DNA from: Candidatus Marinacidobacterales bacterium
GTDB lineage: Bacteria > Acidobacteriota > Vicinamibacteria > Marinacidobacterales > SMYC01
Assembly: GCA_965237955.1 (NCBI GenBank)
Contig: OZ250169.1
Coordinates: 2,912,001 to 2,976,000 of the forward strand
Direction: 5' to 3'
Length of the DNA stretch: 64,000 bases
This document shows, one piece after another, positions 1 to 64,000 of the stretch (positions are counted from its first letter, which is position 1; every line of letters begins with the position of its first letter). A model generated the notes under the pieces. The model saw only the letters and a list, made by a program, of their open reading frames with translations, was not told the origin of the DNA and ran no database searches. The translations under genes and the position numbers were made by a program.

Positions 1-1
1 C

Positions 2-904
2 CTGATTGGGAACCGTGTTCCGAATACCTTCTTCGAAAACCAGCTCAGCGATACGGGCGTTCTTCGGTTTATTGACGTCACCGACCGCACGGACACACAG
101 TTCTATCCGAGTACTTTCGGTACGCAGTTCGCTGATTTCGACGACGACGGCGATTTGGATCTTTACTTGATAGGGGCCCAAGGGAATCCAAACGGAATCT
201 TTCGGAATGACGGAGACGGAACGTTCAAGGAACTTCACTTCGCAGAATTGCTTGATGAGAATATTGACGAACTTTCAGTTGAGAGTGTTGGCGCAGCACC
301 TGACCCTTCAATTGCCTACCAATCGTCCATGACGTTATCAGCCGGCGCGCAAGCGGTGGACTACGACAATGATGGCGATCTCGACCTGTTCGCTCATGAT
401 CAAACGGGTCCCATTGGACGAACGCTCTTCCGGTACGATGGCGACTTTCGGTTTACTCACGTATCGACCCAGGAGGGCCTTCGGACGGGGCCCGACCAGG
501 GCTACGACAGCACCTTTGTGGACTACGACCTCGACGGCGATCTCGACTTGTTTGCCTCAACGGGCGCGGGCCTGCCTCAGCGATTCTTTGTCAGTTACGC
601 CTCGACGAACGGAAACGGGTGGTTGTTTGTTCGCCTCAAAGGCACCAAAAACAACCCCTCCGGTATCGGAGCTCAAGTCTACGCAACGATTCATCAAGGC
701 ACGCCCCAGGAGCGAACCCTCAGGCGCGATACCTTTCTAGCGATGATCGGCACGTTTCATCAGGACGACTTGCCGGTTCACATTGGTTTGGGAGCGGCCC
801 AGGTAGTCGATGAGCTGCGAATTGTCTGGCCCAACGGCGTGACTCAGGTGCTCACGAACGTTTCGGCCGGTCAGTATTTGGAGGTAGCAATTCCTAGCTC
901 CTGA
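2..904 (+). CDS. CRTAC1/ASPIC-UnbV family FG-GAP repeat protein, 5'-partial at window edge
   Basis: Frame open from base 2; repeated DxDxDGDLD motifs; C-terminal NPSGIGAQV...HIGLG...IVWPNG ASPIC/UnbV-like domain. Confidence 0.85.
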   Translation: MIGNRVPNTFFENQLSDTGVLRFIDVTDRTDTQFYPSTFGTQFADFDDDGDLDLYLIGAQGNPNGIFRNDGDGTFKELHFAELLDENIDELSVESVGAAPDPSIAYQSSMTLSAGAQAVDYDNDGDLDLFAHDQTGPIGRTLFRYDGDFRFTHVSTQEGLRTGPDQGYDSTFVDYDLDGDLDLFASTGAGLPQRFFVSYASTNGNGWLFVRLKGTKNNPSGIGAQVYATIHQGTPQERTLRRDTFLAMIGTFHQDDLPVHIGLGAAQVVDELRIVWPNGVTQVLTNVSAGQYLEVAIPSS

Positions 905-1400
905 GCCGTTTCCGCGGACGTCCGCTCGTATTCGATACGAACGGAAGGTGGATCGCCTCCAGGTCCCTTCAAGTAGTGCTCCAACCAGCGGAGCGTCCTC
1001 GAGCTGCGGTCGAGCCGTGAAGCGGCTCGGTCGTATGCGTGTCCTTCGCCTCGGTAGAGAACGAGCCTAACCGGCACCTTCCCCTGGACCTTGAGGTGGC
1101 GATAGAGCTCCATGGCCTGGCTGGGGTGAACCCGCGGGTCCTCTGCGCCGTGCAAGATCAGGATCGGCGTGCGGGCCCGGTTCACGTAGTAAATGGGCGA
1201 GCGTTTCATGAAGTATTCCCAGTCGTCCCAAAGCCATTTGCGGTGGTGCACCATGAACATCTCGTAAGGAATGTCGGTGGTGCCGACCTTGGAGATGGCG
1301 TCGCTGATGCCGGCGGACATGACGGCGGCGGCGAAGCGATCACTGTAATAGGTGGCTCCCCACGCAGACGCGTAGCCTCCGTAGGAGCTGCCGGTGATGC
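871..1400 (-). pseudogene. S9 prolyl oligopeptidase C-terminal fragment
   Basis: GITGSSYGG nucleophile motif, HGAEDPRV, GEGH; 5' part replaced by end-1 at 1401. Confidence 0.85.
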
Positions 1401-1775
1401 CGTCCTGTGCCAAAACTCGGCCCTTTTGAAATAGGCCATAAATCAGCAGTTTAGTGTCTGTGTTTGCGACCGGGCCAAGGGCCGTGGGCTTTACAATCGT
1501 CTTGGGCGGGCGGGTCGTCACCATGCAGATGACCACCTCGTCGAGAGCGAATATCGAAGCGTGTTCCTGAAGCTGTTTCCACGCTACGCCGGTCGAGCCC
1601 GCCGAGGGGCTACCGTCGCCGGCGACCATCTACGCGGCACGGCAGTAGTAGTTTGAGAATGCCCCCAAGTCGCTCTCGCGACACGATGGGGCCAGCGTCA
1701 TTCGCGCTTGCCGGCAGAGGTGTGAGGAGACCTTGGTGGTTCCGTTCTCTGTGTGATAGTGCACTACGTATTCGT
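1401..1775 (-). mobile_element. Right end and degenerate 3' tip of the end-1 rve-integrase IS
   Basis: Matches the start of the full copy at 28180, with internal deletions; NYYCRAA C-terminus. Confidence 0.85.
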
Positions 1776-1935
1776 CATCGCCCCGTGGCGAGCCCGAGAT
1801 CTGGGGCGTGTCGGAGGCGATGTCGGCGATTTGGGTTCTCCGCACGCGCGGGGAAAACACCGTCCAGCAGCGGGATGCCACGCTCCCGGGCGGAGACCTG
1901 GATCCAAGCCCGGGCCGCACCTGGACCAGAACGTG

Positions 1936-2101
1936 CTAGTCCCCTGGAACAGAGGTTCGTGGCCTAAAGCTCGACGCCATTTTGTGGGCTGGCGAGGCGT
2001 GACGACGAAGTCATATTGGAATATTTCGAGGAGGAACAACGAAGCCAGCGCGCAAAAAGGGCCCGAGATTTAGGTTACGAACCTCTGTTCCAGGGGACTA
2101 G
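1936..2101. mobile_element. MITE with CTAGTCCCCTG ends inserted at CTAG (IS630-like)
   Basis: 25-bp perfect IR ctagtcccctggaacagaggttcgt; empty site gtgctaggc in the homologous region near 21378. Confidence 0.75.
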
Positions 2102-2593
2102 GCCGGCTACGCCGCGGTAACCTCAGCTTCGATTCTGAGCCCCTCGGGCGGCCTCTTTTCCGCTGCCCGCAAGGTCTTCGGTCAGAGCCCTGCGTACACA
2201 GGTTTCGGGAGAAGGCTGTTTTACGTGCTCTCGGGTTTCAACCTTGGTGCCCATTTCCTTCTATCCTCTTCCCCTACAGCGATTTAACGGCCTCCGTCAC
2301 GTGCTGGTCCCCGCACGCATCATCGACGGGTGATGAGAAGACGCTCAATGCCTAGATCGCGCCTGAGGAGAGGGCGAATAGCGGAATTCGAATTGGCCAA
2401 ACCTCGAATTCATCCAGCGGAGTTTTACGGAGGAAACGAAGATGACTCCGCAGACGGTCCAGTACAAGGAGCTATCCGAGTCTGGAAACCATGACAGGGA
2501 ATTTGGGCCAGTTTAAGTCTGATTGGTGGAGGCCAGTGTCGGAGAGCAGCTTGCTGCTAACCGAGGCCATTCACGAAGTGGGCGCTGGCAGGC

Positions 2594-4256
2594 TCACAGC
2601 GTTTTGACGAGCACTCGCTGTTTCTCCCAATCGTCGGGAAGCGGATGATGCAAGAGGTAGCTCGAGGTCAGCCCAACGGGCTGGCGGCCTTCGACAATGG
2701 CGCGGACGATGTCGGGAGCCAGGAAGGCATAACGGATTGCCTTGCGCACGCGGTCCGTTGGGATGGCGTTTTCGGTGGCAATCTCCTCATAGGTTTTGCC
2801 TGCTTTGATTCGGTCGAGCCAGGAGAGGGCGTTTCTGATATTGCGCAGGAGTGTGCGGTCGACGGATTTCGTGGGGTTGCCCAGAACGAGCTTGGTCTCG
2901 ACGCCGCGTCGACGCAAGCGGAACGGCGCGTGGATGCGGAGCGTATCCTCGCGAATGCGGTCGGGCTCCATAGACAGGCAAGCAGCGAACGCATTGCGGT
3001 CGAGGAGGATAGACACAGAGCCTGGGCTGATGTCGACCCGCCGGATAAGACGGAGCAGGGGGGCTGCCGAGGCACTATCATTGTTACTACCGGAACACAG
3101 CCCGTCTAAAAAGCGACGCACCGAGGCGAGCTCTTGCATCGTCGGAGTGTGGATCAACGAGGCCGAGAAGGTCGTGACATCCACATTGCTGTCGGATGAG
3201 ATGCACGACGGTCTGTTCCAGCATCGGGGCGGGCAGTCGCCAGCCGGAGAGGTCCTTTTGGCCACTGTGCTGGATGAGGCGCCGGGAGACGTAGTAGCGG
3301 AGCCGTTGCCCGTTTTTCTTTTTGGTGTGGCTCGGCGTCAGCCGGTCCCCGGTCTCGTCGAAGAGCTTGCCGGCCAGTGGGGAAGGGGCTGCACGGCCCT
3401 TCGTCGTGCGTCTCCTTGGTTTGGCAGCCCCTGCCTGCAGCTGCGTTTGGACCGCGTCCCAGAGCTCCGGAGCAATGATCGATGGATGCTGGCCCTCGTA
3501 GACACACCTCTGGTGCCGGATGCGGCCGGCGTAGAGAGGATTGGTCAGCAGGCAGTGGAGGTGTCCGCGACGGAACGGCAGCCCGCCCGTTCGGGTTCCA
3601 TCCGCGGTGAAGCGTTGCTTGGTACGCAGTCTCAGACGGTCCGCCTCGGCCTTCACCTGCCGGAGCGTTCCGTGCTTTCGGTACAGCGCATAGAGCGTCC
3701 GGACCGTTTCGGCCTCAGCCTCGTTGATGCGCAGCGTGCGCCCGTCCTTCTCATAGCCTAGCGGTACGCGGCCGCCCATCCATAGTCCCTTGCGCTTGGA
3801 GGCAGCGACCTTATCGCGGATCCGCTCGGCCGTGACCTCGCGTTCGAATTGTGCGAAGGACAGCAGCATATGCAGCGTCAGTCGTCCCATGCTGGTCGCG
3901 GTGTTGAAGGACTGAGTCACCGAGACGAAAACCGCGCCGGCCGCCTCGAGCCGCTCGACGAGCTTTGCAAAGTCGGAGAGGGAACGGGTCAGCCGGTCGA
4001 CCTTGTAGACCACAATCTGGTCGACGAGACCTGCGTCGATGTCGGCGAGCAAGCGCTGCAGGCCCGGGCGCTCCAGGGTTCCTCCCGAGAGCCCCGCGTC
4101 CTCGTAGACAGTTGGCAGCAGCACCCAGCCCTCCGCTTTCTGGCTCGCGACATACGCGGCGCAGGCTTCTCGCTGCGCATCGAGGGAGTTGAACTCCTGT
4201 TCGAGACCCTCTTCCGCACTCTTTCGCGTATAGATGGCACAGCGGATCTTCTTCAT
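2594..4256 (-). pseudogene. Large serine recombinase, copy 1, frameshifted near 3186
   Basis: AIYTRKS catalytic motif; near-identical to intact 46631..48292 with one extra base. Confidence 0.9.
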
Positions 4257-4257
4257 G

Positions 4258-4689
4258 TTAGGCCTTGCGCTTGGGCGTCAGACCGAAAAAGCGTGGTCCT
4301 GACCAGTGGGTGCCGGTGATTCGCTTTGCGATGGTAGTGAGGGACGGATAGGTTTTGCCATCGAACCGATAGCCGTTGTCGATTACCTCGACCTGGTAGG
4401 TCCGGCCATTCCACTCGCGGACGAGATGGGTGCCGGCAGAAACGGACCCTGCGGGAGCGTCGGAGCTTGGTGTCTCGTTCGCCATGGCAGCCAGAGCGCG
4501 CCGGGTTGCGGCCGAAAGCCCGCCATGGGTCCGGCACTGGCGTTCGTGCAAGAGAACGCGGCGCAGGAAAACACGCGAGAGCGAGCTTGGAGGAGCAGCC
4601 CCAAAGGTCTGCTCCCAGACCCGCCGTAAGCTGGCGAAGTCCAAACCGTCCAAAACGACGTTCCGGCCAACCCCTGTATCCTGCGGCAT
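4258..4689 (-). CDS. DUF2924 domain protein
   Basis: GTHLVREWNG...SLTTIAKRITGTHWSGPRFFGL; immediately upstream of the recombinase. Confidence 0.85.
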   Translation of the reverse strand: MPQDTGVGRNVVLDGLDFASLRRVWEQTFGAAPPSSLSRVFLRRVLLHERQCRTHGGLSAATRRALAAMANETPSSDAPAGSVSAGTHLVREWNGRTYQVEVIDNGYRFDGKTYPSLTTIAKRITGTHWSGPRFFGLTPKRKA

Positions 4690-4899
4690 CACCGAACGTT
4701 CGCTCTTGTGCTCGATAAAGTCCAGTCTAATGAGGGACTTCCGGGTGCGAAGTTCACTGGCCGTAGCTCGCCCCGCAGCCGATTTGAGCCAGCCGTGCGC
4801 ACCCCCGGTGGGCCTGTCGCTCGCCACCCGCAGCTCTGGGGTCGGAAGCCAGCCCTGCGGCGCGAAATACCCTCGATTTTGCGCGGATTCCAAGGGCGT

Positions 4900-4953
4900 C
4901 TAAGCTGCTGATTTGTGGTCTATTTCAAAAGAGCCGAGTTTTGGCACAGGACG
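4900..4953 (-). repeat. end-1 terminal repeat capping the DUF2924-recombinase module
   Basis: Same junction (cttagacgcccttggaatcc) recurs at 30609, 45935, 58533. Confidence 0.9.
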
Positions 4954-5119
4954 CGGAAGCACCCGCAGCGGTGGCGGCAATCGACGGGCTGATCGAACAT
5001 GCCTCGTGACATAAACGTGTCTTCCGGTACATTTCCATGCCATCTGACACCGGGGTGCAGAGCGCTGTGGAGGGCGCAAAGATTGGTTTGAACGAAACGA
5101 GTGGAGGCTCTCGCCGGTC

Positions 5120-5647
5120 TTACTTGCTCAAGGCCGGCACTCCGAGCCTCTTCAATCGCGCCGCGACATCCGCTCCCGCGCTGTGCGTGTTGACGCTTCT
5201 GTCGATGTAGAGGATCTTGCCTTCGGCGTCGACATAGTAAGTCCAGCGGTGCGGCAATTCACGCTTCGCCGTTACGACCCCATAGGACTTCGCGACGCCT
5301 TTGTCGGGATCGCTCAGGATCGGATAGTCGAGCGAGAGAGATTCGGCGAATTCCTTGTTAGTCTTGACCGTGTCACAGCTCGCGGCGAAGTAGTTGACCG
5401 CAAAAGCACGGATTTCGTCGCCGCTCTCACGGAGCGACTTGCATTCGGCCGTTCAACCACCGGTAAACGCTTTCGGAAACCACGCAAGGACCACAGCCTT
5501 GCCCCTTAGCTCGGAGAGCCGGTAGGACTTTCCGTCGGTGCCTTGGAGCTCGAAGTCGGGTGCCTCGTCGCCAACCTGTAGTTCGGCAGCACCCAGGGAG
5601 CCTCCGATAAACATCACACCAAGAGCCCAGCCAGCGATTCGCTTCAT
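5120..5647 (-). CDS. BCP/AhpC-type peroxiredoxin with in-frame UGA (probable selenocysteine)
   Basis: [10 protein letters not shown]...[20 protein letters not shown]; frame continues 110 codons with Prx motifs (YPILSD, RWTYYVD) to TAA. Confidence 0.85.
5420..5438 (-). promoter_or_regulatory. Candidate bacterial SECIS hairpin
   Basis: GUCGCUC-CGUGA-GAGCGGC stem-loop starting about 14 nt 3' of the UGA at 5453-5455. Confidence 0.55.
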
Positions 5648-5927
5648 TGACAACACTCCCACTCCAATATAAGCACCTATAACTCGTAGCACCAATTGGA
5701 ACTTAGCAATTCGCTTCAATGACAACACTCCCATTCCAATCGTCACAACCCAAAGCGGAAGTCTAGACCCGGCCAGCGGGCATGGCAACCGACGGCGGAG
5801 TTCCTGTTGGTTCAGTAGCTCAGGCATTGTGGACGTCGAAGCTCCCGCCTTCGAACCGAGGCGCCCGCGGGCGAAGAGCCCGGCTGGCCGAGCGAGCCGA
5901 GGAGGCGAGCGAAGGATAAATAATGCC

Positions 5928-6065
5928 CGTGAGGTCAAAATACTCATGCTGCTTCCCGATGGTAGAAACGTAGCAACCCGCCAAGCCGTTCACGGGAGCG
6001 CACCATAGACACTAAGCTGCTGATTTATGGTCTATTTCAAAAGGGCCGAGTTTTGGCACAGGACG
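5928..6065. mobile_element. Hybrid MITE-C (end-3 CGTGAGGTCAAAATACTCATG plus end-1)
   Basis: Near-identical copies at 42755..42886 and 48690..48824. Confidence 0.8.
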
Positions 6066-7079
6066 GGGTTGCTCCGCGGAAGCTTTCGACCCGAAGCAGC
6101 CATCACCGCCCTTCGTGGCTACCTCCGCCACCGAGAGACTCTCGTTCAGAGTGCGGTAACCCATATCCAGCGCATGCAGAAGGCTCTCGTGCAAATGAAT
6201 CTTCAACTCCACCTTGTGGTCACTGATATCACGGGTGTCACTGGCATGCGGATTCTACGAGACATCGTTGCCGGACAAACCGACCCCCATCGGCTCGCCA
6301 AGCACCGTGACCACCGTTGTCAGTCCTCCGAGGCCGAGATCGCCGCTGCACTCACCGGCAACTATCGCCCCGAGCACCTCTTCGCTCTCAAGCAGAACCT
6401 CGAACTCTTTGATGCTTTTCAGCTCCAGATCCAAACCTGTGACGTGGCCATCGAATCGCACCTGCAGCTTCTAGCTCAACGCTCAACCCCGAACACCTCC
6501 TTGCCACCGCCTCGAAAATCGCGCAAGCCCCGAGTGAACGAACCTCGGTTCGAGCTCTGGCCTCTCCTCCACCAGATCGCCGGGGTCGACCTCTCCCAGA
6601 TCGACGCCATCGGACCCTATTCCGCGCTTCGCTTGCTCGCCGAGATCGGTACCGATATGAACCGATGGCCTACTGAAAAGCACTTCACTTCCTGGCTTAC
6701 CCTCGCGCCCAATAACAAAATCTCCGGCGGGCGACTCCTCAGCTCGAAAACACAACCCTCTGCAAACCGCGCCGCTGGCATTCTCCGCATGGCCGCACTC
6801 AGCCTCGGGCGTACACAGACCGCTCTCGGCGCCTACTATCGACGTCTCGCCTATCGCGTCGGTAAATCCAAAGCCATCACCGCCACCGCTCGAAAGCTCG
6901 CCATTCTCGTCTACCGCACTCTCAAGGATGGGCTCGTCTATCAAGACCCCGGGGCCGCCGCCTACAACGCTCAAGATCGCTCCCGTGCCGTGCGCCGCCT
7001 GACCCAACGCGCCGCTGACCTCGGTTTCGCTCTCATCGACACTCAAACGGGCGACGTCGTTCAGGCGGTAGTTTCTTAG
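6066..7079 (+). pseudogene. IS110-family transposase, 5'-truncated
   Basis: GLLRGSFRP, IQRMQKAL, SWLTLAP...ISGG, AITATARKLA; N-terminal DEDD region replaced by end-1. Confidence 0.85.
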
Positions 7080-7109
7080 GAGAATGGGCTTGACTCCTGC
7101 GCTGGTACC

Positions 7110-7165
7110 TGTGCCTTCTATTTATTCATCCGCGCGCACCGAACTTGATTAGTCTCCGGTCTGGC
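7110..7165 (+). repeat. end-4 repeat (TGTGCCTTCTATTTATTCATCC)
   Basis: Also at ~21152(-), 39872, 42235, 42392(-), 60320; precedes an integrase N-terminus in other copies. Confidence 0.75.
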
Positions 7166-7505
7166 GTTCTCGACCCGGCGTCCGAACTCTTCGGGAAACC
7201 GTCTCTCCAGACTCGAATGGACACCCACAAACACGAGCTCCGGAGCTGCGACCGAATAGATCCTGCGCCAAAAGCGCCAAAACCCGTCTGGTCAAAATAC
7301 GCGAAGGCCCAGCGGGTCAGCAGTTTGCACCTACGACCTGCCCAGCATCCTTTGACTACGCCATAAATTCTGGCTAAAGTACTCTACTTGTACTGACTTA
7401 GTTGACCGGCAAGCCATCGTCAGGTGTCAGGGGGACCGCCTGCCCGACTGGCTGAGCTGAATGCCCAAAAAGCTTTGACCTGGACTGAAAAGGAGCGCAA
7501 GAGCA

Positions 7506-8002
7506 TGAAGAAGATTATCTCTACAGTGTTTGTATTATTGACATCCATGAGTATGGCAAACGCCGACCAGTATTTGCAGGCATCCTCAACGATTACCCAG
7601 TGCCCCGGCAATGCACCCGTGGTCGTTAAAATGGATGTCACGGATGCAGCCAATGGCCTTGCCCTAAAAGACAACAAAATCACTGTAAGTGAAGCCGGAC
7701 CCTATCTGATAGTCGCTGCGCCCCAAGTGGGACGCGAAGGTGGAGGACCCTATGGTTGCTTCGATTTATGGCTACGTGTTAATGGAGATGATGTAGCGAA
7801 CTCCAACGTACAGCTGTGTCAGGATGCCGACAGCAGGGCGAAAGACGTCATCATATCGCAGGGAATCGTCCCACTGAAGGCGGGTGATGTTGTAGAAGTC
7901 ATGATGTCAGCTAATAATTCAGAGGCGAACCTATGCATTGAAGCTATCCAGCCGGCCGGTGAACCATTGGTGCCTTCGATCATTTTCTCGATGATCAAGT
8001 AG
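7506..8002 (+). CDS. Secreted protein, C1q/BclA C-terminal-like beta fold
   Basis: RBS aaggag; signal peptide MKKIISTVFVLL...ANA; TVSEAGPYLI, LRVNG, LKAGDVVEV pattern; AT-richer than flanks. Confidence 0.6.
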
Positions 8003-8106
8003 TAAGATTTGTGTAGAAGTTGAGAAATTCTCCGACGAAGGTGCCGCTGGGTGTACCAGCGCCAAGCCTCGGGCATCAAGGCCCTCCTCTTGGTCTGATT
8101 GGCAAT

Positions 8107-8259
8107 CTGAACCGCCCCGGGAATCCCGGAGACTGTTTCAGTTGAGTCTCGCCACCTTGAGCGAGCCTTGTTGCGAGCGATAGTAGTTCAGTTCGTGCTC
8201 GACCGGTGGGATGTTTCCGATCGGTTCCAAGAGTCGTTGCGTGTTGTACCAGTGCACCC
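8107..8259 (-). mobile_element. IS3-family (IS51/IS6110-like) right-end remnant
   Basis: IR TGAACCGCCCCGGGAATCCCGGAGAC; C-terminus VHWYNTQRLLEPIGNIPP; cut by end-1. Confidence 0.8.
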
Positions 8260-8393
8260 CGTCCTGTGCCAAAACTCGGACAGCCACGACATCCCCAAGC
8301 GCCGGCCTACGGCCCTTGGGGATGTCGCAAACACAGACACTAAGTTGCTGATTTGTAGCCTATTTCAAAAGAGCCGAGTTTTGGCACAGGACG
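8260..8393. mobile_element. 134-bp MITE bounded by two end-1 repeats
   Basis: Inverted cgtcctgtgccaaaactcgg termini. Confidence 0.8.
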
Positions 8394-8543
8394 GGGTGAC
8401 CCTTGATACCTCGCCACAAGGGGGCTGGTCATGGACCACACCGCTGGGCGGCACCGCAGATCTTGGTCAAGATGCGGTCGCCGAGCGTTTCTTTGGTCAG
8501 GCCGGTTCGCAGCGGACCGTCGAAACCCGAGAGGAGGAGAAAC

Positions 8544-9356
8544 GTGAAGTATCGTCATTCATTCCTGCAGGTACTCGCGGTTGTCTTCCTCGCTGGCACA
8601 CAATACGCCTGCCGGGCGGATGCACCGAGCCAGGGGGATGCAGAGGACCAGATGGACGCGGAGCGCGCGCAGGGCGCAGCGACCGGCGAGGTTCACTGGA
8701 GCTACGAAGGCGACACCGGACCGTACCAATGGGGTGGGCTGGATTCGTCCTTCGCGGTCTGTGACAGCGGGGTCCAGCAATCTCCGATCGATCTGACGGA
8801 TGCGATCTCGGCAGGCGGAGGGGGACTCGAAATCCAGTGGCAACCCGCGGCGGGCGAGGTCGTGGATAACGGACATACCATCCAGGTCAACATAGACGCT
8901 GGGAGTTCCATCACTCTGCAGGGCCGGCAATTCTCGCTCTTGCAGTTCCACTTCCATCTGCCGAGCGAACACACAGTCGATGGGGAAGAGTACCCGTTGG
9001 AGGTCCACTTTGTGCATCAGGCCGAGGAGGGTGATCTTGCGGTGATCGGGGTCTTCATGGACGTCGGCGGCGTGCACTCGGCCGTCCAGAGCATCTGGGA
9101 TGCCATACCAGGCGTCGATCAGGCGCCCACACCGCTGGTCGACCTCGATCCGAACGCCTTCCTGCCCGGAGGCCGGAGCTACTTCCGGTACGCCGGCTCC
9201 CTGACGACGCCACCCTGCTCTGAGGTGGTCAACTGGGTGGTGCTTACCGAGGCAATTGCAGTTTCGCAGGCACAGGTCGATGCCTTCGCGGCCCTATATC
9301 CGATCAACGCGCGTCCGGTCCAGCCACTCTATCGGCGGTTCATTCTGACGAGGTAG
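8544..9356 (+). CDS. cah: Alpha-class carbonic anhydrase, exported
   Basis: HWSYEG, QQSPID, NGHTIQ, QFHFH, SEH, EVHFVH, GSLTTPPCSE; GTG start after GGAGGAG. Confidence 0.92.
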   Translation: MKYRHSFLQVLAVVFLAGTQYACRADAPSQGDAEDQMDAERAQGAATGEVHWSYEGDTGPYQWGGLDSSFAVCDSGVQQSPIDLTDAISAGGGGLEIQWQPAAGEVVDNGHTIQVNIDAGSSITLQGRQFSLLQFHFHLPSEHTVDGEEYPLEVHFVHQAEEGDLAVIGVFMDVGGVHSAVQSIWDAIPGVDQAPTPLVDLDPNAFLPGGRSYFRYAGSLTTPPCSEVVNWVVLTEAIAVSQAQVDAFAALYPINARPVQPLYRRFILTR

Positions 9357-9456
9357 CGAAGGGGAGTAAGAAGATGTATACGATGTTCATGGCCGCTCCG
9401 TAGTTGCGCGTTATCTGCAGTGCTGGGCCGAGCCAGCCGCGACCACAGCACTATCC

Positions 9457-9672
9457 CGTCGTGTCCAAAAATACAAACGGACTCAAGACCGGCGCGCCGG
9501 GGCGTTTCGGATGAGAGGTGTCTAGGCTTGGTTGGCAATGGGAGCTAGACTGAGAGGTCTTTTCGGGAGCACCGATCACAGAGTCAGTGCCCCGTCGGCT
9601 GGTCTCCGCGAATTTCGAGAACGCCTCGAGGATTCGGGCTGTCGGGCTCTGTTCGTATTTTCGGACACGACG
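9457..9672. mobile_element. MITE with end-2 inverted repeats (CGTCGTGTCCRAAAATAC)
   Basis: 22-bp imperfect IR; abuts a truncated end-1 arm (9673..9772). Confidence 0.75.
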
Positions 9673-9772
9673 CGATTGTAGGGCCTTACGGCCCTTGGCA
9701 CGGTCGCAAACACAGACTCTAAGCTGTTGATTTATCGTTTATTTCAAAAGGGCCGAGTTTTGGCACAGGCCG

Positions 9773-10102
9773 GGGAAGAATTATCGAGCCACGATGCGAA
9801 CCGAGCGACGCAACCTTGTTAATGCCATCAAAATCGCCACTTATAATGCCGAGCGCCTACTGGCCCGCCGCTTCTTCAAGCACTACAAAGATCCCAGGGA
9901 TTGGTTAACTTTTTTCCGTTCGATTCTCCAACTCCCAGGCACAATAGCAAACAGATCGACCGACGAGATTGTCGTTGAGCTCAGGCCGCCGGACGAGCCA
10001 AAAGTCCGTCACGCCCTTGCGCTGACGCTCGCCGAGCTCAATGCTCTCGGAGGACGCACCTTTGGAGACGGCCAAAGGCTCACATTTGCGTTGAAGAGTT
10101 AA
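9773..10102 (+). pseudogene. Putative transposase C-terminal fragment
   Basis: NAIKIATYNAERLLAR...RSILQLPG pattern; 5' cut by end-1. Confidence 0.55.
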
Positions 10103-10548
10103 ACTCTGGCGCTTGATTTTTCTTGCCGTTTTAAAGGAGTTCTGAGTCTAATGGGGTGTCGGCATCGGGGGCGTTTTCTTCTGCCCGCCGATACGCGTTC
10201 TTCCTTTTTTGCGGATCACAATCTTCTCCAACCATTCAAAAGGGCCGAGTTTCGGCACAGGACGCCATTCCAAAGGTTGGTGGTCTCCATCATTATTACA
10301 CTCGACGCGCTGCTTGAGTCCGATCTGCTCGGGACGGCTGCAGAACTTCGCACCAGCTTACACCTCTACCCCTGAGTAGAGCCGACGCCGGCTCTCAAAA
10401 CGTCCTACATGAAGATGACCAGAGCGTCCTGGTTACAGGCAGTTTGACAATCTCATGCAGCTCAAGTTTATGGAAGGGACAGCGGTCCGGGCCCTAGAGT
10501 CCAGTCCCGGACTCATAATGATGATGGACAACCCACCCTGGCCTCGAA

Positions 10549-11010
10549 TCAGGCCGCCGTCTCGGGGTCGGGCGCGCTCGCATCGACGAGCGCCCAGCTA
10601 ATGCAACGTTCCGCGTCATCAAGACAACTAGCCGCGCCGGAATCCTTAAGGAATGCTACTCCAGGCTTGACCAGACAGCAGGGAAACTCTAGAGCCAGAT
10701 CCGCCGGTAGTGTCGCCGCCAACCAGGCCAAGCCCTTCGTCACGCCCCCGCCCGTCCAGGCGGTCACGCAACGAACCAGGACGCGCCGCTCGGCTCCCTC
10801 GAGAAGCCAGCCCACCGCGCCGGTCCAGGTGTTCCTGATGCTGAGCGCGTAATAGGGGAATCCTGGCAATGGCACCGCCTTGCCACCGATGGCTACCTCG
10901 ACGGTAGAACGCAATGCGGCCAGCATCTCGAGTCGTACATCCGAGCGTGGCGTCTTCTCTGTGTGGCAGGTTGATAGGGTGTAGTGGAACATCACCTCAC
11001 CGCCGCTCAT
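10549..11010 (-). CDS. Hypothetical protein, paralog of 14200..14880; upstream cut by IS5
   Basis: Shares PRSDVR, PLPGF, SIRNTW.GAVGWL, VRCVTAWT, PCCLV, LDDAERCI.WAL. Confidence 0.65.
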   Translation of the reverse strand: MSGGEVMFHYTLSTCHTEKTPRSDVRLEMLAALRSTVEVAIGGKAVPLPGFPYYALSIRNTWTGAVGWLLEGAERRVLVRCVTAWTGGGVTKGLAWLAATLPADLALEFPCCLVKPGVAFLKDSGAASCLDDAERCISWALVDASAPDPETAA

Positions 11011-11038
11011 TCTGGGCCATCCTGGCCGGAGATCTGCT

Positions 11039-11305
11039 GCCTTGGTGCACAACTCCGATAGAGGCCGAGAACTCGCTTGGCCCCGACTCCCATCATCCGA
11101 TCATCTCGCTATCAGGCATCCCGAGCGCCGTCACCGTGTTGAGAATCTTGCACCCGATCCTTGCCTCGACTCTCTGTGCCGCCAGCCCTCTCGCTCGCAT
11201 TGCTGAGCCCACGATAGCCTTGTAAGCGATGGAACGTTGTCTCGACTTTGCTCCGTTTGCTGTAGCCCGATTCTGTGTGCCACTTTCGTTTGCCGAGCCG
11301 AGCTT
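11039..11305 (-). mobile_element. IS5-family element B, right-end remnant
   Basis: Near-identical to 25585..25850; YKAIVG...RIGCKILN...LGMPDS. Confidence 0.8.
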
Positions 11306-11413
11306 CCCCGCTCTGGCCGAGGGTTTCGACTTAATCATCGGTAGAAGAAGGGTTCTATCCCCGCAGCGTTCGGGGGAAGAATCATATCCCCTGCCTCAGT
11401 TCTATGCCCTCCA

Positions 11414-12019
11414 TTACTTTGCGCGGTCTTCCGGGGATTGCGAATCGCCATCGTCGACCTCTGGCTCAGCAGCCTCTGGCTCAGCAACCTCTGGCTCAGC
11501 AACCTCTGGCTCGGCAGCCTCTGGCTCGGCAGCGTCCGGCTCAGCAGCGTCCGGCTCGGCAGCCTCTGGCTTAGCAGCCTCCGGCTCGGCAACCTCCGGC
11601 TCAGCAGCGTCCGGCTCGGCAGCCTCCGGCTCAGCAGCGTCCGGCTCGGCAGCGTCCGGCTCAGCAGCGTCCGGCTCAGCAGCGTCCGGCTCGGCAGCGT
11701 CCGGCTCGGCAGCCTCTGGCTCGGCAGCGTCCGGCTCGGCAGCCTCCGGCTCAGCAGCCTCCGGCTCAGCAGCGTCCGGCTCGGCAGCGTCCGGCTCAGC
11801 AGCGTCCGGCTCGGCAGCGTCCGGCTCGGCAGCGTCCGGCTCAGCAGCGTCCGGCTCAGCAGCGTCCGGCTTGGCAGCGTCCGGCTCAGCAGCCTCCGGC
11901 TCAGCAGCCTCCGGCTCAGCAAGAACAGCGGTGATTCGTGGAACTAGCTTATGCAGCAGCTTCTCCACCTGTGCCACCAACTCCGATGTCATCTCGGCAA
12001 TCGTTTTATTGTCTTTCAT
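11414..12019 (-). CDS. Acidic low-complexity protein with about 31 EP(D/E)(A/V)A pentapeptide repeats
   Basis: ATG after gagagg RBS; short helical N-terminus then repeats. Confidence 0.6.
   Translation of the reverse strand: MKDNKTIAEMTSELVAQVEKLLHKLVPRITAVLAEPEAAEPEAAEPDAAKPDAAEPDAAEPDAAEPDAAEPDAAEPDAAEPDAAEPEAAEPEAAEPDAAEPEAAEPDAAEPDAAEPDAAEPDAAEPDAAEPEAAEPDAAEPEVAEPEAAKPEAAEPDAAEPDAAEPEAAEPEVAEPEVAEPEAAEPEVDDGDSQSPEDRAK
11459..11920. repeat. 15-bp tandem repeat array, about 31 units
   Basis: Unit (g/c)tccggctc(a/g)gcagc. Confidence 0.95.
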
Positions 12020-12112
12020 TGAAACCTCTCAAATTCCTGGCATTTCTCAAGCCCGTGGACACGTTGCATCGGTTTCCGGACCCAAGAATCTATCACACGA
12101 CAGCTTGATTTC

Positions 12113-12225
12113 GGTGCTTCTGCCATCAAGTGTTGCTTCAGTTGGCCTGCCTGTGCCGGCGAACGCGTCGTGTCCAAAAATACAAACGAACTCAAGATCG
12201 GCACGCCGGGACGTTTCGGAATAGA
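12113..12225 (+). repeat. end-5 repeat (GGTGCTTCYGCCATCAAGTG) followed by end-2
   Basis: end-5 also at ~14216(-), 18780, 20306(-), 31268(-), 43930, 62159(-), 62175(-), 63899(-); end-2 starts at 12166. Confidence 0.75.
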
Positions 12226-12235
12226 TTGATGACAG

Positions 12236-12426
12236 CTAGTGGCCCCACTGGTAGTTGATGCGGGCGTAGTAGTACCCGCCACTTAAACCCCACGGCGTGA
12301 ACTGGCTGTAGGGGAGGCCGAACTCGGCAGCGAAAAGGTCCATCCTGTCCGAGAAAACGTCAAATATGTTTTGGCCACCGACCGCCAGCGTCACCTCGTT
12401 GGCGAGTGGGATGCTGGCCTCAAGGT
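12236..12426 (-). pseudogene. TonB-dependent receptor C-terminal fragment
   Basis: LAVGGQNIFD...PWGLSGGYYYARINYQW; cut by IS5. Confidence 0.75.
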
Positions 12427-13512
12427 GGCGTTGTTGCACGGCCCGGAGCAAATCGCTGACCTCCCTGTGCCGGTTGCAGAGTCACCCGGCGCAGTACGTA
12501 TCGGGCATCCCGAGCGCAGCCATCTTGTTGAGTATCTCGCACCCAATTCGGTGTTCAACTCGTTGCCTCGCCAACGTTCGAGCCCGCATCTCCGGCCCGA
12601 TGATCGCCTTGTAACGATAGACCGCGTTCTCCACCATGCTTCGCTTGGTGTAGCCTGAGAGCTTGTACCATTCACGTCGGCCGTGTCTTTCGATTGCACG
12701 AATATGGCGATCGCGCTCCTGCAATGGCGGTGTTCGAATTCTGACTGAGCGTCGCGTTTCGTTGCGGCGGAATCACCACGCGCGTCCTTCGTCCAGGACT
12801 GTGCGCTTCGATGGCTTCGTAGACCGCTTCCTTGTCGTATGCACTGTCCGCCGCCACCGACACTAGAGGTGCTTGAATCTGTGTTAGCAAAGCGGGGACT
12901 CGGGTTGCGTCGCGAGCTCGTGACGCCGTCAGTTCGGACGCAACAATGTTCCCTGTCTCGCGATCAACGGCGATGTGCAACTTGCGCCATGCGCGCTGCT
13001 TTGGCGGTTTGCGAGCGTTTCCAACATGAATCCTCAAGCCCGTGCTATCGATCACCAGGTGGATGGGTTGAGTGCTCGCGGCTTTCGGAATCCGCAGCTT
13101 CTTGCGGAGCAACCTCGAGCGCCGACACAACGTCGAGTAGTCCGGGATCTCGATACCGAGCCCGAGAAGCGAGGCGATCGAGTGCAAGAAGCCTTCGGTT
13201 TGTCGGTAGGCGAGCTTGTACACCATCCGGACAACCAGGCCCGTTTCAATCGCCATGTCTGAATAGACCCGTTGACCGCCAAGCTTACCGGTCTTGTCGG
13301 CCTTCCAGTTCGCGATTGCCTCCTCGTCAAACCAGACTGTCAAATCGCCCCGGCGGCGCAGCCCTTCGTTGTATTCCGCCCAGTTGCGAACGTGGTACTT
13401 CTTCTGCTTCGCGTGCTTGTACTGGCAGCGCTTGGGATACTTCATGCTCGAACATACCTCGGCCACCACCATAGGCGGATTTCGCTCTCAGCCAGAGCGG
13501 TGCAACAACGCC
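12427..13512 (-). mobile_element. IS5-family (IS903-like) element A, copy 1, frameshifted
   Basis: IR GGCGTTGTTGCAC; IDSTG, WRKLH, ADSAYD, RSMVE; extra A near 12725; no TSD. Confidence 0.92.
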
Positions 13513-13656
13513 GATGAAAGTCGTCGAGCATCGAACACTGCACCCGTATCCCGAACAGCGACTGCGCGTCATGACCTGAGGTAGGAGCCCAGTGCGTTAG
13601 CAGCGCTCGCTGGGATCTGTGCGGGGGGCCGCCCGTGAGGGCGGTCCCTACCGCGA
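13513..13656 (+). ncRNA. Group II intron 3' remnant (RT C-terminus plus domains V-VI)
   Basis: LHPYPEQRLRVMT-stop then GAGCCCAGTGCG...CGCTCGCTGGGATCTGTGCGGGGGG...CCCTACCGCGA. Confidence 0.8.
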
Positions 13657-14035
13657 AGATTGAGGGTGCACTGCATGCAGGCTTCTGATCAGGCTCCATC
13701 GTTGTCCTCTTGGTCGTGACTCGGCCAATGGCGCTCCGCGATAGGGGCGGAGCAGGGCATGCCACCACAACAGCCCGAGCGACTGGCTGTCGCGCGAGGT
13801 GTGTCCCTTCAGAAAATGAGACAGACCCTCTCCGCAAACGCGACCAGAGTCTTCGCATTCGATGGCATCGATGCGGCCTTCGAGATCAAACCGTCGTGAC
13901 CTTCGGCGAGCCTGCGGCAGAGGAGTCGCCGTCGCCTACATGCAGCTTCTGCCATGGTCGCCGCGGTTATTGTCAAGTTAAGCAGAATCGGCTGACCGAC
14001 AATTTCGTTCGCCAACATACGCAGGCCAACTGACA

Positions 14036-14168
14036 CTAGTCCCCTGTAGCAGAAACAACTAGACAAAGCAGAGCTTGCCGAAACCATTCTAAGTGCATGA
14101 CTCTTATGAATCTTATGGGCTGGCTAAAAGTCTAACTTTGTATAGTAATCAAAGACCCAGGGGACTAG
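14036..14168. mobile_element. MITE with CTAGTCCCCTG ends
   Basis: 11-bp IR; empty site gacactagcattcaaa at ~60687. Confidence 0.7.
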
Positions 14169-14199
14169 CATTCAAATGCCTCTAGCGGTGTAACACTAC

Positions 14200-14880
14200 T
14201 TGATGGCAGAAGCACCTTCTCGGAGGGTATACTTCGCCTCAAGAATGTTCTACCGATCTCCGGATGCATATCGGCGATTTGCCCGGGAAGCTATACGTAA
14301 AAAGCGAGCAAAGGATCGGGCAAAGGCGAGCACTGGGAAGCCGACGAAAACCAAAGCATTGCAGGTTGCGGAGCCCCCACCAATCCGACCGGAGGTGCTA
14401 ACGGGCGAGGGAGATGTTGGCGAACGGGTTGCTACCCTTGGGCGTTGTTTCGCCGACGGGGTGATGCACCACTACCACCTATCGACGGGCCACATGGCCC
14501 AGATGCCACGCTCGGATGTTCGCCCTGAGACGCTGGCCGCGTTGCGGCCCATTATCAAGGTGGCCACCAGCGGCCATGTGGTGCCGTTGCCCGGATTCAC
14601 CGAATACTTTCTAAGCATCAGGAACACCTGGATCGGCGCGGTGGGCTGGCTCATTGAGGGAACCGAGCGCCGAGTCATGGTTCGTTGCGTGACGGCCTGG
14701 ACGGTCGGGGGCGCAGCGAAGGGCGTGCGCTGGTTGGCGGCGGAGCTACCGGCGGAGCTGGACTTGCCCTGTTGTCTGGTCAGGCTTGGAGTACCACTGC
14801 TTGAGGACCCCGTAGCGGCAAGTTTGCTTGATGATGCTGAGCGGTGCATTGGCTGGGCGTTGCTACCCACCGCGCCCTAG
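14200..14880 (+). CDS. Hypothetical protein, paralog of 10549..11010; start uncertain (possibly 14265)
   Basis: Shared conserved motifs; first codons fall in the end-5 repeat. Confidence 0.65.
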   Translation: MMAEAPSRRVYFASRMFYRSPDAYRRFAREAIRKKRAKDRAKASTGKPTKTKALQVAEPPPIRPEVLTGEGDVGERVATLGRCFADGVMHHYHLSTGHMAQMPRSDVRPETLAALRPIIKVATSGHVVPLPGFTEYFLSIRNTWIGAVGWLIEGTERRVMVRCVTAWTVGGAAKGVRWLAAELPAELDLPCCLVRLGVPLLEDPVAASLLDDAERCIGWALLPTAP

Positions 14881-14982
14881 CCTTTTTACCGGCATTGTCA
14901 AGTTGAGGCTGACGGCCGTTTCTGATGCGCAGCATGGTGGGTTCACCACGGGCTTGAGCCTAGTATCTTGGGGGTCGGTCTT

Positions 14983-15060
14983 TCGCGGTAGGGACCGCCC
15001 TTACGGGCGGCCCCCCGCACAGATCCCAGCGAGCGCTGCTAACGCACTGGGCTCCTACCT
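14983..15060 (-). ncRNA. Group II intron domains V-VI remnant, second copy
   Basis: Reverse complement of 13579..13656 with one loop change; cut by IS3 at 15061. Confidence 0.8.
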
Positions 15061-16623
15061 TGTTTCGGTTCAGCTGGAACATGACAGTCCTGAAGTTAAA
15101 ATACGCACAGGAAAAAGGAGCTGTCATGAGCAAAGGTCGTCGTCGTCACACTGCGGAGCAAAAGGCAGAGCTGTTGCGCCAGCACGTTGCCGAGAAAAAG
15201 CCGGTCTCGGAGGTATGCAACGAGGCAGAAATCCAGCCGAGCCTGTTCTACACATGGCAAAGGGAGCTATTGGCTGGAGCCCATACGGTGTTTTCGTTCC
15301 GTCGTGCGCCGAGCCGTGAGAAGGAGCTAGAGGAGAAGCTCTCCCGTCTCGAGGCGAAGGTGGCCCGTAAGGATCAGATCATCGCTGAGGTGACCGAAGA
15401 GTACGTGACACTCAAAAAAACTTGGGGAAGCCTGAGTGGTGCCTGGATTCCCCATGACCGTCGTGACGAGGTTGTCGACTTCGTGAACACAATCGCCACC
15501 AAGACCCAGCTTCCGGTCCAGCAGATCGTTCAGTGGTGCGGGATCGCTCGGGGCAAGTTCTACGACTGGCGCAAGCGGTACGGGAAGGTGAATGAGCACA
15601 ACGGCCTGGTGCCGCGGGATCACTGGATCGAAGAATGGGAGCGCCAGTCCGTGATCGACTACTTCGACTGCCACCCACTGGACGGGTATCGCCGACTCAC
15701 GTTCATGATGCTGGACGAAGACGTGGTGGCAGTTAGCCCCTCGACGACGTACCGGGTGTTGTCGAAGGCGGGTCGTCTGGACCGTTGGAACCCGAAGCCG
15801 TCGAAGAAGGGAACGGGCTTCGTTCAGCCGCTGCGAGCGCACCAGCACTGGCACACGGATATCTCGTACTTGAACCTGGGTGGGACGTTCTACTACCTCT
15901 GCTCGTTTCTGGATGGTGCGAGCCGCGCGGTGGTTCACTGGGAGATTCGTGAGTCGATGACGGAAGCGGATGTGGAGTGCATCTTGGAGCGAGCAAAGGA
16001 GCGGTACCCCGATGCGCGGCCTCGAATCATCTCGGACAACGGTCCGCAGTACATCGCGAAGGACTTCAAGGCATTCATCCGCATCTCAGGGATGACGCAC
16101 GTGAGGACCGCGCCGTACTACCCGCAATCGAACGGGAAGATCGAGCGTTGGCACAAGACGATAAAATCGGACGCCCTGCGTCCTGCCAGCCCCAACGAGC
16201 CTCGAAGAGGCTCGCCGCTTGATGGAACGATTCGTCGAATATTACAACGGGGTTCGCCTGCACAGCGCGATCGGCTACATTGCGCCGCTGGACTTCATGG
16301 ATGGCAAGGCCACCCAGATCTGGTCGGAGCGAGACCGCAAACTCGAGCAGGCTCGGAAGCTGCGGCGTGAGCGCCGTGCGAACAAGGTGCCCGCATGAAC
16401 ACTCTGATCCCAGGAGCCCCACTCCGTTCCCTCTCGCCCACAAGCATTGAGTACCAGAGAGCGCAGGGGGCGTCAAGGGCGGCGAAGCCGGCGCGCGCAG
16501 CGCGCTTTACCCTTGACGCCCCCGAGCACTCTGGTACGATCCCTGGGGCGATAGGGGACATCCTGCCGCCGGGCGTTGCGTTAACGTCCAACCTCGCTGT
16601 CATCTTCACGCTGAACCAATACA
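15061..16623 (+). mobile_element. IS3/IS481-like element, transposase 15126..~16400 with late frameshift
   Basis: IR TGTTTCGGTTCAGC/TGTATTGGTTCAGC; WHTDI, SDNGPQY, SNGKIERWH; no TSD. Confidence 0.9.
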
Positions 16624-17657
16624 GTACGATGGCAGCAAGAACCGGAGTCCAGGCCGACCTCCGACGGCGAAGGACATCCGTGAGCTCATTGTGCGCGTGG
16701 CGCGGGAGAACCCGACGTGGGGATATACGCGCCTGCGAGGCGCACTCAAGAACCTAGGACATGAACTCGGACGCAACACTATCAAGAGGATCCTCGCCGA
16801 GCACGGTATCGCGCCTGCCCCGGAGCGGGGCAGGAGCATGTCGTGGAGCACCTTCATCAAGGCTCATTGGGGCGCCATCGCTGCGGCAGACCTGTTCACC
16901 GTCGAGGTTGTGAACCCGTTCGGGCTCGTCCGCTACCATGTCCTGTTTGTCATCGATATCGCCACTCGCTGCGTGTGCATCGGTGGGATAACGTCGGACC
17001 CCAACGGGGAGTGGATGAAGCAGGTGGCAAGAAACCTCACTGACATGTGGGATGGTTTCCTCCTTGGCAAGCGATACCTCATCCACGACCGGGACCCGCT
17101 ATTCACCGAGGCGGTACGTGGTCTGTTGAGAGATTCAGGCGTGAAGCCCCTTCGCCTTCCCGCTAATAGTCCGAATCTGAACGCATATGCGGAAAGATTC
17201 GTTCTCTCCATACGTCGAGAGTGTCTCGACCGCTTCGTACCTCTCAGTGAGCGACACCTGCGCACAGCGGTAACCGAATACGTAGTGCACTATCACACAG
17301 AACGGAACCACCAAGGTCTCGGCAACGAGCTCCTCACACCTCTGCCGGCAAGCGCGAATGACGCTGGCCCCATCGTGTCGCGAGAGCGACTTGGGGGCAT
17401 TCTCAACTACTACTGCCGTGCCGCGTAGATGGTCGCCGGCGACGGTAGCCCCTCGGCGGGATCGACCGGCGTAGCGTGGAAACCGCTTCAGGAACACGCT
17501 TCGATATTCGCTCTCGACTAGGAGGTCATCTGCATGGTGACGACCCGCCCGCCCAAGACGATTGTAAAGCCCACGGCCCTTGGCCCGGTCGCAAACACAG
17601 ACACTAAGTTGCTGATTTATGGCCTATTTCAAAAGGGCCGAGTTTTGGCACAGGACG
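16624..17657 (+). mobile_element. end-1 rve-integrase IS, 3' two-thirds
   Basis: Matches the full copies from YDGSKNR to the right end; 5' part lost at the IS3 end. Confidence 0.92.
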
Positions 17658-17768
17658 GGGTGGAGTTTCGAGTACCTGGGCTATTGCCGATACGGCTCAC
17701 AAGTGGCGGTCCGGATTGGTCCGATGGAAAGCTCGAAGACAGGTTGAGCATGAGCGTGTGGGGCAGCC

Positions 17769-18563
17769 GTGCCGGCTGAGCCGCTGGTGCTCGTCGCCAG
17801 TGCCTCCCTCAAGCCCGGCGAGGTGAGCGAGCTTCGAAAGCTCGCTCAGAGTGGAGCCCGAATCGTCGCCTGGCAACACCCGTCCATCGTTCAGGAGCGT
17901 TTCCGAAGTCCGGATGTGGCAGGCTATCTGACTGGCCAAGGTATCTCTAGCACGCCGCTCGAGGCGGCTCTGGGCGAATCCGCCGGCGCAGAGATCGACG
18001 ATGCGGTCATTGCCTGGCTCAAAGAGTTTGGCCGCAAGCCTCTCGGCCCCGCAGGAAGCTTTCGAGATCAGTTTCGGCACCAAGGTCTCGCTCTCTGGTG
18101 GTGGGCGGAGCTGTTTTTATATCACGACACACCTTTGCGACTATTTGTGCGCGACATCGAGGCCTTGTCGCGTTTGATCGACCAGGAGAGGCCCTCGCGC
18201 CTGTTCATCTTCGGGACGGCCCGAGTACTGGCGGCTGCAGCTCGCCGGCGGTTAACCCACGTTGAGCTGCGCGGTCGTTTCAACAGCCTGCCATCCAACT
18301 TTCTCAGAACGTCGATACGATTCAAGATCGCGCAGCTCAAGATGCTGGGAACGGGCCTCAAGAACGTCTTCGCGCGAAAGCGGAAGCAGGCGGAGGCGAG
18401 CTCGAGCGGTCGACGGATCTTGTTCCTCACGCATGCCTCCATGTGGCGGCAACGGGAGAACGAAGAGACGGGAGCTACCGAGCTTGTCGATATGTACTTC
18501 GACCAGCTGCCGTTGCGGCTCGCGGCCGGCGGTGATGCCGTGGGGATGGTGGCCTTCGGTCCC
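17769..18563 (+). pseudogene. Probable polysaccharide-biosynthesis-associated protein, 3'-truncated
   Basis: Long ORF with LWWWAE and RILFLTH...DMYFD motifs; cut by end-1. Confidence 0.5.
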
Positions 18564-18881
18564 CGTCCTGTGCCAAAACTCGGCCCTCTTGAAATAGCCG
18601 ATAAATCAGCAGCTTAGCGTCTGTGTTTTGCGACGGTGCCAAGGGCTGTGGGCTTTACAATCGTCTGGCTCGAGGGTGTTATCTTCGGATCCATCATGAC
18701 GTACCATGTGCAAATCCTACTGTTGGTCAGGCAGCCGTTGTTCGATCGGGCAGCCCTTGCTGCTCACACAGACCTCATGGGTGCTTCCGCCATTAAGTGT
18801 TGGTAACATGACGCTAAGACTTTACGGTGCATTAAATTACAGCCATGGTCTTTCAAAAGGGCCGAGTTTTGGCACAGGACG
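18564..18881. mobile_element. MITE-E, 318 bp (end-1, integrase first codons, internal end-5, end-1)
   Basis: Near-identical copy at 43713..44030; partial inverted copy at 31168..31330. Confidence 0.88.
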
Positions 18882-19474
18882 GGATCGGGGAAAAGGAGGA
18901 AGGGGAGACAATCGAAGTGCGCTCCTACAGCAACTGCGATCGCGTCGAGCTCTTTCTCAACGGCGAGACCTACGGCGTTCGGGAGATGGTGCCCACCTCG
19001 CACGCGAAGTGGGACGTGAAATGGAAACCGGGAGTCCTCCTCGCCAAGTGCTACAAGGGAGATGAAGTCGTAGCCACGAAGAAAGTCGAGACAACCGGGA
19101 ACCCGGCGTCGGTAGTGCTTCTGCCCGACAGGACAACGATAAACGCTGACGGCGAGGACGTCTCGCTGGTCGCCGTGAAGATCGTTGACTCTGAAGGCAG
19201 AACCGTACCCACTGCGGACAACGAGGTAACATTCGAGATCAACGGACCCGGCGAGATCCTCGGCGTTGGCAACGGCAACCCGGGCAGCCTCGAACCGGAC
19301 AAAGCAAGCAAGCGCAAAGCGTTCAACGGCTTGTGCATGGCGCTGGTCCAATCCAAAACAGAGCTCGGCTCGATCAAGCTGACAGCCATATCGCCGGGTC
19401 TCGAGACTGCAGTCGCAGAGATTGAGGCAAGGAAATCCCTCATTCGTCCACGAGTGGCAGTAGTTGAGGAGTGA
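18882..19474 (+). pseudogene. GH2 beta-galactosidase C-terminal fragment (DUF4982/Ig domains)
   Basis: YSNCDRVELFLNG, WKPGVL, ADGEDVS, GVGNGNP, RKAFNG. Confidence 0.85.
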
Positions 19475-19479
19475 ACCAA

Positions 19480-20060
19480 CCTCATCCACGACCGGGACCC
19501 TCTATTCACCGAGGCGGTACGTGGGCTGTTGAGAGATTCAGGCGTGAAGCCCCTTCGCCTTCCCGCTAATAGTCCGAATCTGAACGCATATGCGGGAAGA
19601 TTCGTTCTCTCCATACGTCGAGAGTGTCTCGACCGCTTCGTACCTCTCAGTGAGCGACACCTGCGCACAGCGGTAACCGAATACGTAGTGCACTATCACA
19701 CAGAACGGAACCACCAAGGTCTCGGCAACGAGCTCCTCACGCCTCTGCCGGCAAGCGCGAATGACGCTGGCCCCATCGTGTCGCGAGAGCGACTTGGGGG
19801 CATTCTCAACTACTACTGCCGTGCCGCGTAGATTGTCGCCGGCGACGGTAGCCCCTCGGCGGGCTCGACCGGCGTAGCGTGGAAACCGCTTCAGGAACAC
19901 GCTTCGATATTCGCTCTCGACTAGGTGGTCATCTGCATGGTGACGACCCGCCTGCCCAAGACGATTGTAAAGCCCACGGCCCTTGGCCCGGTCGCAAACA
20001 CAGACACTAAGTTGCTGATTTATGGTCTATTTCAAAAGGGCCGAGTTTTGGCACAGGACG
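19480..20060 (+). mobile_element. end-1 rve-integrase IS, 3' fragment with right end
   Basis: LIHDRD...NYYCRAA; catalytic AER changed to AGR. Confidence 0.9.
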
Positions 20061-20190
20061 GGGACCGAAAGGCCCGAGTAAGTTGACGGCGCAGTTGGAG
20101 AGGCAGATTCGTGAGCTAGCAGTACAGGGACTGTCTTGTCGCACGATCGCGAAACGGCTGTGTCGTGGGAAGCGCATAGAATCCTCGATC

Positions 20191-20307
20191 ATGAGGATGC
20201 CGATGCAGCCCTTGACATGGTTGGTGGTCGCCATCGCTGGTTGGATCCAGCGTGACCAACAGGCCGCTTTAGCGTCATCTCACCAACACTTGATGGCGGA
20301 AGCACCA
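20191..20307 (+). mobile_element. N-terminus of a paralogous integrase fused to end-5
   Basis: MQPLTWLVVAIAGWIQRDQQ resembles [15 protein letters not shown]. Confidence 0.6.
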
Positions 20308-20321
20308 CACGACCTGGCACC

Positions 20322-20843
20322 TTATTTCTTGCGTCCTACTAGAAGAGTATTCGGGGGTTCCCGCCAGGCACATTCAGCATTAAATCCGGCTTCGCGCATG
20401 GCGGTAAGCTCGTCGTCGAGCGGGAAGTAGGTGTCTTCGGACGTCCACTCGTCGAAGTGCTCATAAGCGCGCCGTTCGTCGATGCCGCACGAAACCAAGT
20501 GGCCAGCCCATATGCGGTAGCACTGCTCCTGCCTCACCGGGTGTGCGCTCATGGTCACGTCGGCATTCACGAACACCCCGCCAGGGCGAAGCGCCCGGAA
20601 AATGCCCTTGTACAGTGCACGCTTGCGTTCCATCGTGGGAACGTGGTGCAGGGCCAGGCAAGCGGACACGGCGTCACATTCCGGGAGCGGAGATTCGAAG
20701 GAACACTTCTGGAAACGCGCACGGGCTCCGAATCGCTTGAGTCGGATACGTGCCCGGTCCAGCATCTCCGCATCCACGTCGATGGCCTCGACGACGCCCA
20801 CGCCTTCATGTTCCAGCATCGTCTCTGCCAGAGCCCCCGTTCC
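20322..20843 (-). pseudogene. Class I SAM-dependent methyltransferase, 5'-truncated inside motif I
   Basis: GTGAL, IDVDAEML, LALHH, ALRPGGVFVNAD. Confidence 0.85.
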
Positions 20844-21173
20844 CGTCCTGTGCCAAAACTCAGCCCTTTTGAAATAGACCATAAATCAGCAGCTTAGCGA
20901 CTGGGCCAAGGGCCCTTAGGCTCTACAGTTACCCAAAACCCGCGGTCGACGTTCGAGAGCCGCGGCCGTTTCACCGAACGGCGGAGGACGGCGAGCTGCT
21001 GCCGAAGAGCGACATTGTCGAGAGCCAGCTCGCGACGAGCCTTGAAGGCGGAGATGAGAGCGCGAACAAACGACGAAATCAAGCAGGCATGGTGCCGGCA
21101 GACCGGAGACTAATCAAGTTTGGGGCGCCCGGATGAATAAATAGAAGGCACAGCCGAGTTTTAGCACAGGACG
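20844..21173. mobile_element. MITE-D (end-1, integrase N-terminus MISSFVRAL, end-4, short end-1)
   Basis: Near-identical inverted copy at 39872..40182. Confidence 0.8.
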
Positions 21174-22442
21174 CGGTCGTGGAGATCCTCGTTTATTCGA
21201 ACGAGGCGACACCAATGCCCTGGGAGGGTGACGTTGCGGCCGGCGATTCGGGTCCCCCCGTACGCGCTGGGAAACAACGTCCAGAAACGGGATGCCATGC
21301 TCTCGGACAAAAGACCTGGATCCAGATCTGAGAAAAGATGGACATCTAGGAGGCCCGGGCCGCACCTGGACCAAAACGTGCTAGGCTCGCTACGCTGCGG
21401 TGGCCCTGGCCTCGATTCTGGGCCTCTCGGGCGAGCTTTTCGGACTGCACGGCCCTGTCAGCGTCCCGCTCCCCCCTTTGGCGCAAACGTGGCACTCGAA
21501 AATCGAGATTAGAGACGAAAAGCGAAAATGAAGCCTTTTCAGCCCTTCTAGCGCGTCTCTGGTGCCACCTGATCCTGCAAAACCCCGCCAAACGCGCGGA
21601 AAATCTCACCCGTCTCTGCAGGGCCGCAATTGGCAAGACTGGGTGGCGGATGAGGCAGTCTCGAGCCATCCGGTCTCGGCAAAAGGTATTTTGGCAATTT
21701 TGGGAGTCAGGATCGAACTTCTGGCCGTGCGCGTGGTTGGGGCAATGTAGCGAAAACTCAGAGAAGCCCTGATGCCCACAGCGTTCTATCCTGTTTTTTT
21801 ACAGTGACTTAACGGAAGCAACCACGTGCTGGTCCCCGCACATCTCATCGACGGGTGCTCGTTCCGAGCCGGAATCGAATTTGCTTCAATCAAATGTCTT
21901 GTACGGCAATCTCAACCTCCTGGACGCTTGAAAGAGGGCCGTGTCGTAAACCCTCCGGAGGCGGCTCCGACCGTTACTCATTGCCGCAAAAGGCTTTACG
22001 TCTCATCAGCGAATGTTCGTCGACGGGAACATCTTTCCGGCTATCGCAGTCGGGAGGCTCGAGTGGAGCTTCCGGTTCGTGGCTGGAAACGATCAGAAAC
22101 AGAGCACAACAGGCCATTAACGTGCAGTTTGGGGCGATTTTGGGGCTTATCGGGACGTTTTTGCGCTTAATCGTGCAGACAATGAGAAGAAGCTCAACGC
22201 CTAGATCGCGCCTGAGGAGAAGGCGAATAGCGGAATTCGAATTAGCCAAACCTCGAATTCATCCAGCGGAGTTTTACGGAGGAAACGAAGATGACTCCGC
22301 AGACGGTCCAGTACAAGGAGCTATCCGAGTCTGGAAACCATGACAGGGAATTTGGGCCAGTTTAAGTCTGATTGGTGGAGGCCAGTGTCGGAGAGCAGCT
22401 TGCTGCTAACCGAGGCCATTCACGAAGTGGGCGCTGGCAGGC

Positions 22443-23877
22443 TCACAGCGTTTTGACGAGCACTCGCTGTTTCTCCCAATCGTCGGGAAGCGGATGATGC
22501 AAGAGGTAGCTCGAGGTCAGCCCAACGGGCTGGCGGCCTTCGACAATGGCGCGGACGATGTCGGGAGCCAGGAAGGCATAACGGATTGCCTTGCGCACGC
22601 GGTCCGTTGGGATGGCGTTTTCGGTGGCAATCTGCTCATAGGTTTTGCCTGCTTTGATTCGGTCGAGCCAGGAGAGGGCGTTTCTGATATTGCGCAGGAG
22701 TGTGCGGTCGACGGATTTCGTGGGGTTGCCCAGAACGAGCTTGGTCTCGACGCCGCGTCGACGCAAGCGGAACGGTGCGAGGATGCGGAGTGCATCCTCG
22801 CGAATGCGGTCAGGTCCCATAGACAGGCAATCAGCGAACGCATTGCGGTCGAGCAGGATGGACACAGAGCCGGGGCTGATATCGACCTGCCGGATAAGAC
22901 GGAGCAGGGGGGCTGCCGAGGCACTATCATCATTAGTATCGGAACACAGCCCGTCTAAAAAGCGACGCACCGAGGCGAGCTCTTGCATCGTCGGAGTGTG
23001 GATCAACGAGGCCGAGAAGGTCGTGACATCCACATGCTGTCGGATGAGATGCACGACGGTCTGTTCCAGCATCGGGGCGGGCAGTCGCCAGCCGGAGAGG
23101 TCCTTTTGACCACTGTGCTGGATGAGGCGCCGGGAGACGTAGTAGCGGAGCCGTTGCCCGTTTTTCTTTTTGGTGTGGCTCGGCGTCAGCCGGTCCCCGG
23201 TCTCGTCGAAGAGCTTGCTTGCCAGTGGGGAGGGGGCTGCGCGGCCCTTCGTCGTGCGTCTCCTTGGTTTGGCAGCCCCTGCCTGCAGCTGCGCCTGGAC
23301 CGTGTCCCAGAGTTCCGGAGCAATGATCGATGGATGCTGGCCCTCGTAGACACGCCTCTGGTGCCGGATGCGGCCGGCGTAGAGAGGATTGGTCAGCAAG
23401 CAGTGGAGGTGCCCGCGACGGAACGGCAACCCGCCTGTCCGGGTTCCATCCGCGGCGAAGCGTCGCTTGGTGCGCAGTCTCAGACGGTCCGCCTCGGCCT
23501 TCACCTGCCGGAGCGTTCCGTGCTTCCGGTACAGCGCATAGAGCGTCCGGACCGTTTCGGCCTCAGCCTCGTTGATGCGCAGCGTGCGCTCGTCCTTCTC
23601 ATAGCCGAGCGGTACGCGGCCGCCCATCCATAGTCCCTTGCGCTTGGAGGCAGCGACCTTATCGCGGATCCGCTCGGCCGTGACCTCGCGTTCGAATTGT
23701 GCGAAGGACAGCAGCATATGCAGCGTCAGTCGTCCCATGCTGGTCGCGGTGTTGAAGGACTGAGTCACCGAGACGAAAACCGCGCCGGCCGCCTCGAGCC
23801 GCTCGACGAGCTTTGCAAAGTCGGAGAGGGAACGGGTCAGCCGGTCGACCTTGTAGACCACAATCTGGTCGACGAGA
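22443..23877 (-). pseudogene. Large serine recombinase, copy 2, 5'-truncated by IS5
   Basis: Begins at LVDQIVVYKVDRL; near-identical to 46631..48292. Confidence 0.9.
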
Positions 23878-24962
23878 GGCGTTGTTGCACGGCCCGGAGC
23901 AAATCGCTGACCTCCCTGTGCCGGTTGCAGAGTCACCCGGCGCAGTACGTATCGGGCATCCCGAGCGCAGCCATCTTGTTGAGTATCTCGCACCCAATTC
24001 GGTGTTCAACTCGTTGCCTCGCCAACGTTCGAGCCCGCATCTCCGGCCCGATGATCGCCTTGTAACGATAGACCGCGTTCTCCACCATGCTTCGCTTGGT
24101 GTAGCCTGAGAGCTTGTACCATTCACGTCGGCCGTGTCTTTCGATTGCACGAATATGGCGATCGCGCTCCTGCATGGCGGTGTTCGAATTCTGACTGAGC
24201 GTCGCGTTTCGTTGCGGCGGAATCACCACGCGCGTCCTTCGTCCAGGACTGTGCGCTTCGATGGCTTCGTAGACCGCTTCCTTGTCGTATGCACTGTCCG
24301 CCGCCACCGACACTAGAGGTGCTTGAATCTGTGTTAGCAAAGCGGGGACTCGGGTTGCGTCGCGAGCTCGTGACGCCGTCAGTTTGGACGCAACAATGTT
24401 CCCTGTCTCGCGATCAACGGCGATGTGCAACTTGCGCCATGCGCGCTGCTTTGGCGGTTTGCGAGCGTTTCCAACATGAATCCTCAAGCCCGTGCTATCG
24501 ATCATCAGGTGGATGGGTTGAGTGCTCGCGGCTTTCGGAATCCGCAGCTTCTTGCGGAGCAACCTCGAGCGCCGACACAACGTCGAGTAGTCCGGGATCT
24601 CGATACCGAGTCCGAGAAGCGAGGCGATCGAGTGCAAGAAGCCTTCGGTTTGTCGGTAGGCGAGCTTGTACACCATCCGGACAACCAGGCCCGTTTCAAT
24701 CGCCATGTCTGAATAGACCCGTTGACCGCCAGGCTTACCGGTCTTGTCGGCCTTCCAGTTCGCGATTGCCTCCTCGTCAAACCAGACTGTCAAATCGCCC
24801 CGGCGGCGCAGCCCTTCGTTGTATTCCGCCCAGTTGCGAACGTGGTACTTCTTCTGCTTCGCGTGCTTGTACTGGCAGCGCTTGGGATACTTCATGCTCG
24901 AACATACCTCGGCCACCACCATAGGCGGATTTCGCTCTCAGCCAGAGCGGTGCAACAACGCC
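23878..24962 (-). mobile_element. IS5-family element A, intact copy (transposase 23933..24895)
   Basis: 13-bp IR; uninterrupted DDE ORF; no TSD. Confidence 0.93.
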
Positions 24963-25141
24963 AACCTGAGTTGCGAAAAAACATCGTTCGTCGCTACTAC
25001 CAGGCCGGTCACATGGTCTATACACCTCAGTTCGAGTTGTCGAGATTCACCGAAGACGTGAAGGAATTCATCGTGAATGATGCAACGCCCGGCGCACACG
25101 CAGCACCTACGACGGCCAGCGTGGTCCGACATCGAGACTGA
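24963..25141 (+). pseudogene. S10 carboxypeptidase-like C-terminal fragment
   Basis: NIVRRYYQAGHMVY motif. Confidence 0.6.
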
Positions 25142-25146
25142 CCGTA

Positions 25147-25500
25147 CTAGCTCTTTCGGCGGCGGAGGTAAGCGCTCGCACCCGCGGCGGTCAGGACGCA
25201 CCAGGGGGCGAAGAGCGCTCCGGGCAGTGCCGTTTGGGGGCTGAAGTGCTCGAGAGCTAGAGCCACGCCCAGGCCGGCGTTTTGCATGCCAATCTCGATG
25301 GCGAGCGTCAGCTGGTGTCGCCGGTCGAATCGGTAGAGCTTTGCAAGGTGCCAGCCCACCGTGTATCCCAAGGCGTTCACGACCACGACGAAGACCGACG
25401 GGCCCACCGTGGCAATACGGGGCTGGTTTGCGGCAACGGCGTAGGAGCAGATGACAACGATGGCCACTGCGGCAACGGCCGGGCATATGCGCTCGGCCGT
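25147..25500 (-). pseudogene. Bile acid:sodium symporter C-terminal fragment
   Basis: TLAIEIGMQNAGLGVALA...ALPGALF. Confidence 0.8.
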
Positions 25501-25584
25501 TCGGGTATGTCGCCCCCGTCTCCTTGGAGTTGCGTACCAACATGCGCTATAACCCTCGGAGTGTAACCGTGTCGCTGTTTCGTT

Positions 25585-26460
25585 GCCTTGGTGCACAACT
25601 CCGATAGAGGCCGAGAGCTCGCTTGGCCCCGACTCCCATCATCCGATCATCTCGCTATCAGGCATCCCGAGCGCCGTCATGGTGTTGAGAATCTTGCACC
25701 CGATCCTTGCCTCGACTCTCTGTGCCGCCAACCCTCTCGCTCGCATCGCTGAGCCCACGATAGCCTTGTAGCGATGGAACGTTGTCTCGACTTTGCTCCG
25801 TTTGCTGTAGCCCGATTCTGTGTGCCACTTTCGTTTGCCGAGCCGAGCTTGTGCTGCAATGTTGCGATTGCGCTGTCGGCTGCTCGCCGGCCCCTATGCG
25901 AGCTGGGCGCCCTTGCGCGGCGGTATCAGCACCCTCGGCGAGCGATGAGCGCTGTGATTCTCGATCGCCTCATAGACGCCGCTGGCGTCGTATGCGGTGT
26001 CAGCTCTGGCCGATGAGATGGGACTGTCGATCTGTCCGACAAGCGATGCAACCCGCGATGAATCGCGGGCTCTTTTGCTCGTCAGCTCGCCGGCGACGAC
26101 TTCGCCACTCTGCTCGTCGACACACAGATGGAGCTTGCGATAGTCCCTGCTCTTTGGTGCTCTGCGCAGCTGGCCGGCGTGGGCAGCGAGACCGCTGCTG
26201 TCGATCAAGATGTGCAACGGCGTCTTCTGCTTGTCTTGGTAGAAGGGGACCTTACCCAGCTTCGCCTTGCGCCTCGAGATCGTGGTGTGATCGGGCACAT
26301 CATTGTCTAGCTTCATCAGAGCGAACAACGATCGCAGCAATCCCTCGCTCTGCCTAGATGACAGATGAAACACCATGCCCAGGGTGACAGCCGTCTCGAT
26401 GGCGTGGTTCGAGTACTTGCGTTGACGGCCCGGTTTCCTCCTCCTCGGCCGGGCCCTCTG
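25585..26460 (-). mobile_element. IS5-family element B, degenerate and 5'-truncated by IS3
   Basis: PDHTTISRR, IDSSG, YRKLH, ADTAYD; internal stop and frameshift. Confidence 0.85.
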
Positions 26461-28160
26461 TGCCAACCTCCTTGAGACACTTCGCCCCTTGAAATTAGTG
26501 TAGAGGGCGGAGGAGGATCATGAATGACTACGTTGATTGAGAGAATGACCCCGGCGGGATCGGAAGGAGCCCGTAGGGCGACTGCAGATCGCGCCGGCCG
26601 CGATGCGGCAGGGGTCCCGGATCCCGAAGTGAGTGAGCAAGCGAAGCGTCGACGCTTTACCGCAGAGTACAAGCTGCGGATAGTGCGCGAGGCCGATGCT
26701 TGCAAGGGTGACGGGGATGTTGCGGCTCTTCTGCGTCGAGAGGGACTGTACTCGTCGCATCTTTCGAGTTGGCGTCGCCAACGTGACAAGATTGCCAAGG
26801 CGGGGTTGACATCGAGGAAGCGAGGACGGAAGGCGAAGGCAGAGGATCCACGGGTCAAGGAGCTCGAGCGCGAGAACGCGCGATTGAAGCATCGCCTGGC
26901 TCGGGTGGAGACGATGCTAGAGATCCAAAAAAAAACCTCCGAACTTCTGGGGATCCCCCTGAATCCACCAGACAGCGACGAGAACGATTGATGGTGGCGG
27001 CCGAGGAGCTGGCGGGACGAATTGGACAGACGGCGGAAGCCTGCGAGGCCCTTGGAATAGCTCGCTCCACGTTGTATCGCAGGCGCCAGACGGTAACGTC
27101 CAATGCGAAACGCCGCCCTCGGTCGCACCGAGCCCTCGATGTGACCGAACGTGAGCTGGTTCTCGGTGCCTTGCACTCCGAGCGGTTCGTCGACAAGGCG
27201 CCCGCTCAGGTGTGGGCCACGCTCCTGGACGAGGGAATCTACTACTGCTCGATCCGCACGATGTATCGGATTCTGGCGGAGAACGGAGAGGTCCGAGAGC
27301 GCCGGAACCAGCTGCGACATCCGAATTATCAAAAGCCGGAGCTGCTGGCCGAAGCGCCGAACCAGGTTTGGTCGTGGGATATCACCAAGCTGCGTGGCCC
27401 CGTCAAGTGGACCTACTACTACCTCTACGTGATTCTGGACATCTTCTCCCGTTACGTGACCGGGTGGATGTTGGCTCGACGAGAAAGCGCTGAGCTCGCT
27501 CGTCGTCTCATCAGCGAGAGCTGCCGCAAACAGAACATCGAACCAGACCAGCTCACCATCCACGCCGACCGTGGCAGCTCGATGCGAAGCAAGTCCGTAG
27601 CTATGCTCCTGGCTGACCTCGGCGTTACCAAGACCCACTCCAGACCTTACGTCTCGAACGATAACCCCTACTCCGAGTCCCAGTTCAAGACTCTGAAGTA
27701 TTGCCCTCAGTTTCCGAGCCGTTTTGGTTCCATCGAAGACGGCCGGCTGTTCTGCGGCGGCTTCCTCGACTACTACAATCACGAACGCCGGCACTCGGGA
27801 ATCGGCCTCATGACACCGGCCGCCGTTCACGATGGTCTCGCGGAACAGCTCACCACTGCCCGGCGCCAAATCCTCCTCGAAGCTCATCGGGCTCATCCCG
27901 AACGCTTCGTTCGCGGAATGCCACAGCCCCCCGTTTTGCCTCCTCAGGCCTGGATCAACCCGCCGCCGGAGAAAACGACGCGCCAGGAGGCCGCCGGAGC
28001 CACTTTCTCAAGGTGGTCCACACCTGGGGTACCCCCGGATTCAGGCCAACGCGACCAGATCTCGCCGCACGCAGACGGTGACCGCCCCGGGCCCACGAGT
28101 CTTACTGCATTGATTGAGGCTCACTAAATGCAGTCCGCGGGTGTCTCAAAGTTGTTGACA
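26461..28160 (+). mobile_element. IS3-family element, orfA 26524..26991 and orfB 26988..28127
   Basis: IR TGCCAACCTCCTTGAGACAC/TGTCAACAACTTTGAGACAC; WSWDIT, HADRG, NPYSESQF. Confidence 0.9.
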
Positions 28161-28179
28161 CGTTCCGGGGGCGCGTCCC

Positions 28180-29608
28180 CGTCCTGTGCCAAAACTCGGC
28201 CTTTTTTGAAATAGGCCATAAATCAGCAGCTTAGTGTCTGTGTTTGCGACCGGGCCAAGGGCCGTGGGCTTTACAATCGTCTTGGGCGGGCGGGTCGTCA
28301 CCATGCAGATGACCACCTGGTCGAGAGCGAATATCCAAGCGTGTTCCTGAAGGCGTTTCCACGCTACGCCGGTCGAGCCCGCCGAGGGGCTACCGTCGCC
28401 GACGACAATCTACGCGGCACGGCAGTAGTAGTTGAGAATGCCCCCAAGTCGCTCTCGCGACACGATGGGGCCAGCGTCATTCGCGCTTGCCGGCAGAGGT
28501 GTGATGAGCTCGTTGCCGAGACCTTGGTGGTTCCGTTCTGTGTGATAGTGCACTACGTATTCGGTTACCGCTGTGCGCAGGTGTCGCTCACTGAGAGGTA
28601 CGAAGCGGTCGAGACACTCTCGACGTATGGAGAGAACGAATCTTTCCGCATATGCGTTCAGATTCGGACTATTAGCGGGAAGGCGAAGGGGCTTCACGCC
28701 TGAATCTCTCAACAGCCCACGTACCGCCTCGGTGAATAGCGGGTCCCGGTCGTGGATGAGGTATCGCTTGCCAAGGAGGAAACCATCCCACATGTCAGTG
28801 AGGTTTCTTGCCACCTGCTTCATCCACTCCCCGTTGGGGTCCGACGTTATCCCACCGATGCACACGCAGCGAGTGGCGATATCGATGACAAACAGGACAT
28901 GGTAGCGGACGAGCCCGAACGGGTTCACAACCTCGACGGTGAACAGGTCTGTCGCAGCGATGGCGCCCCAATGAGCCTTGATGAAGGTGCTCCACGACAT
29001 GCTCCTGCCCCGCTCCGGCGCAGGCGCGATACCGTGCTCGGCGAGGACCCTCTTGATAGTGTTGCGTCCGAGTTCATGTCCGAGGTTCTTGAGTGCGTCT
29101 CGCAGGCGCGTATATCCCCACGTCGGGTTCTCCTGCGCCACGCGCACAATGAGCTCACGGATGTCCTTCGCCGTCGGAGGTCGGCCTGGGCTCCGGTTCT
29201 TGCTGCCATCGTACTTGGCTGCGATGAGACAGCGGTACCAACGCAGAAGCGTAGCGGGTGTGGCAACGGACGCAATCTGGGCCAGCGCCTCGCGGCCCAA
29301 AGCCTGGGCCTTGACCGCGAGCCTGCGCCGCTCGTCGTCCGAGAGCCTGAGACGCTTGCCCCGAAGCCCGGCTCGGAGCACACGGTTCTCCTCTTGCAGG
29401 TAGTCGATCACATCCTGCTGCTGGCGGTTGACCCAGCCAGCTAGAACGAGCAGTAGGAATTGCACGTGGTACGTCATCATGGAGCTGAAGATAACACCCT
29501 CGGGCCAGACGATTGTAAAGCCTACGGCCCTTGGCCCCGGCGCAAACACAGACACTAAGCTGCTGATTTATGGCCTATTTCAAAAGGGCCGAGTTTTGGC
29601 ACAGGACG
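28180..29608 (-). mobile_element. Full-length end-1 IS (1429 bp, ~100-bp TIRs)
   Basis: Inverted end-1 arms flank a single integrase ORF; no TSD. Confidence 0.93.
28410..29480 (-). CDS. rve integrase-core DDE transposase, 356 aa
   Basis: HTH ENPTWGY; ATDLF, IHDRD, NAYAERF triad; [10 protein letters not shown]. Confidence 0.9.
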
Positions 29609-29853
29609 GGTTCCCAGACCCAATATCTCGGAGCCCACACCCAGATGTTTTCACGTCGAAGTAGCAGCGCTGCGATGTGACTTGAAGTTGAATTCCGACC
29701 GCTTATTGGTGTATAAGATTTACGTCTACAAGTCGCCCTCCCCCTACTCGTGAGGAGGCACGCTATACCTGATTTCTCGGTTGCCTAACTGAACGCCCGT
29801 ACGGGGATCGCGTCCAACGCCACGCCGAAGGTGCGAGACAAGGAGGCCAGTTT

Positions 29854-30288
29854 ATGAAGCTGCTCAAGATCGCCCGGACTCCGGCGGTGACGATCGGAAC
29901 CGAGTCCACGGTCCGACACGCCGTGGAAACAATGGTTGACTGCGGTGCCGGCGCAGTCGTGGTGGTGGAGAACCAATCGGCGAAGGGCATCTTCACCGCT
30001 AGCGATCTCCTGAAGCGTGTGGTGGCCAAAGGAAGCCACTTGGATGAGACCCCAATCCGCGACGTGATGACCTCGCCGCCCATCGTTGCTGCCAGCAACA
30101 TCCATCATCGCGAGGCTCTCGCGATGATGACGAGCAACCACATTCGCCATCTTCCCATCATCGACCGCGGGGGGAACGTCGCCGGGATGCTATCGACGCG
30201 ACACTTGTTGAGGAACATGGTCGACGACCTGTCGCAGGAGCTCCACTCGCTCGACGCCTACTTCTCTGCCGACGGCATCGGCGGATGA
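29854..30288 (+). CDS. CBS domain protein
   Basis: GIFTASDL, IRDVMT, IRHLPII, GMLSTR; RBS ggagg. Confidence 0.9.
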   Translation: MKLLKIARTPAVTIGTESTVRHAVETMVDCGAGAVVVVENQSAKGIFTASDLLKRVVAKGSHLDETPIRDVMTSPPIVAASNIHHREALAMMTSNHIRHLPIIDRGGNVAGMLSTRHLLRNMVDDLSQELHSLDAYFSADGIGG

Positions 30289-30382
30289 TCCCGACTCGTG
30301 CTCGGGCCCCGTCACCAATACCATTCCGTACGGCTCGCGGATGAAACGGCGGATGCGTTTGACCTCACTGTCCGAGACACCC

Positions 30383-30608
30383 CGTCCTGTGCCAAAACTC
30401 GGCCCTTTTGAAATAGACCATAAATCAGCAGCTTAGTGTCTGTGTTTGCGACCGGGCCAAGGGCCGTAGGCTTTACAATCGTCTGGCCCGAGGGTGTTAT
30501 CTTCAGATCCATGATGACGTACCACGCGCAATTCCTACTGCTCGTTCTAGCTGGCTGGGTCAACCGCCAGCAGCAGGATGTGATCGACTACCAGCAAGAG
30601 GAGAACCG
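30383..30608 (+). mobile_element. Left end of the end-1 IS with the first ~33 integrase codons
   Basis: MMTYHAQF...QEENR, then another end-1. Confidence 0.88.
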
Positions 30609-31167
30609 CGTCCTGTGCCAAAACTCAGCCCTCTTGAAATAGACCACAAATCAGCAGCTTAGACGCCCTTGGAATCCGCCGACCCTTGGGCTGCGGGGCG
30701 AGCTGCGGGCAGCGGACTGCGCACCCGGAAGCCCCTCATTAGACTGGACTTTATCGAGCACAAGAGCGAACGTTCGGTGATGCCGCAGAATACAGGGGTT
30801 GGCCGGAACGTCGTTTTGGACGGTTTGGACTTCGCCAGCTTACAGCGGGTCTGGGAGCAGGCCTTCGGGGCTGCTCCCCCACGCTCGCTCTCTCGCGTTT
30901 TCATGCGCTGCGTTCTTGCGTACGAACGCCAGTGCCGGACCCATGGCTGGCATTCGGCCGCAACCCGGCGCGCTCTGGCCGCCATGGCGAACGGGACGCC
31001 AGGCAACGGCGGCGCCGCTCCCGCAGGGTCCGTTTCTGCCGGCACCCATCTCGTCCGCGAGTGGAATGGCCGGACCTACCAGGTCGAGGTAATCGACAAC
31101 GGCTATCGGTTCGATGGCAAAACCTATCCGTCCCTCACTACCATCGCAAAGCGAATCACCGGCACCC
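30609..31167 (+). mobile_element. end-1-capped DUF2924 module, truncated
   Basis: DUF2924 ORF cut at RITGT by end-1 at 31168. Confidence 0.85.
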
Positions 31168-31330
31168 CGTCCTGTGCCAAAACTCGGCCCTTTTGAAAAA
31201 CCATGTCTGTAATTTAATGCACCGTAAAGTCTTAGTGTCATTTTACCAACACTTAATGGCGGAAGCACCCATGAGGTCTGTGTGAGCGGCAGGGCTGCCC
31301 GATCGAACAACGGCTGCCTGACCAACAGTA
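31168..31330. mobile_element. Partial MITE-E
   Basis: Reverse complement of ~18717..18881. Confidence 0.8.
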
Positions 31331-32611
31331 TACTTCCGAGGTTTCGACGCCCGAACCGGCAAGCGCCTCTGGATCTTCCACACGCTCCCTGGGCCGGGCG
31401 AGTTCGGCAATGACACTTGGCTGAACGACTCCTGGCAGTACACGGGCAACACGGGAGTGTGGGCACAGGTCACCGTAGACGAAGAGTTGGGCATCGTCTA
31501 TCTGCCCGTCGAGATGCCGACGGGCGACTACTACGGCGGTCACCGGCACGGAGACAATCTGTTCGCCGATAGCCTCGTCGCGCTCGATCTCCATACGGGT
31601 GAGCGGATCTGGCACTTTCAGACCGTTCATCATGATATGTGGGATTGGGACCTGCCGTGCGCGCCGATTCTCGCCGACATCGTCGTCGATGGCCGGCCCA
31701 TCAAAGCCGTCGCCCAGCCGACCAAACAGGGATTCGTGTTCGTCTTCGACCGGGCAACAGGGGAGCCGGTCTGGCCGATCGAGGAGCGTCCCGTCCCCCA
31801 AACGGACGTACCGGGCGAGCGGACCGCACTCACCCAACCGTTTCCGACTAAACCGCCTCCCTTCGAGCGACAGGGCGTGAGTCTCGACGACTTGATCGAC
31901 TTCACCCCGGAGCTCGCAGCGCAGGCAGCCGCGCTCGTTTCGAGCTACCGGCTCGGTCCGATCTACACGCCGCCGTCACTCGCGAAGGCTCCGGATGGCA
32001 CCGAGGGAACCCTCATGATGCCGTCAGCCACCGGTGGTGCGAACTGGCCGGGCGGCTCACTCGATCCGGACACCGGCATCCTCTACATCTACTCCAAGAC
32101 TCAGATTACACGGTTGGCGCTCGAGAACGATCCGCAACGCTCGAACATGGATTTCATTTTAGTGCGCCGTCGCGGCGCCCCGCCGTTGAACATCGACGGC
32201 CTGCCGATCGTGAAACTGCCATGGGGACGTATCACCGCGATCGATCTCAACGAGGGCGAAATCGTATGGCAGGTGGCGCACGGAGAGACGCCAGACAACA
32301 TTCGCGAGCATCCGGCCCTACAGGGTGTGACGATCCCCCGAACCGGCCAGGTGGGACGCATCGGTACACTCGTCACGAAGACTCTCGTGATCGCCGGCGA
32401 TGGCACGCTATTCACGACACCATCCGGTGAGGAGGGTGCCATGCTGCGCGCCTACGATAAGGCGACGGGCGAAGAAGTAGGGCAGGTGTTCATGCCCGGG
32501 CCGGAGACCGGCTCTGCGATGACCTACATGTTGAACGGCGCACAGTACATCGTGCTCGCGACCGGCGGGAGAGCTACGGGGGCACTGGTCGCGTTCAAGC
32601 TTCCGTCGTAA
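31331..32611 (+). pseudogene. PQQ-dependent glucose/quinate dehydrogenase, 5'-truncated
   Basis: RGFDARTGKRLW, WHFQTVHHDMWDWD, GGANWPG, PWGRITAIDL. Confidence 0.88.
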
Positions 32612-32693
32612 TCCGACTCTGATCGAATCGTTGAAACGAAACTCACGATCGCATAGGCTGCCCGTCTCTGTCGATCACGTCTGGAGGGCTAAC

Positions 32694-33785
32694 ATGAAGG
32701 GGAGAGCTTCTCGCGTACTTGCGGCCTTGGCTCTGGCGGCAAACTGGGCATGTCAGCCGGTGCAGGCGCCCGATACCGCTATCGATAAGGCCGGACCGCC
32801 GCCGGGTGCCGTTTGGGAAGGCGAAGCGTTCACCTTTCAACAGGTTCGCGACGATATCTACCACGCCGTTGGTACGGGTAACTTGACCATCGGATGCAAC
32901 GGCAGCGTCATTATTAATGAGAACGACGTGCTCCTGGTGGACTCTCACATGACGCCGGCCGCTTCATGGGCGCTCTTGAAAGAGTTGAAAAGCATCACCC
33001 ACAAGCCCGTGCGCTACGTCGTGAATACCCATTTCCATTTCGACCACGCGCACGGCAACCAGACATTCGGCGAGGACGTCGAGATCATTGGCCACGAGTT
33101 CACCCGCGAGCAGCTAGTATCGGGGGCATCCATGGAAGGTCGCGCCTGGGACGCGTTCGTGGGAGGACTGCCGGAGCGGATCCAGGAAACAGAGAGCAAG
33201 CTCCAGATGGCCATCGACGCGACCGATCCGAACGCCGAAGCGGAACTGCGGAAACAAGTCTCGATTCTGAAGAATTATCAAGACGCGACGAATGCGATAG
33301 TCCCGACGCCGCCGACGATCACGCTGAGGAAGCGCATGACGCTCACACGCGGAGGCCGGGAGATTCAGCTCCTGTACTTCGGCCGCGGCCATACGGGTGG
33401 TGACGTCGTCGTCTACTTGCCGGAAGACAAGGCCATCGTAACCGGTGACCTCTTGACCAACGGCCTCGCCTATATGGGGAACGCCTACTTGAACGAGTGG
33501 GCCGACACGCTCGACGAGGTCAAGAAACTCGACTTCGACGTCGTACTTCCCGGGCATGGCCGTGCGTTCGAGGACATCGAGAAGATCGATCACTTCCAGG
33601 CTTATCTGCGCGATTTGTGGCCCAAGATCGTAGCCAAGCACGAGGCGGGCGTCAGTGAGGAAGAAGCAGCCCAAACGATCGATATGACGAACCACGCGGA
33701 GCATTTCTCTCAAATCGACGGGCCGGGCGTGCACCCTCACGCCGTGCAGCGCGCCTACGCGCTCCTCAACGGCACCGAGCACTAG
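32694..33785 (+). CDS. MBL-fold metallo-hydrolase, exported
   Basis: NTHFHFDHAHGN, GHTGGD, TGDL, PGHG. Confidence 0.9.
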   Translation: MKGRASRVLAALALAANWACQPVQAPDTAIDKAGPPPGAVWEGEAFTFQQVRDDIYHAVGTGNLTIGCNGSVIINENDVLLVDSHMTPAASWALLKELKSITHKPVRYVVNTHFHFDHAHGNQTFGEDVEIIGHEFTREQLVSGASMEGRAWDAFVGGLPERIQETESKLQMAIDATDPNAEAELRKQVSILKNYQDATNAIVPTPPTITLRKRMTLTRGGREIQLLYFGRGHTGGDVVVYLPEDKAIVTGDLLTNGLAYMGNAYLNEWADTLDEVKKLDFDVVLPGHGRAFEDIEKIDHFQAYLRDLWPKIVAKHEAGVSEEEAAQTIDMTNHAEHFSQIDGPGVHPHAVQRAYALLNGTEH

Positions 33786-33799
33786 CCGGAAGGACGACG

Positions 33800-35797
33800 A
33801 TGCGCGTGCATAGGGCCATGTTGGCGCTCACACTCTTGTGCTGCGCCTCCGCATCCATCCTCGCACAGGACAAAAGGGCCATGACAGTCGACGATCTCCT
33901 CGAGCTCGTGAGGATCGGCGACGTTGCCATGACGCCCGACGGTTCCCGAGTCTTCTATTCCGAGCGGCATCTGGACTGGGAGACGAACAAGTGCGAAAAG
34001 ACTTTCTTCATGATTTCCTCCGAGGGCGGATCACCGGTTCCCTTCGTTCGCAAAGACGGCGGTGAGAATTTTCTCATCTCACCCGATGGGAAATACTTAT
34101 CCATGTTGCGAAAGGTCGAGGAAAAACCACAGATATTCGTCATGCCCCTGGACGGTGGCGAGGCACGGCCGTTGACGGAGCACCGCGGAGAAATCACCGA
34201 TTACAAATGGTCCGGTGATGGGCAGAGCATCGTGTTCATCGCCAAAGAGGCGATGACCGAGGAAGAGGCGAACGAGTTCGCGCTCGGAGCCGATCCGATA
34301 TTCGTCAATGAAGGAGCCGATGGCAAGAACCATGGCCGATGGACGCATCTCTGGCACCTCGATATCACGTCCAAGAAGGAGGCTCGTATTACCGAAGAGG
34401 ACTTTCTCATCGGTGGATTCGATGTGTCGAGCGACGGCTCTCGCGTCGTCTTTACGGCTCGACGCGACAACCGCGGGAATTTCCCTTTCTTGTCGGAGCT
34501 GTATCTCGTCCGGACGGACGGGAACGATATGAAACACCTGACCCGTAACCGAGCTCTCGAGAGCGATCCTGTCTGGGCTCCGGATGGGAGGCGTTTCGTA
34601 TTTCACGCTTCCGATGACAAAGAGCTGGGGCTGAGCAACGGCTACTTGTGGATCCTGAACCCCGACACCGGCGAGCTCGAGAAACTGGAGGGACAGAACA
34701 CCGGAAAGATCGACCACCTCGTCTGGACACCCGATGGAGAGAGTCTCCTCTTCAACGAAGTGCACGGCACGAACACCAACCTCTACCAGCTCGAGATTGC
34801 GTCCGGGAACTTCGAGGCTCTGACGACACGGACCGGCACGCACCGGGTGCTCGCGTATTCACAGGACAGATCCCGGTTCGCCTATACATTCGAAGAATTC
34901 GATACCCCTGCCGATCTCTATAGCTCTGATTCGAACGGGACGAGCGTTCGGCTCACACATGCCAATCCCTGGACGGAAGAAGAGATCCTGACGCCGAAGA
35001 GTCGGGTCATTCGCTGGGAAAGCACGGACGGCACTCAGATAGAAGGTGTGTTCTTGCTTCCCGGGAACTATCGTGAGGGATCTCGGTTACCTCTCGTCCT
35101 CGAAATCCATGGCGGTCCCAGTAGCTATTGGGCCAACGCCTTCAAGCCCGAGTTCATCATCTACACCGGATTGGGGTATGCGGTGCTCGGCCCGAATGTT
35201 CGGGGTTCGAGTGGCTACGGCGACGACATTCTGCGGGGGTTGATGGGAGACGTTGGCGGCGGTGAATACGACGATGCGATGACGGGGGTGGACCACGTGA
35301 TCGAAGCCGGCCATATAGACCCGGCAAAAATGGGTGTAGCCGGCTGGAGCTGGGGCGGTGTCGCCGCAGGATGGGTCATCACTCAGACAAACCGTTTCAA
35401 AGCCGCCTCGGTAGGTGCCGGCGTCAGCAATTGGATTGGCGAAAGCGGGCCGGGGTTCAACTGGGACGTGGCCAACTGGTACATCGGCGGCAAGCACTGG
35501 ACCAAACGGGACGAGTGGCGCCGGCGTTCCGCCATCAACTACGTCGAGAACGTCCAGACACCGACCCTGTTCCTGCACGGAGCGAGAGACCAGACGAGCA
35601 GCACGAACCAGAGCATGGTGTACTTCGACGCCCTTCAGGATCTGGGCGTGCCGACCCGCTTCATCAAGTTCCCGAGACAGGGACACGGTGTCCGCGAACC
35701 GAGGCTGTTGCGAATCCGTGTCGTCGAGGAGATACGCTGGATGCAGAAATACGTCCTGGGTGAAGAATGGACTCCGTGGGAGCGAGTCAATCGATAA
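33800..35797 (+). CDS. S9 family peptidase with beta-propeller
   Basis: Signal peptide, HGGP, GWSWGG, HGARD, QGHG. Confidence 0.92.
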   Translation: MRVHRAMLALTLLCCASASILAQDKRAMTVDDLLELVRIGDVAMTPDGSRVFYSERHLDWETNKCEKTFFMISSEGGSPVPFVRKDGGENFLISPDGKYLSMLRKVEEKPQIFVMPLDGGEARPLTEHRGEITDYKWSGDGQSIVFIAKEAMTEEEANEFALGADPIFVNEGADGKNHGRWTHLWHLDITSKKEARITEEDFLIGGFDVSSDGSRVVFTARRDNRGNFPFLSELYLVRTDGNDMKHLTRNRALESDPVWAPDGRRFVFHASDDKELGLSNGYLWILNPDTGELEKLEGQNTGKIDHLVWTPDGESLLFNEVHGTNTNLYQLEIASGNFEALTTRTGTHRVLAYSQDRSRFAYTFEEFDTPADLYSSDSNGTSVRLTHANPWTEEEILTPKSRVIRWESTDGTQIEGVFLLPGNYREGSRLPLVLEIHGGPSSYWANAFKPEFIIYTGLGYAVLGPNVRGSSGYGDDILRGLMGDVGGGEYDDAMTGVDHVIEAGHIDPAKMGVAGWSWGGVAAGWVITQTNRFKAASVGAGVSNWIGESGPGFNWDVANWYIGGKHWTKRDEWRRRSAINYVENVQTPTLFLHGARDQTSSTNQSMVYFDALQDLGVPTRFIKFPRQGHGVREPRLLRIRVVEEIRWMQKYVLGEEWTPWERVNR

Positions 35798-36171
35798 ACT
35801 TCAACCGGCGGTGTAAGACGGGAGCTGGACGACCATGAGGATACCCATCGGAACTTGTAATGACCGATTATGCTCATCGTTCACGAGGTCTTGGGTCGCG
35901 TCCCGCAAAAACTCGAAATCCGCCAGCTCGCGTAATTAAACGGGTCAACGAGCGGTGCGGGAGTAGAAGTCCGCCTCGATCTCGTGAATGCGGTTGTCGT
36001 GCTCGGGCCAGCCCGCGAGTAGCGCGGGAACGCCGGAGGCGAAGCTCAACCAGTTGATCCGAAAAGCGCCCACCTGCCACTCGCTGATCGCGGAACCTCG
36101 TTCCACTTGGAAGCTGTGGATGATTTCGTGACCGAGGACATGCCGATCGTCCCGGTGATCGACGCCGAGCC

Positions 36172-37599
36172 CGTCCTGTGCCAAAACTCGGCCCTTTTGA
36201 AATAGGCCATAAATCAGCAACTTAGTGTCTGTGTTTGCGGCCGGGCCAAGGGCCGTGGGCTTTACAATCGTCTTGGGCGGGTGGGTCGTCACCATGCAGG
36301 TGACCACCTAGTCGAGAGCGAATATCGAAGCGTGTTCCTGAAGCTGTTTCCACGCTACGCCGGTCGAGCCCGCCGAGGGGCCACCGTCGCCGGCGACCAT
36401 CTACGCGGCACGGTAGTAGTAGTTGAGAATGCCCCTAAGTCGCTCTCGCGACACGATGGGGCCAGCGTCATTCGCGCTTGCCGGCAGAGGTGTGAGGAGC
36501 TCGTTGCCGAGACCTTGGTGGTTCCGTTCTGTGTGATAGTGCACTACGTATTCGGTTACCGCTGTGCGCAGGTGTCGCTCACTGAGAGGTACGAAGCGGT
36601 CGAGACACTCTCGACGTATGGAGAGAACGAATCTTTCCGCATATGCGTTCAGGTTCGGACTATTAGCGGGAAGGCGAAGGGGCTTCACGCCTGAATCTCT
36701 CAACAGCCCACGTACCGCCTCGGTGAATAGCGGGTCCCGGTCGTGGATGAGGTATCGCTTGCCAAGGAGGAAACCATCCCACATGTCAGTGAGGTTTCTT
36801 GCCACCTGCTTCATCCACTCCCCGTTGGGGTCCGACGTTATCCCACCGATGCACACGCAGCGAGTGGCGATATCGATGACAAACAGGACATGGTAGCGGA
36901 CGAGCCCGAACGGGTTCACCACCTCGACGGTGAACAGGTCTGTCGCAGCGATGGCGCCCCAATGAGCCTTGATGAAGGTGCTCCACGACATGCTCTTGCC
37001 CCGCTCCGGCGCAGGCGCGATACCGTGCTCGGCGAGGATCCTCTTGATAGTGTTGCGTCCGAGTTCATGTCCTAGGTTCTTGAGTGCGCCTCGCAGGCGC
37101 GTATATCCCCACGTCGGGTTCTCCCGCGCCACGCGCACAATGAGCTCACGGATGTCCTTCGCCGTCGGAGGTCGGCCTGGACTCCGGTTCTTGCTGCCAT
37201 CGTACTTGGCTGCGATGAGGTGGCGGTACCAGCGCAGAAGCGTAGCGGGTGTGGCAACGGACGCAATCTGGGCCAGCGCCTCGCGGCCCAAAGCCTGGGC
37301 CTTGACCGCGAGCCTGCGCCGGTCGTCGTCCGAGAGCCTGAGACGCTTGCCCCGAAGCCCGGCTCGGAGCACACGGTTCTCCTCTTGCAGGTAGTCGATC
37401 ACATCCTGCTGCTGGCGGTTGACCCAGCCAGCTAGAACGAGCAGTAGGAATTGCACGTGGTACGTCATCATGGATCTGAAGATAACACCCTCGGGCCAGA
37501 CGATTGTAAAGCCTACGGCCCTTGGCCCCGGCGCAAACACAGACACTAAGCTGCTGATTTATGGCCTATTTCAAAAGGGCCGAGTTTTGGCACAGGACG
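36172..37599 (-). mobile_element. Full-length end-1 IS, copy 2 (integrase 36401..37471)
   Basis: Near-identical to 28180..29608. Confidence 0.93.
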
Positions 37600-37889
37600 G
37601 GACAGCATCGACCCGACTGAGATATCGGCTTGGAACTCGTGGCGGACGCCGCCAAGTCGATGATGGTCTTTCTCTCTGGCGAGCCGAAGGGAAACGATTT
37701 GCTTGAAACCGGCTCCACTCCTCCGGCTTCGACTAGCCCTTGTCAGCACCGAATGACTTGAGATACAACGTGGTACTAACCGTGGGGTCAGGTCATTTGT
37801 GTGCCATGGCGGCATTCTTGCACACGTGAGCGTGGTTTGCCTATAGTGCTGTCGTGTGCTCCATACCGCGCTAGGAGGAAAACATCTAA

Positions 37890-38606
37890 ATGAGCAAAGA
37901 TAACTGGAGTGATCTTGCGTCGGCGCTCAACTCCAAGCTAAAACTGCAAGCCACACCTATTGCCATCACCTTTTCCAACGACTTCCAAGGAGTTCCGTCA
38001 TTCGAGGGGCCGACCCCGGCGCCGATGCCCGATGGGCGGACTGGCAAGGTCCCTGCGGGCTGCGTTTTCTGGATGAAGGCAACGGACCGTACGTTCAGCA
38101 CCGTCGCCGAAGATCACGGCAATTGCAGTGTCGGAAGCTTGACGCACGGCCTCAAGACAATGGACGAAGTAGCCGGCAATAGCGACGTGGCTGCGCTCCT
38201 AGATAGCGGATGGGTCACGATGGATGTCGTCCCGCAAATCCCGGTGGTCAAGACCAAGTACCGCTACATTACCTACGGACCGCTCGTGGAGAGCTCGGAT
38301 CCGGACGTGGTCGTCGTTCGCCTCAACGCAACACAACTTATGGTCCTTCATGACGCAATCCCCGGTCTTCGCTTCGAGGGAAAACCCCAGTGTCACATCG
38401 TCGCCATCGCCAAGGAGCAAGGTGAAATCGCGGCCAGTGTCGGGTGCATGCTAAGCCGGATCCGTACAGGGATGTCACCCAGCGAAGTGACGTGCGCGAT
38501 CCCGGCCTCCAAGCTGGGCGACGTCATCGAGGCGCTCGATTCCACTTGCGTGGCGGACGGCAAGGTGGCGACGTACGCTGCAGAAGATGGAAAGCGATTC
38601 GCCTAG
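37890..38606 (+). CDS. DUF169 family protein
   Basis: PIAI, AGCVFW, CSVG, PDVVV, SVGC..SR; RBS ggagg. Confidence 0.75.
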   Translation: MSKDNWSDLASALNSKLKLQATPIAITFSNDFQGVPSFEGPTPAPMPDGRTGKVPAGCVFWMKATDRTFSTVAEDHGNCSVGSLTHGLKTMDEVAGNSDVAALLDSGWVTMDVVPQIPVVKTKYRYITYGPLVESSDPDVVVVRLNATQLMVLHDAIPGLRFEGKPQCHIVAIAKEQGEIAASVGCMLSRIRTGMSPSEVTCAIPASKLGDVIEALDSTCVADGKVATYAAEDGKRFA

Positions 38607-38627
38607 GACCCTAAGTCGGTCAAACCC

Positions 38628-38730
38628 CGTGAGGTCAAAATACTCATGCGCGTCGTGTCCAAAAATACAAACGAACTCAAGACCGGCTTGCCGGGACGTT
38701 TCGGAATAGACGTGTCTACGCTTGGTTCGC
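38628..38730 (+). repeat. Tandem end-3 plus end-2 stub between two intact genes
   Basis: cgtgaggtcaaaatactcatgcg then cgtcgtgtccaaaaatacaaacg. Confidence 0.75.
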
Positions 38731-38812
38731 AGCACTTGAATGACCGGGTTGATTTCTCCGGGATTGCAGGCTAGCGTAATCTCTAAACAGACAGCGAGGA
38801 GAGGAGAGACAA

Positions 38813-39334
38813 ATGCAGCCACTTTACGATCCCGAGGGTGTTCGGCCCATGTGGGAGGAGCTTGCCCAATGCGGGGTCGAGCCCGTGCAAACAAGAGAGA
38901 ACGTTGACGAGGCCTTGAAGAGGCCTGGGACAACGCTCGTGGTGGTGAACTCGGTTTGTGGATGTGCTGCCGGCTCGGCGCGCCCGGGTGTGACTCGCGC
39001 CCTGCAACACAGCACAATTCCCGATCACCTCACGACGGTCTTCGCCGGCGTGGACCGTGAGGCCACGGAGCGCGTCAGAGAGCACATGGTCGGCGTTGCT
39101 CCGAGCTCACCTTCGGTGGCTCTTTTCAAAGACGGCGAGCTCGTGCACATGCTTGAGCGACGGCATATAGAGATGATGAACAACGAGATGGTGGCGCAGA
39201 ACCTGACCGAGGCTTTCGACAAGTACTGCTCTCGACAGGGACCGTCCGTCCCCAGAGAAGAGTACGAGAAGGTGGAGCACGCGCGGCAGTGTGGCTCCTC
39301 GGTGCCGCTGTTCGATCCCCTCTCAAACCACTAG
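38813..39334 (+). CDS. BrxA/BrxB bacilliredoxin family protein
   Basis: VNSVCGCAAG, TVFAGVD, PSSPSVALFKDG. Confidence 0.9.
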   Translation: MQPLYDPEGVRPMWEELAQCGVEPVQTRENVDEALKRPGTTLVVVNSVCGCAAGSARPGVTRALQHSTIPDHLTTVFAGVDREATERVREHMVGVAPSSPSVALFKDGELVHMLERRHIEMMNNEMVAQNLTEAFDKYCSRQGPSVPREEYEKVEHARQCGSSVPLFDPLSNH

Positions 39335-39437
39335 CAGGCGCTCTTCTCCCAGGCAAAGTCCAGTCCCGTCTCGGCCTCGGGGGCCGTTCCTCGCCTGTGG
39401 CGTGCTCCACCACCCATCAGGCCAGCCGTGCGCACCC

Positions 39438-39586
39438 CGTCCTGTGCCAAAACTCGGCCCCTTTGAAATAGACCATAAATCAGCAACTTAGTGTCTGTGT
39501 TTGCGACCGGGCCAAGGGCCGTGGGCTTTACAATCGTCTTGGGCGGGCGGGTCGTCACCATGCAGATGACCACTTAGTCGAGAGAC
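39438..39586. mobile_element. Isolated right end of the end-1 IS
   Basis: Matches 28180..28328. Confidence 0.85.
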
Positions 39587-39871
39587 TACCTCCGACCGAT
39601 GGAAAGCCATAAATCCTTCAGAATAAGACCCTTCCACGCCCCATGTGGAAATCGCTGTGGAGAACTCGGGCTCGGGATGCCAGATCCGCGCAAGTCCCGG
39701 CCCTCATTGAACTTTATCGAAGCGTCTCGGATTAGATTTTGTGGAAAATACGGTCCTCAAGCGATGGCTTCTCAGGCGAAACTACCCGTTGGTCGAATAA
39801 AGTGTGGCTGGCCCGAGCGGGCCGTTTCAGAGCCCATGATTACGACGGCGAGAAGGCGCAAGCCTGCCTGG

Positions 39872-40182
39872 GTGTACCTTCTATTTATTCATCCGGGCGC
39901 CCCAAACTTGATTAGTCTCCGGTCTGCCGGCACCATGCCTGCTTGATTTCGTCGTTTGTTCGCGCTCTCATCTCCGCCTTCAAGGCTCGTCGCGAGCTGG
40001 CTCTCGACAATGTCGCTCTTCGGCAGCAGCTCGCCGGCCTCCGCCGTTCGGTGAAACGGCCGCGGCTCTCGAACGTCGACCGCGGGTTTTGGGTAACTGT
40101 AGAGCCTAAGGGCCCTTGGCCCAGTCGCTAAGCTGCTGATTTATGGTCTATTTCCAAAAGGGCTGAGTTTTGGCACAGGACG
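39872..40182. mobile_element. MITE-D, copy 2
   Basis: end-4, 62-aa integrase N-terminal ORF, end-1. Confidence 0.8.
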
Positions 40183-40205
40183 GGCGCGCCGGGCCGTTTT
40201 GATCG

Positions 40206-40334
40206 CGTCGTGTCCAAAAATACAAACGAACTCAAGACCGGCGCGCCGGGCCGTCGCCGAGTTTCATCTATCATTATGATGGAGAGCGCAACCATCAAGG
40301 GCTTGGCAACGTGTTTGTGTTTTTGGACACGACG
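40206..40334. mobile_element. end-2 MITE, 129 bp
   Basis: IR cgtcgtgtccaaaaa(t/c)acaaacg. Confidence 0.75.
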
Positions 40335-40624
40335 CCTTCGCGAAACGCCTTGGCACGGAGCACGGTCGTCGTCGTGACTTCGACGAGCTGAGGGCTCGGG
40401 CCGCCGGAGCCGTGGTTGAGCGCGGGCTCGCTGCCGTCGGTCGTATATCGAATCTCGGCGTCGGGCGTGACGGAACTGATCTTCACGCGGAAAGGGATTA
40501 CGTAGAAACCTCGGTTCACACTGAACTTCGTGTCTGCAACGGTCTCCGCTGCACCGGTAGAGGAAACGGTGGGGGCGAGCAAGAGGCACAGCGCCGAGAC
40601 GCGGACGTCAAAACCGACTTTCAT
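40335..40624 (-). pseudogene. Secreted protein with chitobiase C-terminal/Fn3-associated domain, 3'-truncated
   Basis: FSVNRGFY, IRYTTDGSEP, TTVLRAKAF; cut by end-2. Confidence 0.75.
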
Positions 40625-40771
40625 GTCTCCGGAAGCATATCAAGGGAGTCTTGTTTCCTCGTGGCGTTGTTCGAGAGGCTTCGCGGACAATCCGCCGGCC
40701 GTCGAGCCTCTGTGAGCAGCTGGAGAGGAGGTTCGGTCGCAGGTCGAGCGTGCCGAATCTCATGCCGGCTC

Positions 40772-41858
40772 GGCGTTGTTGCACGGCCCGGAGCAAATCG
40801 CTGACCTCCCTGTGCCGGTTGCAGAGTCACCCGGCGCAGTACGTATCGGGCATCCCGAGCGCAGCCATCTTGTTGAGTATCTCGCACCCAATTCGGTGTT
40901 CAACTCGTTGCCTCGCCAACGTTCGAGCCCGCATCTCCGGCCCGATGATCGCCTTGTAACGATAGACCGCGTTCTCCACCATGCTTCGCTTGGTGTAGCC
41001 TGAGAGCTTGTACCATTCACGTCGGCCGTGTCTTTCGATTGCACGAATATGGCGATCGCGCTCCTGCAATGGCGGTGTTCGAATTCTGACTGAGCGTCGC
41101 GTTTCGTTGCGGCGGAATCACCACGCGCGTCCTTCGTCCAGGACTGTGCGCTTCGATGGCTTCGTAGACCGCTTCCTTGTCGTATGCACTGTCCGCCGCC
41201 ACCGACACTAGAGGTGCTTGAATCTGTGTTAGCAAAGCGGGGACTCGGGTTGCGTCGCGAGCTCGTGACGCCGTCAGTTCGGACGCAACAATGTTGCCGG
41301 TCTCGCGATCAACGGCGATGTGCAACTTGCGCCATGCGCGCTGCTTTGGCGGTTTGCGAGCGTTTCCAACATGAATCCTCAAGCCCGTGCTATCGATCAT
41401 CAGGTGGATGGGTTGAGTGCTCGCGGCTTTCGGAATCCGCAGCTTCTTGCGGAGCAACCTCGAGCGCCGACACAACGTCGAGTAGTCCGGGATCTCGATA
41501 CCGAGCCCGAGAAGCGAGGCGATCGAGTGCAAGAAGCCTTCGGTTTGTCGGTAGGCGAGCTTGTACACCATCCGGACAACCAGGCCCGTTTCAATCGCCA
41601 TGTCTGAAATAGACCCGTTGACCGCCAGGCTTACCGGTCTTGTCGGCCTTCCAGTTCGCGATTGCCTCCTCGTCAAACCAGACTGTCAAATCGCCCCGGC
41701 GGCACAGCCCTTCGTTGTATTCCGCCCAGTTGCGAACGTGGTACTTCTTCTGCTTCGCGTGCTTGTACTGGCAGCGCTTGGGATACTTCATGCTCGAACA
41801 TACCTCGGCCACCACCATAGGCGGATTTCGCTCTCAGCCAGAGCGGTGCAACAACGCC
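40772..41858 (-). mobile_element. IS5-family element A, copy 3, two frameshifts
   Basis: Same IRs; extra A near 41068 (shared with copy 1) and near 41608. Confidence 0.92.
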
Positions 41859-42169
41859 GTACTCACCCGAGGGCCCGCATTGAGGCCTGTGCGATTGTGG
41901 ATGGCGTGTTTTCAGGATCGCACGATGAGTTGTGGAACGCGTTTGGTGACAAGATTGCCGTTTCGCGCTGCGAGTTTGACCACTATTTCGCCGGGACTAC
42001 GGATGCACACGCCATCGTTCTCCGGGAAGTTGCTCCTCTGAATCGTTCCATCAAGCTCAAAGAGTTGCGGAGAAGACTCACTGGGTTCCACCCACCGCAG
42101 TTCTTCAAGTGGCTTGACCCTAGTTGTAAGGAACTTTGCGTCCTGTCGGAGCGGACGGCAGAGAGCTGA
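41859..42169 (+). pseudogene. ASCH/PUA-like domain protein C-terminal fragment
   Basis: ELW...EFDHYFAG...AI...FHPPQ.F pattern. Confidence 0.65.
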
Positions 42170-42234
42170 AACGTCGGACCCATTTCGTTTCGCGCGGTAG
42201 GGTCGAGGGCTGGCGCGGTGCTCCGTGGGCACGG

Positions 42235-42392
42235 TGTGCCTTCTATTTAATTCATCCGCGGGCACCAGCTCGCGACGAGCCTTGAAGGCAGAGATGAGAG
42301 CGCGAACAAATGACGAAATCATGTAGGCATGGTGCCGGTAGACCGAAGACTAATCAAGTTCGGGGCGCGCGGATGAATAAATAGAAGGCACA
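42235..42392. mobile_element. end-4 MITE with integrase N-terminal remnant
   Basis: Inverted TGTGCCTTCTATTTA termini. Confidence 0.75.
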
Positions 42393-42754
42393 GGCGAAAG
42401 GCAGCCTGAGTCAGCTTGGTCGCTCGCGTTACTCGGCTGGTCGCCGAGAAGTTCGTCCTCAGCACCTTCCCTCGCGCGCTGACCACGCTCTCCAGCATGT
42501 GCTCAAGGGCGGTCTGGGCCCTAGAGTCCAGTCCCGGACCAATAATGATGATGGACAACTTGGGTCGTGAGGAGAGAAGTATGGCAAAAATCGAAGACAA
42601 ACACATGTACCACGGGGCGGCGCTAAGCCAGATAGCCCTGCGTCTAAGCTGCTGATTTGTGGTCTATTTCAAAAGTGCCGAGTTTTGGCACAGGACAGGA
42701 ACACGGCATCGAGCCCGCGCCGGAGCGAGGTGAGCGAACGCCATACGGTGATCA

Positions 42755-42886
42755 CGTGAGGTCAAAATACTCATGCGGCTTACCGATGGTAGAAACGTAG
42801 CAACTCGCCAAGCCGTTCGCGGGAGCGCACCATAGACACTAAGCTGCTGATTTATGGTCTATTTCAAAAGGGCCGAGTTTTGGCAC
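42755..42886. mobile_element. MITE-C, copy 2 (end-1 tip missing)
   Basis: Matches 5928..6059. Confidence 0.8.
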
Positions 42887-43712
42887 CGTGTTGATGAGCT
42901 GCTTGAAGGATCCCTGCCAGAGCAACTCTGGAACCGTCTCGACACTCAGGCTCGCGATGTACTCGTGGTTTTCGCGACGCATATCGTTATTGATGCTGAT
43001 ATAGGACGCCAGAACATCAGTTGAGTCATCGACAAGAAAGTCGGGCGAGTTTTGCAGGATGGCCGGCACGACACGAGAGAGAAAGCGATCATTCAAATTG
43101 ATTCGGCTTTCCCGAAATTGCTTTGGAAAAACATGTTGATCGAAAGTTGCACTGCCTTCGTTACCAAGAGGGTCACGTGCGAAAACGCTGATCGGTGTGT
43201 TGAGATCCTGATCCCACGAAAGGGCGTAGAACGCAACATGCAACATAGGATCAGCGCTTTCGACACCGGCACCGGCAGCCGGGAAACCTGGATACTCACG
43301 CTCGCCGACACGCTCGCCGGAAACTGAATCGGCTGGTGTTACGCGATACACGACGAGCTCGGAACCGCCGTGATTGATGTAGTGAAACTGAGATTGAACG
43401 ACGATAACCGGCCGGCGCAAACGAACTTCGATCCCTAGTTCGGATTGCGTTATGGCTTCGCGAAGGCCGAACACTACGGGTCGACCCGCTGTGACCGCGA
43501 CACTCGCTGACCCATCACTGAGTGACTCAAACCGTTGCCTGCCAATCGGCTGCCTGAGCACCAAGCGATCCTCGCCTTCGCGTACAAGCCCTGACGCACC
43601 GCCGCGGGTCGCAAGATTGAATACTTGCAGCGTCTCGCCGCCCTGTTCGAGCGTCACCTCGAGCAAACTGAGCTCACCGCCCGGCGTATCGATCGTCATG
43701 ACGAGCTCACCC
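42887..43712 (-). pseudogene. Internal fragment of an M23-family peptidase, cut on both sides by end-1
   Basis: HYINHGGSELVVY, ARDPLGN, F....INL.D.FL, LWQGSF. Confidence 0.7.
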
Positions 43713-44030
43713 CGTCCTGTGCCAAAACTCGGCCCTCTTGAAATAGCCGATAAATCAGCAGCTTAGCGTCTGTGTTTTGCGACGGTGCCAAGGGCTGTGG
43801 GCTTTACAATCGTCTGGCTCGAGGGTGTTATCTTCGGATCCATCATGACGTACCATGTGCAAATCCTACTGTTGGTCAGGCAGCCGTTGTTCGATCGGGC
43901 AGCCCTTGCTGCTCACACAGACCTCATGGGTGCTTCCGCCATTAAGTGTTGGTAAAATGACGCTAAGACTTTACGGTGCATTAAATTACAGCCATGGTCT
44001 TTCAAAAGGGCCGAGTTTTGGCACAGGACG
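43713..44030. mobile_element. MITE-E, copy 2
   Basis: Near-identical to 18564..18881. Confidence 0.88.
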
Positions 44031-44135
44031 CGGTTCATCGGCACGTGTATGTAGTTCAAAAATCCGTTACGCACGAAGAGTCTGGGGCTGGAAGAAGGAC
44101 TGCGCTGCCCGATCTTGTTGCCACCGGAGGCTCTG

Positions 44136-45551
44136 ATGGAAGAAGCCATTCTCTTTGACTCGGTGGCCGAGTTAGGCCGAATGTTACGCAGCCGGGAGAT
44201 CTCTCCGCTCGAGTTGACGGCTGCCTACATCGATCACGCCAAAACACTCGACCCACAACTTCTCGCGGTCGTCACGCTGACCAAGGAATTGGCCGTCCAG
44301 CAAGCACGCGCCGCGGAAGCGGAGATTATGAGTGGCCGCTACCGCGGACCGCTGCACGGAATCCCGTGGGGTGTAAAGGATCTGTTTGCCACCAACGGGA
44401 TACCGACGCAATGGGGATCGCCCGCGTTTGGCGGGCAGACGTTTGACTACGACGCCACGGTGGTGCGGAAGCTATATGACGCCGGGGCTGTGCTCATCGC
44501 GAAGCTTGCGACCGGTGAGCTGGCCTATGGCGCCAAATGGTTCCGCGGTACCACCCGGTGTCCCTGGGATACGAGTCGCTCCAGCAGTGGTTCCTCGGCG
44601 GGACCCGGTGCGGCCACGGCGGCCGGGCTGGTTGGGTTCTCGATCGGGACCGAGACCGAGGGGTCGATCATTTCGCCTGCGAGCGTCAATGGGGTCGTCG
44701 GACTGCGCCCGACCTACGGGCGCGTGAGCCGATACGGCGTAATGGTGGCCGGCTGGACGATGGACAAGCCCGGTCCCATGTGTCGCTACGTCGACGATTG
44801 CGCCACCGTGCTCCGGCACGTCATGGGAGCGGATACTCTCGACCCGACGGCGGTGGATGCTCCGTTCGAAATCCCGCCGCAAGCGGGGATCCGCGGGAAA
44901 AAGATCGGAGTCCTGCGCGACGAGTTCGACATGCCCGAGGACCCTGAGTTGAGACAGATACTCAATGCCCCTCTGGAGGTCCTGGAAAGCCTCGGGCTCG
45001 TCCTCGAAGAAACGGAGCTCAGGGATCTTCCGTACAGCGAGGTCTCACGGTTGGTCGGCATCGAAGAGGCCAGCTACTTCGAGCCCTTGATCGAGTCGCC
45101 GAGAGTCAACGAATTGCTCAGGAAGGATCACATCAACAGGTGGGCCGCTGCCCGCATGGTTCCTGCAATCGACTATGTAAAGGCGCAGAGGATTCGGGTC
45201 GAGATGATGCAGTATGCAAGCGAGTTGTTCGACCGTTATTCAGCGCTCGTGACGCCGGCCTGGATGGGGACGGCCTGGGACGCCGATGCATCGGAAACGT
45301 CCGGGGTCATCTACCGTACCCGGCGCACCGACCCCGAGGACCCCGACAGCGCTCTGCATCCGAGGATCAGTCTGTTCTCGAACCTGGTCGGCGTTCCTGC
45401 GGTTTCCGTCCCCTGCGGATTTACGAAGGGGGGGCTACCGATGGCCATCCAGTTTGTCGGTGCTGCGTTCGACGAAAGCGGGATTCTTCAACTGGCGCGT
45501 GCCTATGAACAGGCCACTACGTGGCACGAACAACATCCAGCTTTGGGTTGA
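44136..45551 (+). CDS. Amidase signature family protein (GatA-like)
   Basis: GPLHGIPWGVKD, GSSAG, IGTETEGSI, GLRPTYGRVS. Confidence 0.92.
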   Translation: MEEAILFDSVAELGRMLRSREISPLELTAAYIDHAKTLDPQLLAVVTLTKELAVQQARAAEAEIMSGRYRGPLHGIPWGVKDLFATNGIPTQWGSPAFGGQTFDYDATVVRKLYDAGAVLIAKLATGELAYGAKWFRGTTRCPWDTSRSSSGSSAGPGAATAAGLVGFSIGTETEGSIISPASVNGVVGLRPTYGRVSRYGVMVAGWTMDKPGPMCRYVDDCATVLRHVMGADTLDPTAVDAPFEIPPQAGIRGKKIGVLRDEFDMPEDPELRQILNAPLEVLESLGLVLEETELRDLPYSEVSRLVGIEEASYFEPLIESPRVNELLRKDHINRWAAARMVPAIDYVKAQRIRVEMMQYASELFDRYSALVTPAWMGTAWDADASETSGVIYRTRRTDPEDPDSALHPRISLFSNLVGVPAVSVPCGFTKGGLPMAIQFVGAAFDESGILQLARAYEQATTWHEQHPALG

Positions 45552-45569
45552 TCCTTCGGAGGACTTCAC

Positions 45570-45842
45570 ATGGAATTGATCAGTCGCAGAGAGTTATTTA
45601 TCGGCGCTGCCGGGACGACGCTGTTGTACACGGCGTGCGCCGAGGTTGAAGAAAAGGGAGAGGTTTCCGACGAGACCGTCAAGGCCTTCCTGGCATTCAC
45701 CGATCAAGTCGTGGAAGGTGAAGAGCGGATCGCCGAGATCAAGAAAGCTCTCGAACGCTTTCTCGAGTCCATCCGGACGATCAGGGCGCACCGTGTACCA
45801 CAGGCGGTGGAGCCCGCGACAATTTTTAGGGCCGAGCGCTAA
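45570..45842 (+). CDS. Small protein with Tat-like signal, amidase partner-like
   Basis: SRRELF signal; C-terminal EPATIF; RBS ggagg. Confidence 0.6.
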   Translation: MELISRRELFIGAAGTTLLYTACAEVEEKGEVSDETVKAFLAFTDQVVEGEERIAEIKKALERFLESIRTIRAHRVPQAVEPATIFRAER

Positions 45843-46197
45843 TGGCGCGCTGAATCGGCGCGCTCGCTCATTGGCGCGTCACGCGCCATAACGTGGCAGC
45901 GCCGTTTGCCCCGGCGATCCCGAACGCAGGCCCCCGTCCTGTGCCAAAACTCGGCCCTTTTGAAATAGACCACAAATCAGCAGTTTAGACGCCCTTGGAA
46001 TCCGCGCAGAATCGAGGGTATTTCGCGCCGCAGGGCTGACTTCCGACCCCTGGGCTGCGGGTGGCGAGCGACAGCCCACCGGTGGTGCGCACGGCTGGCT
46101 CAAATCGGCTGCGGGGCGAGCTACGGGCAGTGAACTGCGCACCCGGAAGTCCCTCATTAGACTGGACTTTATCGAGCACAAGAGCGAACGTTCGGTG

Positions 46198-46629
46198 ATG
46201 CCGCAGGATACAGGGGTTGGCCGGAACGTCGTTTTGGACGGTTTGGACTTCGCCAGCTTACGGCGGGTCTGGGAGCAGACCTTTGGGGCTGCTCCTCCAA
46301 GCTCGCTCTCGCGTGTTTTCCTGCGCCGCGTTCTCTTGCACGAACGCCAGTGCCGGACCCATGGCGGGCTTTCGGCCGCAACCCGGCGCGCTCTGGCTGC
46401 CATGGCGAACGAGACACCAAGCTCCGGCGCTCCCGCAGGGTCCGTTTCTGCCGGCACCCATCTCGTCCGCGAGTGGAATGGCCGGACCTACCAGGTCGAG
46501 GTACTCGACAACGGCTATCGGTTCGATGGCAAAACCTATCCGTCCCTCACTACCATCGCAAAGCGAATCACCGGCACCCACTGGTCAGGACCACGCTTTT
46601 TCGGTCTGACGCCCAAGCGCAAGGCCTAA
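46198..46629 (+). CDS. DUF2924 domain protein
   Basis: LVREWNG, WSGPRFFGL. Confidence 0.85.
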   Translation: MPQDTGVGRNVVLDGLDFASLRRVWEQTFGAAPPSSLSRVFLRRVLLHERQCRTHGGLSAATRRALAAMANETPSSGAPAGSVSAGTHLVREWNGRTYQVEVLDNGYRFDGKTYPSLTTIAKRITGTHWSGPRFFGLTPKRKA

Positions 46630-46630
46630 C

Positions 46631-48292
46631 ATGAAGAAGATCCGCTGTGCCATCTATACGCGAAAGAGTGCGGAAGAGGGTCTCGAACAGGCGTTCAACT
46701 CCCTCGATGCGCAGCGAGAAGCCTGCGCCGCGTATGTCGCGAGCCAGAAAGCGGAGGGCTGGGTGCTGCTGCCAACCGTCTACGAGGACGCGGGGCTCTC
46801 GGGAGGAACCCTGGAGCGCCTGGGCCTGCAGCGCTTGCTCGCCGACATCGACGCAGGTCTCGTCGACCAGATCGTGGTCTACAAGGTCGACCGGCTGACC
46901 CGTTCCCTCTCCGACTTTGCAAAGCTCGTCGAGCGGCTCGAGGCGGCCGGCGCGGTTTTCGTCTCGGTGACTCAGTCCTTCAACACCGCGACCAGCATGG
47001 GACGACTGACGCTGCATATGCTGCTGTCCTTCGCACAATTCGAACGCGAGGTCACGGCCGAGCGGATCCGCGATAAGGTCGCTGCCTCCAAGCGCAAGGG
47101 ACTATGGATGGGCGGCCGCGTACCGCTAGGCTATGAGAAGGACGGGCGCACGCTGCGCATCAACGAGGCTGAGGCCGAAACGGTCCGGACGCTCTATGCG
47201 CTGTACCGGAAGCACGGAACGCTCCGGCAGGTGAAGGCCGAGGCGGACCGTCTGAGGCTGCGCACCAAGCGACGCTTCGCCGCGGATGGAACCCGGACAG
47301 GCGGGTTGCCGTTCCGTCGCGGACACCTCCACTGCCTGCTGACCAATCCTCTCTACGCCGGCCGTATCCGGCACCAGAGGCGTGTCTACGAGGGCCAGCA
47401 TCCATCGATCATTGCTCCGGAGCTCTGGGACGCGGTCCAGGCGCAGCTGCAGGCAGGGGCTGCCAAACCAAGGAGACGCACGACGAAGGGCCGCGCAGCC
47501 CCCTCCCCGCTGGCAGGCAAGCTCTTCGACGAGACCGGGGACCGGCTGACGCCGAGCCACACCAAAAAGAAAAACGGGCAACGGCTCCGCTACTACGTCT
47601 CCCGGCGCCTCATCCAGCACAGTGGCCAAAAGGACCTCTCCGGCTGGCGGCTGCCCGCCCCGATGCTGGAACAGACCGTCGTGCATCTCATCCGACAGCA
47701 TGTGGATGCCACGACCTTCTCGGCCTCGTTGATCCACACTCCGACGATGCAAGAGCTCACCTCGGTGCGTCGCTTTTTAGACGGGCTGTGTTCCGGTAGT
47801 AATGATGATAGTGCCTCGGCAGTCCCCCTGCTCCGTCTTATCCGGCGGGTCGATATCAGCTCCGGCTCTGTGTCCATCCTGCTCGACCGCAATGCGTTCG
47901 CTGCTTGCCTGTCTATGGGGCCCGACCGCATTCGCGAGGATGCACTCCGCATCCTCGCACCGTTCCGCTTGCGTCGACGCGGCGTCGAGACCAAGCTCGT
48001 TCTGGGCAACCCCACGAAATCCGTCGACCGCACACTCCTGCGCAATATCGCCAACGCCCTCTCCTGGCTCAACCGAATCAAAGCAGGCAAAACCTATGAG
48101 CAGATTGCCACCGAAAACGCCATCCCAACGGACCGCGTGCGCAAGGCAATCCGTTATGCCTTCCTGGCTCCCGACATCGTCCGCGCCATTGTCGAAGGCC
48201 GCCAGCCCGTTGGGCTGACCTCGAGCTACCTCTTGCATCATCCGCTTCCCGACGATTGGGAGAAACAGCGAGTGCTCGTCAAAACGCTGTGA
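46631..48292 (+). CDS. Large serine recombinase (resolvase plus recombinase domains), 553 aa
   Basis: AIYTRKS, VYKVDRLTRS, FAQFERE, GGRVPLGY, NPLYAG. Confidence 0.93.
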   Translation: MKKIRCAIYTRKSAEEGLEQAFNSLDAQREACAAYVASQKAEGWVLLPTVYEDAGLSGGTLERLGLQRLLADIDAGLVDQIVVYKVDRLTRSLSDFAKLVERLEAAGAVFVSVTQSFNTATSMGRLTLHMLLSFAQFEREVTAERIRDKVAASKRKGLWMGGRVPLGYEKDGRTLRINEAEAETVRTLYALYRKHGTLRQVKAEADRLRLRTKRRFAADGTRTGGLPFRRGHLHCLLTNPLYAGRIRHQRRVYEGQHPSIIAPELWDAVQAQLQAGAAKPRRRTTKGRAAPSPLAGKLFDETGDRLTPSHTKKKNGQRLRYYVSRRLIQHSGQKDLSGWRLPAPMLEQTVVHLIRQHVDATTFSASLIHTPTMQELTSVRRFLDGLCSGSNDDSASAVPLLRLIRRVDISSGSVSILLDRNAFAACLSMGPDRIREDALRILAPFRLRRRGVETKLVLGNPTKSVDRTLLRNIANALSWLNRIKAGKTYEQIATENAIPTDRVRKAIRYAFLAPDIVRAIVEGRQPVGLTSSYLLHHPLPDDWEKQRVLVKTL

Positions 48293-48689
48293 GCCTGCCA
48301 GCGCCCACTTCGTGAATGGCCTCGGTTAGCAGCAAGCTGCTCTCCGACACTGGCCTCCACCAATCAGCCTCAACCTGGCCCAAATTCCCTGTCATGGTTT
48401 CCAGACTCGGATAGCTCCTTGTACTGGACCGTCTGCGGAGTCATCTTCGTTTCCTCCGTAAAACTCCGCTGGATGAATTCGAGGTTTGGCCAATTCGAAT
48501 TTCGCTATTCGCCTTCTCCTCAGGCGCGATCTACGCGTAGAGCGTCTTCTCTTTGTCTGCGCGATTAAGCGCAAAAACGTCCCGATAAGCCCCAAAATCG
48601 CCCCAAATTGCACACTAAGGGCCTGTTTTGCTCTGTTTCTGATCGTTTCCAGCCAAGAATCGGAAGATCCACTCGAGCCTCCCGACTGC

Positions 48690-49081
48690 CCTGTGCCAAA
48701 ACTCGACCCATTTGAAATAGGCCATAAATCAGCAGCTTAGTGTCTATGGTGCGCTCCCGTGAACGGCTTGGCGGGTTGCTACGTTTCTACCATAGGGAAG
48801 CCGCATGAGTATTTTGACCTTACGGGCACTCCCACAGGAAACGGGGAGAAACAGATAGGCCGCGCCTACGGAGCACCGTGCCAGCCCTCGACCCTACCGC
48901 GATGGAGCCTGACCAGAAGCCTGCTGGGCCGGACAGTTCCCCCGCTGATGCCCAGGGTGCCGACTATAATAGTGATGAAGGAGCCTCATCGGTGGGCCTT
49001 TTATCGGCCCGGTCGCAAACACAGACACTAAGCTGCTGATTTATGGTCTATTTCGAAAGGGTCGAGTTTTGGCACAGGACG
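48690..49081. mobile_element. Composite non-autonomous unit: MITE-C (48690..48824) plus spacer plus end-1
   Basis: Inward-facing end-1 repeats share a variant (ctcgaccc). Confidence 0.7.
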
Positions 49082-49302
49082 GGGTTCGAGCCCGTCGTGA
49101 ACCCGCCATGCTGGGCATCAGATACGGCGGTCAGCCTCAACTTGACAATGCCCTACTTATTCCGTTTCTTTGCCAAACTTTTAATGAATTTACGGATGTT
49201 GTGCTCCGTGAGAGTGCCTCTCCGATACTTGGCATGTCGACCAGACATCAGACGACGCCTGCAACAACGCATCGGTTTAGTAGGCGGCAGGGACTACTGA
49301 AG

Positions 49303-51738
49303 ATGGAGCGCGTCCCACCATTCAACCCACAGCAGCTTGAGGCCATCGCGAAGATCCTGGCTGACACCTCTACGGGGCTTACGGGCTCCCAGATCGCCTA
49401 TTTACTTCAGGACGCGAGGATTTCAGACGTATCACCTCAAATGACGAAATGGAAGCGGCTCTTCAACGCCTTAGTCGAGCGTCAGAACGAGCAACAGCTT
49501 GGAAACCATGTGCTGATGTTTGTTAACCGGGCGATGAACCCTGTCAACTACACCGGATCGCTCGAAGTCTTTACGTCGCGTCAATCTCAGCTCAACTCAG
49601 TGCTGGCTGTTCCGCTTCAGCGGAAATGAGACTTTCTGCAAGTGACGGGTTCTCTCCCCTGCCTGGGTGAACTGCCATGGTATCGCCACCGGGAGGATAG
49701 GGCACTGCTGGGAAGCAACCCGAGCGCCCGGTGGCCGGAATACGGTTGGCATTATTACGCACTGTGTTCATGCTCCCGGGCTCCGGTATGAGCCAAACCG
49801 GATCCGCTCAAAGCGGAAAATCCCGGGGGTTCGGGGGCAGAGCCCCCGTTCGCTATGTGACAACTGGATTCTCCGAGCCGTTTGAGGTTTTCTTCGCGGC
49901 GATGCTTGCGTGCGTTCTCGAGTTTGTCGAGACGTACCTGCTTGCGCTCTTCGTGACGGAGGAGAAACCGGTCTTCGGGCGTGAGGTATTCGATTCCTGC
50001 GTGGAGCCTCTTTGCGTTGTAAATCTCTATCCATTCTCCGATGATGTCTTTCGCGTGAAGCTGATTGCGAAGCTCCTTGTCGGAGAGGCCCTCCTCGCGC
50101 AACGTGCGATGAAATCGCTCGATTGCACCGTTGGACTGCGGATGATGAATGCGAATACGAATCTGCTTCAATGAGAAGTGCTTGATGAGTTTGCGGAAGT
50201 CCTTGCTGGTAAATTGGCTGCCGTTGTCGTTGACAATCTGGGGCCGTTCTCCAGGGTAGCGCTCCAGTGCTGCATGGACCACATCCGTCACTTCGGCGGC
50301 GGTCATGCGCGACAGCAGTTCCCAGTACACGATGTAGCGCGAGAAGCCGTCCAGCACTCCGATGAAGAAATACCACCGTCCCGCGATCCACAGGTACATC
50401 AAGTCCGTATGCCAGCGTTCGTGGGGGCGTTTCGGAAGTTCGGGCTTGCGGCCTACGGACGGTGTGGCATTCCACCTTGCGAGCAAATCGTTCCGGTCCA
50501 GAATGCGGTACACGCTGCTCGGGCTCAGGCAAACGACATCCTCGTCCACCATCATCCAGCACAGCCGCCGGTAGCCGTCCCGTGGGTGTGCTAAAGCATA
50601 GACCGTCACCGCCTGGGCCTCCTCTTCGGCAAGCACCTGGTCCAAGTCTGGTGCCTTGGGCTTGATGTCCTCCAGCGCTCCCTCCTTGCGCCTCTTTTGC
50701 CAGCGGTAGTACAGCGAGCGAGAGAGCCCGAGCTTCGAGACAACCCATTCCAGCTTCACCCGGCTTCTCTCCATCGTCTGCTCGATACAATCCAAAATCC
50801 TCAACTTCTCGTGCGGCTCGAAACGACACCGGTCGACTAGCTTCCAAGCGTTTTTTTTAGGTCCAGATTCTCCATGGTGATCTCTACCACCACCGATTTC
50901 ATCCTCTCAAGCTCTTGACGCAGCTTCTCCTCGCGGCGAGACGCCTTCTCCTTCTTGCCATTCTGAAATGATTCCAGTGTCGCCTCCTCCGATTGTTTCA
51001 GCCACTGATAGTACTGCCCTGTATTCAATGCGTGGCGCCGACACACCTCGGACACCGTCGCACCACTCTCCTGGCACTCCTTGAGTATCTGCAGCTTCTC
51101 CTTCGCTGACCAACGTTTCCTGCCGTCCATCTCTGCCTTCTCCCTTCGTTGAGTATAAGACAGAGGCGAAAACCGTCACTTACTACGACCCCCAAAAGTC
51201 TCATTTTGGCTGAACCAATACACTGGCATTCTGTGGTATGTCTGTCGGTAACGACGGCAAGGTTAGGCGCGCTCGAAAGGCGATGGATCTGGACGATGCC
51301 CTCGCAAGGGCAGATCGACTGCACACCGCGCTCAAGAGCCGAAGAGTCCATGAGGATGTCCTTAAGTTTTGTCGGGCTGAACTGCTCCAGAAGAACTACT
51401 TTCACGCAGTGTTTGAATCAATGAAGAGCATCGCTGCCAAGATTCGCTCTCTGTCTGGACTAACCTCAGACGGTGCGGCGCTCGTGCAGCAAGCTTTCGG
51501 TATGCCAAAGACGAAGCAGCCGATACTAGCAATCAATTCACTATTGACTGAGACGGACCAGGGTGAGCAGCGGGGCTTCGCACACCTACTCATCGGCCTA
51601 TTCGGAACGATACGAAACCCCACAGCCCACAATCCGAAGATCGAGTGGGACATCGCAGAGCAAGACGCACTGGATATTTTGACCTTGGCATCGTTGATCC
51701 ACCGAAAGCTCGATGTAGCCCGACGAACTACGAAATAG
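49303..51738 (+). pseudogene. TIGR02391-family protein interrupted by an IS
   Basis: GLTGSQI...TKWKRL N-half rejoins LA|FCGM...NYFHAVFE, GTIRNPTAH; 5-bp TSD CTGGC. Confidence 0.85.
49608..51222 (-). mobile_element. IS3-family element, orfA 50837..51130 and orfB 49755..50804, A8 slippery site
   Basis: IR TGTTCCGCTTCAGCGGAAATGAGA/TGTATTGGTTCAGCCAAAATGAGA; TSD ctggc. Confidence 0.93.
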
Positions 51739-51759
51739 GCTCGCACCCTAGCCCACGTG

Positions 51760-51870
51760 GTAGGGTCGGGGGCTGGCTCGGTAGATAGAGATAAGAGGAG
51801 TAGCTGTTGCCGGCGGCTTTCGCCAAGTGCCGGTACCTCAGTCCTTACCATGTCCCCGTTTCCAGCCCCG
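51760..51870 (-). ncRNA. Group II intron extended domain VI remnant of a different class
   Basis: GGGGCTGGAAACGG...GCGAAAGCCGCCGGCAACAGCTACTCC...CCAGCCCCCGACCCTAC; cut by end-1. Confidence 0.65.
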
Positions 51871-53299
51871 CGTCCTGTGCCAAAACTCGGCCCTTTTGAA
51901 ATAGGCCATAAATCAGCAACTTAGTGTCTGTGTTTGCGACCGGGCCAAGGGCCGTGGGCTTTACAATCGTCTTGGGCGGGCGGGTCGTCACCATGCAGAT
52001 GACCACCTAGTCGAGAGCGAATATCGAAGCGTGTTCCTGAAGCGGTTTCCACGCTACGCCGGTCGAGCCCGCCGAGGGGCTACCGTCGCCGGCGACCATC
52101 TACGCGGCACGGCAGTAGTAGTTGAGAATGCCCCCAAGTCGCTCTCGCGACACGATGGGGCCAGCGTCATTTGCGCTTGCCGGCAGAGGTGTGAGGAGCT
52201 CGTTGCCGAGACCTTGGTGGTTCCGTTCTGTGTGATAGTGCACTACGTATTCGGTTACCGCTGTCCGCAGGTGTCGCTCACTGAGAGGTACGAAGCGGTC
52301 GAGACACTCTCGACGTATGGAGAGAACGAATCTTTCCGCATATGCGTTCAGATTCGGACTATTCGCGGGAAGGCGCAGGGGCTTCACGCCTGAATCTCTC
52401 AACAGCCCACGTACCGCCTCGGTGAATAGCGGGTCCCGGTCGTGGATGAGGTATCGCTTGCCAAGGAGGAAACCATCCCACATGTCAGTGAGGTTTCTTG
52501 CCACCTGCTTCATCCACTCCCCGTTGGGGTCCGACGTTATCCCACCGATGCACACGCAGCGAGTGGCGATATCGATGACAAACAGGACATGGTAGCGGAC
52601 GAGCCCGAACGGGTTCACAAACCTCGACGGTGAACAGGTCTGTCGCAGCGATGGCGCCCCAATGAGCCTTGATGAAGGTGCTCCACGACATGCTCTTGCC
52701 CCGCTCCGGGGCAGGCGCGATACCGTGCTCGGCGAGGATCCTCTTGATAGTGTTGCGTCCGAGTTCATGTCCTAGGTTCTTGAGTGCGCCTCGCAGGCGC
52801 GTATATCCCCACGTCGGGTTCTCCCGCGCCACGCGCACAATGAGCTCACGGATGTCCTTCGCCGTCGGAGGTCGGCCTGGGCTCCGGTTCTTGCTGCCAT
52901 CGTACTTGGCTGCGATGAGGCAGCGGTACCAACGCAGAAGCGTAGCGGGTGTGGCAACGGACGCAATCTGGGCCAGCGCCTCGCGGCCCAAAGCCTGGGC
53001 CTTGACGGCGAGCCTGCGCCGCTCGTCGTCCGAGAGCCTGAGACGCTTGCCCCGAAGCCCGGCTCGGAGCACACGGTTCTCCTCTTGCTGGTAGTCGATC
53101 ACATCCTGCTGCTGGCGGTTGACCCAGCCAGCTAGAACGAGCAGTAGGAATTGCACGTGGTACGTCATCATGGACCTGAAGATAACACCCTCGGGCCAGA
53201 CGATTGTAAAGCCTGCGGCCCTTGGTCCGGTCGCAAACACAGACACTAAGCTGCTGATTTATGGTCTATTTCAAAAGGGCCGAGTTTTGGCACAGGACG
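51871..53299 (-). mobile_element. Full-length end-1 IS, copy 3, integrase frameshifted near 52620
   Basis: One extra base relative to copies 1 and 2. Confidence 0.92.
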
Positions 53300-53440
53300 G
53301 GAAAGAGTAACCCTTGGCACGACTGCTTGGTTGGACTGGTATATAATTTCCGTTTTTGATGGAACAAACTTCATGGGGGAGAAGGAAACACAAGCAGCAC
53401 CAAGCTCGTTTCACCGCACCGGCAAAGCGACCGAGTCCAC

Positions 53441-55969
53441 ATGAACGAAGCGACCGCTCGGATCAAGATCAACAAACTGCTCGAAGCCGCCGGCTGGCGC
53501 TTCTTCGGCGATGGAGACTCGCCTGCCAATATTTGCCTTGAACCCAATGTCACGATCAGAACGTCCGATCTCGACGCCCTGGGCAACGACTTCGAGAAAA
53601 CATCCAAAGGCTACATCGACTTCTTGCTTTTGGACACTAAGGGATTTCCCTACATCGTCCTGGAAGCCAAATCGGAGGACAAGAACCCGCTCGTCGGCAA
53701 GGAGCAGGCCCGCAAATACGCCCGCTCCCAGAATTGCCGCTTCGTCATCCTGTCGAACGGCAACCTGCATTACTTCTGGGATCTAGAACGCGGCAACCCC
53801 TACGTCATCACCTCCTTCCCGACGCCGGAATCTGTATCCGGCTACCGGAAGGTCGCGCCCAACCCGCAGCGCCTGATCGGGGAACAGGTCGGCGAAGACT
53901 TCATCGTTCTCACCCAACGGCCGAATTATGCCTCTGAAGCTGCGTGGAAGAATGAAGCTGAGCGCCCCGGCTTCATTCAGGCCAACAAATTGCGCTTTCT
54001 GCGTGTCTATCAGCTCAGAGCGATCCATGCGTTGCAGCGGGCGGTACAGGACGGAGGCGATCGCTTCTTGTTCGAGATGGCGACAGGCACTGGCAAGACG
54101 CTCACCGCTGCCGCCGTCATCAAGCTGTTCCTCCGCTCGGGCAATGCCAGCCGAGTGCTCTTCCTGGTCGACCGGCTGGAATTGGAAGATCAGGCGCATA
54201 AGGTCTTCGCCACATTGCTTTCAGCGGACTTCCAGACGGTTGTCTATAAAGAGAACCGTGATGACTGGCATCGCGCCGAGATCGTCGTCACCACTGTTCA
54301 ATCCCTACTGTTCAACAACAAGTATCAGCGGCTCTTCTCGCCCACGGACTTCGATCTTGTAATTTCCGACGAGGCACATCGCTCGATCGGCGGTAACGCC
54401 CGCGCAGTGTTCGACTTCTTCGTGGGCTACAAGCTCGGGTTGACCGCGACGCCCCGTGACTATTTGAAGGGTACCAGCAAGACCGGCACTGCGGTGCATG
54501 ACCCACGTGAAACCGAACGGCGCCTCCTTCTCGACACCTATCGCACCTTTGGCTGCGAGAGCGGGCAACCCACCTTCCGCTACTCGCTACTCGATGGTGT
54601 GAAAGACGGATTCCTGCTCAACCCGACCGTGGTCGACGCTCGTACCGATGTGACCACCCAACTCCTATCCGAAGAGGGGTTTGTCGTCTCGTTCATCGAC
54701 GAGACGGGTGAAGACCTGGAGGAAGCCTACAAGCAACGCGAGTTCGAAAAGAGCTTTTACTCTGAGGCCACCAACCAGCTTTTCTGCAAAACCTTCCTTG
54801 AGAACGCGCTGCGTGACCCGATCAGCGGCGAGATCGGGAAGTCCATCGTCTTTGCTGTCAGCCAGAACCACGCAGCCAAGCTCGCGCAGATCTTCAACCA
54901 GATCGCTGACCGGATGTTTCCTGGCAAGTACCGGTCAGACTTCGGCGTGCAGGTAACCTCGCAGATCGCAGATGCGCAGAAGTTCACCATCAACTTCGCC
55001 AACAACAACCTGCTGGGCTCGGCCAACTTCCGTCCCGGCTACCGGACCAGCAAGGCTCGGGTCTGCGTCACGGCGGGCATGATGACCACCGGCTACAACT
55101 GCACCGATATTCTGAATATTGGCCTGTTCCGTCCCATCTTCTCGCCCACCGATTTCGTCCAGATCAAGGGACGCGGCACCCGTAGGCACGACTTCCGGGA
55201 TGACATTCTTGATGACAGCCTCAAGGACAGCGTCGCCGAGGCGCAGAAGACTGCATTCAAGCTCTTCGATTTCTTCGGCAACTGCGAGTATTTTGAGACC
55301 GAGTTCAACTACGACGAAGAGCTGAAGCTGACTCGGCCTCAAACGAGTAGCGGCGGGGCCGACATCGAACCGGTTCAGTTCGCTGGCTCTTACGAACACC
55401 CCGGGGCCGACATCATTGTCTCTGTACATGAAGAGACCATCGATTACGAAGGGATGAAGATTGACCGGATGCTCTTCGAGAAGTTCGGGGACACCGTGCG
55501 CCAAGACGAGACGATCGCCGATGCAGTGATGGCGGGCCAGTGGGATCGCGTAATCGATTACGTCAACCGAGAGGTCTTTGACAAGCCCGAAGAATACTAC
55601 ACCCTCAAGAAGCTGCGCCAAGCTGCCGCCGTGGACCGCCGCCTCACCTTGCGCGAAATTCTGGAGAAGGTCTTCGGCCTCATTCCCGATTTCAAATCTA
55701 AGGATGAGTTATTGGAAGAGGAGTTTGCGAAGTTCGTAGCCGATTGCAAGCCCGACGAGGCCAACGCCATCCAGGCCATCAAGACCTACTTCAAAGCCTA
55801 TGCCACCAGCAACCAAGTACGCGACATCATCGATGGCAAACGATTCGCCGAGCTCGCTACCAACCCGTCCTTTTCCACCGGCGACTTCAGCGCTGTGCCG
55901 GACAAGTACCGTAACCTCATTCCGGAATACGTCAAGGACTACGTTTCCTTGAACCAGTTCGCCCCGTAG
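53441..55969 (+). CDS. hsdR: Type I restriction endonuclease R subunit (EcoEI/EcoAI-like)
   Basis: ID...VLEAK nuclease motif, MATGTGKT, DEAH, LTATP, QIKGRGTR. Confidence 0.9.
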   Translation: MNEATARIKINKLLEAAGWRFFGDGDSPANICLEPNVTIRTSDLDALGNDFEKTSKGYIDFLLLDTKGFPYIVLEAKSEDKNPLVGKEQARKYARSQNCRFVILSNGNLHYFWDLERGNPYVITSFPTPESVSGYRKVAPNPQRLIGEQVGEDFIVLTQRPNYASEAAWKNEAERPGFIQANKLRFLRVYQLRAIHALQRAVQDGGDRFLFEMATGTGKTLTAAAVIKLFLRSGNASRVLFLVDRLELEDQAHKVFATLLSADFQTVVYKENRDDWHRAEIVVTTVQSLLFNNKYQRLFSPTDFDLVISDEAHRSIGGNARAVFDFFVGYKLGLTATPRDYLKGTSKTGTAVHDPRETERRLLLDTYRTFGCESGQPTFRYSLLDGVKDGFLLNPTVVDARTDVTTQLLSEEGFVVSFIDETGEDLEEAYKQREFEKSFYSEATNQLFCKTFLENALRDPISGEIGKSIVFAVSQNHAAKLAQIFNQIADRMFPGKYRSDFGVQVTSQIADAQKFTINFANNNLLGSANFRPGYRTSKARVCVTAGMMTTGYNCTDILNIGLFRPIFSPTDFVQIKGRGTRRHDFRDDILDDSLKDSVAEAQKTAFKLFDFFGNCEYFETEFNYDEELKLTRPQTSSGGADIEPVQFAGSYEHPGADIIVSVHEETIDYEGMKIDRMLFEKFGDTVRQDETIADAVMAGQWDRVIDYVNREVFDKPEEYYTLKKLRQAAAVDRRLTLREILEKVFGLIPDFKSKDELLEEEFAKFVADCKPDEANAIQAIKTYFKAYATSNQVRDIIDGKRFAELATNPSFSTGDFSAVPDKYRNLIPEYVKDYVSLNQFAP

Positions 55970-55978
55970 AAACCTACC

Positions 55979-58447
55979 ATGCTGGATTCCAACACCAAGC
56001 GCCGCATCGACACCGCCCGAGACATCCTGGTCGGCAAGGTTCCGGACCCTAAGAGCCAGGTCGAGCAGATCACCATCGCGCTGATCTACAAGTTCATGGA
56101 CGACATGGACGCCGAGAGCGAGGAGTTCGGCGGGAAGCGCAGCTTCTTCGCCGACGAGTTCGCCCGCTATGGATGGGCCAAGCTGATGCGCGCCGGCCTC
56201 GGCGGCCATGAGACCTTGAACCTCTACGCCGAGGCCATCACCAAGATGCCTGAGAATCCCGGCATTCCACCTTTATTTCGCGATATCTTCAACAACGCCT
56301 ACCTGCCATATCGCGATCCGGAGACCCTTCGCGCCTTTCTAAAAATCATCGACGCGTTCACGTACGACCACTCCGAGCGCCTAGGTGACGCCTTCGAGTA
56401 TCTGCTCTCGGTCCTCGGCTCGCAGGGGGACGCCGGGCAGTTCCGCACCCCGCGCCATATCATTGACTTCATCGTCGCCATCATCGAGCCGAAGAAGGGC
56501 GAAACGGTGCTGGACCCCGCGTGTGGTACCGCCGGATTTCTGATCTCATCCTACAAGCACATCCTTGCCGCCAACACTGACCCGCAAGGCGTCAGCACGC
56601 TGACGCCGGATGACAAGGAGCGGCTAGCGGCGAACTTCAAAGGCTACGACATCTCGCCCGACATGGTGCGCCTGTCTTTGGTGAACATGTACCTGCACGG
56701 CTTTGCTGCCCCGCCTATCTTCGAGTACGACACGCTGACCAGCGAGGAGCGGTGGAACGAGTATGCGGACGTAATTCTGGCGAAGAACCCTCCGTTCATG
56801 TCTCCGAAGGGTGGTATACGGCCGCACAACCGGTTCTCAGTGCAATCCAAGCGGAGTGAGGTGCTGTTCGTGGACTACATGGCCGAGCACCTGACGCCCT
56901 CTGGCCGCGCCGGCATCATCGTGCCCGAGGGAATCATCTTCCAGAGCCAGAACGCCTACAAACAGCTTCGTAAGATGCTGGTAGAGGAATACTTGGTTGC
57001 TGTCGTTTCTTTGCCGGCTGGTGTGTTCAATCCCTATTCGGGCGTCAAGACGTCGATTCTCATCCTCGACAAGTCGCTTGCGAAGAAGACGGATCGTATC
57101 GCCTTCTTGAAGATCGAAAACGACGGTTTCGGTCTGGGCGCTCAGCGGCGCCCCATTGACAAAAATGACATACCGCAGATCCAGACCGAGATTGGCAAGT
57201 ACCTGCAATGGCTGCAAGCGGGGATACCACTAGACGGCTTCCGGCCTGCGCTCGGCCTTTTCGTACCGAAGGAAAAGATCGGCGCGAACGAGGAGTACAA
57301 CCTCAGTGGAGAGCGATATCGGGAAGAAGTAGTGCAATCAAAGCACTTTCCTTGGAGAACGGTGGAATCGCTCGTCGAGACAATCACTCCTCCATTCAAG
57401 ATCCAGAAAGCTGCTTTCGGAAGCAGCGGACGATTTCCCATCATCGATCAATCTCAAGATGCTATCGCAGGCTGGACGGATGATGAGTCCACATTGGTTC
57501 ACCCCACCAAACCGTTGGTTATCTTCGGCGATCACACGTGCGCACTTAAACTGATAGATGCGCCATTCGCACAGGGAGCAGACGGCATTAAAATCTTGCA
57601 AACCGTAGACGCGCTCGACCCACTTTTCCTCTTCCGCGTTCTCCGTGCCAGACCCCTCGAGAGTAGTGGTTATCAGAGGCATTACTCAAAGCTCAGAGAA
57701 CATCAAATCCCTCTGCCGCCGTTGGAGGTACAGAAGGAGATCGTCGCCGAGATCGAGGGTTACCAGAAGGTCATCGACGGTGCCCGCGCCGTCGTCGACC
57801 ATTATAGGCCGCACATTGCCGTAGACCCTGAATGGCCGTTGGTCCCCATTAAAGAGGTGGCGGCGGTTGAGAGTGGCTTCGGCTTCCCGATAGATCGTCA
57901 GGGCCAGAATGATGAGGGGATTCCGTTTCTGAAGGTCAGCGACATGAACCTCCCAGGGAATGAAGTGCGCATCGTGTCATGGAACAATTCTGTCTCACGC
58001 GAAGTCCTGCTCGAGTTGAAGGCAAAGGCGTTTCCCACAGGAACCGTAATCTTTCCGAAGATTGGTGCAGCTATCGCGACGAACAAGAAGCGCATCCTGA
58101 CAAGGGAGTCGACCTACGACAACAACGTAATGGGCATCGTCTCTGACCGCGCCCGTCTCGTGCCTGAATACTTACACACCTATCTTCTTGGCTTCAATCT
58201 TTCACGATGGGCAAGTGACGCGCAGCCACCGTCAATGCGAAAGACGGCGGTGGAAGCCCATGATATTCCCCTCCCGCTCCTCATCATACAGCAAGCCATC
58301 GTAGCTGAGTTCGAAGCCGAGCAGGCGTTGGTCAACGCCAACCGCGAGCTGATTGCCCGCTTCGAGAAGAAGATCAGCGCTGCCATCGGGCGAGTATGGG
58401 GCGAAGCTGAACCCGTCCTGTGCCAAAACTCGGCCCTTTTGAAATAG
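55979..58447 (+). CDS. hsdM: Type I methyltransferase fused to specificity domains (HsdM-HsdS); stop codon supplied by end-1
   Basis: GQFRTP, DPACGTAGF, NPPF; two TRDs with IPLPPLEVQ/IPLPLLIIQ. Confidence 0.88.
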   Translation: MLDSNTKRRIDTARDILVGKVPDPKSQVEQITIALIYKFMDDMDAESEEFGGKRSFFADEFARYGWAKLMRAGLGGHETLNLYAEAITKMPENPGIPPLFRDIFNNAYLPYRDPETLRAFLKIIDAFTYDHSERLGDAFEYLLSVLGSQGDAGQFRTPRHIIDFIVAIIEPKKGETVLDPACGTAGFLISSYKHILAANTDPQGVSTLTPDDKERLAANFKGYDISPDMVRLSLVNMYLHGFAAPPIFEYDTLTSEERWNEYADVILAKNPPFMSPKGGIRPHNRFSVQSKRSEVLFVDYMAEHLTPSGRAGIIVPEGIIFQSQNAYKQLRKMLVEEYLVAVVSLPAGVFNPYSGVKTSILILDKSLAKKTDRIAFLKIENDGFGLGAQRRPIDKNDIPQIQTEIGKYLQWLQAGIPLDGFRPALGLFVPKEKIGANEEYNLSGERYREEVVQSKHFPWRTVESLVETITPPFKIQKAAFGSSGRFPIIDQSQDAIAGWTDDESTLVHPTKPLVIFGDHTCALKLIDAPFAQGADGIKILQTVDALDPLFLFRVLRARPLESSGYQRHYSKLREHQIPLPPLEVQKEIVAEIEGYQKVIDGARAVVDHYRPHIAVDPEWPLVPIKEVAAVESGFGFPIDRQGQNDEGIPFLKVSDMNLPGNEVRIVSWNNSVSREVLLELKAKAFPTGTVIFPKIGAAIATNKKRILTRESTYDNNVMGIVSDRARLVPEYLHTYLLGFNLSRWASDAQPPSMRKTAVEAHDIPLPLLIIQQAIVAEFEAEQALVNANRELIARFEKKISAAIGRVWGEAEPVLCQNSALLK

Positions 58448-58525
58448 ACCATAAATCAGCAGCTTAGTGTCTGTGTTTGCGACCGGGCCAAGGGCCGTAG
58501 GCTTTACAATCGTCTGGCCCGAGGG
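58414..58525 (+). mobile_element. Left end of the end-1 IS
   Basis: Matches 30383..30495. Confidence 0.85.
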
Positions 58526-58532
58526 CGGAGGG

Positions 58533-59094
58533 CGTCCTGTGCCAAAACTCGGCCCTTTTGAAATAGACCACAAATCAGCAGCTTAGACGCCCTTGGAATC
58601 CGCGCAGAATCGAGGGTATTTCGCGCCGCAGGGCTGGCTTCCGACCCCAGAGCAGCGGGTGGCGAGCGACAGGCCCACCGGGGGTGCGCACGGCTGGCTC
58701 AAATCGGCTGCGGGGCGAGCTACGGGCAGTGAACTTCGCACTCGGAAGTCCCTCATTAGACTGGACTTTATCGAGCACAAGAGCGAACGTTCGGGGATGC
58801 CGCAGGATACAGGGGTTGGCCGGAACGTCGGTTTGGACGGTTTGGACTTCGCCAGCTTACGGCGGGTCTGGGAGCAGACCTTTGGGGCTGCTCCTCCAAG
58901 CTCGCTCTCGCGTGTTTTCCTGCGCCGCGTTCTTGCGTACGAACGCCAGTGCCGGACCCTTGGCTGGCATTCGGCCACAACCCGGCGCGCTCTGGCTGCC
59001 ATGGCGAACGGGACGCCAGGCAACGGCGCCGCCGCTCCCGCAGGGTCCGTTTCTGCCGGCACCCATCTCGTCCGTGAGTGGAATGGCCGGACCT
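58533..59094 (+). mobile_element. end-1-capped DUF2924 module, truncated
   Basis: Cut at EWNGRT by end-1 at 59095. Confidence 0.85.
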
Positions 59095-59254
59095 CGTCCT
59101 GTGCCAAAACTCGGCCCTTTTGAAATAGGCCATAAATCAGCAACTTAGTGTCTGTGTTTGCGACCGGGCCAAGGGCCGTGGGCTTTACAATCGTCTTGGG
59201 CGGGCGGGTCGTCACCATGCAGATGACCACCTAGTCGAGAGCGAATATCGAAGC
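59095..59254. mobile_element. Isolated right end of the end-1 IS
   Basis: Matches 51871..52030. Confidence 0.85.
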
Positions 59255-59460
59255 ATCCTCAAATACATCCGCACGACCACCACCTCTTCCGGTTTGCGAG
59301 TACGCGCACACCTTATCCGGCGTCGTTATCCGAAGGGCGTCAAAATCACTGACGAGCGGATGCAGGCGCTTTCCGTTACAAAGGACCAGACTCTACCCAA
59401 ATGGAACTACACCATCCGACCGCCTTGAAAACGGGAACTTATTTTGTCGCCGGCCCTAAG
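59255..59460 (+). mobile_element. ISAzo13-family transposase C-terminus and right end
   Basis: IRTTTTSSGLRVRA...YPKGVKI...PKWNYTIRP. Confidence 0.8.
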
Positions 59461-59572
59461 GGGGCAGCGGCTTCGCCTTCTAGGCCACCCTGTGCCAACG
59501 CGGCATCGCAGGGACTGCCGGTCAAGGCAGTGCAGATCAGCCGTTCGAGGCCCCGTTCGCTGGTGTCGGTCG

Positions 59573-60258
59573 TCACACCGCAGCCTCCTCGGGGGCGGCG
59601 GCGAGGTCGTCGGTGAGGGCATTGGTCTCGTCGCGAGGCTCCGGTTCCTCGGCCTCGTCCGGAAGCCGCGCCGCCGCCTCGCGCACATCGAGCTTCCCGG
59701 TAACTACATCAGCGACCAGGCGGGTGCGGTATTCGCGGAGAAGAGAGAGTTCGCCGTGCGCGAGGTCAATAGCACGCCGTGCGTCTGCCGACTCTTTGCT
59801 GACGACGTCGACGATGCCACGCTGCTCTTCCGGTGGCGGACACAACAACTTGATACGAAGGAACTCTTCCGGGTACATCCTCAGTCGTGACGAGCGGATA
59901 CCCGTTGACCGACGGATGTACTCGCTCTTGTATGGCGCCGTACGCAGCAGAAGGTCGGCGTACTCGCCAAGCAGTCTCGAAGAGCGGTGAGATCGGTAGA
60001 CAGCATACGAGGGACTAACTATTCCAGCCTGCCTAGCAACGCCTAGAGCGGCCATCCAGGCCCACATCGTATTGATGACTAGGTCGCCGGGCTTACACAG
60101 CTTGTGCCCAACGTGTGACACTGCCATGAACATCGTGATGTTCTTCTCACTTCGCGGCGTTACTCCGGTAATGTGAGACACGGACAGCAGTTCCTCTGAA
60201 CCAGTCTCAGAGCGCTCATCCGCTTCCCGGAAGTGCCATTTCGCCGGGCGTAGGTCCC
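59573..60258 (-). pseudogene. hsdS: Type I R-M specificity subunit, C-terminal half
   Basis: GIVSPSY, PPPEEQ, LREYRTRLVADVVTGKLDVR; cut by end-1. Confidence 0.85.
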
Positions 60259-60510
60259 CGTCCTGTGCCAAAACTCAGCCCTTTTGAAATAGACCATTAA
60301 TCAGCAGCTTAGTGTCTGTTGTGCCTTCTATTTATTCATCCGCGCGTCCCGAACTTGATTGATCTTCGGTCTACCAGCACCATGCCGGCATGATTTCGTC
60401 GTTGGTTCCCGCTCTCATCTCTGCCTTCAAGGTTCGTCGCGAGCTAGCTCTCGAGAATGTCACTCTTCGGGAGCAGCTCGCCGTCCTCCACCATTCCGTG
60501 AAACGGCCGC
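60259..60510 (+). mobile_element. end-1 plus end-4 plus degenerate integrase N-terminus
   Basis: MISSLVPALISAFKVRRELALENV. Confidence 0.7.
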
Positions 60511-60789
60511 TGGTTTTGGTGCCGCGTAACCCGCTCGTGTGCTAGAGTTTGAGCCTGATTTCGAGAGACGCAGTTCTTTCGGCGATGCGGGCTGGGCTGA
60601 CCACACGGTGCCTGACGTTCAGAGACACCTTCGTGTGCACGCCGACATCCTCATTAATGGCGTTCGCCGACACAGGCAGGCCAGCTGACACTAGCATTCA
60701 AACACGGCGTAGCAACATATCTGGACTCCTCTAGTCAAGCCCCTTTCTTAATAAATCTTCCATCGAAGCTGCGCATCCATCGCGTCGTG

Positions 60790-61020
60790 ACGAGTGGGTC
60801 AGACTGCAAACGTATCTTCGGCCTCAGTGAGGAGCGTCTTGGGTGCTCCGGGCCATGATGGAAAATCCGCGCGCGAGGAGCCAATCACTTTGAACGACCT
60901 CTTAGGGCCAGTGTTGCTATCGGCTTGACCCCGCGCCGGTCCGACCGGTACGCCATCAGTTGGATGGGTATCGTCGCAGCCTCTTTTGGAAGGGAAAAAG
61001 GAAAACACGAAAGTGGAGCC
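60790..61020 (-). ncRNA. Predicted bridge/seek RNA in the 3' non-coding end of the IS
   Basis: Two internal loops whose strands match the target (AGCAACACT/TCAAAGTG) and the circle junction (TTCCATCAT/AGATA). Confidence 0.7.
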
Positions 61021-61027
61021 TCTAAGT

Positions 61028-62059
61028 CTAAGCGGCCATCGGCGACTGGAATTCACTCTCGCGGGTGGAGACGGCCCAGACGATCCGGGCGAGTTTGTTG
61101 GCGACAGCAATCACGGCCTTGTTGTGTCCCCGCGAGCGGTGGACCTTCCGAGCCCAGGCGCGGAGCTTGTCGGGCGGGCTCTTACTGACGTTCGCCGCGC
61201 GGAGCACGGCGCGCCCGCCCTGGGTGAGGAGCATACGGAGGTAGGAGTCGCCACGCTTGGTGATGCGTCCGAGGCGGCGAATGTCGCCACTGGAGTTTTC
61301 CTTGGGAACTAGGCCGAGGTAGCTCGAGAAGCGGCGCCCCGATGGGAAGCGGCGAAGATCGCCGACGAAGCCCACGATGGCGGTCGCGGTCAGAAGTCCG
61401 ATGCCGGGAATGGCGAGAAGTCGTTGGACTTCAGGAAGCTGCTTGGTGAGCGCCTTGAGCTCGTGCTCGATGCCAGCGCACTTGTCCTTGAGTTCTCGAA
61501 TCTCGGAGCAGGCATCACGGAGATGCGAACGGAGCACGTCGGGCAAATCAGAATCAGCGTCTTCGACGAGTTCGAAGAGGGCGGGCACGACGAAGTGAGC
61601 GCCCTTTGGGATGATGAATCCGAGTTCGCGCAGGATCCCGCGTACGGCATTGATGCGTGCGGTCCGTGTGGAGAGCCATCCTGAGCGCAGGCGATGGAGC
61701 GCGGCGAGGCTGTGCTGGTGCACGGACTTAATGGGCACGGGAAGAATCTCCTCGTTCCTGTAGGCCTCGAGCAACGCTTTGGCGTCGGCGCGGTCGTTCT
61801 TGCTCCCGCGTCGATAGGGCCTCACGAGGTGAGGTGGGAGCAGGACGACGTCGTGTCCCAACCTTCGGAACGTCCTTGCCCAGAAGTGAGCAGAGCCGCA
61901 GGCTTCGAGAAGCACGGTGGCAGCGCTCTGTTTGGCAAAAAACGACACCAACTTGGGTCGACTCACACGGAGTTGCTTGGACACCTTCCCCGCTTCTCCC
62001 GAGATGGCAATCTCGAAGACGTTCTTTGCAAGATCCACAGCGATCGTCGTATCTTTCAT
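61028..62059 (-). CDS. IS110-family DEDD recombinase/transposase
   Basis: AVDLAK, LEACG, KNDRADA, GLVP..NSSG, AVANKLAR. Confidence 0.93.
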   Translation of the reverse strand: MKDTTIAVDLAKNVFEIAISGEAGKVSKQLRVSRPKLVSFFAKQSAATVLLEACGSAHFWARTFRRLGHDVVLLPPHLVRPYRRGSKNDRADAKALLEAYRNEEILPVPIKSVHQHSLAALHRLRSGWLSTRTARINAVRGILRELGFIIPKGAHFVVPALFELVEDADSDLPDVLRSHLRDACSEIRELKDKCAGIEHELKALTKQLPEVQRLLAIPGIGLLTATAIVGFVGDLRRFPSGRRFSSYLGLVPKENSSGDIRRLGRITKRGDSYLRMLLTQGGRAVLRAANVSKSPPDKLRAWARKVHRSRGHNKAVIAVANKLARIVWAVSTRESEFQSPMAA

Positions 62060-62187
62060 TCGGACTCCTCCTTTTCGATGCGTATTCGACTGACTTTGGC
62101 ACATCGATGCCGTCTATGTCAGCGGAGGAGTCCATTCCATCACTTGATGGCGGAAGCACTTGATGGCGGAAGCACCGAATAGAGTCC

Positions 62188-63671
62188 ATGCCGACGGCAA
62201 GAACCAGCGAGAGCCACCCACTGCGCATCACGGCGATGACCCTGGGCGACGGCCGTGGCCGGATCGGCTTCTCGCAGTGCCCCGGTAGGATCGATCACTA
62301 CGCAATATCCGGGCCCTGGAAGCGGGATCTCGACACCGACCTCGACGCGATTCAGCGCTGGGGAGCGACTGCGGTGGTCAGCCTGATCACCCACGAAGAG
62401 ATCCCCGATCTGAAGGTGCACGATCTCCCGAGGGCGGTTCGAGACCGGCACATGGAGTGGTGGCATGCCCCGATTCCCGACGGAGAGGCACCGGAACAGG
62501 ACTTCGAGCACGCCTGGAAGGCCACCGGCGAGTCCATCCGGAACCGGCTGCGGCTCGGCTTCGACGTGCTGCTCCACTGCCGGGGTGGTCTGGGACGCGC
62601 CGGGACCATCACAGCCCGCCTGCTGGTGGAGTTGGGCGTGCAACCGGACGATGCGATCCGCCGCGTGCGCGACGCCCGCGAATGGACCATCGAGAACGGC
62701 TCCCAGCTGGCTCACGTGAGGCAGTGTTCGGCACAAGCACCATCGGTTCCATCCCGGAGACCGCGGACGACATCCACGACCGGGCGCTCGGGGCCTTCCT
62801 CGGTCTGGCGGTGGGCGACGCGGTCGGCACGACGCTCGAATTCTGCTCCCGCGATACGCAGCCGCGTCTAGAAGACATGGTCGGTGGCGGCCCGTTCGAT
62901 CTGCCGGCCGGCGCTTGGACCGACGACACGGCCATGGCGCTGGCCCTTGCCGACAGCCTGGCGGAATCCAAGACGCTCGACTGCCGGGACCTGATGGACC
63001 GTTTCGTGAAGTGGTGGCGAGACGGAGACTACTCGTGGAGCGGAGACTGCTTCGACATCGGAAACACGACCTGCCAAGCGCTCACCCGGTACCTACGGAC
63101 GGGTGACCCGGTCGCGGGTTCGACCGATCCCTTGAGCGCAGGCAACGGCTCGCTGATGCGGCTCGCCCCCGTTGCGCTCCGGTTCAGGCACGACCGGCCG
63201 CGCCTGATCGCAGCAGCCGCCGACCAGTCCCGGACGACCCACGGAGCCGAGGAAGCAGTGGACGCCTGCCGGGCGTTCGGCGAGCTCCTAGCGGACGCCA
63301 TCGCCGGGTCACCGTTCTCGGACGTTCTGGCTCCGAGACGGTTCACGGGAGCGGCGGCAATCACTCAGGTCATAGCCGGCAGCTGGCGAGGACGGACACG
63401 GGATACGATCCGCTCCAGCGGGTACGTCGTTCACACGCTCGAAGCCGCCATCTGGTCAGTCGCCCGCACCGGAGACTTCCGCAGCGCGGTGCTGCTCGCG
63501 GCCAACCTGGCCGACGACGCCGATACGGTAGCAGCAGTGACGGGGCAGCTCGCCGGCGCCCTCTACGGCCTGAACGCCATCCCCGACCACTGGCGGGAAC
63601 GCGTTGCCTGGAAGGATCGACTCCTGGCAGCGGCGCGGCGGTTGCTGTCGGAACCCCTTGCCGACCGGTAG
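62188..63671 (+). pseudogene. CDKN3-like dual-specificity phosphatase fused to ADP-ribosylglycohydrolase; one frameshift near 62740
   Basis: HCRGGLGRAG; GDAVG, WTDDT, GNGSLMR, DADT. Confidence 0.85.
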
Positions 63672-63689
63672 AAGTTGGGTGGGTAGCCG

Positions 63690-63778
63690 AAGCACGGCTC
63701 TTGACCCGGTCGCAAACACAGACACTAAGCTGCTGATATTATGGTCTGTTTCAAAAGGCCGAGTTTTGGCACAGGACG
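63690..63778 (-). repeat. Degenerate end-1 arm
   Basis: gcaaacacagacactaagctgctg...ggcacaggacg. Confidence 0.85.
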
Positions 63779-63946
63779 GGATAGACTTTTTGCGGAGCAC
63801 ACCTGACGATGAGGGAACTGTGTCTTCAGAATTCTGGTTCAAACTCTAGCACGCGAGCGGATTACGCGGCGGCCACCAACACTTTGATGGCGGAAGCACC
63901 CGCCGATCTTCTTTTTTGCGGATCACAGGTAGCGAGGAGTAGCGCA

Positions 63947-64000
63947 TGACGTCGTCCGTGGAAGAGATCACGGTTACCTGTCCGGACTGCGGACATGTCT
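63947..64000 (+). CDS. Small zinc-ribbon-like protein, 3'-partial
   Basis: RBS gaggag; MTSSVEEITVTCPDCGHV. Confidence 0.5.

What the first reader, a model, noticed from the sequence alone, without database searches (positions are those of the whole stretch)
1401..63778. One transposon end, about 36 copies, stitches unrelated gene segments into a cassette-like mosaic
Seen: end-1 starts at 1401, 8260, 18564, 20844, 28180, 30383, 30609, 31168, 36172, 39438, 43713, 45935, 48690, 51871, 58414, 58533, 59095 and 60259 on +. On - it ends at 4953, 6065, 8393, 9772, 10264, 17657, 18881, 20060, 21173, 29608, 37599, 40182, 42696, 42886, 44030, 49081, 53299 and 63778. Only 6 copies belong to full-length ISs. 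Between outward-facing ends lie roughly 0.8-5 kb segments of unrelated DNA. Some are intact (CBS; DUF169+Brx; amidase; type I R-M). Others are cut exactly at the repeat (S9 peptidase, GH2, methyltransferase, M23 on both sides, HsdS, IS110), and I found none of the missing halves in the window. Inference: an rve-type DDE integrase acting on single ends captures or shuffles host segments into an array, by one-ended transposition, serial adjacent deletion or segment capture. This would be integron-like in outcome but without attC sites or a tyrosine recombinase.
Basis: partly seen in the sequence, partly recalled or inferred. Interest (0 to 1): 0.88.

Follow-up and report, generated by a model that had tools for sequence, protein, structure and literature searches.

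The report
Transposon whose two ends land separately
This bacterium carries about 500 copies of one transposon end, clustered in patchwork regions where they join unrelated gene pieces, and because only one side of each landing site is found kept, the two ends likely attack DNA independently and would copy, delete and reshuffle segments rather than make an ordinary clean insertion.

Summary
Observation confirmed: all 36 copies exist, but the pattern is genome-wide. There are 498 ends in 8.1 Mb, 493 of them in blocks covering 27% of the chromosome, and 29-498 copies in 9 of 40 related genomes.

The repeat is the end of a 1,428-bp element with 5'-CGT tips and a DDE (rve_3) transposase that fails the IS481 and IS3 cut-offs. 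Its family is very large, and I found no description of it in print.

Every junction keeps the same half of a preferred site (S-G-A-Y-C-C | N-G-T). No fixed stagger from -8 to +20 bp places a partner half-site, and 0 of 23 environmental relatives show a target duplication. Instead I found an 88-bp duplication with a confirmed empty site (sister subfamily), an 869-bp duplication, tip-to-tip copies of genes intact elsewhere, and a synteny break.

Best reading: independent single-end strand transfers plus exchange between ends. Against specificity: IS5 copies here also cluster and lack duplications, and long duplications are rare. The scan's earlier notes do not describe this rule. IS-like, not integron-like.

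The parts
36172..37599 (-). Full-length element, 1,428 bp, ~104-bp terminal inverted repeats with 5'-CGTCC tips; no target duplication
36401..37546 (-). Transposase ORF (381 aa from GTG; likely start at Met26): HTH domains plus rve_3 DDE core, D203/D269/E304 invariant in 30 homologues
28180..29608 (-). Full-length element with intact ORF 28410-29555
51871..53299 (-). Full-length element, ORF frameshifted
1401..1774 (.). Truncated copy; its tip cuts the S9 peptidase gene (871-1400 left), whose 99% identical intact allele lies near genome position 104-106 kb
16623..17657 (.). Truncated copy (1,035 bp), tip at 17657
17658..18563 (.). 906-bp segment bounded by two tips; exact colinear, uninterrupted source (99%) in loci L014 and L193 of other genomes
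18564..18881 (.). 318-bp mini-element with end-1 at both sides (second copy 43713-44030)
18882..19478 (+). GH2 C-terminal fragment cut at the tip at 18881; no close allele in this genome
19479..20060 (.). Truncated copy (582 bp), tip at 20060
20061..20843 (-). Tip-bounded segment with an N-terminally cut methyltransferase
20844..21173 (.). 330-bp mini-element with end-1 at both sides
8260..8393 (.). 134-bp mini-element (20-bp and 89-bp ends)
5928..6065 (.). Hybrid mini-element: sister-family tip at 5928 and end-1 tip at 6065 (similar units 42755-42886 and 48690-48824)
6066..8259 (.). Tip-bounded segment starting inside an IS110 gene; also present at genome position 8,080,617-8,082,809
9457..9772 (.). 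Sister-family mini-element (9457-9672) nested against an end-1 copy with its tip at 9772; another sister mini-element at 40206-40334
29609..30382 (+). CBS-domain segment between two tips; repeated with the same right junction at genome position 2,844,943-2,845,714
37600..39437 (+). DUF169 plus Brx segment; 97-99% copy of a locus at genome position 3.896 Mb that itself holds sister-family tips
42887..43712 (-). M23-like fragment between a tip-less end and the tip at 43713; a contig of run X9 matches it up to 43712 and then continues in other sequence
43713..44030 (.). 318-bp mini-element
44031..45934 (+). Amidase segment, near tip-to-tip 96% copy of genome position 4,226,171-4,228,063
45935..48689 (+). 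End-1 (54 bp) fused to a large serine recombinase unit (ORF 46631-48292); other copies at 2335-4953 and 22046-23877; 81 such ends genome-wide
48690..49081 (.). Tip-damaged end at 48690, sister tip at 48824, end-1 tip at 49081
53300..58413 (+). Type I R-M segment (HsdR, HsdM-S fusion) between two tips; 97.5% identical over 4,470 bp to a genome of another family, where end-1 copies flank it at other positions
58414..59254 (+). Three nested ends (58414, 58533, 59095); the second and third are joined to DNA inside the preceding unit
30383..31198 (+). Three nested ends (30383, 30609, 31168)
39438..40182 (.). Truncated end at 39438 (147 bp) and a 330-bp-type unit ending at 40182
60259..60319 (+). 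Short end (61 bp)
63693..63778 (-). Short end (86 bp), tip at 63778
10235..10264 (-). Short end (30 bp), tip at 10264
42644..42697 (-). Short end (54 bp) with a C>T change at the tip

Best explanation
The repeat is the end of a 1.4-kb insertion sequence with CGT tips and a DDE transposase, and each end is likely joined on its own, by a single-strand transfer, to a tip-like host site (S-G-A-Y-C-C | N-G-T) rather than together with its partner at a fixed stagger. Shown: the tip position, the target-derived flank, the one-sided rule and the absence of partner halves. Inferred: two such transfers on opposite strands duplicate or delete whatever lies between them (88 bp, 869 bp, kilobases). Recombination across the duplicated segment would then restore the source locus and leave a tip-segment-tip copy beside the donor element. 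Incoming DNA from relatives could be captured the same way. Exchange between the near-identical ends, more single-end attacks and tolerance in dispensable regions build the mosaic blocks.
For: Flank consensus over 498 ends: -4 A 0.67, -2 C 0.89, -1 C 0.77, then invariant CGTCC. The two bases before the tip match the uninterrupted allele in 139 of 155 high-identity cases; the allele continues C/A, G/C, T/C. The retained half scores 4 bits or more in 46% of 155 alleles, the opposite strand in 0-4% at every stagger from -8 to +20 (matrix trained on the same flanks). Of 228 junctions tested, partner halves gave 21 hits scattered over 10 offsets. The same consensus appears in 268 ends from other assemblies and in 23 CGT-tipped environmental relatives, 0 of 23 with a repeat of 3 bp or more. 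An 88-bp repeat in single-copy DNA surrounds a sister-family element-cargo-element unit; both junctions obey the rule, and run X13 bridges the empty site by skipping 2,931 = 2,843 + 88 bp. An 869-bp, 99.8% repeat surrounds an end-1 composite with full-length copies at both outer ends; 0 of 20,000 far pairs reach 99%. Tip-to-tip copies have intact sources. Ten of 18 shared low-copy junction groups carry different element interiors. A two-ended unit in G013 joins two blocks that lie apart in G009, with 2.4 and 1.3 kb missing at the lost halves.
Against: Long duplications are rare: 4 of 14 bp or more in 3,111 near pairs against about 1.6 expected. None was complete among 229, 63 and 61 further pairs from relatives, nor in the G025 island. 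The only case with an empty site involves a sister subfamily. Its two copies differ at 3 of 88 bases, so homologous integration of a captured piece is also possible. IS5 copies here also lack duplications (45 of 50 none) and partners, and 56 of 59 lie in the same blocks, so clustering and missing short duplications are not specific. Tip-segment-tip geometry is also what serial deletions give. 172 of 206 outward pairs have no colinear source in the DNA held, and 152 of 218 duplication boundaries show neither tip nor repeat. The capture route predicts segments bounded by one end of each type; I saw 17 L-R, 11 R-R, 0 L-L. Neighbour orientation in relatives was 11 direct to 6 inverted, p = 0.33. 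No intermediate and no activity were observed.
Confidence: 0.62

Rival explanations
1. Ordinary expansion: the element inserts with both ends at a fixed short stagger, and very frequent one-ended adjacent deletions, inversions and recombination between copies then overwrite nearly every original junction in dispensable regions. Duplicated genes arrived by other routes and were only trimmed.
For: IS5 shows the same loss of duplications and the same clustering. IS3-type copies keep 3-4-bp duplications in 8 of 14 cases outside the blocks but 3 of 11 inside. The G013/G009 break has kb-scale losses, and its other side carries further IS. Adjacent deletions are a documented cause of missing duplications (PMC11708052, abstract and discussion read).
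Against: No fixed stagger fits any detectable share of junctions. 160 of 498 flanks lie in multi-copy DNA where both halves would be recognisable, yet no pair sits at near-zero offset. Relatives from unrelated metagenomes and other Acidobacteriota also have no short duplication and the same one-sided consensus. The 88-bp duplication lies in single-copy core DNA.
Confidence: 0.22
2. The long repeats and captured segments come from host recombination or from insertion into existing breaks: ends are added at breaks or to incoming fragments, and the tip-bounded piece integrates by homology with a core gene end (insertion with long target duplication).
For: The 88-bp repeat covers the 3' end of a SurA-like core gene and its copies differ at 3 bases. 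Block-to-core duplicates have median identity 95.7%, as expected for DNA from related strains. Both ideas are in print (PMC2853133 passages; PMC11708052 discussion).
Against: Breaks would not give a sharp sequence rule at the exact junction. The homology route still needs tip-bounded pieces to be made first, and it does not explain the 869-bp case inside an IS.
Confidence: 0.09
3. The co-resident large serine recombinase treats tip plus flank as an attachment site with a 2-bp core and swaps flanks.
For: 81 of 498 ends are fused to the recombinase unit; 16 long, close copies of its gene are present. A two-base motif precedes the tip.
Against: The dinucleotide is not inherited along end lineages (pair concordance 0.57 against 0.63 shuffled). 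No reciprocal products accumulate at the junction register. The site is not symmetric about the dinucleotide. Distant relatives of the DDE gene show the same rule.
Confidence: 0.05
4. Chimeric long-read assembly of mixed strains through a repeated element.
For: One metagenome-type contig with 6.2% estimated contamination. No read or contig spanning the window's junctions was obtained.
Against: The same density and consensus occur in other assemblies. 13 of 338 low-copy junctions recur at the same position in other genomes' loci. Assembly errors would not impose a sequence rule outside the repeat. A chimera could mis-pair flanks across a repeat but cannot remove one half of every site.
Confidence: 0.02

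Closest known systems
IS481 and IS3 families (rve-type DDE)
   Same: Single catalytic fold with HTH plus rve core; weak matches to both NCBIfam models; size 1.2-1.45 kb; terminal inverted repeats. A duplication-IS481-duplication event without a short repeat was seen once in the laboratory and was lost readily (PMC11708052, section 7 part 1 and discussion read).
   Different: Scores 101.8 against a cut-off of 224 and 82.9 against 160. Tips are CGT...ACG, not TG...CA, and the internal TGT is not conserved across the family. No 6- or ~15-bp duplication (IS481 values from PMC10045372 passages). One ORF, not OrfAB. Here the missing fixed duplication looks like the rule.
IS1549 and IS1634 (long, variable direct repeats)
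   Same: Long variable duplications of 8-514 bp, for which a 2008 paper says no mechanistic model had been proposed (PMC2266710 passages); here 88 and 869 bp.
   Different: Different transposase group (no IS1634 match at E <= 0.001). Here most copies have no repeat at all, there is a strict one-sided target rule, and hundreds of ends build mosaics.
IS26 family arrays and targeted conservative cointegration
   Same: Gene clusters interspersed with IS copies; single-ended cleavage and transfer of one end onto the equivalent position of a like end (PMC7885326 passages). This resembles the exchange of interiors at shared junctions and the tip-like target.
   Different: No IS6/IS26 match. IS26 copy-in makes a fixed 8-bp duplication (recalled) and its arrays are directly oriented; here ends occur in all orientations and mostly in mini-elements or fragments.
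Copy-out/paste-in figure-eight step (IS3, IS256 types)
   Same: One end attacks DNA next to a loosely recognised recipient end in a single-strand transfer (PMC7780238 passages).
   Different: There the recipient is the element's own other end and integration is two-ended. No abutted tip-to-tip junction was found here; the closest outward pairs are 24-27 bp apart.
Insertion with long target duplication (restriction-modification genes)
   Same: Cargo between long repeats of a host gene end, with an empty site in a relative (PMC2853133 passages).
   Different: Those units have no mobile element at their borders; here both junctions are transposon tips at preferred half-sites.
Integron cassette arrays
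   Same: Outcome: strings of unrelated genes that are exchanged and shared between species.
   Different: No tyrosine recombinase among the window ORFs scanned, no polarity, genes cut internally, boundaries are inverted IS ends.

Membership tests
DDE (retroviral integrase superfamily) insertion sequence | RNase H-like core with D-D-E triad | tested here: met
   rve_3 match; D203, D269, E304 invariant in 30 sequences; model (mean pLDDT 73) matches IstA, TnsB and HIV integrase at TM up to 0.33
DDE (retroviral integrase superfamily) insertion sequence | Terminal inverted repeats around a single gene, many near-identical copies | tested here: met
   25 near full-length copies, 19 intact ORFs
DDE (retroviral integrase superfamily) insertion sequence | Fixed short target-site duplication from concerted two-end transfer | tested here: not met
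IS481 | Family model score above cut-off | tested here: not met
   101.8 against 224
IS481 | TG...CA termini | tested here: not met
   tip is CGT, fixed by intact alleles; TGT varies to GGT, TAT, AGT in relatives
IS481 | 6-bp or ~15-bp target duplication | tested here: not met
IS3 | OrfA/OrfB with programmed frameshift; model score | tested here: not met
   single ORF; 82.9 against 160
IS1634/IS1549 | Long variable direct repeats | tested here: inconclusive
   88 bp with empty site (sister subfamily) and 869 bp, but absent from nearly all other pairs
IS1634/IS1549 | IS1634-type transposase | tested here: not met
   only IS481, IS3 and IS630 models match, all below cut-off
IS26 (IS6) family | IS6-type transposase; directly oriented arrays | tested here: not met
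   no IS6 match; 75:28 strand bias, but all four neighbour orientations are common
IS26 (IS6) family | Replicative cointegrate formation | not testable with these tools
   both long-repeat cases have directly repeated outer elements, which is only compatible
Integron | IntI tyrosine recombinase and polar array | tested here: not met
   none among 60 window frames scanned with Pfam; ends 18+/18-
Integron | attC sites | not tested
   no attC model was run; Rfam gave 0 matches in the window
Any ISfinder entry or group | Similarity to a curated ISfinder element | not testable with these tools
   ISfinder is not held; the literature searches listed no paper that, by title and abstract start, describes these ends

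The most novel reading that the evidence does not exclude
A very large, unclassified DDE family has no concerted integration step at all. Its ends always choose tip-like sites independently, so the element works as a genome-wide capture engine: it copies resident or incoming DNA segments, bounded by two tips, into arrays at donor sites and leaves the source locus unscarred, giving integron-like gene pools that move between bacterial families.
Probability: 0.3. Interest if true: 0.9.

Novelty: new variant of a known kind. Interest (0 to 1): 0.72.

Why it matters
Concerted transfer of both ends at a fixed stagger is the textbook signature of DDE transposition. A family with at least 7,970 protein clusters whose junctions keep only one half of the target would be a natural model for uncoupled integration. 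It would make the unexplained long, variable duplications of IS1549/IS1634 and the duplication-IS-duplication events directly testable with a small enzyme and a ~20-bp end. It would also offer a route by which bacteria copy core genes and import defence genes without an integron, and it warns that IS annotation based on target duplications misses these boundaries.

Tried and rejected
- Short target duplications at full-length copies: none.
- Tip placed at the internal TGT, or including the preceding CC: rejected by intact alleles and by relatives.
- Core-matching by a serine recombinase: rejected.
- Reciprocal 'old flank + target right half' joints: no peak at the junction register once multi-copy artefacts are set aside; that output was cut and seen only in part.
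- A sequence rule at internal truncation points: none in 192 breakpoints.
- Deletion-type empty sites inside this genome: 99 low-copy candidates in 2,443 pairs, no more than the far-pair background of 931 in 30,000.
- Depletion of target motifs outside the blocks as the cause of clustering: density is equal.
- Junction-spanning reads: the raw-read run laid 0 reads, and contigs were too short. Run X10 matches the 88-bp locus without differences and may be the source sample, so it is not independent.
- Two of three G013 sites tested against G009 gave no usable empty site.
- Source alleles for two G025 segments: none in G025 itself; one 3-kb piece is 99% identical in G033 and starts at the same junction.
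- Distant Streptomyces homologue L203: no CGT tip called; Bradyrhizobium L204 had CGT tips.
- PDB sequence search: one weak hit. Rfam: none.
- The far end of the serine recombinase unit was not found.
- Two scripts stopped early; only the output they printed is used.
- Supplements of the cited papers were not opened.
Full report
1. Observation. They are ends of a 1,428-bp element with ~104-bp inverted repeats; three full-length copies lie in the window. Two listed copies have damaged or missing tips. Genome-wide, 550 matches with up to 3 mismatches were reduced to 498 ends by a downstream check. Of these, 493 lie in 15 blocks covering 2,228 of 8,136 kb. The blocks were defined by the ends, but the remaining 5.9 Mb holds only 5. 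There are 25 near full-length copies and 19 intact ORFs. Sister families with tips such as CGTCGTGTCC and CGTGAGGTC add 203 and more copies, with a similar flank consensus. Of 497 ends, 120 close on another end-1, 29 on a sister end, 73 are cut by another tip and 275 are open. The 'single end' picture is thus partly one of mini-elements and hybrids.

2. The enzyme. The ORF has HTH domains and an rve_3 core, with D203, D269 and E304 invariant in 30 homologues. It scores far below the IS481 and IS3 cut-offs. A model of mean pLDDT 73 resembles IstA, TnsB and retroviral integrases only generically (TM up to 0.33). 7,970 of 8,000 scored clusters match at E <= 1e-40. Copies about 98% identical occur in 8 assemblies titled Candidatus Marinacidobacterales. 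The end occurs 29-498 times in 9 of 40 related genomes of two families, twice in one more, and was not found in 30. These two genome sets may overlap, and kin are not independent.

3. The junction rule. Upstream of the invariant CGTCC the flank reads S-G-A-Y-C-C. The last two bases come from the target: they match the uninterrupted allele in 205 of 249 cases and in 139 of 155 high-identity cases. The allele continues C/A, G/C, T/C, so the lost half resembles the element's own tip. Concerted two-end insertion uses both strands of one site, so the opposite strand should carry a half-site at some fixed offset. It does not: 46% of retained halves score 4 bits or more, against 0-4% for the opposite strand at every offset from -8 to +20 and 1% at random (the matrix was trained on the same flanks). 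Partner halves next to other ends gave 21 scattered hits for 228 junctions. The consensus is repeated in 268 ends of other assemblies, whose 41 full-length copies have at most 3 matching bases. It is repeated in other Acidobacteriota and in environmental loci: of 62 examined, 31 showed an inverted repeat, 23 had CGT at both tips, and 0 of 23 had a repeat of 3 bp or more. Short-read contigs could hide long repeats.

4. What the ends produce. (a) Long duplication. At genome position 2,545,797-2,548,639 a sister-family unit (element, 1,347-bp cargo, element) lies between two copies of 88 bp from the end of a SurA-like gene, and both junctions obey the rule. A 6,185-nt contig of run X13 skips exactly 2,843 + 88 bp, and genome G006 has the tail once, followed by the same downstream gene. 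Half-sites of median quality occur about every 93 bp per strand. An end-1 composite of 14.8 kb with full-length copies at both outer ends sits in an IS between 869-bp repeats, 99.8% identical; none of 20,000 far pairs reaches 99%. (b) Tip-bounded copies. The amidase segment and a 1,527-bp segment at 2.994 Mb are near tip-to-tip copies of loci outside the blocks. Window 17658-18563 is an exact cut-out of a locus that is intact in L014 and L193. Up to 19 of 206 outward pairs (median 1.9 kb) have a colinear source without tips; at least one of the 19 has a tip I missed, and 172 have no source in the DNA held. 17 of 199 boundaries of low-copy duplications lie within 25 bp of an outward tip, against 0.5% at random. 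(c) Exchange and spread. Ten of 18 shared low-copy junction groups carry different interiors. The R-M segment is 97.5% identical to one in another family, where end-1 copies flank it at other positions. (d) Rearrangement. A two-ended unit in G013 joins blocks that lie on different contigs of G009, and both lost halves are missing.

5. Evidence against over-reading. Long repeats are rare: 4 of 14 bp or more in 3,111 near pairs, about 1.6 expected, and none complete in 353 further pairs from relatives. IS5 also clusters (56 of 59) and lacks duplications (45 of 50) and partners, so the blocks are general sinks with heavy scrambling. Some source loci outside the blocks lie near other family tips or repeats, so the direction of copying is not always known. 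Median duplicate identity is 95.7%, so many copies may come from related strains. Orientation tests were weak. No reads span the window's junctions.

6. Mechanism. Shown: tip position, target-derived flank, one-sided retention, one long duplication with an empty site. Inferred: each end makes its own single-strand transfer onto a tip-like site. One event gives an adjacent deletion or a new long-range joint. Two events on opposite strands duplicate or delete the DNA between them. If the donor stays attached and the intermediate is resolved by recombination across the duplicated segment, the source is restored and the donor site becomes element-segment-element. This would explain clean sources and growth of arrays in place; it is untested. 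The main rival is ordinary insertion overwritten by deletions (0.22). It explains the clustering but not the failure of every fixed stagger, nor the relatives from other genomes.

7. Comparison. It works like the single-end steps known for IS26 targeted cointegration (PMC7885326, passages) and figure-eight formation (PMC7780238, passages). Its products resemble the long repeats of IS1549/IS1634 (PMC2266710, passages), a laboratory duplication-IS481-duplication (PMC11708052: abstract, section 7 part 1, discussion) and insertion with long target duplication (PMC2853133, passages). It fails membership of IS481, IS3, IS1634, IS26 and integrons on tested features (IS481 and IS3 features from passages of PMC10045372 and PMC3469429). 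Ten paper searches listed nothing that, by title and abstract start, describes CGT-tipped elements with this rule. ISfinder and most subscription journals could not be searched, so an existing entry is possible. Earlier notes of the scan do not describe it.

8. Verdict. A real, genome-wide and lineage-wide feature. New variant of a known kind, interest 0.72. The strongest reading, an enzyme with no concerted integration that acts as a gene-capture engine, has probability 0.3.

Noticed in passing
window 45935-48689, 2335-4953, 22046-23877: A large serine recombinase unit of more than 3.6 kb is fused to a 54-bp end-1 (81 such ends genome-wide). Its far end was not found, and one site in its tail is cut by end-1 in at least 5 copies.
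   Followed up: partly
window 12427-13521, 23878-24963, 40772-41859: IS5-family element, about 59 copies, 56 in the same blocks; 45 of 50 full copies have no target duplication and no partner flanks were found.
   Followed up: partly
G000 whole genome: Copies of the element are biased 75:28 to one strand, with the same sign in blocks on both sides of the weak GC-skew minimum; unexplained.
   Followed up: partly
G000 and L001-L077: Outward-facing segments were bounded L-R 17 times, R-R 11 times and L-L 0 times; the end upstream of the ORF is over-represented.
   Followed up: partly
window 55979-58447: Type I R-M with fused HsdM-S; the specificity region differs from the 97.5% identical system in G023, which suggests a domain swap.
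   Followed up: partly
window 62188-63671: Dual-specificity phosphatase plus ADP-ribosylglycohydrolase pair, present in about 5 other places in the genome.
   Followed up: no
window 11229-12224: Pentapeptide-repeat gene with a 15-bp tandem array.
   Followed up: no
G025:C1:6218808 to the contig end and 1-24063: Nearly all 30 ends of this genome lie in one block of about 140 kb that spans the contig ends, a simple case for studying array growth.
   Followed up: partly
G000:C1:2445330-2448245: A related element lies in a ~2.9-kb island bounded by a 51-bp repeat that looks like a tRNA 3' end.
   Followed up: no
proteins P0003, P0043, P0045: Database proteins fuse this transposase to host domains (PF00486, PF01979), probably read-through at junctions.
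   Followed up: no
G000:C1:640132-690873 versus 251923-277874: Segmental duplications of 6-13 kb at about 98% identity; the largest ends at an end-1 tip (651011).
   Followed up: no

Follow-up and report, generated by a model that had tools for sequence, protein, structure and literature searches.

Why does an insertion sequence of the IS1111 type lie at one exact base inside the terminal repeat of another mobile element, and is this base chosen by an RNA that the element itself encodes? The question is raised by a locus near the end of the window, that is, the whole stretch of 64,000 nucleotides analyzed here. A first-pass annotation, made from the letters alone, had described the locus as an RNA-guided parasite of a repeat family that it called end-5. 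We addressed this proposal by examining the ends of the element, its host repeat, its non-coding region, and its relatives. The insertion and its immediate surroundings comprise the following features.

60520..60717, plus strand: body of an IS1-like host miniature of the ~244-bp type, with its left terminal repeat missing here
60710..60717, plus strand: left half of the target, TAGCAA, and CA core, lying inward in the host repeat (a junction type counted 18 times in the source genome)
60718..62140, minus strand: IS1111-group element of the IS110 family, 1423 bp (from the same ends in 16 full copies and the empty allele)
60722..60731, no strand: 10-bp subterminal inverted repeat at the right end, pairing in sequence with 62125-62134
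61028..62059, minus strand: DEDD recombinase/transposase, 343 aa from MKDTT (from Pfam, NCBIfam, and motif reading)
62125..62134, no strand: 10-bp subterminal inverted repeat at the left end, partner of 60722-60731
62141..62156, plus strand: 16-bp tandem duplication that starts exactly at the core, a copy of 62157-62172
62157..62176, plus strand: terminal inverted repeat of the host, outer 20 of its 23 bp

The source genome (G000, 8.13 Mb) contains 16 full copies with 97.9-100% identity, ends equivalent to 60718 and 62140, and a common CA, which abuts the element at either end (60716-17 and 62141-42); it also holds fragments of the element and one paralog at 91%. The element had been placed at 60718..62176, of which the IS1111 type and the left boundary stand, but the true end is 62140, 62176 marking where the host repeat ends on its outer side. 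As had been proposed, excision of the element together with one CA restores a repeat, yielding TAGCAACACTTGATGGCGGAAGCAC; a real empty allele exists in contigs of other runs, where the joint from 60715 to 62157 was observed in five of eight (X3, X5, X6, X14, and X15, with a shorter side of just 20 letters in X5, X14, and X15). The empty allele thus confirmed the boundaries and identified 62141-62156 as an added duplication, which has no counterpart in that allele and is present in three of the four copies of the window locus. The insertion has a fixed position and orientation in a specific target, and no bases are added beyond the shared core.

The transposase reading frame, with a second in-frame ATG at 62104, carries the domains DEDD_Tnp_IS110 (PF01548) and Transposase_20 (PF02371) and scores 308.9 bits against NF033542 of NCBIfam (cut-off 140). 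By motif reading, its residues D9, E52, D89, and D92, and S257 of an SG motif, were equated with D11/E60/D102/D105/S241 of IS621 (PMC11208158). Within the IS110 family, the IS1111 group is described as having a DEDD (RuvC-like) domain and a Tnp domain, an SG motif, and 330-350 aa (PMC11187229), subterminal inverted repeats of 7-17 bp (PMC11208160), and a long downstream non-coding region beside such repeats (PMC11208160, PMC11187229). The subterminal repeats of the present element, at 10 bp, lie inside this range, and 310 bp of non-coding DNA stand downstream of the transposase versus 81 bp upstream.

The repeat named end-5 turns out to be 23 bp long and to form the terminal inverted repeats of an IS1-like element and of miniatures derived from it. 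About 200 such ends occur in G000, their similarity ending sharply after the last C, and inverted pairs of them bound miniatures of ~165 and 244 bp as well as a 1197-bp element with a single reading frame. The best model for this frame was NF033558 (IS1-family transposase; E 5.9e-22, with 78.6 bits below the cut-off of 100), PF03400 matched it weakly, and most of the 120 listed relatives of the frame carry PF03400, the named ones reading "IS1 family transposase". The full-length family measures 1197-1201 bp (G000:C1:3086457-3087653; L165-L178), and 268 exact ends were counted in genome G005. IS1 elements have terminal inverted repeats of ~23 bp that start with GG, and they duplicate 8-9 bp of their target; the 23-bp repeats of the host agree with the former. 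Target duplication was found in none of 39 paired ends in G000, where 200 ends yielded no 9-mer partners, nor in a separate comparison (0 of 17), and 15 pairs in relatives gave no match longer than 5 bp; we therefore call the host IS1-like only. A family with no target duplication in any intact copy examined is unusual for IS1. The left host repeat expected before 60520 appears as loose ends in other runs. Two empty host repeats elsewhere in the window bear on target choice.

12113..12135, minus strand: empty host repeat AAGCAACA, with one mismatch to the left guide
63876..63900, plus strand: empty host repeat in the TTT form, which is rare; left half mismatched at two positions

A 15-bp tandem array, which probably encodes a low-complexity peptide on the minus strand, lies upstream of the former (11700-11920).

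The non-coding region downstream of the transposase contains the predicted RNA and its guides, together with a possible promoter element.

60800..60950, minus strand: predicted bridge/seek RNA, ends approximate (from the consensus fold of 28 homologs)
60911..60919, minus strand: left target guide UAGCAACAC, an 8/8 match to TAGCAACA
60884..60894, minus strand: right target guide with core, then an AU dinucleotide at the handshake positions (guide and core alone, 60886-60894; AAG-UG pairs with CA-CTT)
60856..60865, minus strand: left donor guide, matching TTCCATCA at the left end of the element plus the core
60809..60817, minus strand: right donor guide AGAUA, core CG, and a UU dinucleotide at the handshake positions (guide and core alone, 60811-60817; from parsing of the RNA loops)
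60733..60738, minus strand: TTGACT, possible -35 box of a circle-junction promoter (junction computed)

The minus-strand 3' end folds as the first-pass annotation had drawn it (z = -2.35), and the consensus fold from 28 aligned homologous regions has two internal loops, with two-sided (compensatory) change in 13 of its 26 pairs. A search of 60400-62400 against Rfam returned no relevant family and two chance matches. The first loop contains UAGCAACA, identical to the left target with the core. The strand at 60910-60919 had been read as complementary to one half of the target, and indeed a guide at 60911-60919 matches at all eight positions; the loop strands had been placed correctly, but the final U of the first-pass reading AGCAACACT aligns with a linker U that is near-invariant among homologs and is probably a non-guide base. 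In the second loop, UUCCAUCA equals the left end of the element plus the core and AGAUA pairs with the right end, so that both donor strands match the predicted donor junction and lie where they had been put (60856-60865, with AGAUA opposite). The CG that follows the right donor guide leaves one mismatch, to the A of the CA core, and a sister variant has UG. At the handshake positions as defined in PMC11208158, AU fits the AT of the donor and UU the AA of the target. When the 311-nt end was shuffled 20,000 times, an 8/8 match to the left target turned up in 0.36% of the cases, and matches to the left target and the left donor together in none. The right target guide pairs through just three bases beyond the core without a bulge; a longer pairing, which would require one bulged A, is hinted at by three non-repeat insertions that retain the GA and by an empty site reading TAGCAACACTTAA. 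The register of the left guide is slid by 1-2 nt relative to 15 of 16 other parsed loci and is shared by L082 only. Coverage of the RNA region by contigs from RNA libraries is thin or absent, and such contigs are no evidence for or against expression. The element carries the testable features of the IS1111 group and of bridge-RNA systems.

These features lead us to a reading to which we give a probability of roughly 93%: by analogy with characterized relatives, an RNA-loaded DEDD recombinase would pair with the right end of the host and with the element's ends in their joined form and exchange strands at the CA core. The predicted bridge RNA would be made from the 3' end of the element and bind the recombinase; its loops would pair with the host repeat and with the element's own joined ends, target and donor being opened; and strand exchange would occur at the CA core, through either a copied-out circle or direct junction transfer. 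RNA production, recombinase binding, the circle, and strand exchange are modeled here on IS621, ISEc11, and CazIS110-1; the observations on the element and its relatives are its ends and core, its copies, the host family, and guides that match their targets and covary with them among homologs. A circular intermediate with a promoter at its junction counts among the traits of the IS1111 group; no circle joint was present in contigs of eight of 19 runs, a type of data that cannot show absence. No complete promoter was found in the linear element, and the -10 box formed on joining of the ends would be weak, as judged from the computed junction.

The location of other copies had been named beforehand as decisive for RNA guidance, and the copies do lie in end-5 repeats: 24 of 25 left ends in G000 and 55 of 61 in five relatives, the latter from 72 loci, of which 11 had no parsed left end. 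The sole exception in G000 is the paralog, which is in an attC-like site. Among the 25 right ends in G000, 18 follow TAGCAACA, six are internal tandem junctions, and one belongs to the paralog. The element sits at one fixed base in the right terminal inverted repeat of the IS1-like element and its miniatures, occupying one full-length host copy and many miniatures. The right end of the host carries TAGCAACA, and its left end usually carries CACCAACA or CGCCAACA; a left guide that reads TAGCAACA, present at the right but not the left end, would explain this preference.

A search for perfect 17-mer sites across 55 genomes revealed 18 filled and 0 empty sites in G000. The corresponding filled:empty counts were 3:0 in G053, 30:74 in G005, 4:12 in G040, 2:19 in G052, 3:51 in G054, and 1:4 in G007, and genomes with no filled site had 39 (G042), 20 (G004), and 16 (G006) empty ones. 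Many perfect sites are empty in G005, G040, G052, and G054, so that the saturation seen in G000, though real, does not hold generally. G000 itself has one empty perfect 13-mer, within a truncated repeat, and most repeat ends, those with guide mismatches, are empty. These results indicated that the guide match, and not the repeat as such, decides site use. The six non-repeat left ends in relatives all come from record CBDCYI01, in which L037 and L038 keep AGCAACA-CTTGA outside the repeat and the other four (L034, L035, L040, and L050) match the guide poorly. The TTT variant near 63880, which had been singled out as matching the second target half fully, does exist; it is rare and empty and has two mismatches in the left half, so that it is not the preferred target, and as a candidate for the true target it was rejected (three empty copies versus 39 with TT, and one junction-type motif versus 27). 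We also set aside the idea that the host escapes through guide mismatches: unused sites do differ from the guide, but filling alone predicts that.

Would the same distribution arise if the element had inserted once or a few times and had then been carried as cargo of the IS1-like transposase or within larger duplications, so that its copies overstate targeting? Of the 23-bp repeat, 20 bases precede the point of insertion, and positions 22-23 are restored by the first bases of the element. In all, 22 of the 23 positions are rebuilt, position 21 being changed to a base seen in two of 179 empty ends, and 13 of the 21 occupied ends deviate from the repeat consensus by a single mismatch. A repeat rebuilt except at position 21 would suit such passive spread, and so would the shared flanks of the four copies of the window locus. 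Against it, the copies lie in different host types (full-length, 244-bp miniature, and others), one guide variant was found in three host types (L030, L031, and L046), an empty allele with the same flanks exists, no perfect repeat was left empty in G000, and non-repeat sites keep a guide match. Passive spread as the sole cause is thus largely refuted, and we regard it as improbable overall. Since insertion rebuilds 22 of the 23 repeat positions, we do not postulate harm to the host element. The first-pass phrase "RNA-guided parasite" therefore divides: guidance by RNA is supported by the copies and the covariation, and "parasite" is fair for site use only.

Covariation between guides and targets in homologs had likewise been set beforehand as a point on which the proposal would turn. 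Relatives were collected as 76 loci from genomes and 53 from metagenomes; 30 loci were parsed, three were dropped for short flanks and ten for near-identical guides, and 17 guide groups remained. Left target guides matched their own flanks at 7.41 of 9 positions versus 4.56 when permuted, and right target guides at 3.13 of 4 versus 1.28 (n=15). None of 20,000 permutations reached the observed left or right score, with shared ancestry partly removed by the collapsing into groups. A re-parse of 17 of 20 loci (leaving out L083, L095, and L142) gave 7.0/8 versus 4.55 on the left and 2.8/3 versus 1.02 on the right, again with 0 of 50,000 permutations. In the first parse, L110 and the donor guide of L123 were parsed wrongly and the slid register of the window's element fell outside the offset range; these faults made its observed score too low. 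Handshake covariation in the donor loop was weak among the 17 groups, with matches at position 7 in six (p=0.31) and at position 6 in nine (p=0.013). A 62%-identical relative (L142 and L152, in G041) carries a further guide, which fits a repeated and partly palindromic target of another kind (left side, CAACTGCG).

The paralog in G000 (L002, G000:C1:5245814-5247236) has 93% amino-acid identity and another target guide. Its target-guide windows differ from those of the element at 4 of 11 and 5 of 11 positions (9/22), compared with 1 of 20 positions in the donor guides, the right one of which is unchanged (0 of 9). All nine positions of the paralog's left guide agree with its own flanking DNA (9/9). 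By sequence, the paralog is a natural swap of guide and target. This swap bears directly on the idea that protein directs the insertion, through contact with a repeat-bound IS1-like transposase or a fixed DNA preference of the recombinase, with the RNA match incidental. The strong enrichment at a single repeat family would fit such an idea, but a 93%-identical protein uses another target matched by its own guide, guides and targets covary across homologs, and mismatched repeat ends mostly stay empty; we consider direction by protein extremely improbable.

A subtler alternative accepts RNA guidance and holds that the target loop (seekRNA) alone matters, the donor loop being a dispensable part of the precursor, as argued for ISEc11. 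An 82-nt seekRNA suffices for movement of ISEc11 according to PMC11187229, and covariation of the donor guide was modest here (5.81 versus 5.18), as its small variation would entail. However, the sequence and fold of the donor loop are kept across 28 homologs, the right donor guide changes with the end of the element in L123, L127, and L128, and full transposition of CazIS110-1 needs the full RNA (10.1101/2025.10.25.684509). We judge a target-loop-only system unlikely, less so than passive spread, and retain pairing of both loops as the preferred reading.

From where did the guide of the element come? Scored against the customary attC box patterns, and with no shuffled control, the rebuilt site of the paralog is a 114-bp hairpin whose R boxes are 6/7 complementary, and six further loci of the 30 score at least 6/7 as attC-like under the same limit, others being short of flank or having other targets. 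The site of the element itself has no R'' box and is the end of an IS rather than an attC. Since attC insertion applies to the paralog and several homologs only, we regard the element as a relative, and not a member, of the IS1111-attC group. A crude scan found no neighboring attC within 10 kb of the paralog's site, which appears solitary; G000 encodes an integron integrase, which scores above the TIGR02249 cut-off and seems to occupy two frames, far from it (G000:C1:3346207-3347146). The top plasmid match and best-ranked named relative was ISPa25 (46% over 343 aa), which lies between integron cassettes, has the same RNA scaffold, and targets attC (PMC11187229). Phylogenetically, the paralog groups with the IS1-end elements at 100/95 support, a 79% relative falling outside, and the four IS1-end rows alone are supported by 97/75 (49-row tree) or 76 (21-row tree, which contained this split without being constrained, so that enforcing a single clade added no information). 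Given that attC-type sites are spread over the outgroups and that ISPa25 targets attC, the guide was likely re-aimed from attC to the IS1-like end by a few changes in the two target strands. The direction from attC to the IS1 end is not firm, and reversion or recombination in the paralog is a possible alternative.

The RNA-guided mechanism, the targeting of the ends of other elements, the targeting of other IS, and natural redirection are all known already. Among elements of the IS1111 group, IS4321 and IS5075 reportedly enter the terminal inverted repeat of Tn21-family transposons, always at one position (Partridge and Hall, 2003). The present element resembles them, as far as their description goes, in its fixed position within the terminal inverted repeat of another mobile element, but its host is an IS1-like element with miniatures rather than a Tn21-family transposon. 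It shares with ISPa25, of the IS1111-attC group of ISPa25, ISKpn4, and ISPst6 (PMC11187229), the left-end sequence, the subterminal repeats, and a two-loop RNA scaffold that aligns with its own, and attC-like sites as used by that group also hold the paralog and several homologs; unlike that group, its target guides match an IS1-like terminal repeat instead of attC, and its left register is slid. The target and donor loops, left and right guides, 2-nt core, and handshake positions of IS621 (PMC11208160, PMC11208158) recur here in the same order, but IS621 belongs to the IS110 group with its RNA at the left end and a CT core, whereas the present element has the RNA at the right end, a CA core, and subterminal repeats. 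ISEc21 enters IS3-family transposase genes, and guides have changed between the natural relatives ISEc21/ISMch6 and ISEc11/ISXne4 (PMC11187229), which parallels both the guide change and the use of another IS described here; compared with ISEc21/ISMch6, the pair in G000 is closer (93% versus 72% for ISMch6), resides in one genome, and uses two classes of mobile-element site. Literature searches in a collection with few subscription papers, and the searchable supplements of PMC11187229, gave no case of an IS1111 element that targets an IS1-like end; the supplements of PMC11208160 and of the preprints could list one.

The element probably adds one more clear case to the RNA-guided mechanism known from IS110/IS1111 rather than being a new kind of system, and its value, the mechanism being known, is that of a well-readable natural test set. 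One genome contains a pair of 93%-identical recombinases with two guides and targets and ~200 near-match sites sorted into used and unused, and relatives stand at different stages of filling (18:0, 30:74, and 0:39 filled:empty). This set allows direct tests of how far guides tolerate mismatches, of register slip, and of natural retargeting from one mobile-element site to another. With 22 of the 23 repeat positions restored by the element's left end, the host might remain mobile with the element inside. We put forward only tentatively, as a doubtful composite, that this one-chromosome pair records a switch from attC to an IS1-like end, made by a small number of guide substitutions and a slipped register, with every perfect host end filled, a host that may stay mobile while carrying the element, and mismatched ends that stay free.

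Several by-products accompany the copies. At the six internal junctions in G000, a part of the element is repeated, starting precisely at its right end. Tandem partial copies (G000:C1:1133673-1135433, 3027300-3029197, 3051912-3054420, and 7863075-7864835), which likewise start right at this end, join at internal look-alike sites, some of their joints having a CG core that matches the CG of the right donor guide, and a similar joint, from 61250 to 60718, was observed in runs X1 and X2. After one copy of the locus (G000:C1:2861920-2862400) there is an array of about eight 48-62-bp units, each running from the IS core into the start of the downstream phosphatase gene. Half-match junction transfer (10.1101/2025.10.25.684509) and tandem expansion of IS110 loci (10.64898/2026.08.14.744561) have been described, and the tandem junctions, the 48-62-bp array, and the 16-bp duplication fit these processes and thus known behavior.

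Other mobile-element traces and reading frames surround the locus. A second abundant repeated end, starting CGTCCTGTGCCAAAA, is located at 60260-60300 and 63740-63780 of the window; ends of this type often abut IS1-like ends and truncate IS1111 fragments elsewhere in the genome. At 62188-63671, a dual-specificity phosphatase reading frame overlaps an ADP-ribosylglycohydrolase reading frame in another frame, possibly as a frameshifted fusion, and the first part of the region recurs in four copies of the locus. Amid many mobile-element remnants, the upstream part of the window encodes a fused type I methyltransferase-specificity protein (55979-58447), a DUF2924 protein (58593-59123), and, at 59573-60271, a reading frame with no Pfam match that reads like a fragment of a specificity subunit.
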